A DNA stretch of 64,000 bases from Obrimoposthia wandeli (taxonomy: Eukaryota): positions 1 to 64,000 of the forward strand of contig CDROCS010000564.1 of NCBI GenBank assembly GCA_977020255.1. Reading direction: 5' to 3'. This document shows positions 1 to 64,000 of this stretch, piece by piece. The translations under genes were made by a program, and so were the position numbers. The notes below the pieces were generated by a model that saw nothing but the letters and a program-made list of their open reading frames with translations, did not search any database and had not been told where the DNA came from. How positions within the stretch are numbered: the first letter of the stretch is position 1; each line of letters opens with the position of its first letter.

Positions 1-1149
1 GCATGTGATGTGTAGTTTTTGTGTTTAGCATGTTTTTTAGCATTTATAAAGATTAAGCATTCTATACATGATTTGACGTAATTTGAAATGTTCGCATGTT
101 TTTCCAAATGTACGTTGTCTAACAACGAATGTAGCTTGATTCCTGTGTGATGAGTATTGTGGTAGTGTTTACCCATTTCTGTTCATGTTCTTGGTAAATT
201 AGTTCTGATCAGTCCTGGGTTGTTATTTCCGTACCGTTTGAGTTTTTGAATGTTGGAAGATTTTGGCGTAGTTCTTCGTTTTATGTTTTGTTTATTTATT
301 ATTTCGTGTTTTCGAAAGAGTTGTTCTATATTGTTGATTGTTTCAGATGGTCTCGATAAATGTATCACTTCCCGGATATGTTGGATGAAACTGGAACATA
401 ATTTATGGATGTATTGAATTGTGAAATGTAATTGAGTTGTATCGACTGTCAAGGGGTAGGGGTGTTTCATTGTGAGTGCATGTAAGGAGTGGCTGTGATC
501 GGTGAATGTGTTGAATGTTTTGTCAATTAGCATGTTTCGAAGTGTTTTATAGCTTGATGGATGACGAGAATTTCTCTTGTCGACCATGGATTGTTTAATT
601 TGGTTAGCTTCAGTTTTTGGTGAGAAAAAATGATAATGGGAATGTGTTGTTGTTTTTGCCGGTTGTGGTTCATAGATCGCTCCTTTTGCTGTGTTTGATG
701 CGTATGTGGTTAAGGTGAATTTAATGTATGTCAACGGGTATGTTGCGTTATGGGCTGTAAGATGTGCGTTTTTTGCGTTACTTCAAAATGTTTCATTTGT
801 TGTGGGTCTAATTTAATTTCCGCTGTTTTGTGTTTATTTTGGAAAATTTTATCAATATGTATAATTTGTAACATATAAGCTTTTGGTTCAAATAGTTTTC
901 CACTTTGGGTCGCTATCACCTTTATCATTGAAATTCAAATCTATATATATTGATATAAAGGCTGCTATTTTTAAAATTAAAATTTATTAAATTTTAAAAT
1001 ATTCTTATTATGGTAACTATTTATAATTGTTTGTGAATCTTTACTGTCCAAGATGATTATCTAACATGTTGACTACTTTCAAATTATAAAACATCTTAAA
1101 CAGGGGAAAGATATATGATCCCTGAATGTTTACGACACTTACTGACCAA

Positions 1150-1570
1150 TTTCCCCTATTATTATAATATAAAAAGATTACAACCTTACTGTTCATAATG
1201 CTCTCAATCATCAATTTCATAAAGGTTTACTTTTACCATGTTTTGTTTGTTAAACCTTTTGATTTAATTTAATTTTTAGTTTAAAATCTATACCTTCTCA
1301 ATTTAAATCATTTTTATATTTTAATTTATAATCTGATAATTTATCATAATGATCTGCATCAGGATGAAGATAGGCAATTGTATACTATCCAAAACAATAA
1401 GCATCTTATTTATTTCTTGATATTTATTTAGATTTAGAAAGAAAAAGGTATATATGTTCCACCCAATTGAGATTTATATTGAAGAACTTTTAAAGTTATA
1501 GATTTAACTTCTATTAATACTAAACAACTTCCAAAAACCTTTAAACTCTTGTTGTTGAATGTTTAGTTTA
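1150..1570 (-). pseudogene. Degraded fragment of a Polinton/adintovirus-type protein-primed DNA polymerase gene (N-terminal region)
   Basis: Minus-strand manual translation, with stops and a frameshift: FGSCLVLIEVKSITLKVLQYKSQLGGTYIP...INIK..K*DAYCF..TIAYLHPDADHYDKLSDY...DLN*EGIDF. This follows the GSGW..I..L.I.I.KY.PL.GGSYI / INIKN.D..CF.W.ILA.LHP / LN..GI.FP motif series that I recall from invertebrate Polinton-like PolB proteins. Confidence 0.55.
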
Positions 1571-4500
1571 CTTTGGATATTTATAACATCTTTATCTATG
1601 CTTTGATTACGACAAACTGTTGCATTTGACACAAACTCTTTTAAAATATTTACAAATATTCTAATATGATGTTTGAAAGGTTTTCTTATTGTTTAACTTA
1701 TAATAACTTCAGTCCGTTAGATTAAAAAAAAAGATAGAGCTGTAAAATTTTTCGGGTACTGATTTTGTATTAGGTTTAAAAGTTGTGATAAATCTATTCA
1801 GTACATTACTTTTAAAACCGTTTTCTAACTTCTAAATTATTATTATATATTGCATCACTTTATTCTTTGTACGGTTTGTATCTTGATAATCTTTATATTC
1901 TTCAACTACTTGTTAAATATCCTCATTATCTAAATTCTTTAAATGTGTTTTAGATTTTATGACTTTTATAAGCTGTTAAAGTTTGAAAACTTTATTACAA
2001 ACATCACAATAAAAATGGGTTTGGTATTGGTTTGTTATCTTTTTAAAAAAAAGGTTTACAGATTTTAAAATTGCAAAATTGGAAAAAAATTGGGCAATCC
2101 CAAGGATTTATTTGGCAGTTTTTTTCTTCTTAATTTTAGTGAAATTTCCAAAATGAACAAAGAAAAATGTTGCAACAGGTTGTAAATATGCAAGTAATGG
2201 GAATATATATAGGTCAGAGCACCACCCGATTGAGGAGAGAAAACGACGATGGTCATCTGTTATCCATATTCCTATTACTAATATTGTTTTATGCACATTT
2301 CTTAGTTGTGTTATTGAGAAAACTTACTAACCCCGTGACCCGTTGTAAAATTCCTGGCTGTGGCAAACTCATTTAAAATCAATATCAAAAGTAATTGTGT
2401 AATTCAGTAAAATTTATGTGGACGTATAAATAATACAATGATGCTCAATCCAACTTTACCTCTATCGATTCCAAATCTTTAAGAAATTTCATCCCTACAA
2501 TCTGGATTCCATAAAGGATCAACAACTATATCATATCTCAGAATTAAAATTTTCTAAAGTTCTCATACTATTTAGATAATATGCAATTGCCCATTTTGTT
2601 TATATGTCTCCTTTTGGAGTGATATACAAAGGAGAAAACGACCAGGACATAGAAGCTCGATAGACGATGGCCAACCAGCTTAAATGAATATAACAAAGCT
2701 TAGCTTGTATTTAATTTGTAAATAACAGCGGCGTGGTATTGTATAATTATGAAATTGCACGTTCTGTTTGAATGTGTGATTTTAATGCATTATACAGTTT
2801 CAAATTCAATATATATATTCGTCTTCTTCCATTCCATATCTTATAACTTCAATATATTAATGGCTTTCTCTTTGTAAGAGTGATATGAGGATTTCATTAA
2901 CCAGCAAATGTACAATATTTAAAATCAAATTTCAGAACAAATGCGGGAACAGTGCGCCAGTTTTGATGTTCATTAGTCTAATTTTGTCTGTCAGCCATTA
3001 GTCTGACATCCTGATCATTAGGGTCCCCCTTGTCTTGTAGCTGAGCGGGAGCGTATGCATTCTACATACCATATATATATTTTGTCTATCTCAAAAATCA
3101 CGGAATCTGTGAAGGAACTGAAACTCAATTTCTGTTTTTTATTTACGAAAGATTTTTGTGTTCAAATGGTTAATTTGAATGTTTCCGACACATCTATTCA
3201 ATTTAAAAAACCTTAAATGTATCGTAAAATGTTTGCCCTGCTTTGTCAAAAATATGCTCTAAAATCTAGCCCATAAACCGCGGTTAAAATTTAAAATGAA
3301 ATTAATCGGTACAATGTCTAACAATTAATTCAAATATTTTTTTGTTACTTTGAAACACTTTCAAATTTTTAATAATGATTTAAAATGTTGCAAATAAGTT
3401 CTATTATTCTTAAGAACTACAGTGTATTTTTTATTTATCAATATGCACTTTTTTGTAACTATATTTGAAATAACTTCTCATAGTACATCAAACCCTAATT
3501 CTACATGTTTGTGTAAGACTATTTTAACCTCTGTCCAAAATGGAAATTTAAACACAATAATATAATTGTGCTTCGTTCGGTGCATAGCTATCATTTCTTA
3601 AAATTACCTCAGCAAATTAACTTTTAAAACAATATTATAATGTATTTAATTCTTTTATTCGAGTTTATTTATAATTTAATCACAATGTTACATTTTAAAA
3701 ATCCCAAAAAGGAGCTCGATTGTGAAAATTATTTTAAAACATTATCAATTCAACAATAGATATTACAAGCATTCATTTTGTAAAGCAGTAAATAATGAAT
3801 ATCCTTTGTCAAAAAACATAACAATGGAAGCCAACTGTGAAAATTTTCTCCATTTTTCAACATATTCCTAATACGTTTTGTAACTGCTGGAAACTTTTCA
3901 ACAGGCTTATCTTGTTCAGTCCAATAATATGCTGTTTCTTTGGCTGCAATAAAGAACGTTTTTATTTTGTTATAGTTTTCTTATTTTTTTACACAATTAA
4001 AGCATAAGTAATAAATAAATGAAGAAATCATCTCTTAGTTTAATCGTATTTTTTAAAAAAATTATACGAATCTCTATATCAATAAGTTTTCAAAGTTGTA
4101 ACTTGATTCAAAATCTGTTTCTCAAATGAAACATATTTCAATAACCTCACATTTTTGAGATTTTTAAAATTTTATTTCTCTAAAAAAATTGGAAAGAAGA
4201 TTTTTAAATAAACCAGTTTTTTTAAACATCCATCTGGAAATATGCATATTCAAAAATAACAAAATGTTACAATTTTCAGCTACAATTTGCCATATATTTT
4301 ATTGAATACGTCGTATTTTTGCGATAGAATGTTACAACAGTCAATATACAGGTGAAAATACACATAAAATTTCGTAAACAACTTTTAAATAATCTTTTTA
4401 TAAGTTTGGGTTAAAACATTTTGTTATTTCTGTAATCTTATCTTTCGTTTAAGTCATTTTAAAAATCTGATATAAATTACGTTATAAAGATAATAAAAAC

Positions 4501-7500
4501 AATGACGTATTATTAAACGTATTTTATTGATCTAGAACGAAATTTAAACTCGTAACCATTATCTTCATCAACTTCGACATTCTTCTGTTGAATCTTCTTT
4601 TTTTTAATTTTCATTCATTCCCTTAGTTGCAGCAGTATGTTGTTGTCTTCTTGCTCTCACTGATGATCCGAATAATTTTAAATTGTTTTTCCTTGCTTTT
4701 GGTTTTGTGGCTAGGGCTGTATTATTTATCATATTTTATATGTCGATTTTTCATATTTTATCATATACGTTACTAAATATTAAAATGTTTTCCTTTAAAT
4801 CATCGTAACTACTCAATCTAAATTTTTTATTTTTTGTGTCTGATAATTTGTAGTGGATTTGGAAATACTTTTCTAAAATGAGGACGAATCAGAAAAATGT
4901 GGTCTGCATCCTGAGGTAAATTTCTTGACAATATTTACAATACATGCATACATTTCGTTTACAGAAAGTAATGAAACCCCCATTTATCATTTATGCAAAA
5001 GCCAACCTCTTCATATCATGGCGTATCCGGAAGAAATTGTTGCCATTAAGTTCCTCAATAAGAACTGAAAACATAACTAAAATTATTGTGAACTGTGTTA
5101 CAGGAGATTTTCAGTCATTGTCATTCACCGATGGAATGGGAATTCAAAACCTACTACTATTTGTGGAATCAAATTATCATTAACCTTGTCACAAAACTGT
5201 TCTAACAAATTTGAAGTTGGAATAAGAAAAAATGCAAACAATTTCCGATTTAATATAATCAAAGACTATGATCGTATCTCAATGGAGTACTACATTGATG
5301 ATGATTGGGAGCAAAAATCTGTTAACATTGACTCTCATTCCGTAGAATAAAGTTACACAGACGAAGCATTCCCAAAGACACAGGATATGAGCTGCTTTTG
5401 CTGAACTCACGACACCGTGGTCAGCAGGAAAAAACACTAAGTTTGACAATTAGAATGAAACACAGTATTGTACGTATGGCTTATTTACTCCAGAACGTTA
5501 TTCGTGACTTGCTTGAAAACAGGACTGCTCAAGTCAGTGAAATTTTCAGTAGAATATTCAACATTACAGTTTTGGTAAGATGATCTGAAACATTGCTGAG
5601 CATATTTCGAAAAAAATCGAGACAAACGACTACCTTATATGAACTAGCGACAGCTACAAATTTTCAAATATTATACAATTGAATTTCACATACATTATGC
5701 CTGAAACATTTAATAGTTTACATACAGAGATTGACTTTATAATGAAAACAAATATATGGCTTAGTTCAAACAAAAAATACGGCTTGATTTTTCATTTATT
5801 CATTTAAGCTTTATACGTGAGATAATCTAAATATTAAGACCTCTAACTGGACACCAAGCATAAAGAAGAAAAGAATGTATCTACCTCATCTGTTAATCCT
5901 ATCATCTTCGCAATGCTTGAAAATTTCAAAAAGTAGAAGATTACACATCCGAACTTTGGCAAACTAATGAAATAACTTACAGAAAATATGGAATTTCGAT
6001 TAAATGTAATCGAAGAAACTGTCCTTAAGTTGAAACCCCCTCAATTTTTGGAAGGATTATTGTAATACTTATCATCAATTTGCTGAAAGTCTGACGACTT
6101 CTTTTCTTCATTCAACAACACAAATTAGCACAAGAGAATGCATATGTATAAAAAGGAAACAGCTACTGCATTTGTTTTTTTACATCACAATAATGATTTT
6201 TAAGTAATTTTGTTTCTAAATATGCTGCTTTTGTTATCTAAAAATAAGGGCTCATTTCTGTAAGCATATTTCACAGGCGTAGCCTCATGTATTCCTTGGA
6301 TATTTATACATACATTGAAAAGTAAACGTCTAGCATGTTAAATTTTTTAACTACACCAATCCCTATTCGTAGCAATACTGTGTAAGGTAACATAAAGGAT
6401 TTCAGAAATGTAATTGTTTATATTTAAGACTTTATTGAACATAAAATTTTAATTTTTGAGCTATCAGTTTTTCAGCATTATTATTTCAATAGATTGTAAA
6501 TTATGTCAGGATATTAAAACGGTTCTTTTTAGGACTGAATCTAATGGTTTTATGTAAAACAGTAAAATTAATTTTTTTTATAATAATTTTTTTTGTCTAA
6601 AAATATTATAAAATTCCATAAACATATTCCTAGCCCCAAGGCATTGGGACCGGAATCGTAGCTACAGCCATAACACTGTTGCAAATATCTCCGACTCAGG
6701 CTCAAGATTATTTGTCATTTAATTTTTAAAACTTTGCTGACTTTTTTGATAATTTCTTTATTAAAGTATTATTTTGTGTCATAATAGTACATAAAATATA
6801 TTACCCAACGTTTTTGAATAAAAACTAATCTACAGCCGGAGCCATGTAAATCATGTAGGCTTAAACGGTATAAAGCGTTTCAGGGAAAATATCCTTGGCA
6901 ATTCTTCCCATTCCTTCATTGCAGGTTGATAAATTGGTAATTTATTTGAAGGCGATCAGTTACTTCGAAATTGTCTATTCAACATGGTTATAAACTGCAA
7001 TGTTTCAATTAACAAATATTTCACCTAATTAGAGTATTATGATTTAAAAACGACTTTAATAAGAAGAACTAAAATTACTATCTAAAGAGAAGTTTCAAAA
7101 TTCTATGCCTTTGAACAATTGAGAATAGAACAATAGATCTGTGAATGAACCCACGCCTTTGAGTTACGTAAGGGTTTTGTGTCCTTCGGAATTTTCGTTA
7201 CATTAACCCTGTGTATGTCTAGAATTTTTATTCAAGACTGCCACAAGTTTATTTTTTACTCCTTTCCCAATTTCAAACAATTGATAATGATAAATATTTC
7301 AAAGACTCTCAATCGACCATAATTCTGCAATCACTTTTCCGACAGCTAAAATAGCTACAAATCGATACTTCTTATCAGGAAATATGTAGGAAGTTGATTG
7401 TCACGAAAAAAACACATTGTAAATATAGAGATGAATAACGAAAACAAGTTTATATTTATTATAAATGAATTTTGCTTTTGACATTTATATAATGTTTGTT

Positions 7501-9623
7501 TGAGGCTTGATTTACTAAACTCTGGTCTACAGATAATTTTCAATATTTTCGAGCAGTAATTTGATTCTATCTCATAATAAACATACCAACTCTTTGCATT
7601 GCACGACTTTTTCAATGATCAAAAAGTTTCTTTGTAACCATATTTGATTACATAAAATCTTGGGCAAGTCAATTTTTTGTTCAACATGAAAATGTTTTTT
7701 GTGGCCGTCATTTACATTAAGTCCTATACCGACTGTCAATTCAGTTGATACAGAGTATTCATTGGGGCATATACATCTAATCAAAGTCGATATTGCCGAT
7801 AGCAATATGCTTAGTGCCGCTGACTCGCAAGTTGGTACTTTTTATGTGTTTTTTAATAATTTTAGAATAAAATTGGATTATTATACATGAATAAGACAAT
7901 AAAAGGTGATTATTTTATCATAATTATATTAAAATGAACTCAGGTACCAAAATGTCATATTTGAATTGTATTGTGAGATCCGAGAAATTGAACCATATCT
8001 ATCAGTGTCGTGTATGGATTTTGATCCCACTTCTCCAATAACAAATTCACCGCCGTTTTTTGATTTTGATACTCCCTGCTGATATTATTAGTTTGATTAT
8101 ATCCGCAAACAATTGCCCTGACTGTGTGCGCTCCTTTATTAAAAGAAGGCGCCAGTCTCATGCTTCAATCAAGGCCTCTTTGAGCTCCGAGGATATTATA
8201 AATTATGAAGAAAACTACATTTTCCTATGATTTTCTCTGAAAAACGACTAACACCGGAGTTACATCAGTCCTAAAGTTTTTTAAAATATAATATTATAAA
8301 CCATAATCTCCGAATGTTCATAAAACATTTAATAGTTCTTAAACTACCATCCTTTCATCGTTAGAGGTATATTTTCTATGTATTTTAATCAAAAAAGCTG
8401 CACTTATGACTTTTTACGGCACTATTCAATTTTTTAACACACCCTATAGTAAAAAATCACAAACAACATTTTATTCTGCCCTGTATGTGTGTGACTGTAT
8501 GCATTCCTTAGTAAGTAATTATTCAGCTTTTAAGGCAACATTTATTTTGTATAGATGCTGTTTTTCATCGGTAAGTTTTACTATGTATTATTATTAATCT
8601 TATCTTATACTATAGGATTGTGTGCCGACTTTTTACAACGGCACTAATCAGTTAGATTAGGTGTATTTGTATGTCTAATCATGCCGTTAATCTTTAGTGA
8701 AATTCGATGTTCACATATAAGAAATAAAACAATCAATCCAAATGGTACACTGTAAAAAACTGTATTTTATAAAGATTATGAGTGTCTAGATCTATTTTTA
8801 TGCTGATTATATAAAACCACTCTTGAATTTGTATCACATCTATTTTTCTCGCAAAATGCACATAAGCTATTTGTACAATACTGTTAGGATTAGGATTTGA
8901 TAAATTTTAAATAATTAATCTAATTTATATCAAAATAAAATCCGTGAAAGTAAGGTTATAAATTAAATAAAAAATTATATTGTTAAAATAAATCGATGAG
9001 AGTAAAAGGCAAATTAAATATTTAGGACCTTGAAAGGTCATGTTCAATGTGTTGTATATAAGGAAGTTAAAGTTAAATTAAAAAGAACCAAAAATTAATT
9101 AAGAAATAGAAGAAGAACAAGAATTAAGGTAATATTAGCAATTGACTGAATTATTCAACAAGAATTAAGGTCAAACGTCAGAAATCTCGCGACGCAGCAG
9201 CAACAGTGAATCATCGTGAGTCACCCAGGAAGTAAGGTGATAATAGAAATTGATTGAATTATTCATCACACAATTAAGGTCAACTGTCAGAAATCTCTGC
9301 CCATCGTGAATCACCAGCCGACAAGAGGATTATTGCTCGCGGACACACAGTCGCTTATCTCGGTCGAGAGTGGAATTTAGCAGACACACACAAGAAAATA
9401 GAAGCAACAGCTGTTTCGTGGGGTGAGTGTCGATTAGTAATCAGATCGATTAATCATTGCCTTGCAGGACCGTAAGAAGAGAAGGAAGGAAATTCGAGTG
9501 ACAGCGACACACCACGAGAAATTTAGACTATATAAGTCTAAATTATTATTAAATTTGGCAGTAGCAGTTATTATTTTGCCGAAAGTTGGAATCAGAAAGA
9601 CTCGTGATTAAATCCGAGCGGAA

Positions 9624-9825
9624 ATTTGTTAAGGAAAATCTCGGCGATAGATTCCGAGTACCCAAATCAAGAGCGACAATTTGTTAAAGTAAGTCTTGGC
9701 GATAGATTCCGAGCAACAAACAAGAGCGACAATTTGTTAAAGAAAGTCTCGGCGATAGATTCCGAGCACCCCAATCAAGAGCGACAATTTGTTAAAGAAA
9801 AACTCGGCGATAGATTCCGGAACAA
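9624..9825 (+). repeat. ~53-55 bp tandem repeat (about 4 copies) inside the solo LTR
   Basis: Unit agcgacaatttgttaaagaaagtctcggcgatagattccgagc..., with starts at 9672, 9725 and 9780. Confidence 0.85.
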
Positions 9826-10044
9826 CCAGATCAAGAGAAGCAAAAAGCGAAAATAAAGAAGAAGTACAACTAAAAACGAGGAGAGACCGTCAGAATCACC
9901 CAGAGCGAGAACCGTACAGTGCGATCACAGCACGCCAAGGGTACTGAGTAAAGGATTCGACTGACATCTGAGGAGGCAATCTAGACCGGACGCCAGGTTA
10001 TACGGAAGAGGTAAGGAACAAGCGCGAGATAAAAGTAGAACGTG

Positions 10045-10350
10045 ATTTTAAATAAGTAATTGTGAAACCGATTTTGGAGAATTTATAACTTGATTTTAAA
10101 TAAGTAATTTTGAAGCCGATTTTGGAGAATTGAGAATTTGATTTAAATAGTAAAGTGAAAGACGATTTTGAGAATTTGATTTAAATAGTAAAGTGAAAGA
10201 CGATTTTGAGAATTTGATTAAAAATAGTAATTTGGAGACCGATTTTGAGAATTTAGAGCTTGATTAAAATAGCAATTTGGAAGTCGATTTTGAGAGTTTT
10301 GAGTTGAGATAAATAGTAATTTGAGAACCGATTTTGAAAGTTTTGAGCCG
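10045..10350 (+). repeat. Degenerate AT-rich ~35-45 bp tandem repeats inside the solo LTR
   Basis: Recurrent gattttgagaatttgatttaaatagtaa(a/t) units. Confidence 0.7.
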
Positions 10351-10983
10351 TAATTTATAATTTGGATATCGTACAATTTGATAAACATATAAATTTGATA
10401 TCGTAAAATTTGATATCATATACTTTGATTTGAAAGCCTCTATAAATTAGAGCAAGTTTGTAATCGTTAAATTACTAGAAAGACTCTATAAATTAGAGCA
10501 AGTTTTGATTTTGTGCAATCACCAATATACTAGAAAGACTTTATAAACCTTCAACCCTAAAATTAAAATCGATACGTGGATCAATCCCACTTGTGTAGAG
10601 ACTTACAGAAGTCTTAGGAATTTTATTGTAACTTTTTAGAAATACGTACTTAAACGTATTAATTCGTGTTAGTCTAGTGTGTTAATAAATAAACGATTTC
10701 CTACAACTAGAAAGCATCGTTCTAAACCCTTCAGATTAAGACACAACAAAAAACCTTCAGATAAGAATTGAGACAGGCAAGCATAACATTAAGTAGGCCA
10801 CAACCAACCTTAAGTCCTGCGTCTATAGAACTCACGTTGGGGCCCTCCATTCAAGAGGATCTATATTAGAACACAGTTTCATATAGAAACCCCAACAATA
10901 CTATATATTTTAAAATATACAAACATTTAAATTCATCAAATATTTTCTTTTTGATAATCTGTTAGAGTTTGATTGAGAAATAT

Positions 10984-11210
10984 CTTGCCTTAAACTTCAT
11001 GAGTGGTAAGAAAATAACATTAGAGGTCAAGTCAGATGAGTAAGTGGAGAGTATCTAAGCAAAAAATTGAAGATAAGAAGTGTATTTCATCAGATAAACA
11101 AAGACTTAGTTTTGAAGGTAAAGTACAACAAGATAATCATATGCTGACTGAGAACGGAATAAAGAGAAGAAGCACCATCTACTTGGAATTACAATTAAAA
11201 TGTGAAACAA
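10984..11210 (+). pseudogene. Ubiquitin-like pseudogene
   Basis: Two frames joined across stops and a frameshift give SGKKITLEVKSDE*VESI*AKIEDKKCISSDKQRLSFEGKVQQDNHMLTENGIKRRSTIYLELQLK, which is colinear with ubiquitin [65 protein letters not shown]. No di-Gly terminus. Confidence 0.75.
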
Positions 11211-13986
11211 AGGGGATGATCCAAGTAAATGAATAATGGGAAAGCGGTTATTAAAAACGCAACTCATGATAAGGCGTAATATAGTGAAGCGAGTATTTAG
11301 GACAGACAAATAAGTGAAGATAAAGATGGGGAATTATGAGCAAAGGTAGACGAATAGCTAAATCGAATTTTGTAAATGGCTATTGAGTTGGAAGAAGAAA
11401 ACCGAGAAGAGGAGTTACAAAGAGATTTAAACGAGTTTGAAAAAATTACATGTAGGGTTTTGTCACCAAATTGAACAACATACATAAATAGAAATAGAAC
11501 GTTGAAGAATGTTCAAGTAGAATGAAAGTAAGAAAATATTTAACTAAATTAAGAAACTTAACATTGGAAATATTTAATGGAAAGTCCTATGCATATCAAT
11601 TTAGAAAGCGACATTCAACGTATTGATTTAATATGTGGCGGATGATAAGACGAGTTAGCTTCTTCGTCTGCATCAGTATTTGGGACGTGATTTCCGGAAT
11701 ATTTTTATGTAACTTTGTTTTCTGAGTAATTTAAAGGATTCCAAATCTATTATACTATATCATTTTCGTTGAAGTTTTGCTATTGATAATTTTCAAAGTG
11801 TTGTAATGCCTAAATCTATTGAAGTGTTTTAAAGTGTTATTTTACCTTAATTTCAAGAAACCTTTACTAAATTAAGTACAAATTGTGTTTTGTTTTTTAA
11901 TGAAAATGAAATATTACCATTCACATATTAGTAGCAGGTAATTATAGGTAGAAACTTACTTATAAAAAGCAAAGTATAGAAAATGCTCTTTCTAAGTCTC
12001 AAAATGGATATCAACGTGTCAAAGATAATTTCTCTTGAAAAGAAATGATAGCCCCAGAGAAATGTGATCCATTATTCACTTTGACTTTGAGCTGAATGAT
12101 TAAAGGACATTAAGCTGTAATTGAAGCCTCGGTTAACTTTCACAATGTCATTGATAATAAATGTAAAATTGGTTGCGAAGAGTTTCCATTAATTTTGGTA
12201 ATTATCATTTACAATAATTATTCCAGTGATAAACAAGCAAACACATATTACTCTTTTTATTAGAAACTTCTTGAACTATCGTAATAACACTATATGAAAG
12301 TGTAACTTTTATCAAATTGCACATTTAAAGGTTTCAAAATGTATAAAGATATTAATTATTTCAAATTTAGTCATTTATTTCTATCAATATCATTTGTATT
12401 TTTATCATTGCGTGACATTTATATGACTAGGATCATTTTTAAATCCCCTTTTTCCCATAACTAAAAATAAATATATATATAACATTACAGTGATCAAAAA
12501 CACTCATCCAGTTTATCAATGAGGACAGTAGGTAAACTTTAGAAAATTTCTATTTTGTACTCATATTGCCTGACATGATCAGAAAGACCATCTTAAAGAA
12601 TATATTTCTGTTAGAAAAACAATAAAAAAACTACACAAGAAAACAGCTAAGCAAATTTAGTATTTAATGCCAGTTAACAGACAACAGCCGTACAGATCCT
12701 ACAGAGAATTTTAGTCATAATATTTCTGATGATTAAGATAATTTCAATGGAATCCTGGTTGTGACTTGAATAAAAGTTTAAGTCAAAATGCCAAAAATCA
12801 AAATATTTTTTCCTAAAAATTATCTGACACCAGAGAACATGATTTTGATCCCACTTAACAGACCACAACCGTATACAACAGATGACATATTTCCTGATCC
12901 TACAATGATGATTATCATATTCGCCTAATATCTTTGAATGTCATCAGCAGAGAAAGAATACTTTCATATATGATACCAGATAATTAATATATTATGGTTT
13001 TATGGTTTCTAAAAAAAGGAAGTATTTCTAGAAAGATAATATTATTTTATTAATATCTTATTTTTGTAACGCATTTTGTTATTTTATATTATTTCATACA
13101 TTTCTATGTATCCTATGTTAAATTCCAAATTTGATAAAAATAATTATTTGATAATTAATTATGATAAGAAAATCGTGAATGTGAATAACAGTATTTATCT
13201 ACATCGTATTAGCAGATAATGAAACGAAAATTTATTGCTACATCTACTGAGGTGGAAGAAAAGTTAACTAGCGGTTAGTTTGTCACAAATATTGAAATGG
13301 GGATAGAGAAGGCTAAGAAGCACGTTTCAATTAAGACGTTACAGGATAGCAATTTGGCTCAACTATTGTCAAATAAAATAATAAAGCTAATATTTAAAGT
13401 ATTGACAATATAATTATTCATTATTAATTCTGCGATAATGATGTAATTATTGACCTCAACTTCAATAAAAACAATATCGTTAGATTAATAATGAATAATT
13501 CTATATTGTTTTCTTTTGTTTGACGGCATTTCAAAATAAATCATGGTAATTAACTTTTTCCAGTAGTAAGATTCTCAAAATTTTGTAATAATGCAGTAGA
13601 ATCTTGTGAAATTGAAAACGTAATAGTATAAAAAACATGCTTAATCAGTAATTGTAGACAACATGCAACATTGGTATCATATGATACTATGATAACCAAG
13701 TGATATAAAATATATAATTTTGACCTATACTCATACAATGTAATTTGTCATTATTTTTATGCATAGCTAAACAATGTATATAAATTTGGTCAATATACCT
13801 AATTAAAATAAACTGAATAAGCATGTACAAAATAATAATACCAAATTTGCGAAAACAATTTTGCAAAATTGTCAATTGACTCAAGCATCAATTTTGCAAA
13901 ATAGTGCTTATTTTATTAATTAGGTAAAAAGAAGCGATTTGCATTTGTTTTTCTATTTACAAGAATATTTATTTCACAATTTGAAA

Positions 13987-14424
13987 ATGGATCCAATGCG
14001 CAAACTATTTGAAGATAAAATAGCCCAGATGATCAAATCCAAAGGAGTGAATGCCTCTGCTGTGATGTCGAGACGACGACGAGATCCTGATTCGATTACG
14101 ACATCTGAGTCGGATACGGACTCAAAGAAGAGTGCCAAGGACTATCGACTTATGAGGAAATACGATATTATAGAGTATGGCGTCGACGATACTGCGGTAA
14201 GCAAACTCGCAAAAAAAGCTACTGCTTTGCAATTCATCTGTGTTGATGGGCTCTTCAATGTGACCTTTACAAATCATCTCGCTGAAGGACATGGAGGACC
14301 ACGAATTACATATAGAGCAGTTTGTGAAAAATATGCCAATGTAACTCTGGAACAGATTGAGGTGTACCGGAATATATGTGAGGACTGTCAATTGAAGAAA
14401 AGCATTAATAGCATTTACCAATAA
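13987..14424 (+). pseudogene. Truncated KRBA2-like (Ginger2/TDD-type) integrase/transposase, N-terminal and HHCC zinc-binding part
   Basis: DYRLMRKYDII...KL...HLAEGHGGPRITYRAVCEKYANVTLEQIEVYRNICEDCQLKK matches the H-x3-GHGG...KY.NIT...C..C..K pattern of KRBA2/SCAND3-like proteins. The DDE core is absent or decayed after 14424. Confidence 0.7.
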
Positions 14425-15599
14425 GCAACAACTTTGAGAAATTGTGGTCAATACAACAATTTGATCTAACATATCTAATGAATATCGAGAAATAGCTTTT
14501 AAATTATAAAATAATTACTCATTTCAATTTGTATTTTAATACATGTTTTATTCTTTGTTTCAGATATATAGCTATAAATTTAAAAGTGAAGCAAAATCGT
14601 TTTCGAAGATGGTTTACTACTTTAGTAATCCTTCTTGATGCCAGCGTGTCAATGAAGTTGTTGAAAAAGAAAATGATGCAGAATGAAGATGACAATGAAT
14701 TCAGAAATGAAGAGAATTCAGATGATGACAGTTATGTTTTACTTCGTAAACATAATTCAAAAGAGTCAGATTCTACAAACAGAATAATTATTTTAAATAC
14801 GAACAATTAAACAAATTATATTGGCATGCTGTTTCTGGCTTCTGATTTGTACATGAGTATGTTGCCAAGAAAACTAAGCCAAATAACCAAAGTTGAATGA
14901 TGACAGTTAATGGGATTGGAAATTTTGCATATCATATATGTTTATAAGCGGTAGCAAAGCTAATTATTATGCAATTGTTTAGTTTGATGTTTTGTGCAAA
15001 TTGAGCATCATAATACATTTATATCAACAATATTTATACTAAAAAATGTAGTTTTTTCAAACTTTTCAATTTTTGATTTGATTACCCCGATTCAAAATAG
15101 AATTACACAATACTAATGTTTAATATGTTTGGTAACAAAAGAGTTAAATGTATATTTCAACTGTAGCATTTTACGCCCTAGTGAGCTGTTGATATTAATG
15201 TTTGCGAAGAATAACTATATATAATAGAATATAAAAGTGTATTGATAAAATAAATTCGCAGTTTTATATCTTGAAGACAACACAGTTTGTACTAATCACA
15301 TAGATGAAGAACTATTCAAATATACAGGCATTTTAAAATATTTTATACAGATAAGATAATTTTACATGGTTATCTGATTGTTTATTTAGTAGGAAATGTT
15401 TTTAAGTAATGTTGAACAATTATTTAATTTAGGGGAATATTATATGGGTAACTTATTACACCATATCTAATGTTTTATTTGTCCTTATAAAACTAAATAC
15501 ATCATTTTAAAGTGCATATAAAATTGGGTTGAGTTCAAAAGATTCTGCAGTCTGTTTACTTCAAATGCAATTGCTATATAACAAAGAATTCCTCAATCT

Positions 15600-16260
15600 C
15601 ACCTGAAAGAAAAAAGAATAATTGCAACCCTCCATTTCTTCTATCACACATTTTCGCACACATATCAGTGAAACAGATTCATTATTTCATCAGCACAGCA
15701 CCCCCACTCCCTCAAGGTGACATTCTCGAATTGATCAAGAGTTTGCCGCAGAATCTCAATCAATATTTAACTTAGCGTATAAAAATACTTCCCTAAGGCT
15801 TTTAGCAGACCTGGGAAGTTTGCTGATTGAATTTCAGAATTTGAAGAGTCATAAAGATCTATTGAAAATTAAAAAAATAGCTTTAATTATTTTTTCTTCA
15901 AATCTACATAGATAAATTTTTCCGCGGCATAAACCCTTCCACATATATTATTCATTATTTGTACAAGGTGTTTCAGATTATCTAAAATTTATAAATTTAT
16001 CAAAAAATATAAGTTATAAACATCAGGATTTTTAATTACGAATTTATTATTCTATCTAAAGTATATTTATAATTATATTAACTGTTCAATTTGTCCTCTC
16101 TTGGCCTTAACACTTGAGGTATTTCTGGCAAAATTTCTCAGAAGCTCATGGAATCAAAGAACTGTGTTACTTAGTGTGGTCTCTTATGTGGCCCCAAAGC
16201 CAGGTCTGGACTTCTAGGTGGTCATTTAATATGTGTATCTAGCCCGATTCATCGATCTTG
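15600..16260 (-). pseudogene. Possible highly degraded non-LTR (LINE) reverse transcriptase remnant
   Basis: Minus strand shows RPGF..ETTL, LPRSAKSL (cf. LPQGS.LSP) and CADEI (cf. YADD) in the expected order. The matches are weak. Confidence 0.3.
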
Positions 16261-16393
16261 TTATCTGGCTATAAGGTGCTCTATCTGGTTGGAATAGTTA
16301 ATTGATCTTCCTTCTGAACGATGTGTATACCTTTCTACATTCACAGTACTCTCAAACACATGATTTGTGATTCTATGTATGTTTTATATGAAT

Positions 16394-16795
16394 GTAGGAC
16401 GTTTCGGACTCAGACGTTTCAGACTGGCCTTTTTTAAAGTAGGATGCTTTGGACTTTCAAGATTTTTGGTAGAAATTGGTGTTTTTTTAATGGGCTGTTT
16501 GTCAATTTATAAGAAATAGTTTGATTTTAGAAAAAATATATTTGAGTCAATTTATAAGAAAGAGTTTCTAAAAAAATAGATTTGAACAATTATTTCTCTG
16601 ATAAATTGACCCAAAAACGCATACCCTATTAGAACGAACATCATCTTCATACAAACTAAAACTTATTTGAAAACTAAATATTTTTATAAATTGACACAAC
16701 AAAACTATTTTATAAAACACTAATTTCTTCCAAAATTCTTGAAAGTCCAAAACGTCCTACTTTAAAATTAGGACAGTCCAAAAGGTCTATGCATC
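16394..16795. mobile_element. MITE-like element with long imperfect terminal inverted repeats
   Basis: The left arm ttttaaagtaggatgctttggactttcaagatttttggtagaaattggtg...gtcaatttataa is the imperfect reverse complement of the right arm ttataaattgac...cactaatttcttccaaaattcttgaaagtccaaaacgtcctactttaaaa. No TSD identified. Confidence 0.6.
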
Positions 16796-17949
16796 GTTTT
16801 ATATCATAACCCATATGGTTACAGAAACAAATCTGAGGATTTTCGATAATAATAAGAGCAAATATATGCAATAACTTGTACAGTCAGTTGAAAATTTACT
16901 TCATAAGTATTTGATCAAATTTCCAAAGTTTTAGTTAATTTATAAATATTTTTTAAAAATTCCATAAAATTTTCTAAAATGTAAGATTTTCTACGGTTGA
17001 AACACGATCAATAAACAATCCCACAACAATTACATGTATTTTACATGACTTAAGTACTGATGAATATTGGTAAGTGTTGTTAAAGGATTTGAAACTTTTC
17101 TAAGGTCAATTTAAATGAACTGAAATCATGAATTCTTGAAAGTTATTAGTGATAATAGCTGAGTGTGGAATGTGATTGTTGGGATAGGAGATTTTATGTA
17201 TCCGATTTCTTTCCGACAGTCTTGGTGGTAATCTGACAGAAATAGCACTCCAAAATGCAGACCCTTTTTTCCTGTCAGGAAGTATTTCTTTACAATTATG
17301 ACACAAAACGATGAGCCCATGTTTTTTCTTATTCACCAAGGCGAACTGTAAAATACATTTTATATATATGTCTAACACACTATTTTCTATTGCATCTTTG
17401 ACGAAGAAGTGTGTAGAAGCCTCATACAAAACAAATATGTCAAGATTATTTACACATTTTTGTCTAACTTGAAAAAGCTATTTTCTGATCTGAAACAAGA
17501 AAAAACAGATTAACCAAAATTATTTAAATGCAAGCTCACATATACTTTTGGAAAATTTTGAAATGAAAATCCTATAAGCCAAACAGGAAGAAAGAGAATA
17601 AAAAAAATCAAAAAGAAAACTAAATAAAAATCGATCGTTGAATAAAATTTTGAAATGTTTAAAAATTTAAAAATAAAAGTTAATTAGATGAATTCATTTA
17701 AAAACACATACAATATTTACAAATCTAGCTAGCTAAAGTCACAACTTTCAAAATGCATGAAAACTAGAGTATGTAAAGGAAAACGAATGTAAGATTTGAA
17801 ATCAGCATTTAAAATGACACAAAATCAGTTGAAAAATCTGAAAATTGTCAGTAATTTCTTTTAAATGAGAAATAATATGTTTGAATAAAAAGTTAAAAAA
17901 TAATATTTTACAACATTTCAATGTATATTTCGTCAATTAATTTATTTTT

Positions 17950-18175
17950 CGATATAACTTCTTTTATACTCGAAAAATAACTCTTCCAACCTTCAACCAT
18001 CTTAAAAATACCATTACTGAAGAAATTTATGGACTTAATTTTAAAATAATTATTCAAAAATTCTTTCAACTCTTCTTAATTATAAAAATTGTGGTTTCCC
18101 AAATATTTCTTCAAATCACCAAATATCCGGAATGTGCTGGGAGCCAAATCTGAACCATATGGAGAATGTTCCATT
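17950..18175 (-). pseudogene. Mariner transposase C-terminal remnant
   Basis: HSPYGSDLAPSTFRIFGDLKKYLG..F.N*EELKEFF matches the mariner HPPYSPDLAPSDFHLF motif and the downstream helix. Confidence 0.7.
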
Positions 18176-19977
18176 AATTAATAATACCAATAAAATATTT
18201 TTTATATTCCCAACATCCAATAAATCTAAATTTTTTTACTCAAAAGCACCCCAGTTTCGTAAAATTTTCAGCTGCTTCTTAAATTCTTCAGCATTGTTAC
18301 AATTTCTTTAATTCATTGATAGGTTGTTGTAAAGATTCGCAACATAAATTTCATATATCCCATCACTCTGTTTATTATTAAATAATTTCTTAACCAAGTC
18401 ATAATCATTGCTCATAAAATGCACATATATGCTCACTGCATCAGGTTCGAGAAGATCATATACATATTTGGACGTTTTTGAAAGAATAATTCATGAAACG
18501 AAGAGGCTAGCTCAACTAGATCATTGATGGAAGTCATCCAGACTATATGAATCGACACTGGTTGCACTAGAAGTAAAGCAGTCGCATGCTGAACCACGTG
18601 GTGAAAAGCTTCGTCGTCTATGTAACGATTAATGTATTCTAAATTTGTAACAGTCAATGTATTTATTTGATTAGTTGATTATTGAAAATTAGAAATTGAC
18701 AAAATGCATATAAATGATTTCATAATATATTTTTAATATAAATTTTTGAAAGGTTCGGATTAGGCTTGATCTCTAAAACAACAAAAAATAATATAATAAA
18801 ACAAATTTCAGAAGATAACCCATAGACTTTTTACATTGAAGTTTGATTCAATTATATTTTATTTTTCTTGGTTAATCTACATAGCTAATATCTGAAACAT
18901 AAAATAAATTCAAAGTTTTTGACAGACTAATGCACAAATCTGTTTTTCCATATTTAAATTAAATTTGAACCGAGAATAATAAATTCTATGTTTTGTTTAT
19001 TGACTTTAAGATATCCATTATCATTCTGTTTATTAATAAGTTTTAATCTATAAATTTTATTTAGATTTGAGTCATCATAGAGAACTTACAGCCAAAACTG
19101 TAAAATTTCAATCTATGCTAGCGACATTTTCTGATAAATCTTTTAGTCCCTAATGTATTATTTATAAGACAGAATAAAATGAAATGACAATTGCACTATA
19201 AAAAGCCAAAACTCGATTTGTTGAGAACATTGCAAGGATCATTTATGTTTCCTTAGTGGCCATTTGAAAATGCAACTATTGATTTCGAAATTGAATCGGC
19301 TTTTTAGTGACTCGGAAACAAGCATTGATTGTTATTGATTTCTGGAAATTAATTCCTTTTCACCGATCCATTATTGCACTCGTTTTCATTCGGTATTTGT
19401 TCGGATTATTTCCCTTTATTTGAGTCTATTCAGTTCTTTGTGAAATTGATTATTTTATTTTCAGTTTAAACTATTTAAATTATATCAATATTTCAATCGA
19501 TGATCATTACTTCTACTTTACTGAAAAGTTAAATTTACTTTATTAGTTAAAAATGAATTGGAACAGTTAGAGATGTTAATCACATTATATATATCAATAT
19601 GTTGTATTAACTCTCTTTTCCAAATGCAAGAAACCTTATCCAGGCGTTCTAAGCAGACTTTATGGAGTTTATATAGCCCATAAACTTAGAAGCTGTCCTT
19701 TTGGTTCTAACCACATGATTGGAAAAATTTATAACGAAATTAAAACGAATAAAACTTAAAAAGATGGTAGAAAAATAGAATTATTCATATATAATTTTGT
19801 TTTATATTATCTTTGTCGATTTTGTTTAGTAATCGTTTATTTTCTTATTTTTCAAGTGGCAATTGTCTTCATTAATTCGTTTAAACAATGATTCTTATTT
19901 ATCTTAAAATCTTTTCATTCATAATCAGAATTTTAGTGATTTTAAAAAAATGAATTTATACAATTCGACCATAGATA

Positions 19978-20398
19978 CAGGCCCGGTTCTAGGCGTAGGC
20001 GACGTCGGCGATAGCCGACGGCGGCACTTTTCCGAAATTTTTTAGGGCGGCATTTTCTTAATTTTATTTTTGATACTTTTTCAAAACGAAACGAAATAAA
20101 TTTCAAAATCCATGTAAATCCATGGAAGAATTAATCAAAGATTTTGCAGAATTAAAAGCAAGGAAAATTCACTTTTAATTATGATTTGTTTGCGTTATGT
20201 TTTATTTTTGTATAAATTGAATTTATTTATGTTTATTTTTGTTTTTTTATAATGTTTCTAATTAAATAAATATATATACATAATTAAGTTTAGGTTATAT
20301 TGTTTTTCTATTTTTCTTCAATTTTAAAATAATTGAATTTTTTTGGGCGGCAAATATACATCTCGCCTACACACATAAAAGTTCTAGAACCGGGCCTG
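19978..20398 (+). mobile_element. hAT-family non-autonomous element (deletion derivative), 421 bp
   Basis: Perfect 15-bp TIRs CAGGCCCGGTTCTAG / CTAGAACCGGGCCTG and a perfect 8-bp TSD CATAGATA (19970-19977, 20399-20406). The interior keeps a hAT transposase C-terminus (MEELIKDFAELKARKIHF*). Confidence 0.92.
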
Positions 20399-21332
20399 CA
20401 TAGATATAATAAACAAACCTAACTAATTTCACTTTTTAATTAACTCTTGCTCAGATATATGTCTATTCCATATAATCACATCTCTCTTATTTTCTGACAT
20501 ATGTTATGAAAGTTTCTATATGTACAAAATTGAATCTAAATTTCTATTGAACAAAATCGAATCATAAATATTTCCTGAACAAAATCGAATCTAAATTTCT
20601 CCATAAGATCCACGATGGGGATAAAATCAAAAAATCAAACTGCTCTACTGTCGCTGCATATATTTTTAATCGGCAACTGATAATATGAAATTGTGTTACG
20701 ATTAACAGTATTGTTAGGTTTAGGAATTGATAAAAATAAAATAATTAATCGAAATTATAGTGAAATAAGAATCCTTGAAAGCAAGGTTATAAATTAAATA
20801 AAATTGAATATTAGAATTAAATTATTAAAATTAAAAGGTAAATTGAATATTAAGGACCACGAAGGTCGTGTGTAGTGCGCTGTATGTATGGGAGGTTAAA
20901 TTATTATTAAGGGCCCCAAAAAAACAAGAATCAATTAAGGAAAACAAAAATCTAATTAAGAAGATTATTGCAAAAAGTTTATTAAGAAAAAGGACGAATA
21001 AGAAAATCAAATTAGTCGTACATTAGAAACCCATTAGCAGTCTGGGATCTACGACAACAGAAACCCATTAGCAGTCTGGGAGCTACGACAACAGAAACCC
21101 ATTAGCAGTGTCTGAGAGAGCACTTAACGGGATCGGGACCTCTGAACAGCAAGCAGCAAGTAGACTGCGGAATTGAGTCACGGAGGAACAAACAGGAAGT
21201 CCATTAGCGTCTGGACAGCGACTGTCTAGGAAACCGGAGGTAAAGTGGATTTGAGATTATCCATTATTTACTCTTGTAGAATCTCGGCAGCAAACAAAAA
21301 GCTTTTATAAAAGCGTGGCAATACACTACGGG

Positions 21333-21370
21333 TATAAATAAGACCCACGATAGGACCAGAGTTGTCAGTT
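21333..21370 (+). promoter_or_regulatory. Putative LTR core promoter: TATA box (TATAAATA 21333-21340) and initiator (TCAGTT 21365-21370)
   Basis: Consensus TATA about 30-34 nt upstream of a TCAGTT Inr, identical in the 3' LTR. The solo LTR has TATATAAG at 9529 in an equivalent position. Confidence 0.55.
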
Positions 21371-21535
21371 CTAACGAAAAGTGCAGCCAGATAATTCAGA
21401 GTTCTAACGAAAAGTGCAGCCAGATAATTCAGATTTTAACGAAAAGTGGAGCCAGATAATTCAGAGTTCTAACGAAAAGTGCAGCCAGATAATTCAGATT
21501 TCTAACGAAAAGTACAGCCAGATAATTCAGATTTC
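21371..21535 (+). repeat. 32-33 bp tandem repeat, 5 copies (6 copies in the 3' LTR, 44476-44672)
   Basis: Unit ctaacgaaaagtgcagccagataattcagag/ttt. A separate ~33-bp repeat (agaaacccattagcagtctggga.ctacgacaac, about 3 copies) lies at ~21026-21108. Confidence 0.9.
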
Positions 21536-21682
21536 ACAACATTCGGAATCGAAAAACGCCGTATTGACAAGTCAACCTACGGAAAACCGAGCAGCCCTCC
21601 GAACTGGAATCTGCCAACAACTGACATCCGAGGAAACATATCGAGGACGGATCAGCAGCACACGAGGCCAGCATACGTACTA

Positions 21683-21714
21683 TTGGTGAGAGTCAGAGGA
21701 AACTATTGGTAAAG
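21683..21714 (+). promoter_or_regulatory. Putative 5' splice donors in the LTR (TTG/GTGAGA at 21686, TTG/GTAAAG at 21709) immediately before the satellite
   Basis: Consensus GT-R-AG donors. The solo LTR has GAG/GTAAGG at 10011, right before its own repeat block. Confidence 0.45.
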
Positions 21715-24665
21715 TATTTTGAAAATATAAAAGTATTGATTGAAATAAAAGTCGTAAATATATTTTGAAAGTGTAAAAGCATTGATACATTGTGAAATAA
21801 AGTCGTAAAGTATTTTTGTATGTGTAAAAGCATTGATATATTGTGAAATAAAAGTCGTAAAGTATTTTGAAAATATAAAAGTATTGATTGAAATAAAAGT
21901 CGTAAAGTATTTTTGAAAATGTAAAAGCATTGATATATTGTGAAATAAAGTCGTAAAGTATTTTTGAAAGTGTAAAAGCATTGACATATTGTGAAATAAA
22001 AGTCGAAAAGTATTTTGAAGATATAAAAGTATTGATTGAAATAAAAGTCGTAAAGTATTTTGAAGATATAAAAGTACTGATTTAAATAAAAGTCGTAAAG
22101 TATTTTGAAAATATAAAAGTATTGATTGAAATAAAAGTCGTAAAGTATTTTGAAAATATAAAAGCATTGATACATTGTGAAATAAAGTCGTAAAGTATTT
22201 TTGAAAGTGTAAAAGCATTGATATATTGTAAAATAAAAGTCGTAAAGTATTTTGAAAATATAAAAGCATTGATACATTGTGAAATAAAGTCGTAAAGTAT
22301 TTTTGAAAGTGTAAAAGCATTGATATATTGTGAAATAAAAGTCGTAAAGTATTTTGAAAATATAAAAGTATTGATTGAAATAAAAGTCGTAAAGTATTTT
22401 GAAGATATAAAAGCATTGATACATTGTGAAATAAAGTCGTAAAGTATTTTTGAAAGTGTAAAAGCATTGATATATTGTGAAATAAAAGTCGTAAAGTATT
22501 TTGAAGATATAAAAGTATTGATTGAAATAAAAGTAGTAAAGTATTTTGAAGATATAAAAGTATTGATTGAAATAAAAGTCGTAAAGTATTTTGTAAGATA
22601 TAAAATCATTGATATATTGTGAAATAAAAGTCGTAAAGTATTTTGAAGTTATAAAAGTATTGATTGAAATAAAAGTAGTAAAGTATTTTAAAGATATAAA
22701 AGCATTGATATATTGTGAAATAAAGTCGTAAAGTATTTTTGAAAGTGTAAAAGCATTGATATATTGTGAAATAAAGTCGTAAAGTATTTTTGAATGTGTA
22801 AAAGCATTGATATATTGTGAAATAAAAGTGGTAAAGTATTTTGAAGATATAAAAGTATTGATTGAAATAAAAGTCGTAAAGTATTTTGAAGATATAAAAG
22901 CATTGATACATTGTGAAATAAAGTCGTAAAGTATTTTTGAAAGTGTAAAAGCATTGATATATTGTGAAATAAAAGTCGTAAAGTATTTTGAAGATATAAA
23001 AGTATTGATTGAAATAAAAGTCGTAAAGTATTTTGAAGATATAAAAGTATTGATTGAAATAAAAGTCGTAAAGTATTTTGAAGGTATAAAAGTATTAATA
23101 TATTGTGAAATAAAGTCGTAAAGTATTTTTGAATGTGTAAAAGCATTGATATATTGTGAAATAAAAGTCGTAAAGTATTTTGAAAATATAAAAGTATTGA
23201 TTGAAATAAAAGTCGTAAAGTATTTTTGAAAATGTAAAAGCATTGATATATTGTGAAATAAAGTCGTAAAGTATTTTTGAAAGTGTAAAAGCATTGACAT
23301 ATTGTGAAATAAAAGTCGAAAAGTATTTTGAAGATATAAAAGTATTGATTGAAATAAAAGTCGTAAAGTATTTTGAAGATATAAAAGTACTGATTTAAAT
23401 AAAAGTCGTAAAGTATTTTGAAGGTATAAAAGTATTAATATATTGTGAAATAAAGTCGTAAAGTAATTTTGAAAGTGTAAAAGCATTGATATATTGTGAA
23501 ATAAAAGTCGTAAAGTATTTTGAAAATATAAAAGCATTGATACATTGTGAAATAAAGTCGTAAAGTATTTTTGAAAGTGTAAAAGCATTGATATATTGTG
23601 AAATAAAAGTCGTAAAGTATTTTGAAAATATAAAAGTATTGATTGAAATAAAAGTCGTAAAGTATTTTGAAAATATAAAAGCATTGATACATTGTGAAAT
23701 AAAGTCGTAAAGTATTTTTGAAAGTGTAAAAGCATTGATATATTGTGAAATAAAAGTCGTAAAGTATTTTGAAAATATAAAAGTATTGATTGAAATAAAA
23801 GTCGTAAAGTATTTTGAAGATATAAAAGCATTGATACATTGTGAAATAAAGTCGTAAAGTATTTTTGAAAGTGTAAAAGCATTGATATATTGTGAAATAA
23901 AAGTCGTAAAGTATTTTGAAGATATAAAAGTATTGATTGAAATAAAAGTAGTAAAGTATTTTGAAGATATAAAAGTATTGATTGAAATAAAAGTCGTAAA
24001 GTATTTTGTAAGATATAAAATCATTGATATATTGTGAAATAAAAGTCGTAAAGTATTTTGAAGTTATAAAAGTATTGATTGAAATAAAAGTAGTAAAGTA
24101 TTTTAAAGATATAAAAGCATTGATACATTGTGAAATAAAGTCGTAAAGTATTTTTGAAAGTGTAAAAGCATTGATATATTGTGAAATAAAGTCGTAAAGT
24201 ATTTTTGAAAGTGTAAAAGCATTGATATATTGTGAAATAAAAGTGGTAAAGTATTTTGAAGATATAAAAGTATTGATTGAAATAAAAGTCGTAAAGTATT
24301 TTGAAGATATAAAAGCATTGATACATTGTGAAATAAAGTCGTAAAGTATTTTTGAAAGTGTAAAAGCATTGATATATTGTGAAATAAAAGTGGTAAAGTA
24401 TTTTGAAGATATAAAAGTATTGATTGAAATAAAAGTCGTAAAGTATTTTGAAGATATAAAAGCATTGATACATTGTGAAATAAAGTCGTAAAGTATTTTT
24501 GAAAGTGTAAAAGCATTGATATATTGTGAAATAAAAGTCGTAAAGTATTTTGAAGATATAAAAGTATTGATTGAAATAAAAGTCGTAAAGTATTTTGAAG
24601 GTATAAAAGTATTAATATATTGTGAAATAAAGTCGTAAAGTAATTTTGAAGGTATAAAAGCATTG
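21700..24665 (+). repeat. ~3.0-kb satellite of 44-52 bp units inside the 5' LTR (only ~0.75 kb in the 3' LTR, 44835-45570)
   Basis: Units aaagtcgtaaagtattttgaa..tataaaagtattgattgaaat and aaagtcgtaaagtatttttgaaagtgtaaaagcattgatatattgtgaaat. Rare variants recur at ~1.3-1.4 kb spacing, indicating a higher-order duplication. Confidence 0.97.
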
Positions 24666-25365
24666 ATTACAACTGAATTTATTGATTAAAGTAATTGAAA
24701 CGAATTAAAATTATTGATTAAAGTAATTGAAACGAATTGAAATTATTGATTAAAGTAATTGAAATGAATTGAATTTATTGAAAGAAAGTAATTTGGAAGA
24801 AAACTAAATTTTCATATATTGACTAAAGGACATTTGAAGTAAAGTATATAATTTTGAAATTTGAAATAAATTACGATTTGGGAGTTTAAATAAAATACAA
24901 TTTAACCTATACATTTAACCGTGTCACATTAGAGTAAAGACTCTAAGAATCACCCAACCCTAACCTTAAAATCGATACGTGGTTCATCCCCACTTGTGTA
25001 GAGACTTACAGAAGTCTTAGGAATTTTACTACAACTTTTTAGAAAATACGTACGTAAACGTATTGTTTTGTTTTAGTCTAGTGTGTTAACAATAAACGAT
25101 TTCCTACATTAGAAAGCATTGTTCTAGACCCTTCAGATTAAGAGACATCGAAAAACAAACACCTTCAGATAAGCATTGAGATAGGCAACTATAACATTAA
25201 GTAGGCCACAACCATCGTTAAGTCCTGCTTCTATAAGAACTCACGTTGAGGCCCTCCGCATTCAAGAGGATCTATAAGTTTCATATAGAAACCCCAACAT
25301 ATTAAATTGATACGCCCGAGTGAGGATAGCTCGTCGGACACAGCGACTTCACATAGAATAATAGA

Positions 25366-25550
25366 GCAAATTGAGAATAAGTTTCAGAAGAAGAAAATAT
25401 AAGCAAATTGAGAATAAGTTTCAGAAGAAGAAAATATAAGCAAATTGAGAATAAGTTTCAGAAGAAGAAAATATAAGCAAATTGAGAATAAGTTTCAGAA
25501 GAAGAAGATATAAGCAAATTGAGAATAAGTTTCAGAAGAAGAAGATATAA
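25366..25550 (+). repeat. 37-bp tandem repeat, 5 copies, in the 5' leader
   Basis: gcaaattgagaataagtttcagaagaagaa(a/g)atataa starting at 25366, 25403, 25440, 25477 and 25514. Confidence 0.95.
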
Positions 25551-25997
25551 GTAAATTGAGATAAGTAAACTGATAAGTTTTGAGAAATCGAGTAGATTTG
25601 TTCCTCGAATTAAGTAAATTTGATAAGTTTTGAGAATCGAGTGGATTGTTCCTCGAGGTAATTAATTGAATAGGTTAAGTCGAGAGACATGTCCTCGAAC
25701 TAATTAAATTGATATAAGAAATCTTAAAATAAGAATTATGAAATAAGATAAAGTAATAAGTAAATTGATATCGTAAACGAATACATAATTGATAAGACAA
25801 CGAATAATAAAAACGGACCCGCGTTTAATACTAGAAGACAAAGTCAGATTCCCCAGGAAGAGATAAATAATAATAAATTTAACCGAATTGAGCAGGTTCC
25901 CCAAACAGATAACAAAGTAATAGAAGAGACTAGAATCGAAGAAAACGTATCAGAAAGAGACGTTGATCAATCAGCAGTTTCAACCGACAGTTTTAAT

Positions 25998-28067
25998 TTG
26001 ACTGAATTATTTGGTGACATAAACCCAGAAGAATTTGAAATTGCCAATCCAGTAGCGGTTGAGGAAATTCAAGGGATTAATATTGAAGAAATAGTTGAGG
26101 AGGATATAGCTGAAAATATGGCTCACGCAGGAGCTCCAGCAGATAATAATGCAGGAAATAATGTAGGTGACATGAATGCAGAACAATTGGCACTAGCCTT
26201 AAATGCGACGTTGAGACCCAACTTTTCGGGATCATTGCAGATTACAAAGTTTAAAGGAGATGAGGAAAGTATTTGTGACTTCCTCGCAGAATATTCGAGT
26301 TGTGCAGATGTTCAAGGATGGAACGATAGAGAAAAATGTGTCCGTGTACAGGCACATTTAACCAGATTAGCACTTGAAGTGTATAAACATTTGACAGAAG
26401 CAGAACGTTTAGATTGGGCAACGTTGGAAAATGCTTTTATTGGAAAATTGGTATTGGGAGATTTAGCAAAAGTGAATAAGCGAATCATGAGAGAACGGAA
26501 ACAGAAACATGACGAAGGCGTGAATGAATACGCGTATGTTTTGAGAACCTTAGCCGCAAGAGCGTACCCAAGAAGAATAATGAAAAATCAGGACGGTAAC
26601 CCTGTAGCTCCAGAAGCACAAGTAGCGGAAAATGACCGGAACCAAAATGAAATGGCAGAAGTTTTGTTAGACATATTTAGAGGAGGACTGAAAAAAGACA
26701 TTAAAGTGTTATTAGCAGTATCAGACACGAATGATTTTGATAACGCCATACGAAAGGCGAGAGAGATTGAGAAAAATATAAAATATAACGCAGCAATGGC
26801 AATTTATGCAATGACCACAGGTGATGACGATAAGACAAAAGTATTCGTGAATAAAACAGAACCGAGTAATTTTCAGAATCGAAATTATGGACAAAATAAG
26901 TTTGAAAAAGTAGATGAATCCAGTAACGGAAACAGAGATAATTTCCGAAATAGGAATCGAGATGATTCGAGAGGTAGAAATAATAGTGAGTCTTGGAACA
27001 GGAATCGAGATGATTCAAGAGATAGAAATAGTAATGATTCGTGGAATAGAAATAGAGATGATTCCAGAAATAGATTTAGTAGAGATAATTCAGGAAATCG
27101 CCAACCTTGGAGAGGGGACGATAGGAATTACAACGCAAACAGAGGAGAGCGAAATGACTCTCGATTTGGAAATAATGCAGGAAATAGTGATGGAAGATTC
27201 AATAATCGAGGAAGCGGTTTTGAATCGAATTTCCGAAGAAATGATTTTAGAGGACGCTATGACAATAGACAGAATAGTCGTCGAGTACAGTTCGAAGATG
27301 AACAAAATAAGATAGATATTCGAGGGAGAATAATGTGTTACACGTGTAAACAAATGGGTCACTATTCGAGAGATTGTACGAGAAGTAAAGAGTTCGGAAC
27401 TAACAGATTTGGAAATAATAATTTCAGTAATAATAATTTTGGAAATAATTATAGAGGATATAATTCACCCCCGCCATGGAATAGAGGTGGTGGATATACT
27501 CCGCAGCAATGGAGACCGAATAATCAGTATACAGATAGACAACAGTCACCAGGTAGATACAATAACTATGCAGACAGACAGCAAGGAGCTGAGATATACA
27601 ATAATTACGTAGGACAGCAAGGAGCTGAGAGATATAATAATTCCGGTAGATATAATAATAATAATGTTAACAAGACAAATAGTCGTGAGAGTTCGCCGAA
27701 ACCGAAAGGAAATTTTAGTTACGTAAACGATGACAGCGATAGGAATCGCGAGACCGAGCTTCGACGCGAAATAGATTTTGAAGATAGTGATAGTAAATTT
27801 GAACGAATGTTGGGAATAATTAAAGATTCCCCACACACAAAGATGGCGAATTCATCTACGTTGTTGAAACACGAAAAAGGTCTACACTCGAGAGAAGAGA
27901 TGAATGATTTAATGAACCGAATACTAGAAGCGTATGAGACACCAATAGAAAAAACGTGTAACGCACAACCTATGACTGATCACATAGAAGCAGCAAGAAA
28001 TGCTACGAGTAGGGAAAATGTGAAAAAGATAATTAGTGAAGCTAAGGAGACGTTGAATCAACCGTAA
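25998..28067 (+). CDS. gag: Gag (retrotransposon capsid domain, R/N/D-rich disordered region, CCHC zinc knuckle)
   Basis: Capsid-type segment FKGDEESICDFL..Y...GWNDREK..RERKQKHDEGVNEYAYVLRTLA..IFRGGL and knuckle CYTCKQMGHYSRDC. First ATG at 26118, but the frame is open from 25764. The frame continues ~60 codons past the TAA at 28065. Confidence 0.93.
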   Translation: MTELFGDINPEEFEIANPVAVEEIQGINIEEIVEEDIAENMAHAGAPADNNAGNNVGDMNAEQLALALNATLRPNFSGSLQITKFKGDEESICDFLAEYSSCADVQGWNDREKCVRVQAHLTRLALEVYKHLTEAERLDWATLENAFIGKLVLGDLAKVNKRIMRERKQKHDEGVNEYAYVLRTLAARAYPRRIMKNQDGNPVAPEAQVAENDRNQNEMAEVLLDIFRGGLKKDIKVLLAVSDTNDFDNAIRKAREIEKNIKYNAAMAIYAMTTGDDDKTKVFVNKTEPSNFQNRNYGQNKFEKVDESSNGNRDNFRNRNRDDSRGRNNSESWNRNRDDSRDRNSNDSWNRNRDDSRNRFSRDNSGNRQPWRGDDRNYNANRGERNDSRFGNNAGNSDGRFNNRGSGFESNFRRNDFRGRYDNRQNSRRVQFEDEQNKIDIRGRIMCYTCKQMGHYSRDCTRSKEFGTNRFGNNNFSNNNFGNNYRGYNSPPPWNRGGGYTPQQWRPNNQYTDRQQSPGRYNNYADRQQGAEIYNNYVGQQGAERYNNSGRYNNNNVNKTNSRESSPKPKGNFSYVNDDSDRNRETELRREIDFEDSDSKFERMLGIIKDSPHTKMANSSTLLKHEKGLHSREEMNDLMNRILEAYETPIEKTCNAQPMTDHIEAARNATSRENVKKIISEAKETLNQP

Positions 28068-28243
28068 GATGAAACGAGTGAAGCTCCAGAAGTTTTGGCC
28101 AAATTGCAAACAATTAAAGTGCACAGATTGGAAGAAGTGCGAGCAGAATTGGTTAAACATAGTCATGATAACTTGGGTTACAAAGAAGTATCACGAGGAT
28201 TATTGAAAGTCTTTACGTGCAGAGATCAAACCAAAAAGGAACA

Positions 28244-28466
28244 ATGAAAATTTCTCTTCGATTAATTTCCGGACAGATAATACATGAAAAACTTAACGTG
28301 TATCAAACAATGAAAACTATTCGAAAAAAGTTGGCCGAGAAACTTGAAATTGATGGAATGAATATGTTGTTCCATTATAAAGGAAGATCACTAGATGATG
28401 AAGACGTACCAGTCGAGTGTGGATATCCGATAGGAAACGAATTAGAGGAAAAAATTGATGTCATCA
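28244..28466 (+). CDS. Ubiquitin/SUMO-like (beta-grasp) domain within the polyprotein (ORF 28217-29950)
   Basis: MKISLRLISGQIIHEKLNVYQTMKTIRKKLAEKLEIDGMNMLFHYKGRSLDDEDVPVECGY..IDVI; the LFHYKGRSLDDEDVP.E.G segment resembles SUMO [20 protein letters not shown]. An AT-hook RRGPGRPRK follows at 28973-28999. Confidence 0.6.
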
Positions 28467-29149
28467 CTGTAGGACGTCAGGAGTTAGTAGAAAATGAAGG
28501 ATTAACTGAGATATTAAACTCGGCGTTAGAAATGATAAAAACGCCTATAGAAATTTTAGACAGTTCAAGCGAAAGCGGAGATAATGATGTAGCTGAAGCT
28601 TGGAACAAGACATCCACACCAGAACCGTACGTAGCTGAATTACAAGACGTGGAACTAGAAAATGAGTTGATGACTCCGGTGGTCGAAGTACCACCAGAAC
28701 CAGAGATAATTCAAACCGGACAAGATGAAGTCACGGATATAGCCAACCAAGTGAGACAAAACGAAAACGTAACCCAACTAGTAGAAGACGAAATCTCCGA
28801 GATTGTAGATTTGGATTCACCAATTTGGCATGCTGCATACAGAGATAGACAAGCAGAGCAGATGATGCGACAAAACGAAGAGATTGGCCATGAAGAAGGA
28901 CCAAGTCAAGAGATACAGTATAATGGTGAACCGTATGATCCAGGAGAGAATCAAACTGAGTATCAGTATTTTCGAAGAGGACCTGGAAGACCTAGAAAGG
29001 ATGGAAGTATATTACGAAATGTTCTAACTGCACCACAAACTGATGAGGAGAGACATCTAAGCATTGGACAGCTAGCAGCGTCATTGGAGCAGTATAGTAC
29101 GGAGCGAAATGAAGATATCAGAGGTGATATGAATTCGGAAGCTCCAAGT

Positions 29150-29542
29150 AGTAAAGATATACTTACGGGAATTCTCAGGCAAGTGAAGCCGAAGTTGTTC
29201 AAAATGTACAAAGATGAAACAACCGATATAACAGACAATTTGACCAAAGCAGTTAGATCACAAATGTCTGCAGTAAAGAGAATGACTGCGAATCATGTAT
29301 ACCATGCATCAATAGATAGATTTTATGACGGTGAAGTTTTAGCGAGATTATGTGGAAACCAGACTACAAATAAAAAGTTAATTACAGCGATCACATATCT
29401 ATGTTTCCAATTGACGGAACGAACGAGCCAACCTCACGAAGTCAAACAAGGAATAAATGAAGCGATGTATTTGATCGAGAATATATTGCAGAGACGAATT
29501 GACGAAAACGGAGGTTGGGCAAAATTAAGTGACTACGCTAAA
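29150..29542 (+). CDS. Bcl-2-like domain within the polyprotein
   Basis: BH2-like ILQRRIDENGGWAKL (cf. Bcl-2 LHTWIQDNGGWDAF), with a degenerate BH1 (LARLCGNQTTNKKLITAITY) about 47 residues upstream. Bcl-2 spacing is about 49. Confidence 0.6.
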
Positions 29543-29644
29543 ACCATTGTGGAAATGAACGAAGACGATGACGAACAATGTCATGAGAATCGTCAAAGAG
29601 AAAATAAACAATACCGTCCGAAAGAAAGAAACAATCAACCAAAT

Positions 29645-31157
29645 ATGTCCACAACGATGATGATGATGATGTTAGTAATGTTCATAGGAATGCAACAGGC
29701 ATCAGGGTTGATAGCATACGACTGTAGCATACCAAAGATGGGACAAAAGTATTCACTGCTTGACAGCGAAGACTGTCCAGAATCACAACCGTCAAAATTA
29801 GAAGTTAAAGGTATTGAAAACTACTTTGTGTATCAGGATGTTGATAAAATACAAGTAGAAGTGAAAGAATGTTCAGTCCATTCAAGTTATCACGAATTCT
29901 ATTATGGCCATAGACGTTTTATGTCGGAAATCACACCTACCACACCATAACGAAACAAGACCAATTCCTATGACGCCGACACCTACACTGTTGATGGCAA
30001 CATAAACAGAAGAAGGATTGATATTCATTAAAAAGAGAAATAAAGCGCGATGCGGAATGACTGTTAGTACTACAAACTATCCTGGAATAGTTTTGTCCAG
30101 AGAATTAATAGCATTGGCAGAAACCAAGCTAAAACCTAGAGATATGCAGCTACACACGTATTTTAATAATAAAATTGATTTTTATTATCATAAAGGATTG
30201 ATGCAAATGGAACAGTTATATTGGATGATGATCGAGAGAGATTGCCAGCTAAACAAAGAGATCGTAAGAACAAAGTTAGCATTAGCTATTACGACTCCAG
30301 ACATGATAGCACCATTATTACCCTTGGATGAAGGAGTATTTGCTAAAACCATGGGAGAAGTATTGTATACTTACAAGTATAATAAAGTAGAAGTACAGTT
30401 GAGAACAACAAATCGATGTACGAGTGAATTGGCAGTAACGCATAATTTAAAAGAACTCTTTGTTGAACCAATCACGAGAATGATACTTCCAAAAGACACT
30501 CCAACTAAAGAAATCAGCTGCTCTAATATAATGGCACCTGAATATCAGATGACGAATGATCTATGGATAACGTTACCTGACCGAAAGCCAACGAAAACTC
30601 CAGAGATGATAAAAATGACGAATCTTAAAGGAAAAATGAAATTCGAAGCGGTAGAAAATATGGAGAACGCAGGTTTGTACAATGAAAAAGACTTAAAAGC
30701 GGCCTGGAACGAAATAATGTTTCCAGTAAAAAGGGCCAGAGTACTTACGGAGATGGTACATCGAGCATTACCGCCAGGAGCTAGATATGCGAATTTTGAT
30801 ATGTTGTTATATCCAAGTCATTTCAAGGAAGCAGCACATCAGACACTTAGAAAGATGTGGGGGAAATTCCTTGTTTTAGGACAATTATTTTCGGGTATCA
30901 TAGGTATTTATGTTATAATTAAATTTGTGCAGGTAATTATAGCCCAGGTGTTGTCTACGTATAGTTTATACAGGATAACCGGAATCACCTGGCAACTTAT
31001 AATTGGATGTTTTCCATTTTTAGCAAAATATCTAATGCACCATCATCACGAGAACGAGTTGCGAGCCCTCAAGAAGGAGCAACATCAAACGAGAACCATG
31101 ATGCGAGACCCAAGAAACTATCGAGACGACAACGACGACGATAATGATAGCCCATGA
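29645..31157 (+). pseudogene. env: Envelope glycoprotein of the chuvirus (Jingchuvirales) G type, internally deleted and split across two ORFs (..29950 and 30018-31157)
   Basis: Signal peptide, then LIAYDC...SLLDSEDC...V.VKEC; C-terminal half CGMTVSTTNYP..YFNNKIDF..DCQLNKEI..TKLALA..PD..A..L..GVFA..MGEVLY..VEVQLR.TNRC.SEL.V..LFVEPITR..C..P.Y..AGLYNEKDL..IMFP..WGKFL.LG..FSGIIGIYVII. This is the conserved motif series of chuviral-type G proteins. The Cys-rich middle part is missing. Confidence 0.85.
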
Positions 31158-31394
31158 GAATATGCAAAGATACCAGGAAAACCAAAGATTCCGTTACCAG
31201 ACAAGGAAGAAGTGGCGCTAAACCTATATCCAATGAAGGAACTAAAGGAAGAGAAGGAAAAATTCAAGATAGGCATTTTAATGATAAGATGGCCTAAGAT
31301 AAACTACAGTGAGATTCCACAAGCAGAGGAAAAAGACAAAAAAGATAATTCCAGAAGAATTCTGAAGTCTAGGATATCCAATGAGAATCCAAAT

Positions 31395-31691
31395 GCTCCA
31401 CCACAAGTAGCAGTAACACTGAACGGAAGAGAATATCTTGCCGAAGTTGATACTGGATCTGCAGTATCAGTACTGAGTAAAGAAATCTTGTCATCAAAAG
31501 AATTAAAGGAAGTATGTCCTAGAAAACAGACATTTGTTAACGTGAATGGTACAGATGTAGTATCAGAAGGAACACTGAAATGTTCGTTAAATATCGATGG
31601 AAGAGCATTACAGTTAAATGCTAGAATATTCACAGATTGTGGTAGCCCAGTCATGATTGGGATGGACGTAATAAGGATGTTTGAAGGAATA
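31395..31691 (+). CDS. Retropepsin aspartic protease 1 (ORF 31212-32642)
   Basis: VTLNGREYLAEVDTGSAVSVL...VNVNG...VMIGMDVI; DTG at 31449. Confidence 0.9.
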
Positions 31692-31928
31692 ATTATATTA
31701 CCAAACAACAAGAGTTATAAGAACGACAGTTCAGTGAGAGAGATAAAAATGTTGAGAGGACCTATAGTCGAAAAGGAAAAATACACTATGTTCCGTATGG
31801 GAAATCCGTACCAAGATAAGAAACAGGAAGCGCTAGTAAAGTCGATACTTCACTACAAAGATGTAAACTCCGGACCACAAGCTATGACGAGGAGGAAAAT
31901 AACATATGTGAATCTGTCAGAAAAGGAT

Positions 31929-32949
31929 CCCATGAGATTCGAGAAAAATAGACGAAGATCACTAGAACCGTACTATTCAAAAGAAATGGCACGTAAAATG
32001 GCAAGATCAGGTTTAGAAATGTTAAACGCGACAAGTAGTTATGGTCATGAGGAAGTAGTACGATGCGTATGGTGTAGAGTAAAGTTTAGAAAGTGGGAAA
32101 AGAATGAAAACCCAATGAAACGTCATAAAAGAGATGCACCAAATTGTCCATTTCTTTTGAAACTGAAAACTTCAAACGTACCAGAAATCCAAATGGGAAA
32201 AGCACCCGATTTCGATAACAGTGACGAGATTCCAGAAGGAGAATCAGCTCTAATAGTAGGCAGAGTGATAACAAATAGCCGAATTGAAGACATATTCGAA
32301 GTTATGCGAGAAGTGAACGAATGTGACGAACAATATCGAGAAGTAACTTTCGAAGATCCAAGACTTAAAAAATTGGCAAAAAAGGGACTTTTTGCTATAA
32401 AAAAGGATGGTAAAGACGTAATTAAATGCCACAAGTGTAAAAAAGAACGAATTATCGACAGATATACTCTTGAGTTACCTAAGAAAACGTTACATCATGA
32501 ATTTTGCGAATTTTGTATTTTTAAAAACAAAATAAAGCAAAAAGAACAGAAAACCGAATGTATAATCGAATACCAAATCACACGGAAAGAGATTTTGGCT
32601 CAACAAGACAGTAGTGTCATTCGTGAGAAGACTATATCCTAAAGAAGCAGAAAGAATCAGAGATTTGGTAGAATTAAAAATAAAAACTACGCGAAACGGA
32701 TACGGATCAATTTTTGAATTATTGAGAGATAAAGATGACAGTACAATTGAAACAAAAGAGAAAGAGTACATAAACGAACTAGAATACGTACTGGAAGATC
32801 CGGAATGCGCAGTTAGCATGGTCAACAAAATAGAAGTTGCCTTTTTACCATGCGGACATGTAAGAACATGTCGGAGATGTGCGAAGGAAATGGTATCATG
32901 TCCGATTTGTAGAAAGATAATAGATCGACAAGTGAGAAATATTAGATTT
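31929..32949 (+). CDS. Inhibitor-of-apoptosis (IAP) module: BIR1, degenerate BIR2, UBA-like and RING, split by one frameshift (~32566-32640)
   Basis: BIR1 EKNRRRS..MARSG..VRCVWC..KWEKNENPMKRHKRDAPNCPF; BIR2 REVTF..LAKKGLF..DVIKCHKC..H..CEFC; UBA-like LNKTVV..IRDLVELKIKTTRNGY (cf. cIAP MNTPVV..VKQTVQSKILTTGENY); IAP-type RING CAVS..VAFLPCGHVRTCRRCAKEMVSCPICRKII, with the second Cys mutated to Ser. Confidence 0.9.
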
Positions 32950-33033
32950 CACTATCCAAACAAAGGAAGTGGACAGACAGAGTTTAATAATTCGATAAAT
33001 ACAATATACCATATGGGAAATATAAATGGAGCA

Positions 33034-33327
33034 CAGCGACCAGCAGCTATCATTAGAGTAAATAATTTAAGAGTAAAAGCCTTAATTGATACAGGTGCTG
33101 TAGCTTCGATAGTAAGTGAAGACTGTTTGACAGAAGAACAGAAACGAACAATGGCAGAACCAGATGAATTCTTGGTATCGGTCAATGGAGACCCTGTAAA
33201 AGTGACGGGAATATTACCATGTACATTTATAATTGGACGTAATACGATCACTATACCAGTTAGAATCACGAAAGAATGTCCTGAACCTACAATTTTAGGA
33301 ATGGATGTACTATCACAACTCAAAGGG
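33034..33327 (+). CDS. Retropepsin aspartic protease 2 (ORF 32614-34689)
   Basis: IRVNNLRVKALIDTGAVASIV...VSVNG...TILGMDVL; DTG at 33088. Followed by the usual Gypsy IPVRLMN...RGMRLG spacer. Confidence 0.92.
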
Positions 33328-33720
33328 ATAAGTATCGATTTACAAGATCCAAGATTGAAAGATAGTACATCAAATAGACAAATAAATCAAATTGATGTAA
33401 TTATAGAAAATCCTATAAAAATAGGTAAAAGATCACAATTTCTCATTCAAGGTCACACATTATCAGAAGATAAAGGACCAGTTGTATTCGAACCATCACG
33501 GGATTTCATAGAGAAATACGAATTACCAGTTGTGAGTACAGTATGTCTGATTGAAAACCACAAAATACCAGTTAGGCTGATGAACACAACCAACAACGAC
33601 ATCCTGTTATACAGAGGAATGAGGTTGGGAAAGATAGCACAGATGGAGAATCCCACCGTGTGTGCTATGAAACTCGATAAAGATACGAATGATTACGAAG
33701 AAATAGTAATCCAATCAGAA

Positions 33721-34689
33721 AGACTGACAACCAGAGAAAAGAAACAATTACTCGATCTAATACATAAATTTCCAAAAGTAATTGCAAAAAATCCATATGA
33801 CATAGGAGAAACACCTGTCATAAAACACACAATACCACTGACAGAAGACAAAGTAGTCAGAAGAAGACCATATCGAGTACCATTACAGTTACAAGACGAA
33901 GTCAAAAGCCATATCGAAGATATGTCTAAAACAGGAGTAATTAGACCGAGTTTTTCACCATTCTCAGCACCTGTGGTGTTGGTAAAAAAGAAGGATGGGA
34001 AAATGAGATTTTGTATAGATTTCAGAGAACTGAACAAGATCACAAGAAAAGATGTGTATCCATTACCTAGAATCGAAGAGATGCTCGATAAATTGGGTAA
34101 TTCAGATTATTTTACGACATTAAATTTGCAGAGTGGATACTGGCAAATCAAGATAGAGGAAGAGGACAAACACAAAACAGCCTTTTCCTGCGGAGATGGA
34201 CTGTACGAATGCGAAAAAATGCCATTCGGACTGACAGGAGCTCCAGCAACATTTCAGCGTTGCATGAATTTTGTACTCGCATCGTGTGCAAACACGATGG
34301 TTTATATCGATGACATAATAATATTTTCTAAAACGTTCGAAGAACATTTAAAAAATCTTGAAGTTGTATTTAAAAGACTGGAAAACGCTAAATTAAAAGT
34401 TAAACCTACAAAATGCGAATGGGCTAAAGAGCGAGTAACATTTTTAGGACATATAGTATCGAAAGAAGGCATCCGACCTGATCCAGCAAAGATCGAGAAA
34501 GTAAAAGCGCATTTAGCGCCAAAGACTGTTAAGGAAATACAGAGTTTTTTAGGTCTTGCGAATTATTATAGACGATTTGTTGAACATTTTTCAGATATAG
34601 CAACACCATTGAGAAAGTTGACGAGGAAAGATGAGAAGTTCATATGGGGAAAGGAAGCACAACAAGCGTTCGAACATTTAAAAGACTGA
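33721..34689 (+). CDS. pol: Reverse transcriptase (first catalytic Asp mutated to Asn)
   Basis: PYRVP..SPFSAPVVLVKKKDGKMRFCIDFRELN..YPLPRI..TLNLQSGYWQ (normally TLDL; AAT at 34123)..MPFGLTGAPATFQR..YIDD (34303-34314). Confidence 0.97.
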   Translation, partial: RLTTREKKQLLDLIHKFPKVIAKNPYDIGETPVIKHTIPLTEDKVVRRRPYRVPLQLQDEVKSHIEDMSKTGVIRPSFSPFSAPVVLVKKKDGKMRFCIDFRELNKITRKDVYPLPRIEEMLDKLGNSDYFTTLNLQSGYWQIKIEEEDKHKTAFSCGDGLYECEKMPFGLTGAPATFQRCMNFVLASCANTMVYIDDIIIFSKTFEEHLKNLEVVFKRLENAKLKVKPTKCEWAKERVTFLGHIVSKEGIRPDPAKIEKVKAHLAPKTVKEIQSFLGLANYYRRFVEHFSDIATPLRKLTRKDEKFIWGKEAQQAFEHLKD

Positions 34690-35177
34690 TAAAAGCACCA
34701 ATATTAGCGTTTCCAGATATAAACCGACAATTCATACTCATGACAGATGCAAGTAACTATGCTGTAGGAGCAGTATTGGGACAAGAGGATGACGAAGGAA
34801 GAGAACACGTCATCGCGTATGCGAGTAGAGGATTAAACAGAGCTGAAAGAGGATACTCTGTTATTGAAAAGGAATGTCTAGCCATAGTGTATTCATGTAG
34901 ACAGTACAGACACTACTTGCTAGGACAAAAAGTATTCCTGTATACAGATCACAAACCACTACAGTTCTTATATAAACACAGAGACGAGATGAGTAGATTA
35001 AATAGATGGTTTCTAAAATTGGCCGAGTTCGATCTAGAAATCCATTATAGAACCGCAAAGTCGAATGGCAACGCAGATTGTTTGTCGAGGTTGACAAATG
35101 TAGACGAGAAAGGAAACATAATTCCAGAAGAAGAACAAGATGAAACCAATGACCAAGAAGGAGAAGAAATCTACTAA
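34686..35177 (+). CDS. RNase H (frameshifted relative to RT)
   Basis: APILAFPD..TDASNYAVGAVLGQ..IAYASR..YSVIEKECLAIV..TDHKPL..NADCLSR. Confidence 0.95.
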   Translation: MIKAPILAFPDINRQFILMTDASNYAVGAVLGQEDDEGREHVIAYASRGLNRAERGYSVIEKECLAIVYSCRQYRHYLLGQKVFLYTDHKPLQFLYKHRDEMSRLNRWFLKLAEFDLEIHYRTAKSNGNADCLSRLTNVDEKGNIIPEEEQDETNDQEGEEIY

Positions 35178-35182
35178 CGATT

Positions 35183-36430
35183 TTGCTGAAGACGGGTAAA
35201 ATAGACAAAGAGATCATCAAAGAACAGAAAGAAGATGAAGAACTGAGTCTAATCAAAGAACTGTTGGTAAAAGGAGATCTAAACGATGAAATGACGAAAA
35301 AATACTCGATAAAAGAAGGAATCTTGTATATTGTCAACAATGTCGGAAAGATAGTAGTAGTAATTCCGAAGTCATTGAAAACAGCAGTGATGATCCAGTA
35401 TCACGATGGAACACTAGGAGGACATCTGTCAGGACGAAAGACAATAGCCAGAATCAAAGAGAAATACCATTGGGATGGTATGGAAGACGACATAAAACAA
35501 TGGTGTAAACAATGTAAAGTATGTTTAACCAGAAAAGACACTGGAACTCGTACTAAAGTTCCACTGAAACCAATGCCAGTTCCTTTGGCACCAATGGAAT
35601 TCACAGCGATGGATATATTGGGACCATTGAGAGAATCAAGTAAAGGAAACAAGTACGTCATAGTATTTACGGACTACATGACGAGATGGGTAGAAGCATA
35701 TCCCATGAAAAACCAGAAGGCTGAAACAATAGCGCAGATCTTAGTGGAAGAGATAATATTTCGATACGGAGTGCTTAGAAAGTTGTTAACGGATCAAGGT
35801 AAGAACTTCACCGGAGAAGTAATAAAAGCAGTATCGAAGATATTCGGAATCATGAAGTTACAAACTTCACCATATCACCCACAAACCGATGGTCTAGTAG
35901 AAAGGTTTAATAAAACTTTATGTATGATGGTACAATCCTATTGCTCAGACAATCAAGAGGATTGGGATAAATATTTACCTTCATGTTTATATGCTTACAG
36001 GAATTCAGTTCGAGAGGCGACGGGTCACACACCATTATATCTGATGTATCTCAGACAGAACAATATGCCAATGGATCTGGAGTGGACCGAACCAACATCT
36101 CAATACTTAGAAACTGAACAATACATCGTCGTTATGAAAGAAAGACTACAAGATGCTTGGACCAAAGCCGGATTGAAGTTGAAATTCAATCAAGAAGGTT
36201 ACAAGGAACAATAGGACAATAAAGCAAAACCACATGAATTTAGAGTCGGAGATCAAGTGATGATATTTTATCCAGTCATCGAACCAGGTCTATCGTTTAA
36301 ACTTCATAGACCATACAAAGGACCATACAAGGTGATACAGACAACCTCAACAAATTTGAAAGTAATCAACGAGGAGAACCGGAACAAAGAACCAATGATT
36401 GTACATGCAAATCGATGTAAATTAGTACCA
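35183..36430 (+). CDS. Integrase (HHCC, DDE, GPY/F); premature TAG at 36212, continues in frame into ORF 36257-37021
   Basis: HDGTLGGH..CKQCKVC; DILGP..TDQG..DGLVERFNKTL; EQ*DNKAKPHEFRVGDQV..KLHRPYKGPYKV. Confidence 0.95.
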
Positions 36431-36539
36431 AATAAAGATAACGCGTCACGATATGAGTTAAAATCACAGAAATTGAAGCCGAATACCAATACCATTAAAC
36501 TGACACGAATGGTAAGTGATCGGAACTACATAAATATGA

Positions 36540-37960
36540 TGACAAGTGGTAGCGAGGAAAAACCAGCGAGAATTGGCATGCTCAGAATGAAGCACCAAGA
36601 GGAAAAAGAAGTAATTCGACACATCGCACCACAAGAGATATTGGAAGAAGACGAAGAGATCATAGTTGTTTTCGAAAGAACACAACCAACAGACGTGGCG
36701 AAAGAAGTCATTGTGAAAGATGCACTGATAAACGAATTTCTGTGCGAACTTAGAGTGTCATACTACGACGGAAATACACTAGTCGCAGAACTACATCAAA
36801 ACTCCAATGTGTTTACGACTGAGAAAGTGATAATCAAAATCACATTGACACCAAACATAGTTGCATGGCAGAACTATGACAGTACTGAAGCAGGACTAGC
36901 CAGTCAGGAAGAAAAAGAACTGGCCGGTGGTCATATACTTCATGGTACACCAAAAAGACTCAAACAAGAATACCACGATGTGATAATGGTATTACGTAAT
37001 TCACATGGAGAGTTCATTTAATTGACGCTGACACTGAAAAGATAATCTGTCAGATGGACACCAAATACTTTGACGGAAAGACAATTATATGTAGTATACC
37101 GGAATTCCACCAATTAAACACAGATCAAACGGAAGTATCTGTAAGGTTGAGCGTAATAGAAGGATTTCATTCGCCAACCCAACCGGAAGTAACAAACAAT
37201 AAAATCATTAAAGCAACGGCAGAGTTACGCATTGACAGCGGATACCGGAAGTGGGAAGCTAAAAATAAACCACAAAGAATCAATATGATCCGGGAACAAG
37301 TGACAACCTCAATCCAACCAAAATATCATGCTGAAATAGTATCATCCGCGCCAAGTGTGATTACATCGATAAACGACGAAATTATAATTTTACTAAAAAA
37401 TCGATGGCCGTCATCAACCGAGATACGAGTCAATTTAATTAATTATGCGAAAACACTGATATCTAAGCTGAATGTCACCTATTTCGATGGATTGTCCATC
37501 ATGGGTAAATTGGAAACAATTGTCATGTGCTATGGAGAGATACTTAAGGATAGTGTAATACCGTATCCAATTCACAGATACGCAGGACCAGTCTATCCAA
37601 TTATTCTAACCCCTTCATTAATTTCAGTTCAGACAGACATACCAGAATACCCTTCGAGCGAGTCTAGTCAAGACAGCGAACCTGAAAGTAGCGATCCAGA
37701 ATCAACAGAATCCGAAGATAACATAATAGAACGATTCGGAAGAACCATGGAGGTTGAATTCGCTAAAGAGAGTAGAAAAAGACGAAACATAGAATTTGTG
37801 AAACAAAATATACAAGAAAGACGAATTAAATCTGCAGAAGAGACCGAGTCGGACGAGGAACCAACAAAGAAACAGACATCAGAGACAAAGATGAATATCT
37901 CTCCAGCAAGGAAAGAAACTGGCGAAATTATCTATCATCGACGAACAAATAGAGAAGAGA
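36540..37960 (+). CDS. Unassigned post-integrase polyprotein region (two frameshifted ORFs), with a possible IPT/TIG-like segment at 36932-37165
   Basis: Long open frames with a -1 join near 37015. ILHGTP..VIMVLRN..IICSIPEF..VSVRLSVIEG resembles NFAT IPT LFVEIPEY..VKVNFYVING. Acidic stretch and a KRR motif follow. Confidence 0.45.
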
Positions 37961-38368
37961 TTAGAAAGACTAAAACTTGAAGAGTCAGAATTAATGCCAC
38001 CAATGAGTGAGATCATTCCAGGTAAGTTATACCTCGGAAATGTGGAAGATGCAACAGACGAAAAGAAACTGTTGGAACAAGGGATAACATACGTGATCAA
38101 CGTTACAATGAATCACAAATCACAATATCAGACGATCAGAGCTATGACATTAAGAGTAAAAAAGAGATTAGAAAGACTAAAATTTGAAGAGTCAGAATTA
38201 ATGCCACCAATGAGTGAGATCATTCCAGGTAAGTTATACCTCGGAAATGTGGAAGATGCAACAGACGAAAAGAAACTGTTGGAACAAGGGATAACATACG
38301 TGATCAACGTTACAATGAATCACAAATAACAATATCAGACGATCAGAGCTATGACATTAAGAGTAAAA
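37955..38368 (+). repeat. 207-bp in-frame tandem duplication of the phosphatase N-terminus
   Basis: ATGCCACC at 37994 and 38201; the second copy has TCA>TAA at 38327. Confidence 0.95.
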
Positions 38369-38625
38369 GACTCAATGGAAGCTAATCTTCTCGAATGGTT
38401 CGTAGAAACAAACGAGATACTTCACAGAGAACTCCAAAACCAAGGAAAAGTGTTGGTACATTGTCAGAAAGGAATCTCCCAATCAGCAACCCTAGTATTA
38501 GCGTATCTAATAAAGACTAGACGAATGCAGGTACTAGAAGCACTGAAATACCTACAGGAAAGAAGAAGTATTGCGAACCCAAACCTTAATTTTTTGGGGC
38601 AATTGTCAAATTACCAACTCCTGTT
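38210..38625 (+). CDS. Dual-specificity (MAP kinase-type) phosphatase domain, P-loop Arg replaced by Gln
   Basis: MSEIIPGKLYLGN..GITYVINVT..GKVLVHCQKGISQSATLVLAYL..AL..LQERRSIANPNLNFLGQL. The consensus is HCxxGxSRS; CAA at 38480. Confidence 0.92.
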
Positions 38626-38728
38626 GCAAGAACAGAGACGGATGGACGACATCCCTGAGGATCCAAAGGAAAAGAATTTCCTCCAAGCACTATCGTTGAC
38701 CGGTTTATTCTTAGCCGGAGTCGACAAA

Positions 38729-39147
38729 ATTACTCAGATAATGCCGAAAGTATTTTTATGTCATCCAGGAGATATAGATACCGCTGGATTAAAGTTCAAC
38801 AGTATCAACCGAGTAATTAACATTGTTGAAGTCGAAAATGAGATAATCAGTCTGTGTCAAAATACTGAAGATGACACAACTCGATACATACATGCTTCCA
38901 ATCGGGAGATAAACGATGCACAACAACACCTGATGAAGTTGACTCAAACCATCCAAGCCGAAGTTACAGAAGGAAACGGCGTTCTGATATATCAGAAAAA
39001 AGGTACAATGTTAGCTCCTACCATAGGTGTATCCTTGTTGGTAGAGTACCATGGTCATACACCAGAAGAAGCGATGGTTTATATCAAACAGAATAGACCA
39101 GATACGGAATTCAAACCGTTACTCGTTCGAGAAATAGAGAAATACTC
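38729..39147 (+). CDS. Second, catalytically dead DUSP-like domain
   Basis: ITQIMPKVFL..INRVINI..GNGVLIYQKKGTMLAPTIGVSLLVEYHG.TPEEAM.YIKQNRP keeps the DUSP layout but lacks HC...R. Confidence 0.65.
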
Positions 39148-39199
39148 CGAAAAGAGGAAGCAACAACGAGAAACAAATGAAGCTACAACAACAGAGCCC

Positions 39200-41881
39200 A
39201 GCTATCAATACCAAAGATTGCTAGCACTAGGCTTGTTAAGTTGTCTAATGCCTATAACGGGAGCACAAGAGATAGGCTCCAACCACGGAAATAGTTCATG
39301 GTTCAAAGAAATCAACAACTACATCATACAGTACAATACACCGGCACTGATGATGCTATTAGTGTTGATAGGACTAATTGATGTATGGTTTATCCGAAAA
39401 TGTATCCGATCTATGAGAACCGATAGTAAAATATTTCAGTTTGTGAAAATGAAGAGACCAAATGAACCAACGAACCAAGTACTTGTGTATCTAGACGAAA
39501 GGATTGAGGATAACATAGTGAATGAAGCGATATTTTATCCACAAAACAGATTACTGAATCAATTCCGAATGGACTACGAAGCTGACCGACAGCGCACACT
39601 TGACCGAATATCAGCAACGTTCGCCGGATGCAAGCGAAGAAGGCGAATTGTGAGGGAAATACAAAAAGATGCGGATACAAAAGGTCCGACGTATATATTC
39701 GACGGCGATGTCATCAAAACACGTGAGTATGGAAGTAAGAGAGTGATAATTGAAACGATGGAAGGACATAAAATATGCTTGTCCGCCAAAAATGGATTCG
39801 GAAAGTTGATGATACAAGGTAAACAGGTACAGTTGATTATCGGAAAAACTGGAATCAAAGAAATGTCAAAGCAACGACAGACAACCAAACGACCTAACCA
39901 GAAACAGATGTCTCTCAAACGAATGATAATCAAAATCCTTTGCAAAAGGACAATCAAGGCCCTGTGCACTGTTGCACAAGGATTGATCTACGGAGTAGTA
40001 ATTGGATTGGTACTACAAGCCATTCCAACCAGTAAAGCTGAATTGATGACGCTACCTGGATATAATTTACATTTGAGAAATCTAGACAACACCCTAGAAA
40101 TAATCAATACGTCTCAAAGTAAAGCCGTAATGGTCATGTGTGTGAAAGGATGTCCAGGACGAATGTGTATAGTCCCAGCGACCGAAATGAAAACACTTAA
40201 TGGACATTATGGAGTTAGTGTTGTCACATGTGAAGATTACACATTTGGACAAACTAAAATAGTACTTCTCAGTGACATGTCCAATCAAAGTGTACATAAA
40301 TTTAAAATATTAACCATCAAGAGTAAAGGGATACCAGCAATACGTTATGGTATTCTAGAATTGGTTAATCCAATACTGGCATTGATCATTGGATTTATAA
40401 TATTAATATTACTCATCTTGTTTTGTTGTACAAAGATAGAGTTGAGATCAAAAAAGAAACGTCATGATCTCGCAAGACAAGCAGGTCAAATGAATTTACA
40501 AAAATTCAACACAAGTATACCAAGACCAGCATTCCTAAATGAACCAGCACGAGAGTACCAGCCAACGATATATGAACATATCGAGGAAAGACCGTACTAT
40601 ATGAGTAACTTGAGTTATTCCAGAGAAGTTCCTGAGATTCGGAATCGGACGATCATCGGAATCATGCTGATCATGCAAATCACCACGACCGAGGCTGGTT
40701 ATGAGATCATGATCAGTAAATGGAGACAAGATACGATACGGGCGTTATCCATAAAAATACCTCTAATAAAAACAAATTACGTAATATACATTCACCTACA
40801 AACATCAGCAACCGAAAATGTCGATCAGAAATTGTATGTCATTCGCCAGATCAAAATAAAGATTGACCAACATAAACTTTATTACCGACTGATATTATTC
40901 TACCATGAAAAGGTATTATACCTACGAATAACAATATCAAAAATGAAACGGATTATTCAATTTATCCAAACAAAGTCATTAATATTACCTAACGACGAGC
41001 GCATCTGGAAAGTTGTCGACAGGATTATGATCACAGGTAGACGACGTAAAACCGTATGGAATTCCGTTAGATTATTCTTCAGATTGTTAGAAACTGACAA
41101 AGTAACAGTGTCGTGTCCCAATCCAGATAGTGGAATCAGATTCGAAATTCAAAACCAAATGTTAGTACCACATTTTGATACAGAACGTCTATGTAACCGA
41201 ATTCCCAGCAATGCTAGAGAGACCTCTACCAAAATCATGGTAATAACAGGTGAAATATTCTACATAACTCTAAGATACCAGACACGTCGATTTCGTGGAC
41301 TCGGTATAAGTATCAAACCAAGGAAAATCATTCCTGGAAAACCAATCATAGTCATAAAAAAGGAAAAGGTGAAAGGAAGTAAACGCCATTCCGAGAAGCC
41401 AAAAGTAATCATAACAAAGACAGAGGTGAAAGGAAAAGAGTTCGAGCCCAGAAATCAAAGCACAATTATTGAGAAGACAAGAGTGAAGGGAACGATTCCA
41501 CTAGATCCCAAATATCATCTCAAATCCCAAATAATAATACCTGTTAGACCAAAAACAAAATATCCAAATCTGCGAGTTATTAGAAAATCGGACATAATAC
41601 ATGGAAACCGATCAACACCAATGGAAACGTCATTCAAACCGACAAACAACAAAATGAAGTATGATTATCAATCATCAGACAGCGGAATAACAGCGGTCAA
41701 TGCTCTAATTGGAATGGCAGTAGTGTCAACAGCAGTGGTTCTATTGACAGTCGTGTGCGTGAAAGGCAGTCAAGTATGCCCAAGAATACGACGAAAATGC
41801 GAAGGACTGCGATGCTGTAACACACCCACAATGGAGGAAGTGGAATTGCGACCCTTACCTCCGCCTCCCATCAAGACATGA
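39200..41881 (+). CDS. C-terminal polyprotein region encoding several putative type-I membrane proteins separated by internal signal peptides
   Basis: Alternating signal-like segments (39215-39265 ending ITGA/Q, 39962-40039 ending SKA/E, 40646-40696 ending TEA/G) and TM segments (39341-39394, 40364-40426, 41684-41761). Ends RPLPPPPIKT*. Confidence 0.6.
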   Translation, partial: SYQYQRLLALGLLSCLMPITGAQEIGSNHGNSSWFKEINNYIIQYNTPALMMLLVLIGLIDVWFIRKCIRSMRTDSKIFQFVKMKRPNEPTNQVLVYLDERIEDNIVNEAIFYPQNRLLNQFRMDYEADRQRTLDRISATFAGCKRRRRIVREIQKDADTKGPTYIFDGDVIKTREYGSKRVIIETMEGHKICLSAKNGFGKLMIQGKQVQLIIGKTGIKEMSKQRQTTKRPNQKQMSLKRMIIKILCKRTIKALCTVAQGLIYGVVIGLVLQAIPTSKAELMTLPGYNLHLRNLDNTLEIINTSQSKAVMVMCVKGCPGRMCIVPATEMKTLNGHYGVSVVTCEDYTFGQTKIVLLSDMSNQSVHKFKILTIKSKGIPAIRYGILELVNPILALIIGFIILILLILFCCTKIELRSKKKRHDLARQAGQMNLQKFNTSIPRPAFLNEPAREYQPTIYEHIEERPYYMSNLSYSREVPEIRNRTIIGIMLIMQITTTEAGYEIMISKWRQDTIRALSIKIPLIKTNYVIYIHLQTSATENVDQKLYVIRQIKIKIDQHKLYYRLILFYHEKVLYLRITISKMKRIIQFIQTKSLILPNDERIWKVVDRIMITGRRRKTVWNSVRLFFRLLETDKVTVSCPNPDSGIRFEIQNQMLVPHFDTERLCNRIPSNARETSTKIMVITGEIFYITLRYQTRRFRGLGISIKPRKIIPGKPIIVIKKEKVKGSKRHSEKPKVIITKTEVKGKEFEPRNQSTIIEKTRVKGTIPLDPKYHLKSQIIIPVRPKTKYPNLRVIRKSDIIHGNRSTPMETSFKPTNNKMKYDYQSSDSGITAVNALIGMAVVSTAVVLLTVVCVKGSQVCPRIRRKCEGLRCCNTPTMEEVELRPLPPPPIKT

Positions 41882-42006
41882 TAAGTCAGAGGAGGTTGTA
41901 GATAAATTAGTGTGTAAAAATAGGTAGAAATATCTAGAAGCGATTGTACAAATAAGTAGAAATATGTAAAACTCATGTAGAAATTAATTGTCATAATGTA
42001 TTTAGA

Positions 42007-42306
42007 ATGTCCGAAGAATGCCCAATATGTTTGGAAGATTTAACCGAACGAAGAACAAGACCCGAAACCTGCAATCATTTACATCACGAGGAATGTTTAT
42101 CAAAATGGATCAGAACTTATGGAGAATTCGTACATCCAACATACCCTCGTTGCCCTGTATGCAGAAGACAATTCACAAAGTTCATCATAATAGAACCCAA
42201 CCAAGAGGATGTAGATGTACAAGTGGTATTCTGTTGGAAGAATTTGAGAGAATGTTGGTGTTACTACTGTCTGTCAGAACGACAAAATCCGACCACTTTT
42301 GTGTAA
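42007..42306 (+). CDS. Small RING-H2 protein 1 (putative E3 ligase) with C-terminal Cys cluster
   Basis: CPIC..CNHLHHEEC..W..CPVCR; C-terminal CWKNLRECWCYYCL. Confidence 0.88.
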   Translation: MSEECPICLEDLTERRTRPETCNHLHHEECLSKWIRTYGEFVHPTYPRCPVCRRQFTKFIIIEPNQEDVDVQVVFCWKNLRECWCYYCLSERQNPTTFV

Positions 42307-42366
42307 ACATCACACAACCACCAGTCTCCAATCGAGCCCAAATTCAACATCAACCCTCTCACAGTA

Positions 42367-42672
42367 ATGTCTGGAGAATGTTCAATCTGCTACGAGAACA
42401 TCGTGGACCTCTACACCAAACCCAACAACTGCGACCACCAGTTCCACGTCGAATGCCTCGAGACGTGGATCCCAATCGCCAACAACAACAATCCCCTCGA
42501 CTACTTAAACTGCCCGATGTGCAGAGCAACCTTCTCGGTGCACTATGTCTACAATCGGGACAGCCTCCAAGCAGTGGTACCCATTGTACACTGCTGAAAA
42601 AACATCTGCGACTGCTGGTGTTCGTTCTGCATGGAGGAGCGACGCACAGGCCAGCCCAATACCCAGCAGTAA
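42367..42672 (+). CDS. Small RING-H2 protein 2 (premature TGA at 42595; true end probably TAA 42670-42672)
   Basis: CSIC..CDHQFHVEC..W..CPMCR. Reading through the stop gives HC*KNICDCWCSFCMEERR, paralogous to RING1 FCWKNLRECWCYYCLSER, implying TGG>TGA. Confidence 0.88.
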
Positions 42673-43014
42673 TCGAAGGTAACTTTTGACTTAAAACGTG
42701 ACATCATGAACTACCCCTGTGTATCGCATACCGCGATAAATTAGTTACCATAATTGTAATCATAATTGTATAATCTTGTGAAATTGTAAAATGACCGTTA
42801 CCATTTTTATGTATGTTGTTTATTTGAAATTGTAATTATTAAGACTGAAACTCATAGAGACAATTTTTTTATACTTAGTATGAATGTGAAAAAACATGCC
42901 TAAAATCAAGCAGAATTCGGTAGGATTAAAAATAACATTAAAATTAAAATATTAATTTCGTAAATTAATATTAAACCCAATCGAACCCCAAATTAAAGAG
43001 TAATTATTGCGCAG

Positions 43015-43545
43015 ATGCTTTGTGCAATTTGCCTCGAGAAAATCTGGGCAGCGTCAGCATCCCCTGTCGGGTGCCGACACAAATTCCACGAGTCCTGCCT
43101 CTATTCGTGGGCCAAGGCTCGACCCCCCGGCCACATCACATGCCCGATGTGCCGGGCACCCTTTTGCAAGTGGACGCTCCAGTGCCGTGGACGATCCAAG
43201 GGCACCCGCTCACCCACCAGCTGCATTGGTGGCGAGCACTGTCAGTGCTCCATGTGCCTCGCGCGCCGTCGCAACACACAATTTGGCATCCGCGAGCGAT
43301 GGCGGTCTAGCTGCGATAACCGCTCGTGGCAACAGGCCAGACGCTTATGGATGGAGAACCATGAGCTGAACGGGCAGAACTTCGACCTATTTATCGAAAG
43401 CCCACACATGACCCTGAGCCAGTAGCTACTCCTATACAACGGGGACATTCCGTCCTTTCCAGACCTACCCCTGGAGCAGGTCACACTCTATCTGGACAAT
43501 CGAAACCAACAAACCGTGACAATAGACCTTACCATCAACAATTGA
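43015..43545 (+). CDS. RING-H2 protein 3 (probable premature TAG at 43423; frame stays open to TGA 43543-43545)
   Basis: CAIC..CRHKFHESC..W..CPMCR; CIGGEHCQCSMCLARR; the extension ends QTVTIDLTINN*. Confidence 0.82.
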
Positions 43546-43816
43546 CAAAACATAAACTCCATTCATCCGTTCCTGATCCTTTTCCTTTATCTGTAAAGCC
43601 ATTTTTGTGTATAATAAATTAGTGAATATTTGAGACTTTGTTCAAATTATTCGCTATTTTAACATCTAAAAAACCGAATTTTGTTAAACTTTAGGTATGT
43701 TGATGAGTACTGAATGCTTGAATTAGTAGGGATGAACTTAAAATCAGTAGCCCAGAGGCTAGTAAAGTAAAATCGTTACGTTCCGGGGACGTAACCTTTT
43801 TAGAACCCCCGAGATA

Positions 43817-46094
43817 TGTTAGGTTTAGGAATTGATAAAAATAAAATAATTAATCGAAATTATAGTGAAATAAGAATCCTTGAAAGCAAGGTTATAAATT
43901 AAATAAAATTGAATATTAGAATTAAATTATTAAAATTAAAAGGTAAATTGAATATTAAGGACCACGAAGGTCGTGTGTAGTGCGCTGTATGTATGGGAGG
44001 TTAAATTATTATTAAGGGCCCCAAAAAAACAAGAATCAATTAAGAAAAACGAAAATCTAATTAAGAAGATTATTGCAAAAAGTTTATTAAGAAAAATGAC
44101 GAATAAGAAAATCAAATTAGTCGTACATTAGAAACCCATTAGCAGTCTGGGATCTACGACAACAGAAACCCATTAGCAGTCTGGGAGCTACGACAACAGA
44201 AACCCATTAGCAGTGTCTGAGAGAGCACTTAACGGGATCGGGACCTCTGAACAGCAAGCAGCAAGTAGACTGCGGAATTGAGTCACGGAGGAACAAACAG
44301 GAAGTCCATTAGCGTCTGGACAGCGACTGTCTAGGAAACCGGAGGTAAAGTGGATTTGAGATTATCCATTATTTACTCTTGTAGAATCTCGGCAGCAAAC
44401 AAAAAGCTTTTATAAAAGCGTGGCAATACACTACGGGTATAAATAAGACCCGCGATAGGACCAGAGTTGTCAGTTCTAACGAAAAGTGCAGCCAGATAAT
44501 TCAGATTTTAACGAAAAGTGGAGCCAGATAATTCAGAGTTCTAACGAAAAGTGCAGCCAGATAATTCAGATTTTAACGAAAAGTGGAGCCAGATAATTCA
44601 GAGTTCTAACGAAAAGTGCAGCCAGATAATTCAGATTTCTAACGAAAAGTGCAGCCAGATAATTCAGATTTCACAACATTCGGAATCGAAAAACGCCGTA
44701 TTGACAAGTCAACCTACGGAAAACCGAGCAGCCCTCCGAACTGGAATCTGCCAACAACTGACATCCGAGGAAACATATCGAGGACGGATCAGCAGCACAC
44801 GAGGCCAGCATACGTACTATTGGTGAGAGTCAGAGGAAACTATTGGTAAAGTATTTTGAAAATATAAAAGTATTGATTGAAATAAAAGTCGTAAATATAT
44901 TTTGAAAGTGTAAAAGCACTGATACATTGTGAAATAAAGTCGTAAAGTATTTTTGAAAGTGTAAAAGCATTAATATATTGTGAAATAAAGTCGTAAAGTA
45001 TTTTTGAATGTGTAAAAGCATTGATATATTGTGAAATAAAAGTCGTAAAGTATTTTGAAGATATAAAAGTATTGATTGAAATAAAAGTCGTAAAGTATTT
45101 TGAAGATATAAAAGCATTGATACATTGTGAAATAAAGTCGTAAAGTATTTTTGAAAGTGTAAAAGCATTAATATATTGTGAAATAAAGTCGTAAAGTATT
45201 TTTGAATGTGTAAAAGCATTGATATATTGTGAAATAAAAGTCGTAAAGTATTTTGAAGATATAAAAGTATTGATTGAAATAAAAGTCGTAAAGTATTTTG
45301 AAAATATAAAAGCATTGATACATTGTGAAATAAAGTCGTAAAGTATTTTTGAAAGTGTAAAAGCATTGATATATTGTGAAATAAAAGTCGTAAAGTATTT
45401 TGAAAATATAAAAGTATTGATTGAAATAAAAGTCGTAAAGTATTTTGAAAATATAAAAGCATTGATACATTGTGAAATAAAGTCGTAAAGTATTTTTGAA
45501 AGTGTAAAAGCATTGATATATTGTGAAATAAAAGTCGTAAAGTATTTTGAAAATATAAAAGTATTGATACATTGTGAAATAAAATGAAATAAAATTGATA
45601 CATTTTTCATATATTGACTAAAGGACATTTGAAGTAAAGTATATAATTTTGAAATTTGAAATAAATTACGATTTGGGAGTTGAAATAAAATACAATTTAA
45701 CCTATCCATTTAACCGTGTCACATTAGAGTAAAGACTCTAAGAATCACCCAACCCTAACCTTAAAATCGATACGTGGTTCATCCCCACTTGTGTAGAGAC
45801 TTACAGAAGTCTTAGGAATTTTACTACAACTTTTTAGAAAATACGTACGTAAACGTATTGTTTTGTTTTAGTCTAGTGTGTTAACAATAAACGATTTCCT
45901 ACATTAGAAAGCATTGTTCTAGACCCTTCAGATTAAGAGACATTGAAAAACAAACACCTTCAGATAAGCATTGAGATAGGCAACTATAACATTAAGTAGG
46001 CCACAACCATCGTTAAGTCCTGCTTCTATAAGAACTCACGTTGGGGCCCTCCGCATTCAAGAGGATCTATAAGTTTCACATAGAAACCCCAACA
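43817..46094 (+). repeat. 3' LTR (2278 bp)
   Basis: Direct repeat of the 5' LTR, TGTTAGG...CCCCAACA, followed by TSD GTAT. Confidence 0.95.
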
Positions 46095-48856
46095 GTATTA
46101 ATAATCACATCCATACACACAAAACTATATTGATTTGATGTGTGTGTTTCTGTCGTAAGTCTGCAGTTTATAAAGGGCAGTCACAGTCGAGGGAGAACGA
46201 CCGAACTAACGCTCGAGGATCCGCAGGAGACAGCGAGATCACTTGATGACGGCAAATGTCAGATGGAAAGAAATCCGGGCAGTTTGATCCGACGTTACGG
46301 GATACTTTCAGTGGCAGGGTGTTAGAGAGGGATGGAAGAGAAGTGGGCATTAGAGAGGCGGCCGATGCTGCTGTCCAAAATGTCATATGCGACGGTCCGC
46401 TCTGCAGCATCCGCGCATTGATGATGGAGGAGGATGACAAATGTGATCCGTGGAGGTTGGCAGAACGCTACCAGTTGGATCCGGATAGTTCCAGAGGGCT
46501 GCCCGAGAGAGAGAGAAACATGTCAACATCTATTTGACTTCCATATTCATCTATAAATGTTGAATCAGCTCCTCGAATAAAAAATTCGTTCTTATTTTTT
46601 CAACTTTCTGTTTAAGATATTGAAAGTTTGCTTTTTGAATATATTATAAATAATACTTAATTTCCTTCTTTCTATTGTCACAGGATTTACTAAAGTAATA
46701 AATTAAGCCTTCTTTATGAAGCTGACTTTGTAATTGAAATATTGATTCACTTCTTCATACATATTCTTATCCGAATCTTAAAACATTTCTAAATCTTCAT
46801 CATCGCCCAGTATTTCTAGGCTATCTTTCATCATTGATAATTGTTTTTGATATGAATGCATTTATAATGATCTAGATATTTACCGCTAATATGATCATAG
46901 TCTTTAACCATTTTATTGTTTAAACCACCCCAAAAGTAACAATTAGTATTATAATGAAACTTGATTCTATTACAATTTATTAAATTTATTTAAGTATTCA
47001 TATAATCATACCAAAATCATCAACTTCATCATTTACCAAGTTTGTTAATTTATTTAGACACTTTGTAGAAAAATCGAGATCGTAAAAACTATAGTATCTA
47101 ATTTTGTTATCTGCAGTATTTTAAATAGGACTCCAACAGAAATCGGCTTTTGTACGTGTTTAAATCTAACAACATGCCCTAATATCGACTCGAACCTGGT
47201 GTATTCTTCAAAAGGTGGAGAAACATACTTTTGAAATTGAAGACTGAATTAGATTGAATATCTTTATTTTCATCTCACATAATCGATATTTGAAACTTGA
47301 CATTGTGACTAATGCACATTTTAAAACCTTATTTATAACATATTGGTATTTTTGTTTACTCTGAAACTGAAACTGCGGAAGTATGGTAATACATTTAAAC
47401 AAAATGTACCTCCGCAGTTTTCTTTATTTAATTTAATTCTAAAATACAACTTACATTGCAACAATTAGTAAATAAATAAGTTTTGGATTTTTCTAATGTC
47501 AAAATATAATTCAGATTTAAATGAATGGGGACTTCAACTTTGGTTAATATCTTTGAGGCACTCTACTGATTTTAAAACAAAAAAGGCATGACATACTTAT
47601 TTTTAAAATGAACCATTTTACAAAAATACTTAAAAGCACCGTTCAGAAAACGGATCCTATAAATTTTGATTAACGTCTAGACTAAAAGTTTTACATTCTT
47701 TGATAATTGCTTTCTTTAACTATTCGATAGAGTTAGTATTTATATAATTATTAAAGAATATTCTTACAAGTAACCCCTAAACGTTTTCAACTACATATAA
47801 GTCAGGACACAACGCTGACGAGTTCAAATATCGAATATTGCGACCATTTAAACAGAGTAAAGATGAATTAGAAACATGCAGTCATGCATTGTTGTGTTGA
47901 TAAACAGGAAATTCATCAAATAATGAAACAACTAACGTCAGAACCATTTCTCACTCAAAACCTATTCAAAGACTGTTACTTTACGCAAATCATTCCTGTA
48001 GTATTAGTAACGATCAGAAGCATGAAAACAACAAAAAGGTTTTTTAACCTTGTTTTAGAGTAAATTTAGATAATTCCAACATTTCTTACAATTTTTTTTA
48101 GTCAATTTTGATACAGATTGTATTTTACTTCTTTGAATTTATCTATAATTTCTAATACTTGATATACTTGATATACTAATAGCTCCATCAATTTTCATCC
48201 TCGTATAATTGAGACTTCTTACCAGCCGTTTTGTCATTTCACTTATTGTTGGATTTCTACTAGTATTTTTCGTTGATTGTCCATTTTTACGAAGAAGTGT
48301 TAAAATAATTTTGTACAATATTTGTGCATTATCAACTTGATTTTATCTTAAATAATGAAAGTCATATTTTTAAAATTTTTCTTTGATAGATAACTATGTT
48401 TTTCGTGTGGCATAAATAGCCATATAATAACCTAAACAGATAATTTTACAACAAATTATCTGCATAAAAATTCCAAATGCCTTAAAGTCATTAATTTAAC
48501 TATATTTGATCCTATAATTTATGTAAAGGATGTAAATAAATTGTTATTACTAAGTTCCCATTTTAATTCTTCAGGGATTTTAAATATTTTTTTATTTTTT
48601 TACGGTTAGATTGGTATAGTAAAGCTTAAAAAACTATACATGATGCACCAAAATTGATTTCCAAGATACTAAAAGCAATAAAATAGTTTTAGTGTGTTTT
48701 GTTTGTAGTAAGGACTGTACGTTAATAAAGCTAGAAATATCGTATCCCATAGGTGCATTTCCAGTTGGAGAAAAACAAAACAAATGAGACTGATGTCACT
48801 CTATTGACTCATAATCCGTGTCTCTTTGCTGCTCGTTTGGGACCTGACGGCGGCTC

Positions 48857-49114
48857 CTAGAAACTTGCCCGCTTACCCCACAGCATGTCCTGCCAGGCGG
48901 CCCCGCGCTTGTGGCTCATTCGCATTGGCATGTGGAATCTGTCTCTAGATGCTGTGGCCGAAGCGGCTCTGACCCGGTCACTGGGCCACTCGCTGTAGGC
49001 GTCACGTTCCTCAGCTGCATCTGTCCTAGGAGCTGCTTCTAACAGCAGCAGGAGCAGCACAGTTGTACTGGCGGCCATACACAGTGCTGAACTCAACCGA
49101 TTTATCTGGGTCAT
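48857..49114 (-). CDS. Neuropeptide precursor (Wamide/MIP-like), predicted mature peptide GAAWQDMLW-amide
   Basis: Hydrophobic signal (MAASTTVLLLLLLEAAPRTDA) and a peptide flanked by KR and GKR (amidation). GC-rich island in AT-rich DNA; upstream TGACGT plus TATAAAT at ~49233-49250 on the minus strand. Confidence 0.75.
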   Translation of the reverse strand: MTQINRLSSALCMAASTTVLLLLLLEAAPRTDAAEERDAYSEWPSDRVRAASATASRDRFHMPMRMSHKRGAAWQDMLWGKRASF

Positions 49115-49772
49115 GACTATCTGCGTAGAGAAGCTCAGCTGAGACCCACATATGCTTGATTGTTTATTTACATCATTTATGATCGGTAATTAAAGCATAA
49201 ATATCCAATCCATTTGAGCGAAGCATACATGTGATTTATAATACACGTCATTGATAATTATGACAACACATTTTTTCCTTGATTAAATTAGAGTGGGATT
49301 TTATACTGATTCCAAATATGCTAAACAAAACATTCCAGTAGGTAAAAATTAAAATATCCAATTTCAAAAAATTATACATTTATTACCTAATTCATGTTTG
49401 AAGTTACATAAAATATACAATAAGTAGAGAAATACGAACTTAAAGGTAAAATTAAATTTTTTTTGTATTGACATTAATTTATTGATTTACGAATGTCTCT
49501 TTTGTAGGATGCTTCCGAGCAATATTAGTATAAAAACATAATCTCTGCAGCACTTCCCAATTCACTCTTTTTGAATATCATTTCTCTATTTGCGGCAATT
49601 TGCTGATGAAACAGTTTACCATCCTCATTACCTAAATCACCTAAATTTACTGAAATAAATCTTAATAACTATGAAAATTGCAGTTTTAATGATATTTTAA
49701 ATCCAAAATTTACTTCATCAAGTCCACATTTATGTGTAGAGGTAAAATCATAGTACGCCATTCTGATGACAA

Positions 49773-50298
49773 ATGGCGTACTATGGATGATATAATAGCC
49801 ACTGATGACTACTCCCAACAGGGTCTTGGGTTTGCAAACTACATGGCGCATATTCTACATTGGCCATATGCAATAAATTATATGAGTCCCAGGTTGAGAA
49901 AGAATTGTTATAAATTGGTAAAAGAGCAAGCAAATTTGTGGAAATGGAATAAGATAAAAGACCCAGAGCTGTGGGCCACAGATGCCACAAAAGAATCAGT
50001 TGCAGTAGTTAGCCTCAAGCCTCAGCGGATCATCACCTTAGTGTTGAAAATTCCCACAGCTAATATTTACATTCAGGAAGGTAAGGCGCTACTTTGGGCT
50101 TGCTGGAGATCCAGGACAGGAGGTACCATTCTTTGCGACAATATTAGGTTGCAGCTAATATTAGTTAGGAATCATTTGAAACGACCAATCTATCAAATAT
50201 ATAGATTTCATGCAACACACCTTATAATAATGAAGAAGTATTTTAATTTTGTTCAGGAAAAGAGAAACAAAATAATTAACGAAAAGCAGCCAAACTGA
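49773..50298 (+). pseudogene. Rearranged reverse transcriptase (YMDD-like)/RNase H fragment
   Basis: tac(t)atggatgat = YMDD with a 1-nt insertion; thumb-like QQGLGFANYM; RNase H acidic triad WATDAT..IYIQEGKALLWAC..ILCDN. Confidence 0.5.
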
Positions 50299-53200
50299 AG
50301 AAAATACACATAATACCAAAAGAAATACACAATGTTGTTATGATTCGAATACCATTCATTAATAAGGCCGTGGCGAGTTCCCCATCGCAGACAATAATTT
50401 TTCCAAATGATGACGTTGTCTATAACCTCAATACCTCAAATGGTATTTTGAAGTAATAGTGACAAATATGTTGCTGTAAAACTTGATGAAAAGGTAAGTC
50501 CGCGAAGTAGCCACAAAAGATGTCATGCATTCCAGTAAATGATACAGAAAATCTTTTTGTTAAACTAAATTTGAAATGAATATTTGTAGATACCGGAAAA
50601 GACACTGCTTTTCAGCAGTACATAAATCTGTTTAAATTGTGTTAACAAATAATAAATTATTAATATGCATTGTTATATTTTTATTTAATATTGCCTAACC
50701 ATCTGTTATGAAAATAAAATAAATGAAATAAGTTGTTTAATAAATGAATCATTATTATATTTTTATTTTTAAATATTTTTAAAAAAAATTAAATATTTTT
50801 AATAACTTTTAAATTTGATTCATTGATCTAAATTTTCTCATTTTAATTTAGGAATACTATTCGGTTTCCAGTTGAAAACCGGAAAATTTACTGGCAATGC
50901 TTTAAAAGCTTTTCCAAATTATTTCATAACTACTAATATCCCAATTTAATACATTATTAAATAAAACTATTTTTAAAAACTATTAAATTATTTCTCAAAT
51001 TAGCAGAAGTGCTTAAAAAAGATAAATTTCAAATTTCCCTTGGAATTATAAGAATTGCCGGATTGCAGTTATATACGTAAAGAAGTACATATGTTCAAGT
51101 TTTGAAATCCCCATTTTATAACCTGATTTGCTCGGATGGATTTCATATGTATTTAATAATTAACATCGAAAATATTTCATTTTGTTATTTCATGTACATG
51201 TAAAATCATACGATACAATAGTCAGGTTACCTTGAACATTAAATAAAGATACGTTTTCCACCAAACACGTTTATTCGACGAAGATATTAAATTAATAATT
51301 AAATAACAAAATAACAAAATGTAACAAAAAACAAGGTCATGCAGCACATGGAAATATATTGGGGTAACTTTATTATAACTAAATTAATAACACCAAACAT
51401 ATGTAATAAAGTCTATAATTTTTTGGATAAATTTTTGGATCAGCAACATGATTAATAGTCTTCTTATTCAAAACACAACATACTGGATAGGAAGGAAAAT
51501 TTATAATTTAATACATTCTTTTGATCAAAATATGTTTTGTTAGCACTATATCAATGTAACAATCAAAAGGAAAAACCCCGTAAAATTATATTTTATAATT
51601 CAGATAATTTGTAAGTGGATATTCTGGATAGCATGTTACGAATATATTCAACAAATCTAGCATGCATTGATGGTATGTATGTGTTTTTATGATATGCTCG
51701 ATAAGGTTCATTAAATTCTCACATAATATTCAGTTTAGCTGGTACAAATATCCGGTGACTAAATTTCATGAATACAATTGGAAAACGAATCTGGCAAGAG
51801 AACTACATCCAATACTAAGAACTGACACAATCAGTGTTTGTAAAAAAACTACAAAAAACTGCACATTTTGCAATACATTTTATTGCGGCAATCATATAAA
51901 ATAGTTTTTTTTAAAGAAATAAGTAATAATACATCAATTTTTACAATCTTATTTGTTGTTATTTTTATCTATGGTTCAAACTGACTCATAGTTGATGAAT
52001 ATGGAGGGATTTAATCATGAATATTTTAGTGTTTTAACAAAATAAAGTAGATATTAATATTTTGACAAATGTATTGGAAATTATTTCTAAATTTCATTCT
52101 AAACATAAATGTTTAGTTTATAGTATTATTTAATAGCTTTCAAAAATACTTCAAGTAATTCAATAAAATTTCTCTGATAATGAAAGATTGCATATAAAAA
52201 AGGGTGTAATTATTGTGCAAATTAATCCACACAGAAAATATATTGGTTATTAAAGGGGTAGTCATTTAATTTTATTTAACTTTTCAAATTTATGAAGCCT
52301 CATTTTTCTTTAATACAATTCTTTTTTTTACTATTTTAGGCATTTTTATTTTATTATGTTTAAATTTTATAGGCATATTTGCTTGTCATGAAAACAGCCC
52401 CACTTAGTTATTTTTGGTTAATTAAAAAAATAATTTTATAATAAACCTGGTTAAACAAATAAAACTTAATTACATAAATAATTATTTATTCAAACATTAT
52501 TTTCCAACATGAATTATATGCTCAAATTGATCGAATTTAATTGTCACTGGAAGTGAAAACGGATGAATAAGAGAAAAAATATCAGAACTTGTTTCCTTTC
52601 CAGAAACTGAGAAAAATAATTATTTCCCCATGTTTGTTAACCGGATTGGACTTTCAAAAAGGAAATTGATTTTTCTCTTTTATTCGTTGCACTGAAGTGG
52701 TTGAAGTATATATTTCTAATTGAGAATTCAAATACCGTTCCAATAATTTATATTCGAAACATTTTAAGAAGTTGAAGATTCATTTTTTGAAGTAAATTAA
52801 AACTTTATTTTACAACAAATTTCAGCATATGTGAAGAATATTACCTCTCTATTGTCATTTATAACTTTTATTTATGGGATTAAATATAAGAATTTGATAA
52901 AAAATGTTAAAAAATAAGCGACCATTTAATTAACAACAAAAATGAATTCAAGATAAGTCTATTTTTATTTGAGTCATATAAAATATATTCTTTCTTTTCT
53001 CACATAAAGCTCTCTTTCTGAGTTTGAAGGATAAGTAATTATTGAAAATAAATAACGAACACATTCGGTGAGGTAAGAATATTTTCTTGAATTATCACGA
53101 AATTATACAAATGCGAGTTCAGCTTTATCAACAATAGAAATAAAATCTTCTGATTCTCCTTCCAATGTCGTCACTTCGGTTATGTTGTCTTCTTCCTTAA

Positions 53201-56099
53201 GGTCACATCTCAATCTCTGTACTTCTTTGAAGTTGACTGTGTCAAATATTGCATTTATCGGATCAACTTCAGATAAGTTTTGGTTCTTTTAATTTTCATT
53301 TGGCTTTTCAAACGTTCATTATCAGTTTTGGCGATTTATTGGCTAGTTTAAACTTGTTTTTATGCTTATAATAAAGTTCACGATTCAATTCCTGTCTTTT
53401 ACGCAACTCCAGATTAATCATTTGATGTCGCAAATACAATGTCTATGAAAATTTCAAACATCCTTGAAGAATTTAAGTACTTCATCCAATCGTCTCACAA
53501 ATTCTGTAGGGGATATTCCATCACTTTGATAAAGTAATTTAACATTTTTTGTATCTTTCTTACTTGTACAACAGTTTAATCGGCTAATGGCCATTGTAAT
53601 ATAAATTTAAAATATGTATTTTGTATATTTATATGTATGTATGACTCATATATATTCCTATATAGGAAACCCACTTATATTATATTTATATTTATAGGAA
53701 TAAAATATATTATCATATGACGATTAATAGGGTCATCACTGGTAAAATGTATTTCGTTCAGTAAAGACAAAAACACAGCATCCTAAAGATTATGTCAGTT
53801 TAGGTTTTACATATTTACATGTGACTTCTATTTTTCACATACTCACAACATCATAATTTTTTTAAAACAATACAGATACGGTCTATGGTTGTAACACGAT
53901 AGTAAAATAGTATCGAATGCCATATATTGCAAATTTATTTTATTTGTTCAATTTAATTAAATTCTTTTGATTTATCTGCTTATTTTTAACCCTTATACAT
54001 ATAGAGTCATTCAATTTTGCAACATTCAAAAATCACATTATGAAAATTTAAAAGAATCCTAGAAAGTGTTGTCGGAATTACTTTGATTTGCTAGAATCGA
54101 ATTTTTTGTGATAGTGGAGGAACTTGTAAGCTGCAGAAATTCCAAGGACACAAATGGAATGTGATGAAAATATACTATTATAGGGATAATATTCGACGTT
54201 AATCTATTTTTTGTATATGTACATATATTTCTTTTTCAAAATCAGATAAACAGACATGTACAAAATTTACACAAGCTTAACGTTTTCTAAGAAGTAAGAA
54301 TTATATTATCATTCACATACAATAAATCATCATTTCGGGATTATGCTTACAAAAAATGTGAGGAATAATTTTAGAAGTAAAAACTTCTGAGTTAAATGAA
54401 TTTGGGAAAAAATATGATAAATTTAATTGATACATTTTAATACATTTAAGAGATAAAACAGAATACAATTACAATTAAATATTAAATATAACACTAATGT
54501 ACACTAATATGAAAATGTACAATTTCTTACTCTAAAGCACTTCCTGTTTTTCAAGGTAGATATTAACATTCGTAATGTTTTCTGAATAGTAAAGTCTTCA
54601 GCTGCTTCCTTTAATTTTCAACATTGTTACAGTTTCTTATATTCATCGTTAGATTGTTGTAAAGATTCAGAATATACATTTCAAATATACCATTACTGTT
54701 TGTTATTTCAGAATTTCTTAACCAATCTTCCATTATCGTCGTTGCTCCTAAGAGCGCGCTGCAACACGTCCTCCCTGCAACCAACTCTTGGAGATCATAT
54801 ATATACATATTTGAGCTTTTGTTAGAGAAAACATTTTTTGATAAAAGTAGAATCTGGAATTTAATTCTAGCATTGATCGTTAGCTAACGAAGCTTCATTA
54901 AATATTGACTTGTATCAACACTTTTCTTTGATTAGATAATTCTGTGTGGTTTGTTGCATTATTTTGCAAACGATATAATTGATAAACTAAAATAGAAAAT
55001 AATTTTGAAAATCAAGTCTTAATGTATAATTCATATGCGTTAGCATTGTAGTTATCTCAGTCTTAAGGTATTTTCTGATTACGTAACGTTTTTTATAGAA
55101 CTGTCATATGTTTCTATTACTTTATTAATTGGTCAATTCTTTGATTTTTTTATCAAAGCAATCAATGTTCTTTATTTATCTTTTAAAATTAATACATTTA
55201 TCACTGACATGTATAAAAAGTAATTTTTCTTCACTACAGTTTATAAATAATATAGATTCAGTTATATTTTAATTCATCTTCAAATGTCATTTTTCCCATC
55301 CATATTAGCTATTTAACTAATTAGATTTTTTTATTTCAAAATCAAAATTAACAGAAAGTTGTGTGTCATCGGCATAAAGATGGAAACTGATATTAAATTT
55401 CTTAATAATCGTTACAATTGACATAGTATACATTCAAAATAGAATTGAACAAAAAATCTAACACTAAGAAACACCGCATTTTAAATACTCAGTATCTAAA
55501 ACAGTGTCCTCAATAATAACAGTTTTTTGCGCAAATGCAAATAAATTTTAAATCAGTTTAGCTTTTTTTCTTTGATTTTAATATATTTCAAACCTTTAAA
55601 TATTATTTCATGATTAACTGTGTCAAATGTTGCAGATAGATCTAGAAGTATCATGGTTTAATTAAGAGATTACTACTTTTAGAATAAGTTTGACTGTAAC
55701 AGGAATAATATGAGTTGGTTTTAGCATAATCTGTATATAAATACATTATAAAAGCCTCAGTTATTACAACAATAGTTATGACACGAAGATTTTTCCTATG
55801 TACAAAATTACCTTTCATATAGGGTTGACAGAATAGTTTTGACTGAATCTCAGTATACTACAAAGAAAACTACTGATGCAATAAAAAATGATGATGAAAT
55901 TATACATGATTACAAAATGTTGATAAATGTTACGAAAAGTAAGGTATTTCCTTATTACATACCGTTTTATATATAGATTTTGCAGGTTCTTATCCCTTTA
56001 TTCAAAATAATCACTGTAATTATCAATTATCATGACTTGCATTTATTTGTGATGCTAGTTTCCAAGAAGTTGCATATCTGTTTACTTCTATATAAGCTA

Positions 56100-56265
56100 G
56101 AATTTACAAATCCAAATCTCCACAAGAAGCTCTTCCAGAACGATTAGTATCTTTCACAGAAAAATTTCCATCTTTGAATTCATTCATTCGTCTGCGGCCT
56201 GTTCTTTTTGGCTTTAAGGCTTCACAAACACCCGTAGTAGTTGCTGATGCATTTAAACCCCACCC
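56100..56265 (-). pseudogene. Mariner transposase N-terminal HTH remnant
   Basis: NASATT..RRMNEFKDGNFSVKDTNRSGRA, cf. mariner NA.EA..RWF..FK.GDFS..D..RSGRP. Confidence 0.6.
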
Positions 56266-59200
56266 CAGCAATAATAAATTAATTTAGCTTAACCTCTTCC
56301 TTTAACTTTTTGTTTTATGATAATAATCAATGTAGATAATTTATTAAAAATCGGGAAAAACTCATCTGACAACCCTATATGAAATTATCTATAAAATACA
56401 TTTTACTTTGAGAAAATAATTTCTTTCTATCAATAATGAAATTGTCAAAAATTGCATATATAATTTTATACATAATTCCATTATGTTACTGGCTATTAAA
56501 ATGTTTTCTAATAATCTACATTATAATAGTTAAATTCAGATAATCTTAAACTGTCAGTTTTAATATTCAAGGAGCATTCGTAACCTCAGTGAATTTCAGT
56601 TAATGGTTTGGTCACATTGTATTGAGTTGATTTAAACGTAGTAGGATGTTGATTTCAATTTTTTCTTCAATATATGAATAGAAGCCTTCGCGTCATTTAA
56701 ATTTCAATGTTTTTAGATATATATAGCTTCCATAGATTGGTTTGTTAATTTACTATTGGAACTTACAAGAAAACAATATCAATAGTTAATCTGTCAATTG
56801 TTGACCCCTTAAAATATTTCATTGTATTCGTTTAAATGTATATTTCTTACGCAACTTCATGACCAAATTTTACTCATTACACAATAAAATACAGTGAAAA
56901 ATCACAAATATTTTTTTCCTATTTTATTTTTACACACGATTTATTAATACCTATTGTTATTTTCAATCCAATTCTTGTGGTTGATGATTATCAGCTAGGG
57001 TTTGAATATTTAAATAATCATCAATTTTAATAAATTCTATATCTTTACGCGAAGATAAGTTATATTCGAAAACCCAGCTTTGAACAACTATGAACGAAAA
57101 AGGATCAATTTTGGAGATAAATGGTATCTTCGATTTGGCTGTCACCAGGATAATTACCTATTATACACATTGATCATACACATATAAAATAAAAAACTGT
57201 TTTATTATAAAACATTAGTATTATTTTTTTGCAATACATAGAAAATTTCTGGTACCCGTTAAGAAACCCCGGTTTAAAATTTAAAATTTAAAATTCCAAA
57301 TTTCAAACAATACACAATAAAATTAAGTGCAACCTTTCCAAAGGTTTGGATCTTAAATACGATGCTATCTCTTTTAAGCGTCCCAATGTTAAAAATTTTC
57401 AAGAATTTTTAAATCTGCCGTTTCTAAAAAAAGTATTTAGTTCAAAGTAACAATAAATCTTTTAAAATGAATATCGAATTATTGTAAACATTTAATTAAC
57501 TGAATTGCACACAAATAATGCCCTTAGATAAATTAAGAGGACCCAGGCTTCACACATTTATTAAATGTTAGAGACCTTAAATCAATATGACACCGATACA
57601 TTTTAAATATAAAATTAGAATATTCAAATCAAAATTAAGTAAAACTGAATCGGATATCGAGGACCAAGGTAATTTTATAGCATAGATTATACATTTAGTT
57701 TTTTATGTTATAAGTGACATAGAAGATGATAATGAAGTTGAAGAAAACGATACGTATAACCCAATTAAATAAAACACCATGAATCCTCTTATCATTGGCC
57801 CCATGCTTAAATTGTTTTTGAGTTAAAGGCATTTAATTTTTTTGCATTACTTAAAAGATTGTATATTTATAATCGGTTGCTGAAATGACTACTCTAAGTT
57901 CAAAAACAAAAGAAACTGAAAACAAAGAATATACAAAGGCCGATTTTGGTTGCACATATCAAATTAATCGCTGTTTCTCATGTAACCCATTTCCCTTTGA
58001 CATTTATCGGGTTTCTTTAAATCTTTAGACACAATTCATACGTTTTATACTCGCTCAGATATCCTGAATTCGAAGACACTTTCAGAAAGAGACTCGAAAA
58101 TAATTTATTTACAATCTGACTACATTTTTGACAAATTTCGGATTTAAATTTCAAAAACAATGCAGTAAAAGTAGAAAACGAAAATAAGCCCTGATTTAGT
58201 GAGAAACCATATATATAGTTTTTACCCTTACTTTCGCTTTACAAATGCATTCAAAAAATGTATAAAACAATTAAAAATTACATTTTCGAACCTTTTTGGC
58301 AATTTTGTAAAGCTGGATAAAAACTTGTTAAAGTGATCATTTCGGAAAAGAAATTCCTTTGTGGTCGGAGATTTATATTCATGTACTTTTTTAACCTAAA
58401 CCTGGTTAATTGTTGTAAGTATAAATGATTACTTTTTACCTTTTTGACTAAATTACAATCATCCATGTACAAATATCCTAAAATTTCTCAAACTCCTCAG
58501 AAGTCTGGGTCACATTGCCAAATTCACGATTCCTCAATTTCTGCAGTATGGCAGTTTAATTGACTTGAAAACTGAGAGTTCAGAGATGTATATTACCAAA
58601 TGTTTATCGTCTGATAATGTATCCTAATATGCTGTCTCCGCTTGTCCCGTTATGGGAATAAAGTCATTCCCCAGTAAATCAAATTATTGAGTGCTTTTGA
58701 TTGCTTTAATGGAGAAGAGGAGTAATGATGGAACTGTATATCCATTGAAAATTCAACTGTGAAAAAATGTTTTTAAATTATTTTAAATTATTTTACTTGC
58801 ATTTAAATCCATTTTTAATAAGTAATTAATGCCTCGAAAACATTGAAACTAAGTAATTTAAAGTTGTAATGATAATACGGTTTTGGAATTATTAGATTAT
58901 TTATGAATTTAATTTGTTTCTATACGAATTTCCATAAAGAAATAGCAAATCTCGGATTTTATTCTTTTAACTTTCGAAATACCCGTTTAGACGTGACAAA
59001 CAATTTCGCTAAAAGAAGTTACAAATGGAGAAATTTAATCTGTCCATGTTGAAAACGTTTCGTTTTACTAAGAAAAAATATCTCAGCGCAAAAAAAAATA
59101 CTATTTTCGTATTATAAATTATTTTGTTTGGGGGGAGCATTATAATTGATTTTTATTATGAAATACTGGTCATGGATTATTTACGGATGACAATAATACA

Positions 59201-59479
59201 CACTACACTATCTACATTTCCACTAAAACTGGTTTTGTTATCGTCTCCCAACACACCAAAGACCTCAAACTCAATATTATCTCATCCACTAATGCAATCA
59301 TATTGTTCATCACAAACATTACACTCAGAAAATTCATCAAAATCCTTTATCATACCTTCACTTTGCCAATCCATAATACATTTTCATAACTATCATATTT
59401 AAAGTTATCATTAAATCATAATAAAGCTATTACACGATATGTAAGAAACTCTTAATGCTGCTATAACTAGTTATTACCT

Positions 59480-60343
59480 ATCAATTTTGTAAAAGCCAAT
59501 TCGCTGAATAACAGATTGTTTCACAAATTTTGTGAAGTGGATGATTTTAAAGACCTACTACTACATATGGAAATGAAATTGCTATCCAAAGCAATTTGTC
59601 TAAATAGACTAGCGAGTTAGTGGCAGGCTGTGATGGTTCTTAAAGTTCCATTCTGAATTGGTTAAACGTAACTGTAAAAACAATCAACAAAACCACGGAA
59701 AATATTGAGTTATCTCAATAATGATAAAATTAAATAACAAAAATACTTTTTCTGAGCAATATTTTTAAAATTGTAAATGAATTATATTTACAACTCCAAG
59801 GAATAAAGTTGGATCTGGTCAACTGTTCACAAAAGATTAAAGGTTTCATCAACAAACTGAACTACTGGGGAAAATGTTCAAAATGTAATCTATCTAATTT
59901 TTAAAAAAATAGCCTTAAACTGTATCATTGATTGTATCAAACATTTGGATAGAGATTTTGAACTGAGATTTCAATAAATTATCAATACAACTTATCCTTC
60001 TTAATTTGAAGATGATATGAATCCCGATATAGCTCAGGAACTTGTAGATTGAAAGGAAAAGTCAAAGTTAGTAAGAAGAAACTAAAATGAAGGCATATTT
60101 GGAATTATTGAAATAAAATTAATTAATACATTGGTTTATGAATTAGTTAAAGCAAGCATCATGTTTTTTCCAACTACTTGGCTAGTAGAAGCGAGATTTT
60201 CCATGGCAGCCGATATATTCACAAATACACGGAAAAAAATAAATATAAAAAAGCGGGAAAATCTATAATTGAGACTAAACAAGGTTATTAATATTGACTG
60301 TTCATGTTTGTGCAATAAGCATCAACATCAAGAAAGTAATTGA
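59480..60343 (+). pseudogene. hAT (Buster/ZBED5-like) transposase remnant
   Basis: INFVKANSLNNRLFHKFC..LLLHMEMKLLSK; IFKIVNELYLQLQG..IKGFINKL.YW; FPTTWLVEARFS..TRKKI..LRL..HQHQESN*. Confidence 0.8.
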
Positions 60344-61859
60344 TAACCATTTATGTAAAACAAATATTTTTTTAATCTTCTTTTTCTTTTTATAATATTT
60401 CGAATGGTTGATTTTAAAACTTTACATGTAACAACATGCAACAACAAAGATCATTTGTGCATAATTATCAACAAATAATGGTCTTAACGGTTTTAATTTG
60501 AATTTGTTGTTATTTCTGTTTATTTTTGATATTGCATTTTCATATTGAATTAGTTTCTATCATGTTGAATATTTAATAATTTAAAATATAAATAGATTAG
60601 TTAATATTTTTGCCATAATATTTTAATATAATTATAAAACTATATATAATTACATTAGTTTAACAAAAAAATTGTCAATAGAATTTTTTTATTTACCGAA
60701 TTCTCAGTATATTCTTCTAAAATTTCCTAAAAAATTTAATGATTATTCTTGTGATTTTGCCGCTATATTTATTCAGAATATTTGTAAAAAATCCAATTTT
60801 GTTAATTTCTGTTCCACAAAATTTTAGAGATTAATTTTTTCGGGATTAATTCACAATTTATTTAATTATCACCTTGGGAAAAGAAAAAATCATATTTTTT
60901 TCAATTAAATTTCGATTTCTGAAAATATAAATGAAAACTGTAAATTTGTCTAGAAAACAGTAAAGTAATATATTTATTTATGAAAAATCATTATGAAACC
61001 TGTAAAATAAACGCAATTAATTATTTATTTTATTTTATCAGTTAGCGATAAGAAAACAAAAAACTTTCGTATATGGTTACTATTATTTTAATATATTTAA
61101 CGGAACGAAATTGTAAATTAAATATTAATATTAAGAGAGTCTCGATTTTTTTCCAATGAGTTATTTTTATAATAACTTTAAGTTTATTATTTTAAGAGCT
61201 AATTTTTACAATAAAAAACTAATTTCTAATATAAAATCGATTTTTACAACATTGCAAATAAACAATTTTGACTTGTTCAGACAATTATAAAGAAATTTGT
61301 GAATAATTCCGGGTGATTGATTATTTCCAAATTCCAAATTTATTCATTAATGTGCTCTTTTACAAACTGAAAAATCATGTTTAAGCGGTTTATTCATCAT
61401 CAGCTTCAGCATTTATTCTTATTCCAAAAGAAATAAATTTCAGGGGACATTTATTTGTAAATTAGAAAATCTTTGCAATTCAATTACCGTTTTATTTACT
61501 TTAATTTTTATTTTAATATTTATTTGTTTAAACTTTTTATTTTTGATAACTATAAGATAATATTATCTATACTTATTTAGCACAGCAACTTATGATCACT
61601 CATTATTTTACTGGATTTATTAAACTAGAACTTGATTGTTCCTGATCAGGATCATGTCAAAGAAACTTTTCATAATGCTAAAGATTATTTTGAAAGTATT
61701 TATATTCTTGCAATTTATTTTACAAATAGACAACACGTTATACCATGTTTTCTACAGCTAGTCCCCCATCCCATAACCCAAAAGTCGTGATAAAATAGTA
61801 GGATAAAAAGTAGCATTATATATACCAAAATAATAAATTTGTAGATAGTTAGTACAGTT

Positions 61860-62390
61860 TATTTTCATGTGACTGTCATTTTCTGTATTCATTTCTTTAC
61901 GGCAGTTTCTCACACAGTTCATCAGACACCATACCAAATGCTTCAGTTAGTCATGCTATGATATCAACAAGAGTAATTGGATGGGTATTGTACACAAACT
62001 CCTTGGGGTCTCCATATGAGAGAAAAAAATCAAACGAAGTCAATTTTCACAAAAGTGAAGTCTTCTGCCAGGATCATCTTCATTCAAATCATGATGACTT
62101 TAATATGCCTAATACGAAAGCAGCATTTTGCATAGGAAAAATATCACATATATTTCCCATTGCTCCAACAATATCTGTTACATTTTTCTTTTTAATGTGT
62201 AATTCCTTTTTAGATTTACCATGATTGACTTCACCGCATCTTCCAGTTTCTTCAAATCTTCTTATCAATGATGGTTTTGACTTCTTGTCACTTCAGTGTC
62301 CATAAGTTGCTTCAAAAAATAACTTTTTTAAATCATCAGTTTGATGAAAATTCTTCACAATAAAACCGAATTCTTTTCTTGTTAAAAGTT
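61860..62390 (-). pseudogene. Internally deleted Tc1/mariner transposase remnant
   Basis: LIRRFEETG; HDLNEDDPGRRLHF joined directly to LTSFDFFL.YGDPKEFVY..PITL, cf. DLTPLDFFLWG.LK..VY..P.TL. Confidence 0.68.
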
Positions 62391-64000
62391 AATGCAGGAT
62401 GATCAAATTATTGATTATAAAATCGCCTCTCATTTGATAAAAAGAAAACGGTATCAACATTGAAAATAAACTGTATTGATTAATTAATCATTAATTATTT
62501 TGTAGATATAATACAAATGACCTTTGAGGTTGAGGTAGGTCACTGTGAGACATCTAGTATTAATTTACGCCATAAACTTCAAATATTCAGTCTTCTTGTT
62601 TCGAGTCAAAGGTTTTATTAATAGTTGTGAAATTTCATTTGTTTCTTAGGGTCATATAACTGGAATTTTCTTCAATATTAATATATCCTTCAATTAATGT
62701 AGTTTCTTATATGTCGCGCTTTTTCTGAATAATTTTAAAAAATTGAATTCAACTCCGGCTTCAACCAGTGGCCAATGCATTTTCTCAATGTCATACTGTT
62801 ACTCTTCTTTATTTAGATTAAGTTGAAGGCAACTCAATCGTATATTCTGTAAATTCTATATAGCTATAAAAAATTATCAAAGTATAATAATGTTGTTTTT
62901 GCTTGAAAAATATAGAAGAAAGATACACCAATTCAACAACAACAGCAACAACAACAGCAACAACAGGAGAATAAGTTTTCAAAGCTGATGAATTAATAAA
63001 TAAATAGTCGACAAGTGACTCATATGATATGGTACCGATATTCTATGATACTTATTTTAAAAAAAATGTTTAAAAGAAAACATGAAATTACATCTGTTAC
63101 CCTGAATGTTAAACCGAAATTTAAGTTTAATTTAAGTTTAATTACAGTTCGTAAAAATTTTTGATAATGAAAAATAAATTATCCTGGATTTTGTTGATTA
63201 ATTTTTGCTATTTGTTTATCTAATTAAAATTTTTGTCTAAACATCTGGGGAATCTAATTGCGACTTGATTTAGCTTATTTTAATTTTTGTTAGTTAAAAT
63301 AACAACTTTCTTAAACTAGATACATTCGATTTTTATTTTTGTAGCTTGTGTAAGCTCTTAAAAGTTATTTTATATAAGAAACTGTTGGTAATCGTTGGTA
63401 CAGTTATGATTATCCGACAAGATGTTAATATATAAGAGCCTATAGATGATCTGCATAACATATAAAATATATACTACTTAAGCGATTTAATTTACATTGA
63501 CTGATTAATCATTAATCATTGACGTCGCGTGAACTTATCAAATCCATTTGTAGCTGCAAAAGGATGTATTTGAAAAGTTCAGTGTCATAGATATTCTCGA
63601 TTTCTACAAAACGTATCTACCATATGTATTGTTAATCAGGCTGTTTTTGTATCATTTATTTTTTGATACTACCTATACATATGAACAACTGTTTTTCTTG
63701 AATGAAAACTGTAAAAGCTAGTCAACACACATGAATTACAGACAAGAATATGGAGAACAATCTAACACAGGACCTTGTTGAGTTGTCGCTAAACTATCAG
63801 TGCCAGAAGAGTCACTAAAGTGGTTCCATATATTATGAAATGATACATATTTGTACAGCATTTTAAATGCAGCTCAATGCACGAAAGAGGCTCCCAACCC
63901 TGATTTAAGAGATAAATTAGTCCAAAATGATTACTGTAACTCTGTGATAACTCTTATGTAATGAATTCACGATTTTTATTTCATTCGGTAAAAATATATG

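What the first reader, a model, noticed from the sequence alone, without database searches (positions are those of the whole stretch)
20712..46094. Giant env-bearing Gypsy retrotransposon carrying a virus-like host-manipulation arsenal in one polyprotein
Seen: a 25.4-kb element with LTRs and TSD whose ~15.8-kb coding region reads, across in-frame stops and single frameshifts, Gag - SUMO-like/AT-hook - Bcl-2-like - chuviral G - PR1 - IAP - PR2 - RT - RH - IN - ? - DUSP - pseudo-DUSP - membrane proteins, then three RING-H2 genes. Known: ordinary Gypsy elements are 5-10 kb with no such cargo, while large DNA viruses carry vBcl-2, IAPs, VH1-type DUSPs and RING E3s to block apoptosis and defence. 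Giant planarian Burro elements have been described, and some cargo such as an IAP may already be noted there. Inference: this family behaves like a complex, potentially infectious retrovirus-like agent that blocks cell death at two levels, dampens MAPK signalling and attacks SUMO/ubiquitin-dependent silencing.
Basis: partly seen in the sequence, partly recalled or inferred. Interest (0 to 1): 0.95.

Follow-up and report, generated by a model that had tools for sequence, protein, structure and literature searches.

The report
Dead Burro-like giant planarian retroelement
This is a real 25.4-kb copy, now broken, of a giant retrovirus-like element of the kind already described in planarian flatworms as Burro; it carries cell-death, ubiquitin and phosphatase genes taken from hosts, and only part of that cargo may be new.

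Summary
The element spans 20712-46094, with two LTRs (4.6 and 2.3 kb), TG..CA ends and a 4-bp target duplication. About 15.8 kb of one-strand coding reads Gag-CCHC, ubiquitin-like, AT-hook, a weak Bcl-2-like stretch, a Monjiviricetes-type fusion glycoprotein, PR1, BIR+RING, PR2, RT, RH, IN, DUSP, pseudo-DUSP and a membrane-rich tail. Three small RING-H2 genes follow.

Profile searches support every call except two: Bcl-2 (Pfam E 0.14) and SUMO (only weakly ubiquitin-like).

Burro elements of Schmidtea were already published with Gag, Ubi/SUMO-like, BCL2-like, BIR and env in frame between gag and pol, in one roughly 4,900-aa polyprotein. GAG-ENV-POL elements are also reported in Platyhelminthes.

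This copy is dead:
- seven frame changes and three in-frame stops;
- about 180 residues missing from the glycoprotein;
- a duplication inside DUSP1, and an incomplete phosphatase P-loop.

Two distant relatives share the Gag-G-PR backbone but not the cargo. What may be new is the tandem DUSP, the second protease flanking the IAP, the orphan membrane module and the RING-H2 trio. I could not test whether other copies carry them.

The parts
20712..46094 (+). Whole element, 25,383 bp, flanked by the 4-bp target-site duplication GTAT (20708-20711 and 46095-46098)
20712..25299 (+). 5' LTR (4,588 bp), TG..CA. It holds a 33/65-nt array and a 51-nt tandem array of about 60 copies (21709-24667)
25300..26117 (+). 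Leader, with a 37-nt tandem array (25365-25566). No canonical TGG primer-binding site directly after the LTR
26118..41881 (+). Giant gag-accessory-env-pol-accessory reading frame, taken from the first ATG of the open Gag frame. It is broken into 11 open pieces by 7 frame changes and 3 in-frame stops. The pieces sum to 5,181 residues
26229..27380 (+). Gag: capsid-like region (29% identity to the Gag part of relative L001, E 9e-20) and one CCHC zinc knuckle (27336-27380)
28235..28471 (+). Ubiquitin-like domain. Support is weak (Pfam ubiquitin E 1e-3, below cut-off; PDB ubiquitin variants E 0.012). No C-terminal di-glycine. SUMO versus ubiquitin is not resolved
   Evidence: structure model failed
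28973..29002 (+). AT-hook-like motif (GRP core in a basic context), seen by eye; the only GRP in the polyprotein
29009..29560 (+). Candidate Bcl-2-like helical region. Pfam Bcl-2 scores only E 0.14 and 13 bits, matching profile positions 35-100 at 29330-29518. It lies directly upstream of the hydrophobic signal of G
29645..31154 (+). Env-like fusion glycoprotein G (Pfam Monjiviricetes_fusion, E 2e-66), with an N-terminal signal-like segment and a C-terminal membrane anchor. Broken by one frame change and by an internal loss of about 170-190 residues relative to the Pfam profile and to L001
31407..31676 (+). Protease 1 (retropepsin, D-T-G present); 27% identical to protease 2
31980..32928 (+). 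IAP-like module: BIR (E 2e-14; PDB NAIP/DIAP1/ML-IAP), a second weak BIR-like stretch (E 0.015) and a C-terminal RING (C3HC4_3, E 1e-10). Broken by one frame change. One of the eight RING metal-ligand positions is not Cys or His in this copy
33034..33327 (+). Protease 2 (retropepsin, D-T-G present). This is the one that corresponds to the single protease of relatives P0154 and L001
33982..34458 (+). Reverse transcriptase (RVT_1, E 2e-37; Y-I-D-D present). No dUTPase between PR2 and RT
34680..35030 (+). RNase H (RT_RNaseH, E 6e-40)
35363..36421 (+). Integrase: H2C2 zinc domain, rve core and a weak C-terminal domain. Broken by one in-frame stop
36422..38026 (+). Region of unknown function between IN and DUSP, with an acidic Ser/Glu-rich linker. 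No family hit
38027..38617 (+). DUSP1 (DSPc, E 2e-31; best solved matches human DUSP10/4/1). The P-loop has the Cys but not the Arg. The gene carries a 207-nt tandem duplication of its N-terminal part and one in-frame stop
38753..39142 (+). Pseudo-DUSP: full-length DSPc match (E 9e-7, 29 bits) without the catalytic Cys or Arg
39203..41881 (+). Membrane-rich tail of about 890 residues, with four strong hydrophobic segments, 8 N-x-S/T sequons and 22 Cys in the whole piece. No relatives and no family hit
42007..42306 (+). RING-H2 ORF 1 (99 aa; zf-RING_2, E 2e-10)
42367..42597 (+). RING-H2 ORF 2 (76 aa; zf-RING_2, E 1e-9); GC3 0.75
43015..43425 (+). RING-H2 ORF 3 (136 aa; zf-RING_2, E 3e-8), in a 58-64% GC island; GC3 0.71
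43817..46094 (+). 3' LTR (2,278 bp), TG..CA, with about 14 copies of the 51-nt unit

Best explanation
This is one young but already dead insertion of a Burro-like giant Ty3/Gypsy element, of the Gag-Env-Pol type known from flatworms, in an AT-rich, planarian-like genome.

Shown:
- LTRs and a target-site duplication.
- The gene order Gag, accessory domains, G, PR1, IAP, PR2, RT, RH, IN, then DUSP, pseudo-DUSP, a membrane tail and three RING-H2 ORFs.
- All of it on one strand and, within the polyprotein, in one base composition.
- Relatives in which Gag+G (L001) or G+PR (P0154) are a single open frame.

Inferred:
- The intact ancestor was translated as one polyprotein of about 5,000 residues and cut by its own protease(s).
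- The chain was threaded through the ER membrane. The hydrophobic segment just after the Bcl-2-like region would act both as the signal for the G ectodomain and, once cut, as a tail anchor for the upstream domain. The G membrane anchor would bring the chain back to the cytosol for PR-IAP-PR-RT-RH-IN-DUSP.
- The cargo looks like intronless host coding sequence picked up during reverse transcription. It turns over between lineages: L001 has an Ig domain after IN and none of this cargo, and P0154 and L001 have no IAP or second protease.
- If the cargo is active in intact copies, its most likely role is to keep the expressing cell alive and blunt stress signalling. That role is not shown here.

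In this copy the genes are inactivated.
For: - Structure: LTR/TSD anatomy and the Pfam domain series.
- No internal termini. Uniform GC of 0.35-0.40 and GC3 of 0.22-0.39 across backbone and cargo, against 0.28-0.29 in the flanks.
- P0154 carries the G C-terminus and PR in one ORF. It is 41% identical to this G, and its PR matches PR2 (E 1e-20 over 202 aa) better than PR1 (E 1e-11).
- L001 carries Gag and G in one 1,082-aa ORF, followed by PR-RT, RH, IN and Ig. Its G is 34% identical (E 2e-80) and its PR-RT 45% identical.
- LTR divergence of 1.05% predicts about 85 substitutions and about 12 indels in 16 kb since insertion. That is the order of the 7 frame changes and 3 stops seen, so the copy was probably open or nearly open when it inserted.
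- Published Burro maps show the same order, Gag, Ubi/SUMO-like, BCL2-like, env, PR, in one ORF of 4,873 aa (PMC6431247). GAG-ENV-POL elements are reported in Platyhelminthes (PMC13524379).
Against: - No other copy of this family and no Burro reference sequence could be reached, so membership of a named Burro family is untested, as is the presence of DUSP, the RING-H2 genes and the second PR in other copies.
- Burro1 markers (MATH_TRAF_C, ankyrin, dUTPase) are absent.
- Bcl-2 and ubiquitin-like support is sub-threshold, and both structure models failed (pLDDT 42 and 43).
- Some frame changes could be long-read assembly errors or native ORF boundaries rather than decay.
- No canonical PBS or PPT was recognised.
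- The host species is not identified.
Confidence: 0.85

Rival explanations
1. One reading: intact copies of this family are a complex, possibly infectious retrovirus-like agent. Its cargo (Bcl-2-like, IAP, DUSP, RING E3s, Ub-like/AT-hook) would be kept by selection to block apoptosis, damp MAPK signalling and counter silencing.
For: - The insertion is young (LTRs 1.05% apart).
- A related solo LTR lies nearby, so the family has inserted repeatedly.
- The cargo has taken on the element's base composition, which suggests long residence.
- All eight RING-H2 metal ligands are kept in three paralogues only 32-34% identical.
- Both proteases keep D-T-G.
- BURRO1 is reported as highly abundant, expressed and controlled by SMEDWI-2 (PMC8532177).
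- The env homology led others to propose that these elements are proviruses (PMC6431247).
Against: - Nothing here measures selection or activity.
- DUSP1 lacks the P-loop Arg, DUSP2 lacks both Cys and Arg, and no rhodanese/MAPK-binding domain was found.
- G has lost about 180 residues.
- One RING ligand of the IAP is lost.
- The Bcl-2 call is not significant.
- The closest relatives do without this cargo.
- In PMC8532177, BURRO1 RNAi and reverse-transcriptase inhibitors did not improve the smedwi-2 RNAi phenotype.
Confidence: 0.35
2. The cargo is passenger material: host mRNA fragments picked up by template switching and carried along, already degenerating (pseudo-DUSP, incomplete P-loop), with no role for the element.
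For: - Pseudo-DUSP and the incomplete DUSP1 P-loop.
- An orphan membrane tail with no relatives among 1.84 billion representatives.
- Cargo differs completely between relatives.
Against: - About 7 kb of cargo stays open in long frames in AT-rich DNA. The longest open piece is 1,176 aa and covers DUSP, pseudo-DUSP and the tail.
- Composition is equilibrated with the backbone.
- The same cargo classes (Ub-like, BCL2, BIR) recur at the same positions in the published Burro families of two planarian genera (PMC6431247).
Confidence: 0.2
3. The cargo segments are copy-specific nested insertions, or the locus is a chimeric assembly.
For: - The 207-nt tandem duplication inside DUSP1 and the unequal LTR arrays show that local rearrangement or assembly trouble does occur here.
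- RING-H2 ORFs 2 and 3 have a foreign-looking composition.
Against: - No direct or inverted terminal repeats of 30 nt or more bracket any cargo segment.
- All cargo is on the coding strand, in frames that abut the backbone domains.
- Matching LTR ends and a perfect 4-bp duplication bracket the whole unit.
Confidence: 0.05

Closest known systems
Burro giant Gypsy-like LTR retrotransposons of Schmidtea mediterranea (Burro1 = GYPSM1; Burro-2, -3, -4) and the Burro-like element of Dugesia (Girardia) tigrina (Grohme 2018; Jurka 2007; Arkhipova and Yushenova 2019, PMC6431247)
   Same: - Giant LTR element in an AT-rich genome.
- One huge gag-to-pol frame.
- Gag with CCHC.
- Ub/SUMO-like, then BCL2-like, then a mononegavirus-type env in frame between gag and pol.
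- BIR domain.
- Tandem repeats in and near the LTRs.
- Extra accessory ORFs.
   Different: - No MATH_TRAF_C, ankyrin, dUTPase, Smc or midasin-like hits here.
- Only one CCHC knuckle was detected here (Burro1 has three, D. tigrina two).
- This element has two proteases flanking the IAP, a tandem DUSP/pseudo-DUSP, a membrane-rich tail and three RING-H2 ORFs. None of these appears in the published text I could read.
- It is 25.4 kb rather than over 30 kb.
- Sequence identity to the Burro references could not be measured.
GAG-ENV-POL errantivirus-like Ty3/gypsy elements of Nematoda, Bryozoa and Platyhelminthes with gB-type (class III) env (PMC13524379)
   Same: Env lies between gag and pol. The host phylum is consistent. 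The env is of the Monjiviricetes/chuvirus-like family, which that paper describes as structurally gB-like.
   Different: Those elements are ordinary in size and are described as separate ORFs without host-derived cargo. The class III fold of this G was not tested here.
Relatives found here: L001 (JGI metagenome 3300071567) and P0154 (ENA ERZ23498365)
   Same: Gag+G in one ORF (L001) and G+PR in one ORF (P0154). G is 34-41% identical and PR-RT 45% identical.
   Different: Neither has the Ub-like/AT-hook/Bcl-2-like block, the PR1-IAP block or a DUSP. L001 carries an Ig-domain cargo after IN, and its unit is about 12 kb.
Mosquito BEL/Pao elements that captured a chuvirus-like glycoprotein (Dezordi 2020, PMC7642597)
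   Same: An LTR retroelement that acquired a Jingchuvirales/Monjiviricetes-type glycoprotein as its env.
   Different: A different retroelement superfamily, with env as a separate downstream gene and no host-manipulation cargo.
Large DNA viruses with vBcl-2, IAP, VH1 DUSP and RING E3 genes
   Same: The same functional classes of cargo.
   Different: An analogy only. The DUSP here matches cellular MKP and tandem-DUSP proteins best, not a viral VH1. No viral protein came back as a named hit for any cargo domain.

Membership tests
Ty3/Gypsy (Metaviridae) LTR retrotransposon | Paired LTRs with TG..CA ends and a 4-6-bp target-site duplication | tested here: met
   LTRs about 99% identical outside the arrays; TSD GTAT
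Ty3/Gypsy (Metaviridae) LTR retrotransposon | Pol order PR-RT-RH-IN, and Gag with a CCHC knuckle | tested here: met
Ty3/Gypsy (Metaviridae) LTR retrotransposon | tRNA primer-binding site after the 5' LTR and a polypurine tract before the 3' LTR | tested here: inconclusive
   no TGG-type PBS, no clear purine run, and no tRNA in the window to compare
Burro (planarian giant Gypsy) | Env homologue in reading order between gag and pol within the giant frame | tested here: met
   Continuity is broken in this copy but open in relatives P0154 and L001
Burro (planarian giant Gypsy) | Ubi2/SUMO-like and BCL2-like motifs upstream of env | tested here: inconclusive
   Ubiquitin E 1e-3 and Bcl-2 E 0.14, both below cut-off but at the published positions. 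Models had pLDDT 42-43
Burro (planarian giant Gypsy) | BIR domain in the polyprotein | tested here: met
Burro (planarian giant Gypsy) | Burro1-type extras: MATH_TRAF_C, ankyrin repeats, dUTPase between PR and RT | tested here: not met
   no such hits. This argues against Burro1 itself, not against the wider family
Burro (planarian giant Gypsy) | Sequence identity to the Burro1-4 references; host in Dugesiidae | not testable with these tools
   No planarian genome or Repbase entry is reachable. No close protein relative in either protein library. The 28-29% GC of the flanks fits the more than 70% A/T reported for S. mediterranea (PMC11410931)
Monjiviricetes/chuvirus-type fusion glycoprotein | Match to the family profile, with a signal peptide and a C-terminal membrane anchor | tested here: met
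   PF24664 at 225 bits; hydrophobic segments. About 170-190 residues are missing in the middle. Assignment to Chuviridae specifically was not tested
IAP | BIR domain(s) plus a C-terminal RING | tested here: met
   One RING ligand position is not Cys or His, and there is one frame change inside the module
Dual-specificity phosphatase (active Cys-based PTP) | DSPc fold with a complete H-C-x5-R P-loop | tested here: not met
   The fold match is strong, but DUSP1 has Cys without Arg, and DUSP2 has neither
MAP kinase phosphatase (MKP) subfamily | N-terminal rhodanese-like MAPK-binding domain | tested here: not met
   No Rhodanese hit upstream, even at E up to 5
Poxvirus VH1-type DUSP | Closest relatives are viral VH1 proteins | tested here: not met
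   The best hits are cellular DUSP10/4/1 and tandem-DSPc proteins of rotifer, fish and shrimp
Bcl-2 family | Significant match to the Bcl-2 profile or fold | tested here: inconclusive
   PF00452 E 0.14; no PDB hit; the all-helical model has low confidence
RING-H2 E3 ligase | C3H2C3 metal-ligand pattern | tested here: met
   all eight ligands are invariant in the three ORFs

The most novel reading that the evidence does not exclude
This may be an undescribed Burro-like lineage with a larger accessory set than any published retroelement map: a tandem DUSP/pseudo-DUSP, an IAP bracketed by two proteases, an orphan module of several membrane proteins, and three separately encoded RING-H2 genes, two of them with a foreign GC-rich composition. 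That would make it a Ty3/Gypsy element organised like a 'complex' retrovirus, and the first retroelement reported to carry a dual-specificity phosphatase. Cargo would be swapped between sister lineages, as with the Ig domain in L001.
Probability: 0.35. Interest if true: 0.6.

Novelty: new member of a known kind. Interest (0 to 1): 0.4.

Why it matters
Burro-type elements make up a large share of planarian genomes and are expressed in differentiated tissues under PIWI control. A catalogue of what their different lineages carry would show how far an LTR retroelement can go in collecting host cell-death, ubiquitin and signalling genes. It would also show how an env gene can sit inside a gag-pol polyprotein. 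This single dead copy adds candidate cargo classes (DUSP, a second protease, a RING-H2 trio, membrane proteins) and two distant relatives that fix the shared backbone. The concept itself is already in the literature.

Tried and rejected
Searches that found little or nothing:
- A word-indexed search with the Ub-like/Bcl-2-like/G N-terminal piece found nothing.
- An exact look-up of the 1,176-aa product found nothing on record.
- The exhaustive representative search with the DUSP-to-tail piece found only DUSP domains. Nothing scored below 1e-30 and nothing matched the tail.
- The G piece matched nothing in the PDB by sequence.
- PHROGs gave nothing for the unknown region or the tail.
- tRNA and Rfam scans of the window were empty, so the PBS could not be checked.
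- Grohme 2018 is not held, so its Burro-2 to -4 domain maps could not be compared.

Models that failed:
- Single-sequence AlphaFold models of the Bcl-2-like and Ub-like regions came out at pLDDT 42 and 43. I therefore ran no fold search.

Calls that told nothing:
- The sigma-70 promoter/terminator scan is irrelevant to a eukaryotic element. It only pointed to a hairpin before the 3' LTR.
- Contigs L002, L003 and L004 are ordinary or unclear Gypsy elements and were not used further. L003 has Baculo_F env downstream of pol.

- Any consensus, joined-frame or stop-replaced sequence.
- Any scan of viral contigs with G, which could have fetched animal viruses.
- Fetching any viral comparator.

Slips, stated as required:
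- The script printed the sizes of the gaps or overlaps between neighbouring open pieces, without coordinates.

Full report

Yes. A direct-repeat scan and BLASTN show two long terminal repeats, 20712-25299 and 43817-46094. Both begin TGTTAGG and end CCAACA, and the 4-bp GTAT flanks the element on both sides.

Outside their internal arrays the LTRs differ by 14 substitutions in 1,332 aligned bases (1.05%) and two gap events. The 2.3-kb length difference is due to a 51-nt tandem array of about 60 copies in the 5' LTR and about 14 in the 3' LTR.

The element is 25,383 bp with an 18.5-kb interior. The window has no N runs.

**2. Coding content**

On the + strand, 11 open pieces totalling 5,181 residues run from the first ATG of the Gag frame (26118) to 41881. 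Pfam gives these domains in order:

| Domain | Pfam result | Note |
|---|---|---|
| CCHC knuckle | E 7e-6 | Gag |
| Ubiquitin-like | E 1e-3 | Below Pfam's cut-off; PDB ubiquitin variants E 0.012 |
| Bcl-2 | E 0.14, 13 bits | Not significant; matches profile positions 35-100 |
| Monjiviricetes_fusion glycoprotein | E 2e-66 | Plus E 5e-9 for its N-terminus |
| Retropepsin 1 | E 3e-6 | |
| BIR | E 2e-14 | PDB: NAIP, DIAP1, ML-IAP |
| RING of the IAP type | E 1e-10 | |
| Retropepsin 2 | E 1e-7 | |
| RVT_1 | E 2e-37 | |
| RT_RNaseH | E 6e-40 | |
| Integrase H2C2 and rve | E 5e-19 and 8e-12 | |
| DSPc | E 2e-31 | |
| Second DSPc | E 9e-7 | Full-length match |

Further points on the coding content:
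- A single AT-hook-like GRP core in a basic context lies between the Ub-like and Bcl-2-like regions.
- Both proteases keep D-T-G, and RT keeps Y-I-D-D.
- After the pseudo-DUSP come about 890 residues with four strong hydrophobic segments. They have no family hit.
- Downstream of the giant frame lie three small ATG-initiated ORFs. They are paralogous RING-H2 proteins, 32-34% identical, with all eight ligands invariant (zf-RING_2 E 2e-10 to 3e-8).

- 'SUMO-like' can only be called ubiquitin-like, and weakly.
- 'Bcl-2-like' is not significant by any test I could run. The PDB gave nothing, and the single-sequence model had pLDDT 42.
- 'VH1-type' DUSP is wrong as a relationship.

**3. State of this copy**

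The giant frame is interrupted by seven frame changes and three in-frame stops. By gene:

| Location | Damage |
|---|---|
| Gag/accessory boundary | One frame change |
| G | One frame change, and about 170-190 residues missing from the middle relative to the Pfam profile and to L001 |
| G/PR1 boundary | One stop |
| IAP | One frame change; one RING ligand position is not Cys or His |
| RT/RH boundary | One frame change |
| RH/IN boundary | One frame change |
| IN | One stop |
| IN/unknown-region boundary | One frame change |
| Unknown-region/DUSP1 boundary | One frame change |
| DUSP1 | One stop and a 207-nt tandem duplication of its N-terminal part |

DUSP1's P-loop has the Cys but not the Arg. 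DUSP2 has neither.

With LTRs 1.05% apart, neutral decay predicts roughly 85 substitutions and 12 indels in the 16-kb coding span since insertion. That is the order of what is seen. It is consistent with a frame that was open or nearly open at insertion, but it does not prove it. Some frame changes could instead be long-read assembly errors or native ORF boundaries.

**4. Are the cargo blocks nested insertions?**

No evidence points that way.
- The interior has no direct or inverted repeats of 30 nt or more that could be termini. The only repeats are short coding-level ones and the tandem duplication.
- All cargo is on the coding strand, in frames that abut the backbone domains.
- GC and GC3 of the cargo inside the polyprotein (0.35-0.40 and 0.24-0.39) match the backbone (0.35-0.40 and 0.22-0.38), not the host flanks (0.28-0.29).
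- The exception is RING-H2 ORFs 2 and 3, with GC3 of 0.75 and 0.71. The third sits in a 58-64% GC island. This is unexplained.

**5. Relatives**

Neither protein library holds a close relative. Two distant ones are informative.
- **P0154** (491 aa, ENA sample ERZ23498365) is 41% identical to the C-terminal part of G and continues in the same ORF into a retropepsin. That protease, with its downstream linker, aligns with PR2 over 202 residues (E 1e-20), but with PR1 over only 91 (E 1e-11).
- **L001** (a 13.8-kb JGI contig) is 45% identical in PR-RT. It has a Gag-like N-terminus and a complete G in one 1,082-aa ORF. Its Gag part is 29% identical to this Gag (E 9e-20) and its G is 34% identical (E 2e-80). 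PR-RT, RH and IN follow, then an Ig-domain protein. It has no Ub-like, Bcl-2-like, IAP or DUSP region.

So the backbone Gag-G-PR-RT-RH-IN, read through as one frame, is shared over deep divergence, while the cargo is lineage-specific. The PR1-IAP block looks like an addition between G and the ancestral protease. PR1 and PR2 are 27% identical.

The DUSP matches cellular proteins best:
- human DUSP10/4/1 catalytic domains in the PDB (E about 3e-17);
- in the exhaustive search, tandem-DSPc proteins of a rotifer, a fish, a shrimp and metagenomes, at 30-52% identity.

None of these hits carries RT or IN. The tandem arrangement may have been captured as a unit. No rhodanese-type MAPK-binding domain precedes it.

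**6. Comparison with the literature**

- Arkhipova and Yushenova (PMC6431247, section 7) summarise Burro elements of Schmidtea mediterranea (Grohme 2018; GYPSM1 of Jurka 2007) and a Burro-like element of Dugesia tigrina. They describe interiors up to 25 kb and an ORF1 of 4,873 or 5,140 aa. They report a typical Gag with CCHC knuckles, MATH_TRAF_C, Ubi2/SUMO-like, BCL2-like, dUTPase, BIR and ankyrin. They also report an env related to mononegavirus fusion glycoproteins 'in-frame between gag and pol'.
- The same authors already suggest integrated proviruses that meddle with apoptosis and ubiquitination.
- PMC13524379 reports GAG-ENV-POL Ty3/gypsy elements with gB-type env in Platyhelminthes, Nematoda and Bryozoa.
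- PMC8532177 shows BURRO1 to be abundant, tissue-specifically expressed and repressed by SMEDWI-2.
- PMC7642597 documents capture of a chuvirus-like glycoprotein by mosquito BEL/Pao elements.

In what I could read, a few features are not mentioned: a DUSP, a second protease, the membrane-rich tail and the RING-H2 trio. A full-text search for retrotransposon, polyprotein, dual specificity phosphatase and BIR together found no paper. Grohme 2018, with its maps of Burro-2 to -4, is not held, so prior description cannot be excluded.

This copy lacks the Burro1 markers MATH_TRAF_C, ankyrin and dUTPase. It is therefore not Burro1.

**7. How it most likely works (inference)**

- An LTR-driven genomic transcript is translated into one polyprotein that the element's protease(s) cut.
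- The hydrophobic stretch directly after the Bcl-2-like region would send the G ectodomain into the ER lumen. If cut there, it would leave the upstream domain with a C-terminal membrane anchor.
- The G anchor would return the chain to the cytosol for PR1-IAP-PR2-RT-RH-IN-DUSP. The tail would cross the membrane again.
- This would explain how an env can sit inside gag-pol.
- The cargo classes suggest that the element keeps the expressing cell alive and modifies ubiquitin and phosphorylation signalling. No activity is shown, and in this copy the DUSP motifs are incomplete.
- How the three RING-H2 ORFs would be expressed is unknown. Splicing was not examined.

**8. Surroundings**

- A 2,016-bp solo LTR of a related family lies at 8882-10897. 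It has TG..CA ends and its own 4-bp duplication, ATAC.
- The flanks hold other Gypsy debris. No tRNA or Rfam match was found, and no ORF in the flanks matched a non-transposon protein family.

**9. Limits and left-out steps**

Pieces were searched apart.
- No viral comparator was fetched, and the viral contig collection was not scanned with G.

**Verdict**

This is a real, well-read, dead copy of a known kind of element. The concept is already published. Part of the cargo list may be new.

Noticed in passing
window 8882-10897: Solo LTR (2,016 bp) of a related family. It has TG..CA ends and its own 4-bp target duplication, ATAC. Its ends are 75-86% identical to this element's LTR ends, and it holds different internal tandem arrays.
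   Followed up: partly
window 42367-42597 and 43015-43425: RING-H2 ORFs 2 and 3 have GC3 of 0.75 and 0.71, and the third lies in a 58-64% GC island. The rest of the element has GC3 of 0.22-0.39, and the host flanks are 28-29% GC. The origin of this composition is unexplained.
   Followed up: partly
window 21709-24667 versus 44846-45584: The 51-nt LTR array has about 60 copies in the 5' LTR and about 14 in the 3' LTR. Either it expanded or contracted after insertion, or the assembly collapsed it. Long minus-strand ORFs inside it (up to 729 aa) are stop-free only because of the repetition.
   Followed up: no
window 25300-25340 and 43775-43816: There is no TGG-type primer-binding site after the 5' LTR and no purine-rich tract before the 3' LTR. 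A 9-bp-stem hairpin (43775-43795) lies just upstream of the 3' LTR.
   Followed up: no
window 186-734 (-) and 13939-14421 (+): Decayed fragments of other Gypsy elements: a weak RNase H-like ORF and a weak integrase zinc-domain-like ORF.
   Followed up: no
L001:1-13818: This metagenome contig holds a Gag-G-PR-RT-RH-IN element with an immunoglobulin-domain protein after IN. IN and Ig occur at both contig ends, so it is a permuted or tandem assembly of a unit of about 12 kb.
   Followed up: partly
window 25365-25566: A 37-nt tandem repeat (5.5 copies, 98% matches) lies in the leader between the 5' LTR and gag.
   Followed up: no

Follow-up and report, generated by a model that had tools for sequence, protein, structure and literature searches.

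What is a chuvirus-type fusion glycoprotein doing between gag and pol of a Ty3/gypsy retrotransposon, and is it still of use to the element? The question is raised by the window analysed here (the whole 64,000-nucleotide stretch of DNA), in which a first-pass annotation had read such a glycoprotein and implied that the layout was new. This arrangement is already known, as the accessible text of two papers shows (PMC6431247, PMC13524379). Our analysis adds population evidence that env works, namely selection while the family amplified, and a pair of old ectodomain types that recombine on a young backbone.

The element and its host

The glycoprotein lies within a giant LTR element (Table 1) that has the 4-bp target-site duplication GTAT outside both LTRs. 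The unique ends of the 5' and 3' LTRs are 99.4% and 99.0% identical. Both LTRs contain tandem arrays (21367-24780 and 44472-45600) with units of 32-33 bp and 45/51 bp, and the length of the array is unequal between the two (LTRs of 4,588 vs 2,278 bp). The primer-binding site is a 19-nt complement of the 3' end of the host tRNA-Met(CAT) in 11 of the 13 copies printed, and a 37-bp repeat follows it. Another locus (L154, C2252) carries a tandem array of tRNA-Met(CAT) motifs with at least 38 matches at ~284-bp spacing, and this tRNA fits the primer site of the element.

The domain order PR-RT-RH-IN, a gypsy-type RNase H and an H2C2/GPY integrase place the element in Ty3/gypsy, and a Pfam profile search found no BEL/Pao DUF5641 or Peptidase_A17 match among its domains. 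The Gypsy host element and the gag-env-pol order in one frame, both read from the window earlier, are thus borne out by the domain order and by the shared open frame described below. The RT is 50-60% identical to the relatives compared. Judging from one gene, a mortalin encoded on another contig, the host is most likely a triclad flatworm: this mortalin groups with that of Dugesia japonica inside the flatworms (SH-aLRT 99) and is 85% identical to it. Outside the element, a short ORF (13924-14424) carries an H-x-x-x-G-H-G-G ... C-x-x-C motif. The motif presumably resembles the zinc finger of integrase/KRAB-A-type transposon proteins.

Table 1. Features of the element in window coordinates.
Feature	Position	Strand	Remarks
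Whole Ty3/gypsy LTR element	20712-46094	+	~25 kb
5' LTR	20712-25299	+	4,588 bp; TG...CA ends; long internal satellite array
Primer-binding site	25308-25327	+	degenerate in the window copy
Gag part	25764-28067	+	CCHC knuckle 27336-27380; private stop 28065
Ubiquitin-like domain (weak)	28256-28423	+	Pfam PF00240, E 0.02, below cut-off
Bcl-2-like domain	29060-29560	+	Pfam Bcl-2, E 0.18; fold search
Putative internal signal peptide of env	29645-29707	+	Met-rich, hydrophobic; from position and homologues
Env ectodomain, predicted class III (gB/chuvirus G-type)	29708-30860	+	type A, broken
Membrane anchor and following helix	30861-31040	+	anchor 30861-30972; the hydrophobic helix behind it is weaker and contains proline
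Cytoplasmic tail/linker to protease 1	31041-31406	+	private TGA 31155
Aspartic protease 1	31407-31676	+	DTG at 31449, kept in 27/30 rows
IAP-like cassette	31980-32928	+	BIR 31980-32156; RING finger 32797-32928
Aspartic protease 2	33052-33318	+	DTG at 33088, kept in 22/24 rows
RT, RNase H, integrase (H2C2, rve, GPY)	33800-36421	+	Ty3/gypsy order
C-terminal part of the ORF	37950-41881	+	dual-specificity phosphatase domains, then three membrane units
3' LTR	43817-46094	+	2,278 bp; TG...CA ends

The family encodes one polyprotein

Of the 39 best env matches outside the window, 30 were taken with 20 kb of surrounding sequence and aligned with the window to give 31 rows; these copies were picked by env likeness, which biases comparisons of diversity. 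The family ORF spans ~5,490 codons, from window position 25764 to the family stop at 41879. Across the 31 rows, a stop is never the commonest state in any codon column of this interval. Each in-ORF stop or frameshift is common to at most 3 of the 31 rows, and the sole frameshift found in three rows is a 4-base insertion. The ORF is not open over its full length in any of the 30 copies. Among seven further loci, natural frames stay open for 2,246 codons, covering gag and env and reaching into protease 1, and for 4,335 codons, starting at the Bcl-2-like domain and passing env, RT and integrase to the end. Since the breaks are private to copies and none is conserved, we conclude that the family encodes one ORF.

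The window copy itself is dead. Its stops at 28065, 30003, 31155 and 36212 are present in 1/28, 1/31, 1/31 and 1/23 rows, and it has private frameshifts near 28209, 32611, 34681, 35167, 37008 and 37909. Env had been described as in frame with protease 1 apart from the TGA at 31155. The TGA is indeed in frame with protease 1, and it is decay and not readthrough because the breaks are private. Programmed readthrough or frameshifting, at 31155 or elsewhere, was rejected for the same reason.

The polyprotein is ordered gag, ubiquitin-like, Bcl-2-like, env, protease, BIR, RING, protease, RT, RNase H, integrase, phosphatases and membrane units. The Bcl-2-like domain was modeled with low confidence (pLDDT 59); the 46 PDB matches listed are all of the Bcl-2 family (best E 2.4e-3), and it shares a GGW motif with four homologues. 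A PDB sequence search with this domain returned nothing. The ESM Atlas gave no match of at least 0.9 for it or for a C-terminal ectodomain. BIR and RING match at E 2.5e-14 and 1e-10 (Pfam), and a second BIR-like stretch can be seen by eye inside the cassette. The two proteases that flank this cassette (31407-33318) are ~30% identical to each other, and one relative (P0153) has six protease-like stretches.

Downstream, the phosphatase region of the window copy contains a 207-bp tandem duplication. The region 39218-41783 encodes three signal-peptide/ectodomain/TM-like units that match no family, and similar C-terminal units were seen by eye in the homologues P0008, P0016 and P0153. As predicted from sequence, these units are possible accessory envelope proteins. 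Three copies (L013-L014, L047-L048, L053-L054) lose their match at one point, near window position 32537, and this common breakpoint suggests an insertion or deletion lineage. Several other copies have long internal deletions in which RT is lost.

Env is predicted to adopt a class III fusion fold

The hydrophobic stretch, the LIAYDC...SLLD..DC series starting at 29708 and the TM anchor, all noted in the first-pass annotation, were confirmed at their positions. The hydrophobic stretch ends just before AYDC, as the N-terminal signal peptides of stand-alone homologues do, and it falls under the hydropathy cut-offs used. The profile search proposed as a check on the chuviral assignment matched PF24664 (Monjiviricetes_fusion) twice. 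The ORF 28172-29950 covers profile positions 3-94 (E 5e-9), and the 383-codon frame 30006-31157 covers 266-627 (E 1e-66, 226 bits, cut-off 27). A PDB sequence search with env gave no match under E 0.1.

The ectodomain of the window copy is incomplete, as had been suspected. A private 460-bp deletion at 29946-29950 shifts the frame and removes a large part of the fusion domain (about residues 80-233 of the mature protein), and a second private stop follows at 30003. The region is present in other copies: the deleted stretch is complete in 28 of the other 30 and partial in two. In 9 of 28 copies, env has no break between signal peptide and anchor.

A natural unbroken ectodomain from another copy (525 residues, alignment of 112) was used as the model query. 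The model has a mean pLDDT of 89.9. Its PDB matches listed are all herpesvirus gB (best E 2.9e-13), with a Z of 11.6 over 417 aligned residues at rmsd 8.7 and 10-15% identity. Among viral models, chu-like glycoproteins match best (E 1.7e-35, ~20% identical). A long central helix (294-341) is predicted, the Foldseek and VIA-align matches are gB and chu-like G, and cysteines are nearly invariant across the 112 homologues. The predicted fold, which agrees with the class III expectation, supports the identification of env as a chuvirus-type class III fusion protein.

Env is an old acquisition

A search for env homologues yielded 1,285 sequences, the best of which are long polyproteins with env ahead of protease and RT. 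An unrooted FastTree phylogeny without named viruses was built from 121 rows, comprising matches that cover at least 480 query residues after four near-duplicates were dropped. All 15 envs embedded in polyproteins group together (SH-like 100) against the 106 stand-alone proteins, and branches are about 1 change per site long. The DUF5641-linked (BEL/Pao) homologue P0023 lies far from this group. As the tree is unrooted and the stand-alone proteins are nearly all unnamed, the donor cannot be named. Among eight elements, env and RT identities correlate over 28 pairs (Spearman 0.77; the pairs are not independent), and the env and RT trees have both well-supported splits in common. This co-divergence indicates that env is old and vertically kept.

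The first-pass annotation had proposed an independent capture, and only part of this idea survives. The separation from the BEL/Pao-linked homologue stands. That this Gypsy family took up a chuvirus glycoprotein recently is very improbable and, as "recent", largely refuted. Such an event could draw on the chu-like glycoproteins as best viral structural matches and on the position of P0023, but it fits poorly with a single group of 15 polyprotein envs on long branches, with the co-variation and common splits of env and RT, and with an identity to chu-like G of only ~20% in structural alignments. Relatives in Schmidtea, Macrostomum and Prostheceraeus, reported in the accessible text of PMC13524379, also argue against it. 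The alignments and trees thus identify env as an old acquisition, separate from the BEL/Pao-linked homologue. An old capture from a Monjiviricetes ancestor is possible; the transfer may have run from virus to element or the other way.

A second gag-env-pol family occurs in the same genome (L089-L094), with env ~41% and RT 60% identical to those of the window family. It has one protease directly after env and no match to the Bcl-2-like or BIR domains of the window. The homologue P0008 (HBK71150.1) is a Burro-like env-pol polyprotein filed under a Flavobacteriaceae MAG and is probably flatworm DNA in a bin.

Env was under purifying selection while the family amplified

Single-base variants were classed against the commonest codon of each column, and the expected N/S ratio was derived from the singleton spectrum. 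Singletons in the env ectodomain comprise 189 N, 92 S and 15 stops (omega 0.66), whereas variants found in at least three copies comprise 8 N, 26 S and 2 stops (omega 0.10; Fisher p 2e-6). Over the whole ORF, omega is 0.60 for singletons vs 0.13 for shared variants. By domain, the shared-variant omega is 0.05 in RT, 0.02 in integrase, 0.13 in the Bcl-2-like domain and 0.35 in the gag capsid region. The env value is of the same order as that of the Bcl-2-like domain and higher than those of RT and integrase. The low omega of shared variants means that env residues were constrained while the family amplified, and env was under purifying selection during this process. No earlier report of purifying selection on a Burro-type env was found in the literature searched.

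The constraint reflects folding or function and is no proof of infection. Part of it could stem from the need to fold and cross the membrane so that Pol gets made. Env might also be a membrane scaffold that ties Gag and Pol to the ER, with assembly inside the cell and spread of the element without leaving it. We regard this as a serious but rather unlikely alternative. In its favour, pol in a single ORF needs env to be translated and threaded correctly, env and the accessory domains are under selection of similar strength, and thousands of env-bearing places could be reached by ordinary retrotransposition in stem cells. Against a mere scaffold, the predicted class III fold is kept in full (525 residues, disulphides conserved) across families that are only 22-62% identical. 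Furthermore, the window deletion in domain I is private and has founded no amplified subfamily.

Two env types share one backbone

A search with a distant homologue gave 60 scored matches. Twelve of these loci were opened, of which three are of the window type (95-96% env identity), four are at 79-80% and five at ~41%. The ~80% class, type B (L071, L099-L118), has the same backbone as the window type, type A. A and B have a DNA identity of 0.69-0.86 across the initial ~1.2 kb of the ectodomain (window 29709-30445) and of 0.92-0.95 thereafter. In the flanks it is mostly 0.94-0.97, about equal to that among B copies (31 A rows, 20 B rows). The types are ~70% identical in domain I. Their fixed differences in residues 46-170 give a dS of 1.47 and a dN of 0.24, and there are none in the anchor. 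Omega between A and B is 0.15-0.22 at dS up to 1.5. The predicted fusion-loop tips, assigned from the model, are unlike between the two types. This restriction of divergence to the outward-facing ectodomain, with an unchanged anchor, also speaks against a purely intracellular scaffold.

First-look candidates number 1,980 for A, 946 for B and 2,677 for the shared upstream domain; these are not copy numbers, and A:B is roughly 2:1. Thirty loci picked by the B-linked upstream domain comprised 18 B, 10 A and two without env, with no third env type among them. Type B as a separate subfamily was rejected on the downstream flank (p-AU 2.4e-8), while a B clade on the upstream flank was not (p-AU 0.27). 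A recombining backbone that is ~95% identical carries both env types. We read this pattern as an old env variant that entered or survived by recombination, with recent amplification of both types. In the literature searched, env types inside a single Burro family are not described; figures, supplements, closed papers and Repbase may hold such a description.

Two diverged ectodomain types coexisting at high copy number might also be expected of resistance alleles, if expressed copies of Env block the entry of related elements or viruses. An antiviral role has been proposed for solo chuvirus-like glycoproteins in mosquitoes (PMC7642597, accessible text). We consider such interference improbable here, because env sits inside young multicopy elements with ~99% identical LTRs and selection is seen on variants common to several insertions. 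Selection on variants between insertions acts during transposition and not at one fixed host locus.

A model for Env in the polyprotein

Taking the predicted fold and the sequence evidence together, we think it probable, with ample room for doubt, that the high-copy Burro-type env is the envelope of putative particles that carry the element between planarian cells. The internal signal sequence would send the Env ectodomain into the ER. Since the hydrophobic stretch ends where stand-alone signal peptides end, it likely opens translocation, and signal peptidase would cut before LIAYDC. Gag-Ubl-Bcl-2 would retain the signal peptide as an anchor at its C terminus. Tail anchors are also used by Bcl-2 proteins. 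Hepatitis C core keeps the E1 signal in this way (PMC5402940, accessible text).

The TM at 30861-30972 would then stop transfer and leave both proteases, the IAP cassette, RT and integrase in the cytosol on the Env tail. Hydropathy (KD19) is 1.8-2.5 for this first helix and 1.0-1.6 for the second in 7/7 polyproteins scored, two polyproteins without the anchor motif being left out. One strong TM followed by a weaker helix points to a cytosolic Pol tied to the Env tail, and the signal-peptide-like units after integrase fit this placement. The topology would change if the second helix spans the membrane. Protease would later free the cytosolic Pol parts from the Env tail. Pol would thus reach the particle through Env and not as Gag-Pol. 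Survival of the producing cell would be the task of the Bcl-2-like, BIR/RING and phosphatase domains. Release of Env by signal peptidase and protease, and enveloped particles, had been proposed earlier, and we likewise infer both from the sequence. A single ORF implies a 1:1:1 ratio of Gag, Env and Pol; such a ratio is unusual in retrovirus-like particles and was counted against the envelope-particle reading.

More speculatively, the element may be a recently infectious planarian retrovirus with a flavivirus-like polyprotein. In this doubtful extension, signal peptidase would split Gag from Pol as translation proceeds, Pol would be packaged on the tail of the class III Env and not as Gag-Pol, additional type I membrane proteins would be cut C-terminally, and two Env "serotypes" that differ in their fusion-domain tips would be maintained and swapped on one backbone through receptor interference or host defence. 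If the proposed topology is true, Gag and Pol are separated before assembly, and Pol packaging would be unlike that of standard retroviruses. Planarians allow RNAi and imaging, which makes the topology testable. The results sharpen an open question from the eLife paper, namely how gB-type retrotransposon envelopes enter cells.

Comparison with known systems

Glycoproteins of the same predicted fold and Pfam family, the G of Jingchuvirales/Monjiviricetes and herpesvirus gB, are encoded by stand-alone genes with an N-terminal signal peptide, whereas the window env lies inside a retroelement polyprotein. Among LTR elements, Anakin carries a chuvirus glycoprotein of the same superfamily, PF24664, but is a BEL/Pao element of insects (PMC7642597, accessible text); the gypsy-type window element does not belong to it. 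In arthropods, no clear capture by Gypsy was found according to the accessible text of PMC10084718.

Closer are the gB-type GAG-ENV-POL Ty3/gypsy elements described in Platyhelminthes, Nematoda and Bryozoa (Chary and Hayashi, PMC13524379), including six in Schmidtea (Smed_errantivirus_1-6). In its accessible text, that paper likens the gB-type env to mosquito BEL/Pao (Anakin) and Chuviridae glycoproteins and argues for an ancient origin. The Smed elements likewise have a gB-type env ahead of pol and are multicopy in planarians. Eight domain I-II cysteines and flanking motifs of the Smed C1a rows align with the window env, by eye only. They differ in host and family, and that paper found no PBS for them, whereas the window family has a tRNA-Met site. 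Single-frame topology, selection among copies and within-family env types are absent from that text.

The nearest counterpart is Burro/GYPSM1 of Schmidtea mediterranea and Dugesia (Girardia) tigrina, for which an in-frame env between gag and pol with a mononegavirus-like glycoprotein has been published (Arkhipova and Yushenova 2019, PMC6431247). In Schmidtea, differentiated tissue transcribes BURRO1 once smedwi-2 has been knocked down (PMC8532177, accessible text). As far as the accessible text goes, Burro is likewise a giant LTR element of planarians with one ORF of ~5,000 aa, the order gag - Ubl - Bcl-2-like - env - PR - RT - RH - IN, and BIR and RING motifs. PMC6431247 links its env to gypsy/baculovirus F-like Env, whereas the predicted fold of the window env is class III and gB-like. 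The window family differs further in its longer ORF (~5,490 codons), in the IAP cassette between two proteases, and in the phosphatases and membrane units after integrase, with no MATH or ankyrin match. Set against Burro by description and by-eye rows, the element is, as judged from its predicted ORF, a new Burro-like family.

What the first reader, a model, noticed from the sequence alone, without database searches (positions are those of the whole stretch)
38210..39147. Tandem dual-specificity phosphatase and pseudo-phosphatase downstream of integrase
Seen: a full DUSP catalytic domain (HCQKGISQS; the Arg>Gln change is one G>A from CGA) followed by a second DUSP fold with no catalytic Cys or Arg. 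Known: poxvirus VH1 and baculovirus PTP are virion DUSPs, and MKP-type DUSPs inactivate ERK/JNK/p38. Inference: the element dampens stress-MAPK (pro-apoptotic JNK/p38) signalling, with the dead domain acting as a substrate trap or docking module.
Basis: partly seen in the sequence, partly recalled or inferred. Interest (0 to 1): 0.7.

Follow-up and report, generated by a model that had tools for sequence, protein, structure and literature searches.

The report
Giant retrotransposon carries MAPK-phosphatase-like pair
A very large, envelope-bearing jumping gene carries a phosphatase resembling the enzymes that switch off cell-death (JNK) signalling, plus an inactive twin; this copy is broken, but the family keeps both domains under selection, suggesting the element tampers with host stress signalling.

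Summary
The two DUSP folds are real and lie inside a 25.4-kb Ty3/gypsy LTR element of Burro-like build (gag, fusion-type env, BIR, RING, pol). Contigs from three runs of one sample show the stop and the Arg loss are private (at most 0.33% of depth at the Arg codon); the family keeps CX5R. Differences shared with other copies are mostly synonymous in both domains (10 of 11), so both were under purifying selection. Domain 2 lacks Asp, Cys and Arg family-wide as far as listed. Domain 1 best matches MKP5/DUSP10, keeps the LNFL JNK-docking motif and lacks a rhodanese domain, which points to JNK; trees neither show nor reject MKP ancestry. Domain 2 has neither the phosphate-binding Arg nor that motif, so a phospho-MAPK trap is unlikely; a scaffold role fits better. 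No relative with this cargo was found. Substrate and expression are untested; I recall, unverified, a 'DUSP' label on planarian Burro maps. New variant of a known kind.

The parts
20712..25299 (+). 5' LTR (TG...CA, 4,588 nt, long internal tandem-repeat array); 4-bp target-site duplication at 20708-20711
   Evidence: self-BLAST and end check; repeats
25764..28067 (+). gag with CCHC zinc knuckle
   Evidence: PF00098 E 7.6e-6
28172..31157 (+). weak ubiquitin-like N-terminus, then mononegavirus-type fusion glycoprotein (env) between gag and pol, in two ORF pieces
   Evidence: PF24664 E 5.1e-9 and 1.1e-66; PF00240 E 0.0029, below cut-off
31158..34689 (+). aspartyl protease, BIR, RING, second protease, reverse transcriptase (two ORF pieces)
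   Evidence: PF00653 E 2.5e-14, PF13920 E 1.4e-10, PF00078 E 2.5e-37
34635..36214 (+). RNase H and integrase (two ORF pieces)
   Evidence: PF17917 E 6.1e-40, PF17921 E 4.8e-19, PF00665 E 8.8e-12
36611..37620 (+). three diverged repeats of an IPT/TIG-like beta unit between integrase and the phosphatases (lead only)
   Evidence: ESM Atlas TIG clusters 0.91, 162 of 256 features; internal repeats E 4e-5 and 7e-5; no Pfam hit; single-sequence fold failed
37955..38368 (+). 207-nt in-frame tandem duplication of the N-terminal third of domain 1 (units 37955-38161 and 38162-38368)
   Evidence: two differences between units
38210..38617 (+). DUSP domain 1, MKP-like; broken in this copy by a stop (38327-38329) and Gln at the catalytic Arg (38480-38482); general-acid Asp 38369-38371; P-loop 38459-38485; LNFL docking motif 38585-38596
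   Evidence: family state
38729..39142 (+). DUSP domain 2, pseudophosphatase (no Asp, Cys, Arg, no FXF-type motif)
39176..41881 (+). rest of the same ORF: about 900 aa, five transmembrane-like stretches, first at 39323-39406; no Pfam family above cut-off
41956..43425 (+). three short RING-finger ORFs
   Evidence: PF13639 E 3.4e-10, 2.6e-9, 3e-8
43817..46094 (+). 3' LTR (TG...CA, 2,278 nt, shorter repeat array); target-site duplication at 46095-46098
   Evidence: 1305 of 1315 aligned positions identical to the 5' LTR in three repeat-free blocks

Best explanation
The pair is selected cargo of a high-copy, Burro-like giant LTR retrotransposon. In working members domain 1 is a Cys-based dual-specificity phosphatase taken from a host MKP without its rhodanese kinase-binding domain. 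It most likely binds the host's JNK through its LNFL motif, as the bare catalytic domains of MKP5 and MKP7 do, and removes JNK's activating phosphates, lowering stress-induced apoptosis in cells that express the element; BIR and RING cargo would act the same way. Domain 2 is a diverged, catalytically dead fold kept as a structural or protein-binding module (spacer, dimer or membrane-proximal scaffold), not a phospho-MAPK trap. The pair is probably made as part of the long polyprotein and lies just before membrane-spanning segments. The copy in this window is a dead, decaying insertion. Shown: anatomy, private nature of the stop and Arg loss, selection on both domains, motif content. Inferred: enzymatic activity, JNK as substrate, polyprotein continuity, anti-apoptotic effect, role of domain 2.
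For: Element anatomy. At the Arg codon 99.7%, 99.9% and 99.7% of contig depth in X1, X2, X3, and the one X5 contig there, read the catalytic-Arg codon; the stop is carried by at most 73, 168 and 132 depth units against about 1e5-3e5 at neighbouring sites. Differences where over 5% of X1 depth shares the window's letter: domain 1 5 of 5 synonymous (p 0.002), domain 2 5 of 6 (p 0.01), together 10 of 11 (p 4e-5) against 0.29 expected; whole stretch 21 of 24 at 2% or more, but only 2 of 10 among private changes. Top 13 PDB sequences are DUSP10, then DUSP4, 1, 2; closest protein of 194 is a rhodanese-bearing MKP, 48% identical, with the same LNFL. The motif class occurs in 42 of 56 domains of the MKP-rich clade and 0 of 151 outside. 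MKP7 FNFL and MKP5 Leu449/Phe451 dock JNK1 with no need for the kinase-binding domain, while p38 needs it in MKP5 (PMC4802042, passages and section 9). Burro cargo is apoptosis- and ubiquitin-related (PMC6431247 section 7). JNK triggers apoptosis in planarians (PMC4055413 abstract).
Against: Trees do not place domain 1 among MKPs: unresolved in FastTree, joined to a Leishmania DUSP at SH-aLRT 81 in IQ-TREE; the constrained MKP clade was merely not rejected (p-AU 0.68). Profile test is intermediate: score difference +5.75 bits, reached by 5 of 168 held-out non-MKP scores, while all 84 held-out MKP scores were higher. Structural Z does not separate MKPs from Slingshot, DUSP18 or STYX (25.8-24.6). 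The motif count is partly circular, as those columns helped build the clade. The copy data come from short contigs of one sample plus a few of another; 169 of 209 differences were not shown, 6 of the 40 shown were left out and the share classes were set after seeing the data. Nucleocytoviricota DUSPs also match the fold well, so a particle-protein phosphatase remains open. The host group is only hinted at.
Confidence: 0.5

Rival explanations
1. VH1-like housekeeping role: domain 1 is active but dephosphorylates the element's own gag/env/pol products or another host target during particle assembly, as poxvirus VH1 does in virions (recalled).
For: Probably made inside the polyprotein and so near particle proteins (inference); viral DUSPs match the fold (best E 2.7e-13); MKP ancestry unproven.
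Against: No chain named VH1 or poxvirus phosphatase is among the 60 best of 75 PDB sequences shown; chordopoxvirus and baculovirus models rank 33rd or lower at 20-21% identity, an entomopoxvirus one 19th at 24%; the docking motif is kept; 0 of 120 long pol relatives and 0 of 4 related loci carry a DUSP, so the clade assembles without it.
Confidence: 0.22
2. One reading: domain 2 is a substrate trap or MAPK docking module replacing the lost rhodanese domain and feeding JNK/p38 to domain 1.
For: Domain 2 is under selection (5 of 6 synonymous) and folds as a DUSP (pLDDT mostly 80-92 in its core); receptor-PTP D2 domains recognise substrate (PMC8269279, passage).
Against: It lacks the P-loop Arg that STYX-type domains keep and has PDTEFKPLL where the docking motif lies; it scores lower on the MKP than on the non-MKP profile in 6 of 6 rounds.
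Confidence: 0.13
3. Neutral passenger: a captured host DUSP fragment, duplicated and decaying, of no use to the element.
For: This copy has a stop, a catalytic-site loss, a duplication and many frame breaks; relatives lack the cargo.
Against: The lesions tested are private; shared differences are 21 of 24 synonymous; both domains are under 50% identical to anything in 1.84 billion representatives bar a 51% partial match, so they have long kept an open frame.
Confidence: 0.07
4. RNA 5'-phosphatase in the manner of DUSP11 or baculovirus PTP, hiding element RNA from sensors (families recalled).
For: A retroelement handles RNA; the DSP fold includes such enzymes (established knowledge).
Against: No chain named DUSP11 or capping enzyme is among the 60 best PDB sequences shown or the 50 best structures; loop and C-terminal motif are of protein-DUSP type.
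Confidence: 0.04

Closest known systems
Burro / GYPSM1 giant gypsy-like LTR retrotransposons of planarians (PMC6431247, section 7 read)
   Same: Very large LTR element; mononegavirus-like fusion env between gag and pol; BIR, RING and ubiquitin-like cargo; coding span of about 5,370 codons against ORFs of 4,873 and 5,140 aa; many copies; AT-rich host.
   Different: 25.4 kb, not over 30 kb; no MATH, BCL2 or ankyrin found by Pfam; that review names no phosphatase (0 hits for 'phosphatase' and 'DUSP'); TIG-like repeats, DUSP pair and three RING ORFs after integrase. I recall a 'DUSP' label in the Burro figure of Grohme et al. 2018, which I could not read; the label could also mean the unrelated USP-associated DUSP domain.
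MKP5/DUSP10 and MKP7/DUSP16 catalytic domains (PMC4802042, passages and section 9)
   Same: Best sequence matches (E 6e-25; DUSP16 4e-21); Asp, Cys and, in the family, Arg; LNFL docking motif.
   Different: No rhodanese kinase-binding domain; about 40% identity only; followed by a dead second fold; encoded by a mobile element.
STYX / MK-STYX pseudophosphatases and receptor-PTP D2 domains (PMC8269279, passages)
   Same: DUSP fold without the nucleophilic Cys; active-plus-dead tandem as in D1-D2.
   Different: Domain 2 has also lost Arg, Asp and the Ser/Thr of the loop. Active-plus-dead DUSP tandems also occur in unnamed cellular proteins (P0180, P0187, P0188, P0219, P0224, P0262) whose active domains do not group with domain 1: likely convergent.
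Viral DUSPs (poxvirus VH1, baculovirus PTP, giant-virus DUSPs)
   Same: A virus-like element carrying a DUSP; same fold.
   Different: Lower identity (17-32%) than to animal MKPs; single domains; DNA viruses, not retroelements.

Membership tests
Ty3/gypsy LTR retrotransposon | Two LTRs with TG...CA ends and a target-site duplication | tested here: met
   20712-25299 and 43817-46094, 4-bp duplication
Ty3/gypsy LTR retrotransposon | gag then PR-RT-RNase H-integrase order | tested here: met
Burro-like giant elements | Mononegavirus-like fusion env between gag and pol | tested here: met
   PF24664 E 1.1e-66 at 30006-31157
Burro-like giant elements | BIR and ubiquitin-like cargo | tested here: met
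   BIR E 2.5e-14; ubiquitin only E 0.0029, below cut-off
Burro-like giant elements | MATH, BCL2-like, ankyrin cargo | tested here: inconclusive
   Not seen by Pfam in the 16 ORF pieces scanned; no profile-profile search run
Burro-like giant elements | Total length over 30 kb | tested here: not met
   25,383 nt, internal 18.5 kb; hence 'Burro-like', not Burro
Burro-like giant elements | One polyprotein of about 5,000 aa | tested here: inconclusive
   This copy is in 11 ORF pieces over about 5,370 codons; relatives L001, L002, L004 have single ORFs of 3426, 3703, 2693 aa
Burro-like giant elements | RT grouping with Burro; planarian host | not testable with these tools
   No Burro sequence or host genome held; closest RTs are unnamed metagenome proteins at 53-63%
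Active DUSP (domain 1, family level) | CX5R P-loop and general-acid Asp | tested here: met
   Asp and Cys in the window; Arg codon in at least 99.7% of contig depth. Not met in this copy.
Active DUSP (domain 1, family level) | Measured phosphatase activity | not testable with these tools
   bench work
MAP kinase phosphatases (MKP) | N-terminal rhodanese kinase-binding domain | tested here: not met
   No Pfam rhodanese upstream; a profile that found 33 of 194 session proteins hit none of nine element segments. So not a member; it may still work like one.
MAP kinase phosphatases (MKP) | FXF-type motif opening helix 5 of the catalytic domain | tested here: met
   LNFL at 38585-38596 aligns with MKP5 LNFM; defined in PMC4802042
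MAP kinase phosphatases (MKP) | Catalytic domain groups with MKPs | tested here: inconclusive
   (p-AU 0.68)
STYX-type pseudophosphatase (domain 2) | DUSP fold lacking catalytic Cys | tested here: met
STYX-type pseudophosphatase (domain 2) | Keeps Gly, Ile, Ser and Arg of the loop | tested here: not met
   YQKKGTMLAPT keeps only Gly against PMC8269279

The most novel reading that the evidence does not exclude
An env-bearing retroelement has captured a MAP-kinase phosphatase, stripped it to the JNK-selective catalytic domain, paired it with a dead twin and TIG-like decoy repeats in its polyprotein, and uses it with BIR and RING domains to switch off JNK-driven death of the host (probably stem) cells in which it transposes: a retroelement-encoded kinase-pathway antagonist of the sort known from large DNA viruses.
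Probability: 0.33. Interest if true: 0.78.

Novelty: new variant of a known kind. Interest (0 to 1): 0.5.

Why it matters
Giant Burro-like elements are suspected of meddling with host apoptosis and ubiquitination, but that rests on domain lists (PMC6431247). Here a cargo enzyme has a simple assay, a predicted substrate (JNK), a known docking motif and evidence of purifying selection, which makes the 'tinkerer' idea directly testable. It would also add a natural case of an active-plus-dead DUSP tandem that arose in a mobile element. If the substrate is not a MAPK, it remains an unusual but expected kind of cargo.

Tried and rejected
Own genome not held, so copies could not be counted or phased. 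No RNA holder listed among 5 runs: says nothing on expression. No close relative of the pair: word search, 45 hits, all generic DUSPs; 1.84 billion representatives, none at E 1e-30 or better, best tandem hits are cellular double DUSPs with no retroelement domain among the top five Pfam families shown for the 31 of 150 scanned (P0170 has a DDE_1 domain); long-protein search, 0 of 2661 candidates (weak); metagenome scan with the pair, 0 of 114 stretches; viral contigs with the env alignment, 0 of 181. P0032 shares the loop HCQKG but resembles the Leishmania proteins, no element link. Whether the 207-nt duplication is private is not settled: no such joint among the 15 of 32 shown, contigs too short. 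Origin of domain 2 (duplication of domain 1 or separate capture) unresolved: long-branch join only. First tree run timed out. Single-sequence fold of one TIG-like unit failed (pLDDT 49.7). The fold search of the tandem model tested residues 1-146 only, and the model was built on a DUSP alignment, so it is no independent proof for domain 2. Complex prediction with JNK was not run: no eukaryotic reference is offered. No tRNA genes in the window; primer-binding site not identified. Earlier findings: three look-ups, none returned. Literature: searches for a DUSP in an LTR element found nothing relevant; PMC8532177, PMC11410931 and PMC13238120 (passages) have 0 hits for DUSP. Grohme et al. 2018 and its supplements, the place most likely to pre-empt novelty, could not be read.

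Full report
Observation. The stretch 38210-39147 encodes two DUSP folds on the + strand. Domain 1 matches Pfam DSPc (E 4.4e-27 for the part after its stop) and domain 2 matches positions 2-129 of the 133-position profile (E 1.3e-6); the ESM Atlas ranks DSPc clusters first for domain 2 alone (0.95, 190 of 256 features). The loops are HCQKGISQS (38459-38485) and YQKKGTMLAPT (38990-39022).

Context. The pair lies in a 25,383-nt LTR element: LTRs at 20712-25299 and 43817-46094 with TG...CA ends, a 4-bp target-site duplication, and 1305 of 1315 positions identical in three repeat-free blocks, so the insertion is young. Order: gag (CCHC), weak ubiquitin-like domain, mononegavirus-type fusion env (E 1.1e-66), protease, BIR, RING, protease, RT, RNase H, integrase, three TIG-like repeats (lead only), the DUSP pair, about 900 aa with five transmembrane-like stretches, then three RING ORFs. 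The coding region is in 11 pieces over about 5,370 codons. Env between gag and pol, BIR, RING and ubiquitin-like cargo and a polyprotein near 5,000 aa describe the planarian Burro elements (PMC6431247, section 7 read). It is shorter than 30 kb and could not be compared with Burro sequence, so I call it Burro-like. The closest RTs (17 of the 120 listed, 53-63% identical; 11 of them with the same env family) are unnamed metagenome proteins. None of the 120 hits a DUSP profile, nor do 4 of 4 related loci, of which L003 ends within env and L004 1.4 kb after integrase; L001 and L002 carry an exonuclease-like ORF downstream instead. The slot after integrase is thus variable cargo.

Other copies. Three runs of one sample laid 53,428-62,359 contigs on 2.5 kb, which indicates a very high-copy family (depth is no copy number); a marine metagenome run added 12 contigs. 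At the catalytic-Arg codon 99.7%, 99.9% and 99.7% of depth, and the single X5 contig, read Arg: the loss is private to this copy. The stop is carried by at most 73, 168 and 132 depth units, against about 1e5-3e5 at neighbouring sites; the site lies in the duplication, so contigs with a sense codon are placed on the other unit, which is open in the window itself. Loose ends at 37909 show that other copies differ from this one at the frame break; by eye I infer that the break is private and that the pair is normally in frame with the TIG-like repeats. Continuity further upstream was not tested. None of the 40 best-supported differences falls in 38966-39078, so the dead loop of domain 2 is the family's majority state as far as listed; 169 weaker differences were not shown, and a one-letter gap in an A-run at 38996 (10-14% of depth) resembles other homopolymer gaps in the table.

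Selection. I classed 34 of the 40 listed differences (left out: the two break sites and four rows at 39642-39654 beside a fall in depth). Where over 5% of X1 depth shares the window's letter, 5 of 5 in domain 1 and 5 of 6 in domain 2 are synonymous (10 of 11, p 4e-5 against 0.29 expected with a transition bias). Over the whole stretch 21 of 24 differences shared at 2% or more are synonymous, against 2 of 10 private ones. This is the pattern of purifying selection while the lineage was moving, then neutral decay after insertion. The classes were set after seeing the data, the rows are the tool's selection and contigs are unphased, so it is strong but not a formal dN/dS.

What domain 1 works like. 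The 13 best PDB sequences are DUSP10/MKP5 (E 6e-25 to 6e-23), then DUSP4, DUSP1, DUSP2, STYX, DUSP16 and DUSP8; no poxvirus VH1 is named among the 60 of 75 shown. The alignment keeps the general-acid Asp and places LNFL (38585-38596) on MKP5 LNFM. In PMC4802042 (passages and section 9) this motif, FNFL in MKP7, docks the catalytic domain on JNK1 without the rhodanese kinase-binding domain, is needed to block UV-induced apoptosis, and MKP5 needs its kinase-binding domain for p38 but not for JNK1. The element has no rhodanese domain. A KBD-less MKP-type domain therefore predicts JNK first. Among session proteins the motif class is in 42 of 56 domains of the MKP-rich clade and 0 of 151 others (partly circular), and the closest of 194 proteins is a rhodanese-bearing MKP with LNFL at 48%. 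Against: two trees leave domain 1 outside or unresolved, the constrained clade is only not rejected (p-AU 0.68); a profile test puts it between the groups; structural scores do not discriminate. So it fails membership in the MKPs (no KBD, grouping unproven) while plausibly working like one.

Domain 2. It has lost Asp, Cys, Arg and the docking motif. STYX-type pseudophosphatases keep Gly, Ile, Ser and Arg in the loop (PMC8269279, passages); without Arg a phosphate-binding trap is unlikely (established PTP chemistry). Yet it is selected and modelled as a full fold (pLDDT mostly 80-92 in the core, pTM 0.58 for the pair, so the domain arrangement is uncertain; model built on a DUSP alignment). A scaffold or binding role, as for receptor-PTP D2 domains, is the likeliest inference. 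Active-plus-dead tandems also occur in unnamed cellular proteins whose active domains do not group with domain 1.

Host. Not determined. The flanks are AT-rich and an ORF at 48857-49189 looks like a flatworm-type PW/W-amide neuropeptide precursor (recalled, no Pfam hit). If the host is a planarian-like flatworm, JNK is the trigger of apoptosis in regeneration and remodelling (PMC4055413, abstract), which would give the element a motive.

Novelty. Searches of the held literature found no DUSP in an LTR element, the Burro review names none, and protein searches found no relative with this cargo. But I recall, unverified, a 'DUSP' label in the Burro figure of Grohme et al. 2018, which is not held. 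Verdict: a real, selected cargo in a known kind of giant element; new variant of a known kind; the window's copy is dead; JNK antagonism is the leading, untested mechanism. Interest 0.5.

Noticed in passing
window 36611-37620 (+): Three diverged repeats of an IPT/TIG-like unit between integrase and the DUSP pair (Atlas 0.91; internal BLAST E 4e-5, 7e-5); could be decoys of NF-kB/NFAT- or BCAP-type domains (recalled idea, untested). Fold attempt failed.
   Followed up: partly
window 48857-49189 (-): ORF reading like a neuropeptide precursor: hydrophobic leader, dibasic sites, a W...W-Gly-Lys-Arg peptide; resembles flatworm NPP-5/PW-amide or MIP peptides (recalled). No Pfam hit. Host gene outside the element.
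   Followed up: partly
window 41956-43425 (+): Three short separate RING-finger ORFs just before the 3' LTR, in addition to the BIR-RING (IAP-like) pair inside the polyprotein.
   Followed up: no
window 31158-33330 (+): Two aspartyl-protease domains flank the BIR-RING module; relatives L001 and L002 also have more than one protease-like domain before RT, and P0143/P0146 one after integrase, suggesting proteases that cut out cargo.
   Followed up: partly
window 21367-24800 and 44472-45617: Both LTRs hold tandem arrays (33-nt and 45/51-nt units); the array is about 2.3 kb longer in the 5' LTR although the unique parts are 99% identical.
   Followed up: no
window 39176-41881 (+): About 900 aa after domain 2 with five transmembrane-like stretches and no Pfam family above cut-off; an unexplained membrane cargo.
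   Followed up: partly
L001 10617-12104 and L002 12085-13470: Related env-first giant gypsy elements carry an RNase_T (DEDDh) exonuclease-like ORF downstream of pol (E 1.4e-5 and 0.0011).
   Followed up: no
P0120-P0166 (11 proteins): A clade of unnamed metagenome polyproteins with gag-env(PF24664)-pol in one frame, some with Ig or ankyrin domains; P0135 is labelled as a bacterial protein, probably a mis-binned eukaryotic element.
   Followed up: partly
window 13924-14424 (+): 166-aa ORF that reads like a decayed integrase zinc-finger region of another element (by eye, not scanned).
   Followed up: no
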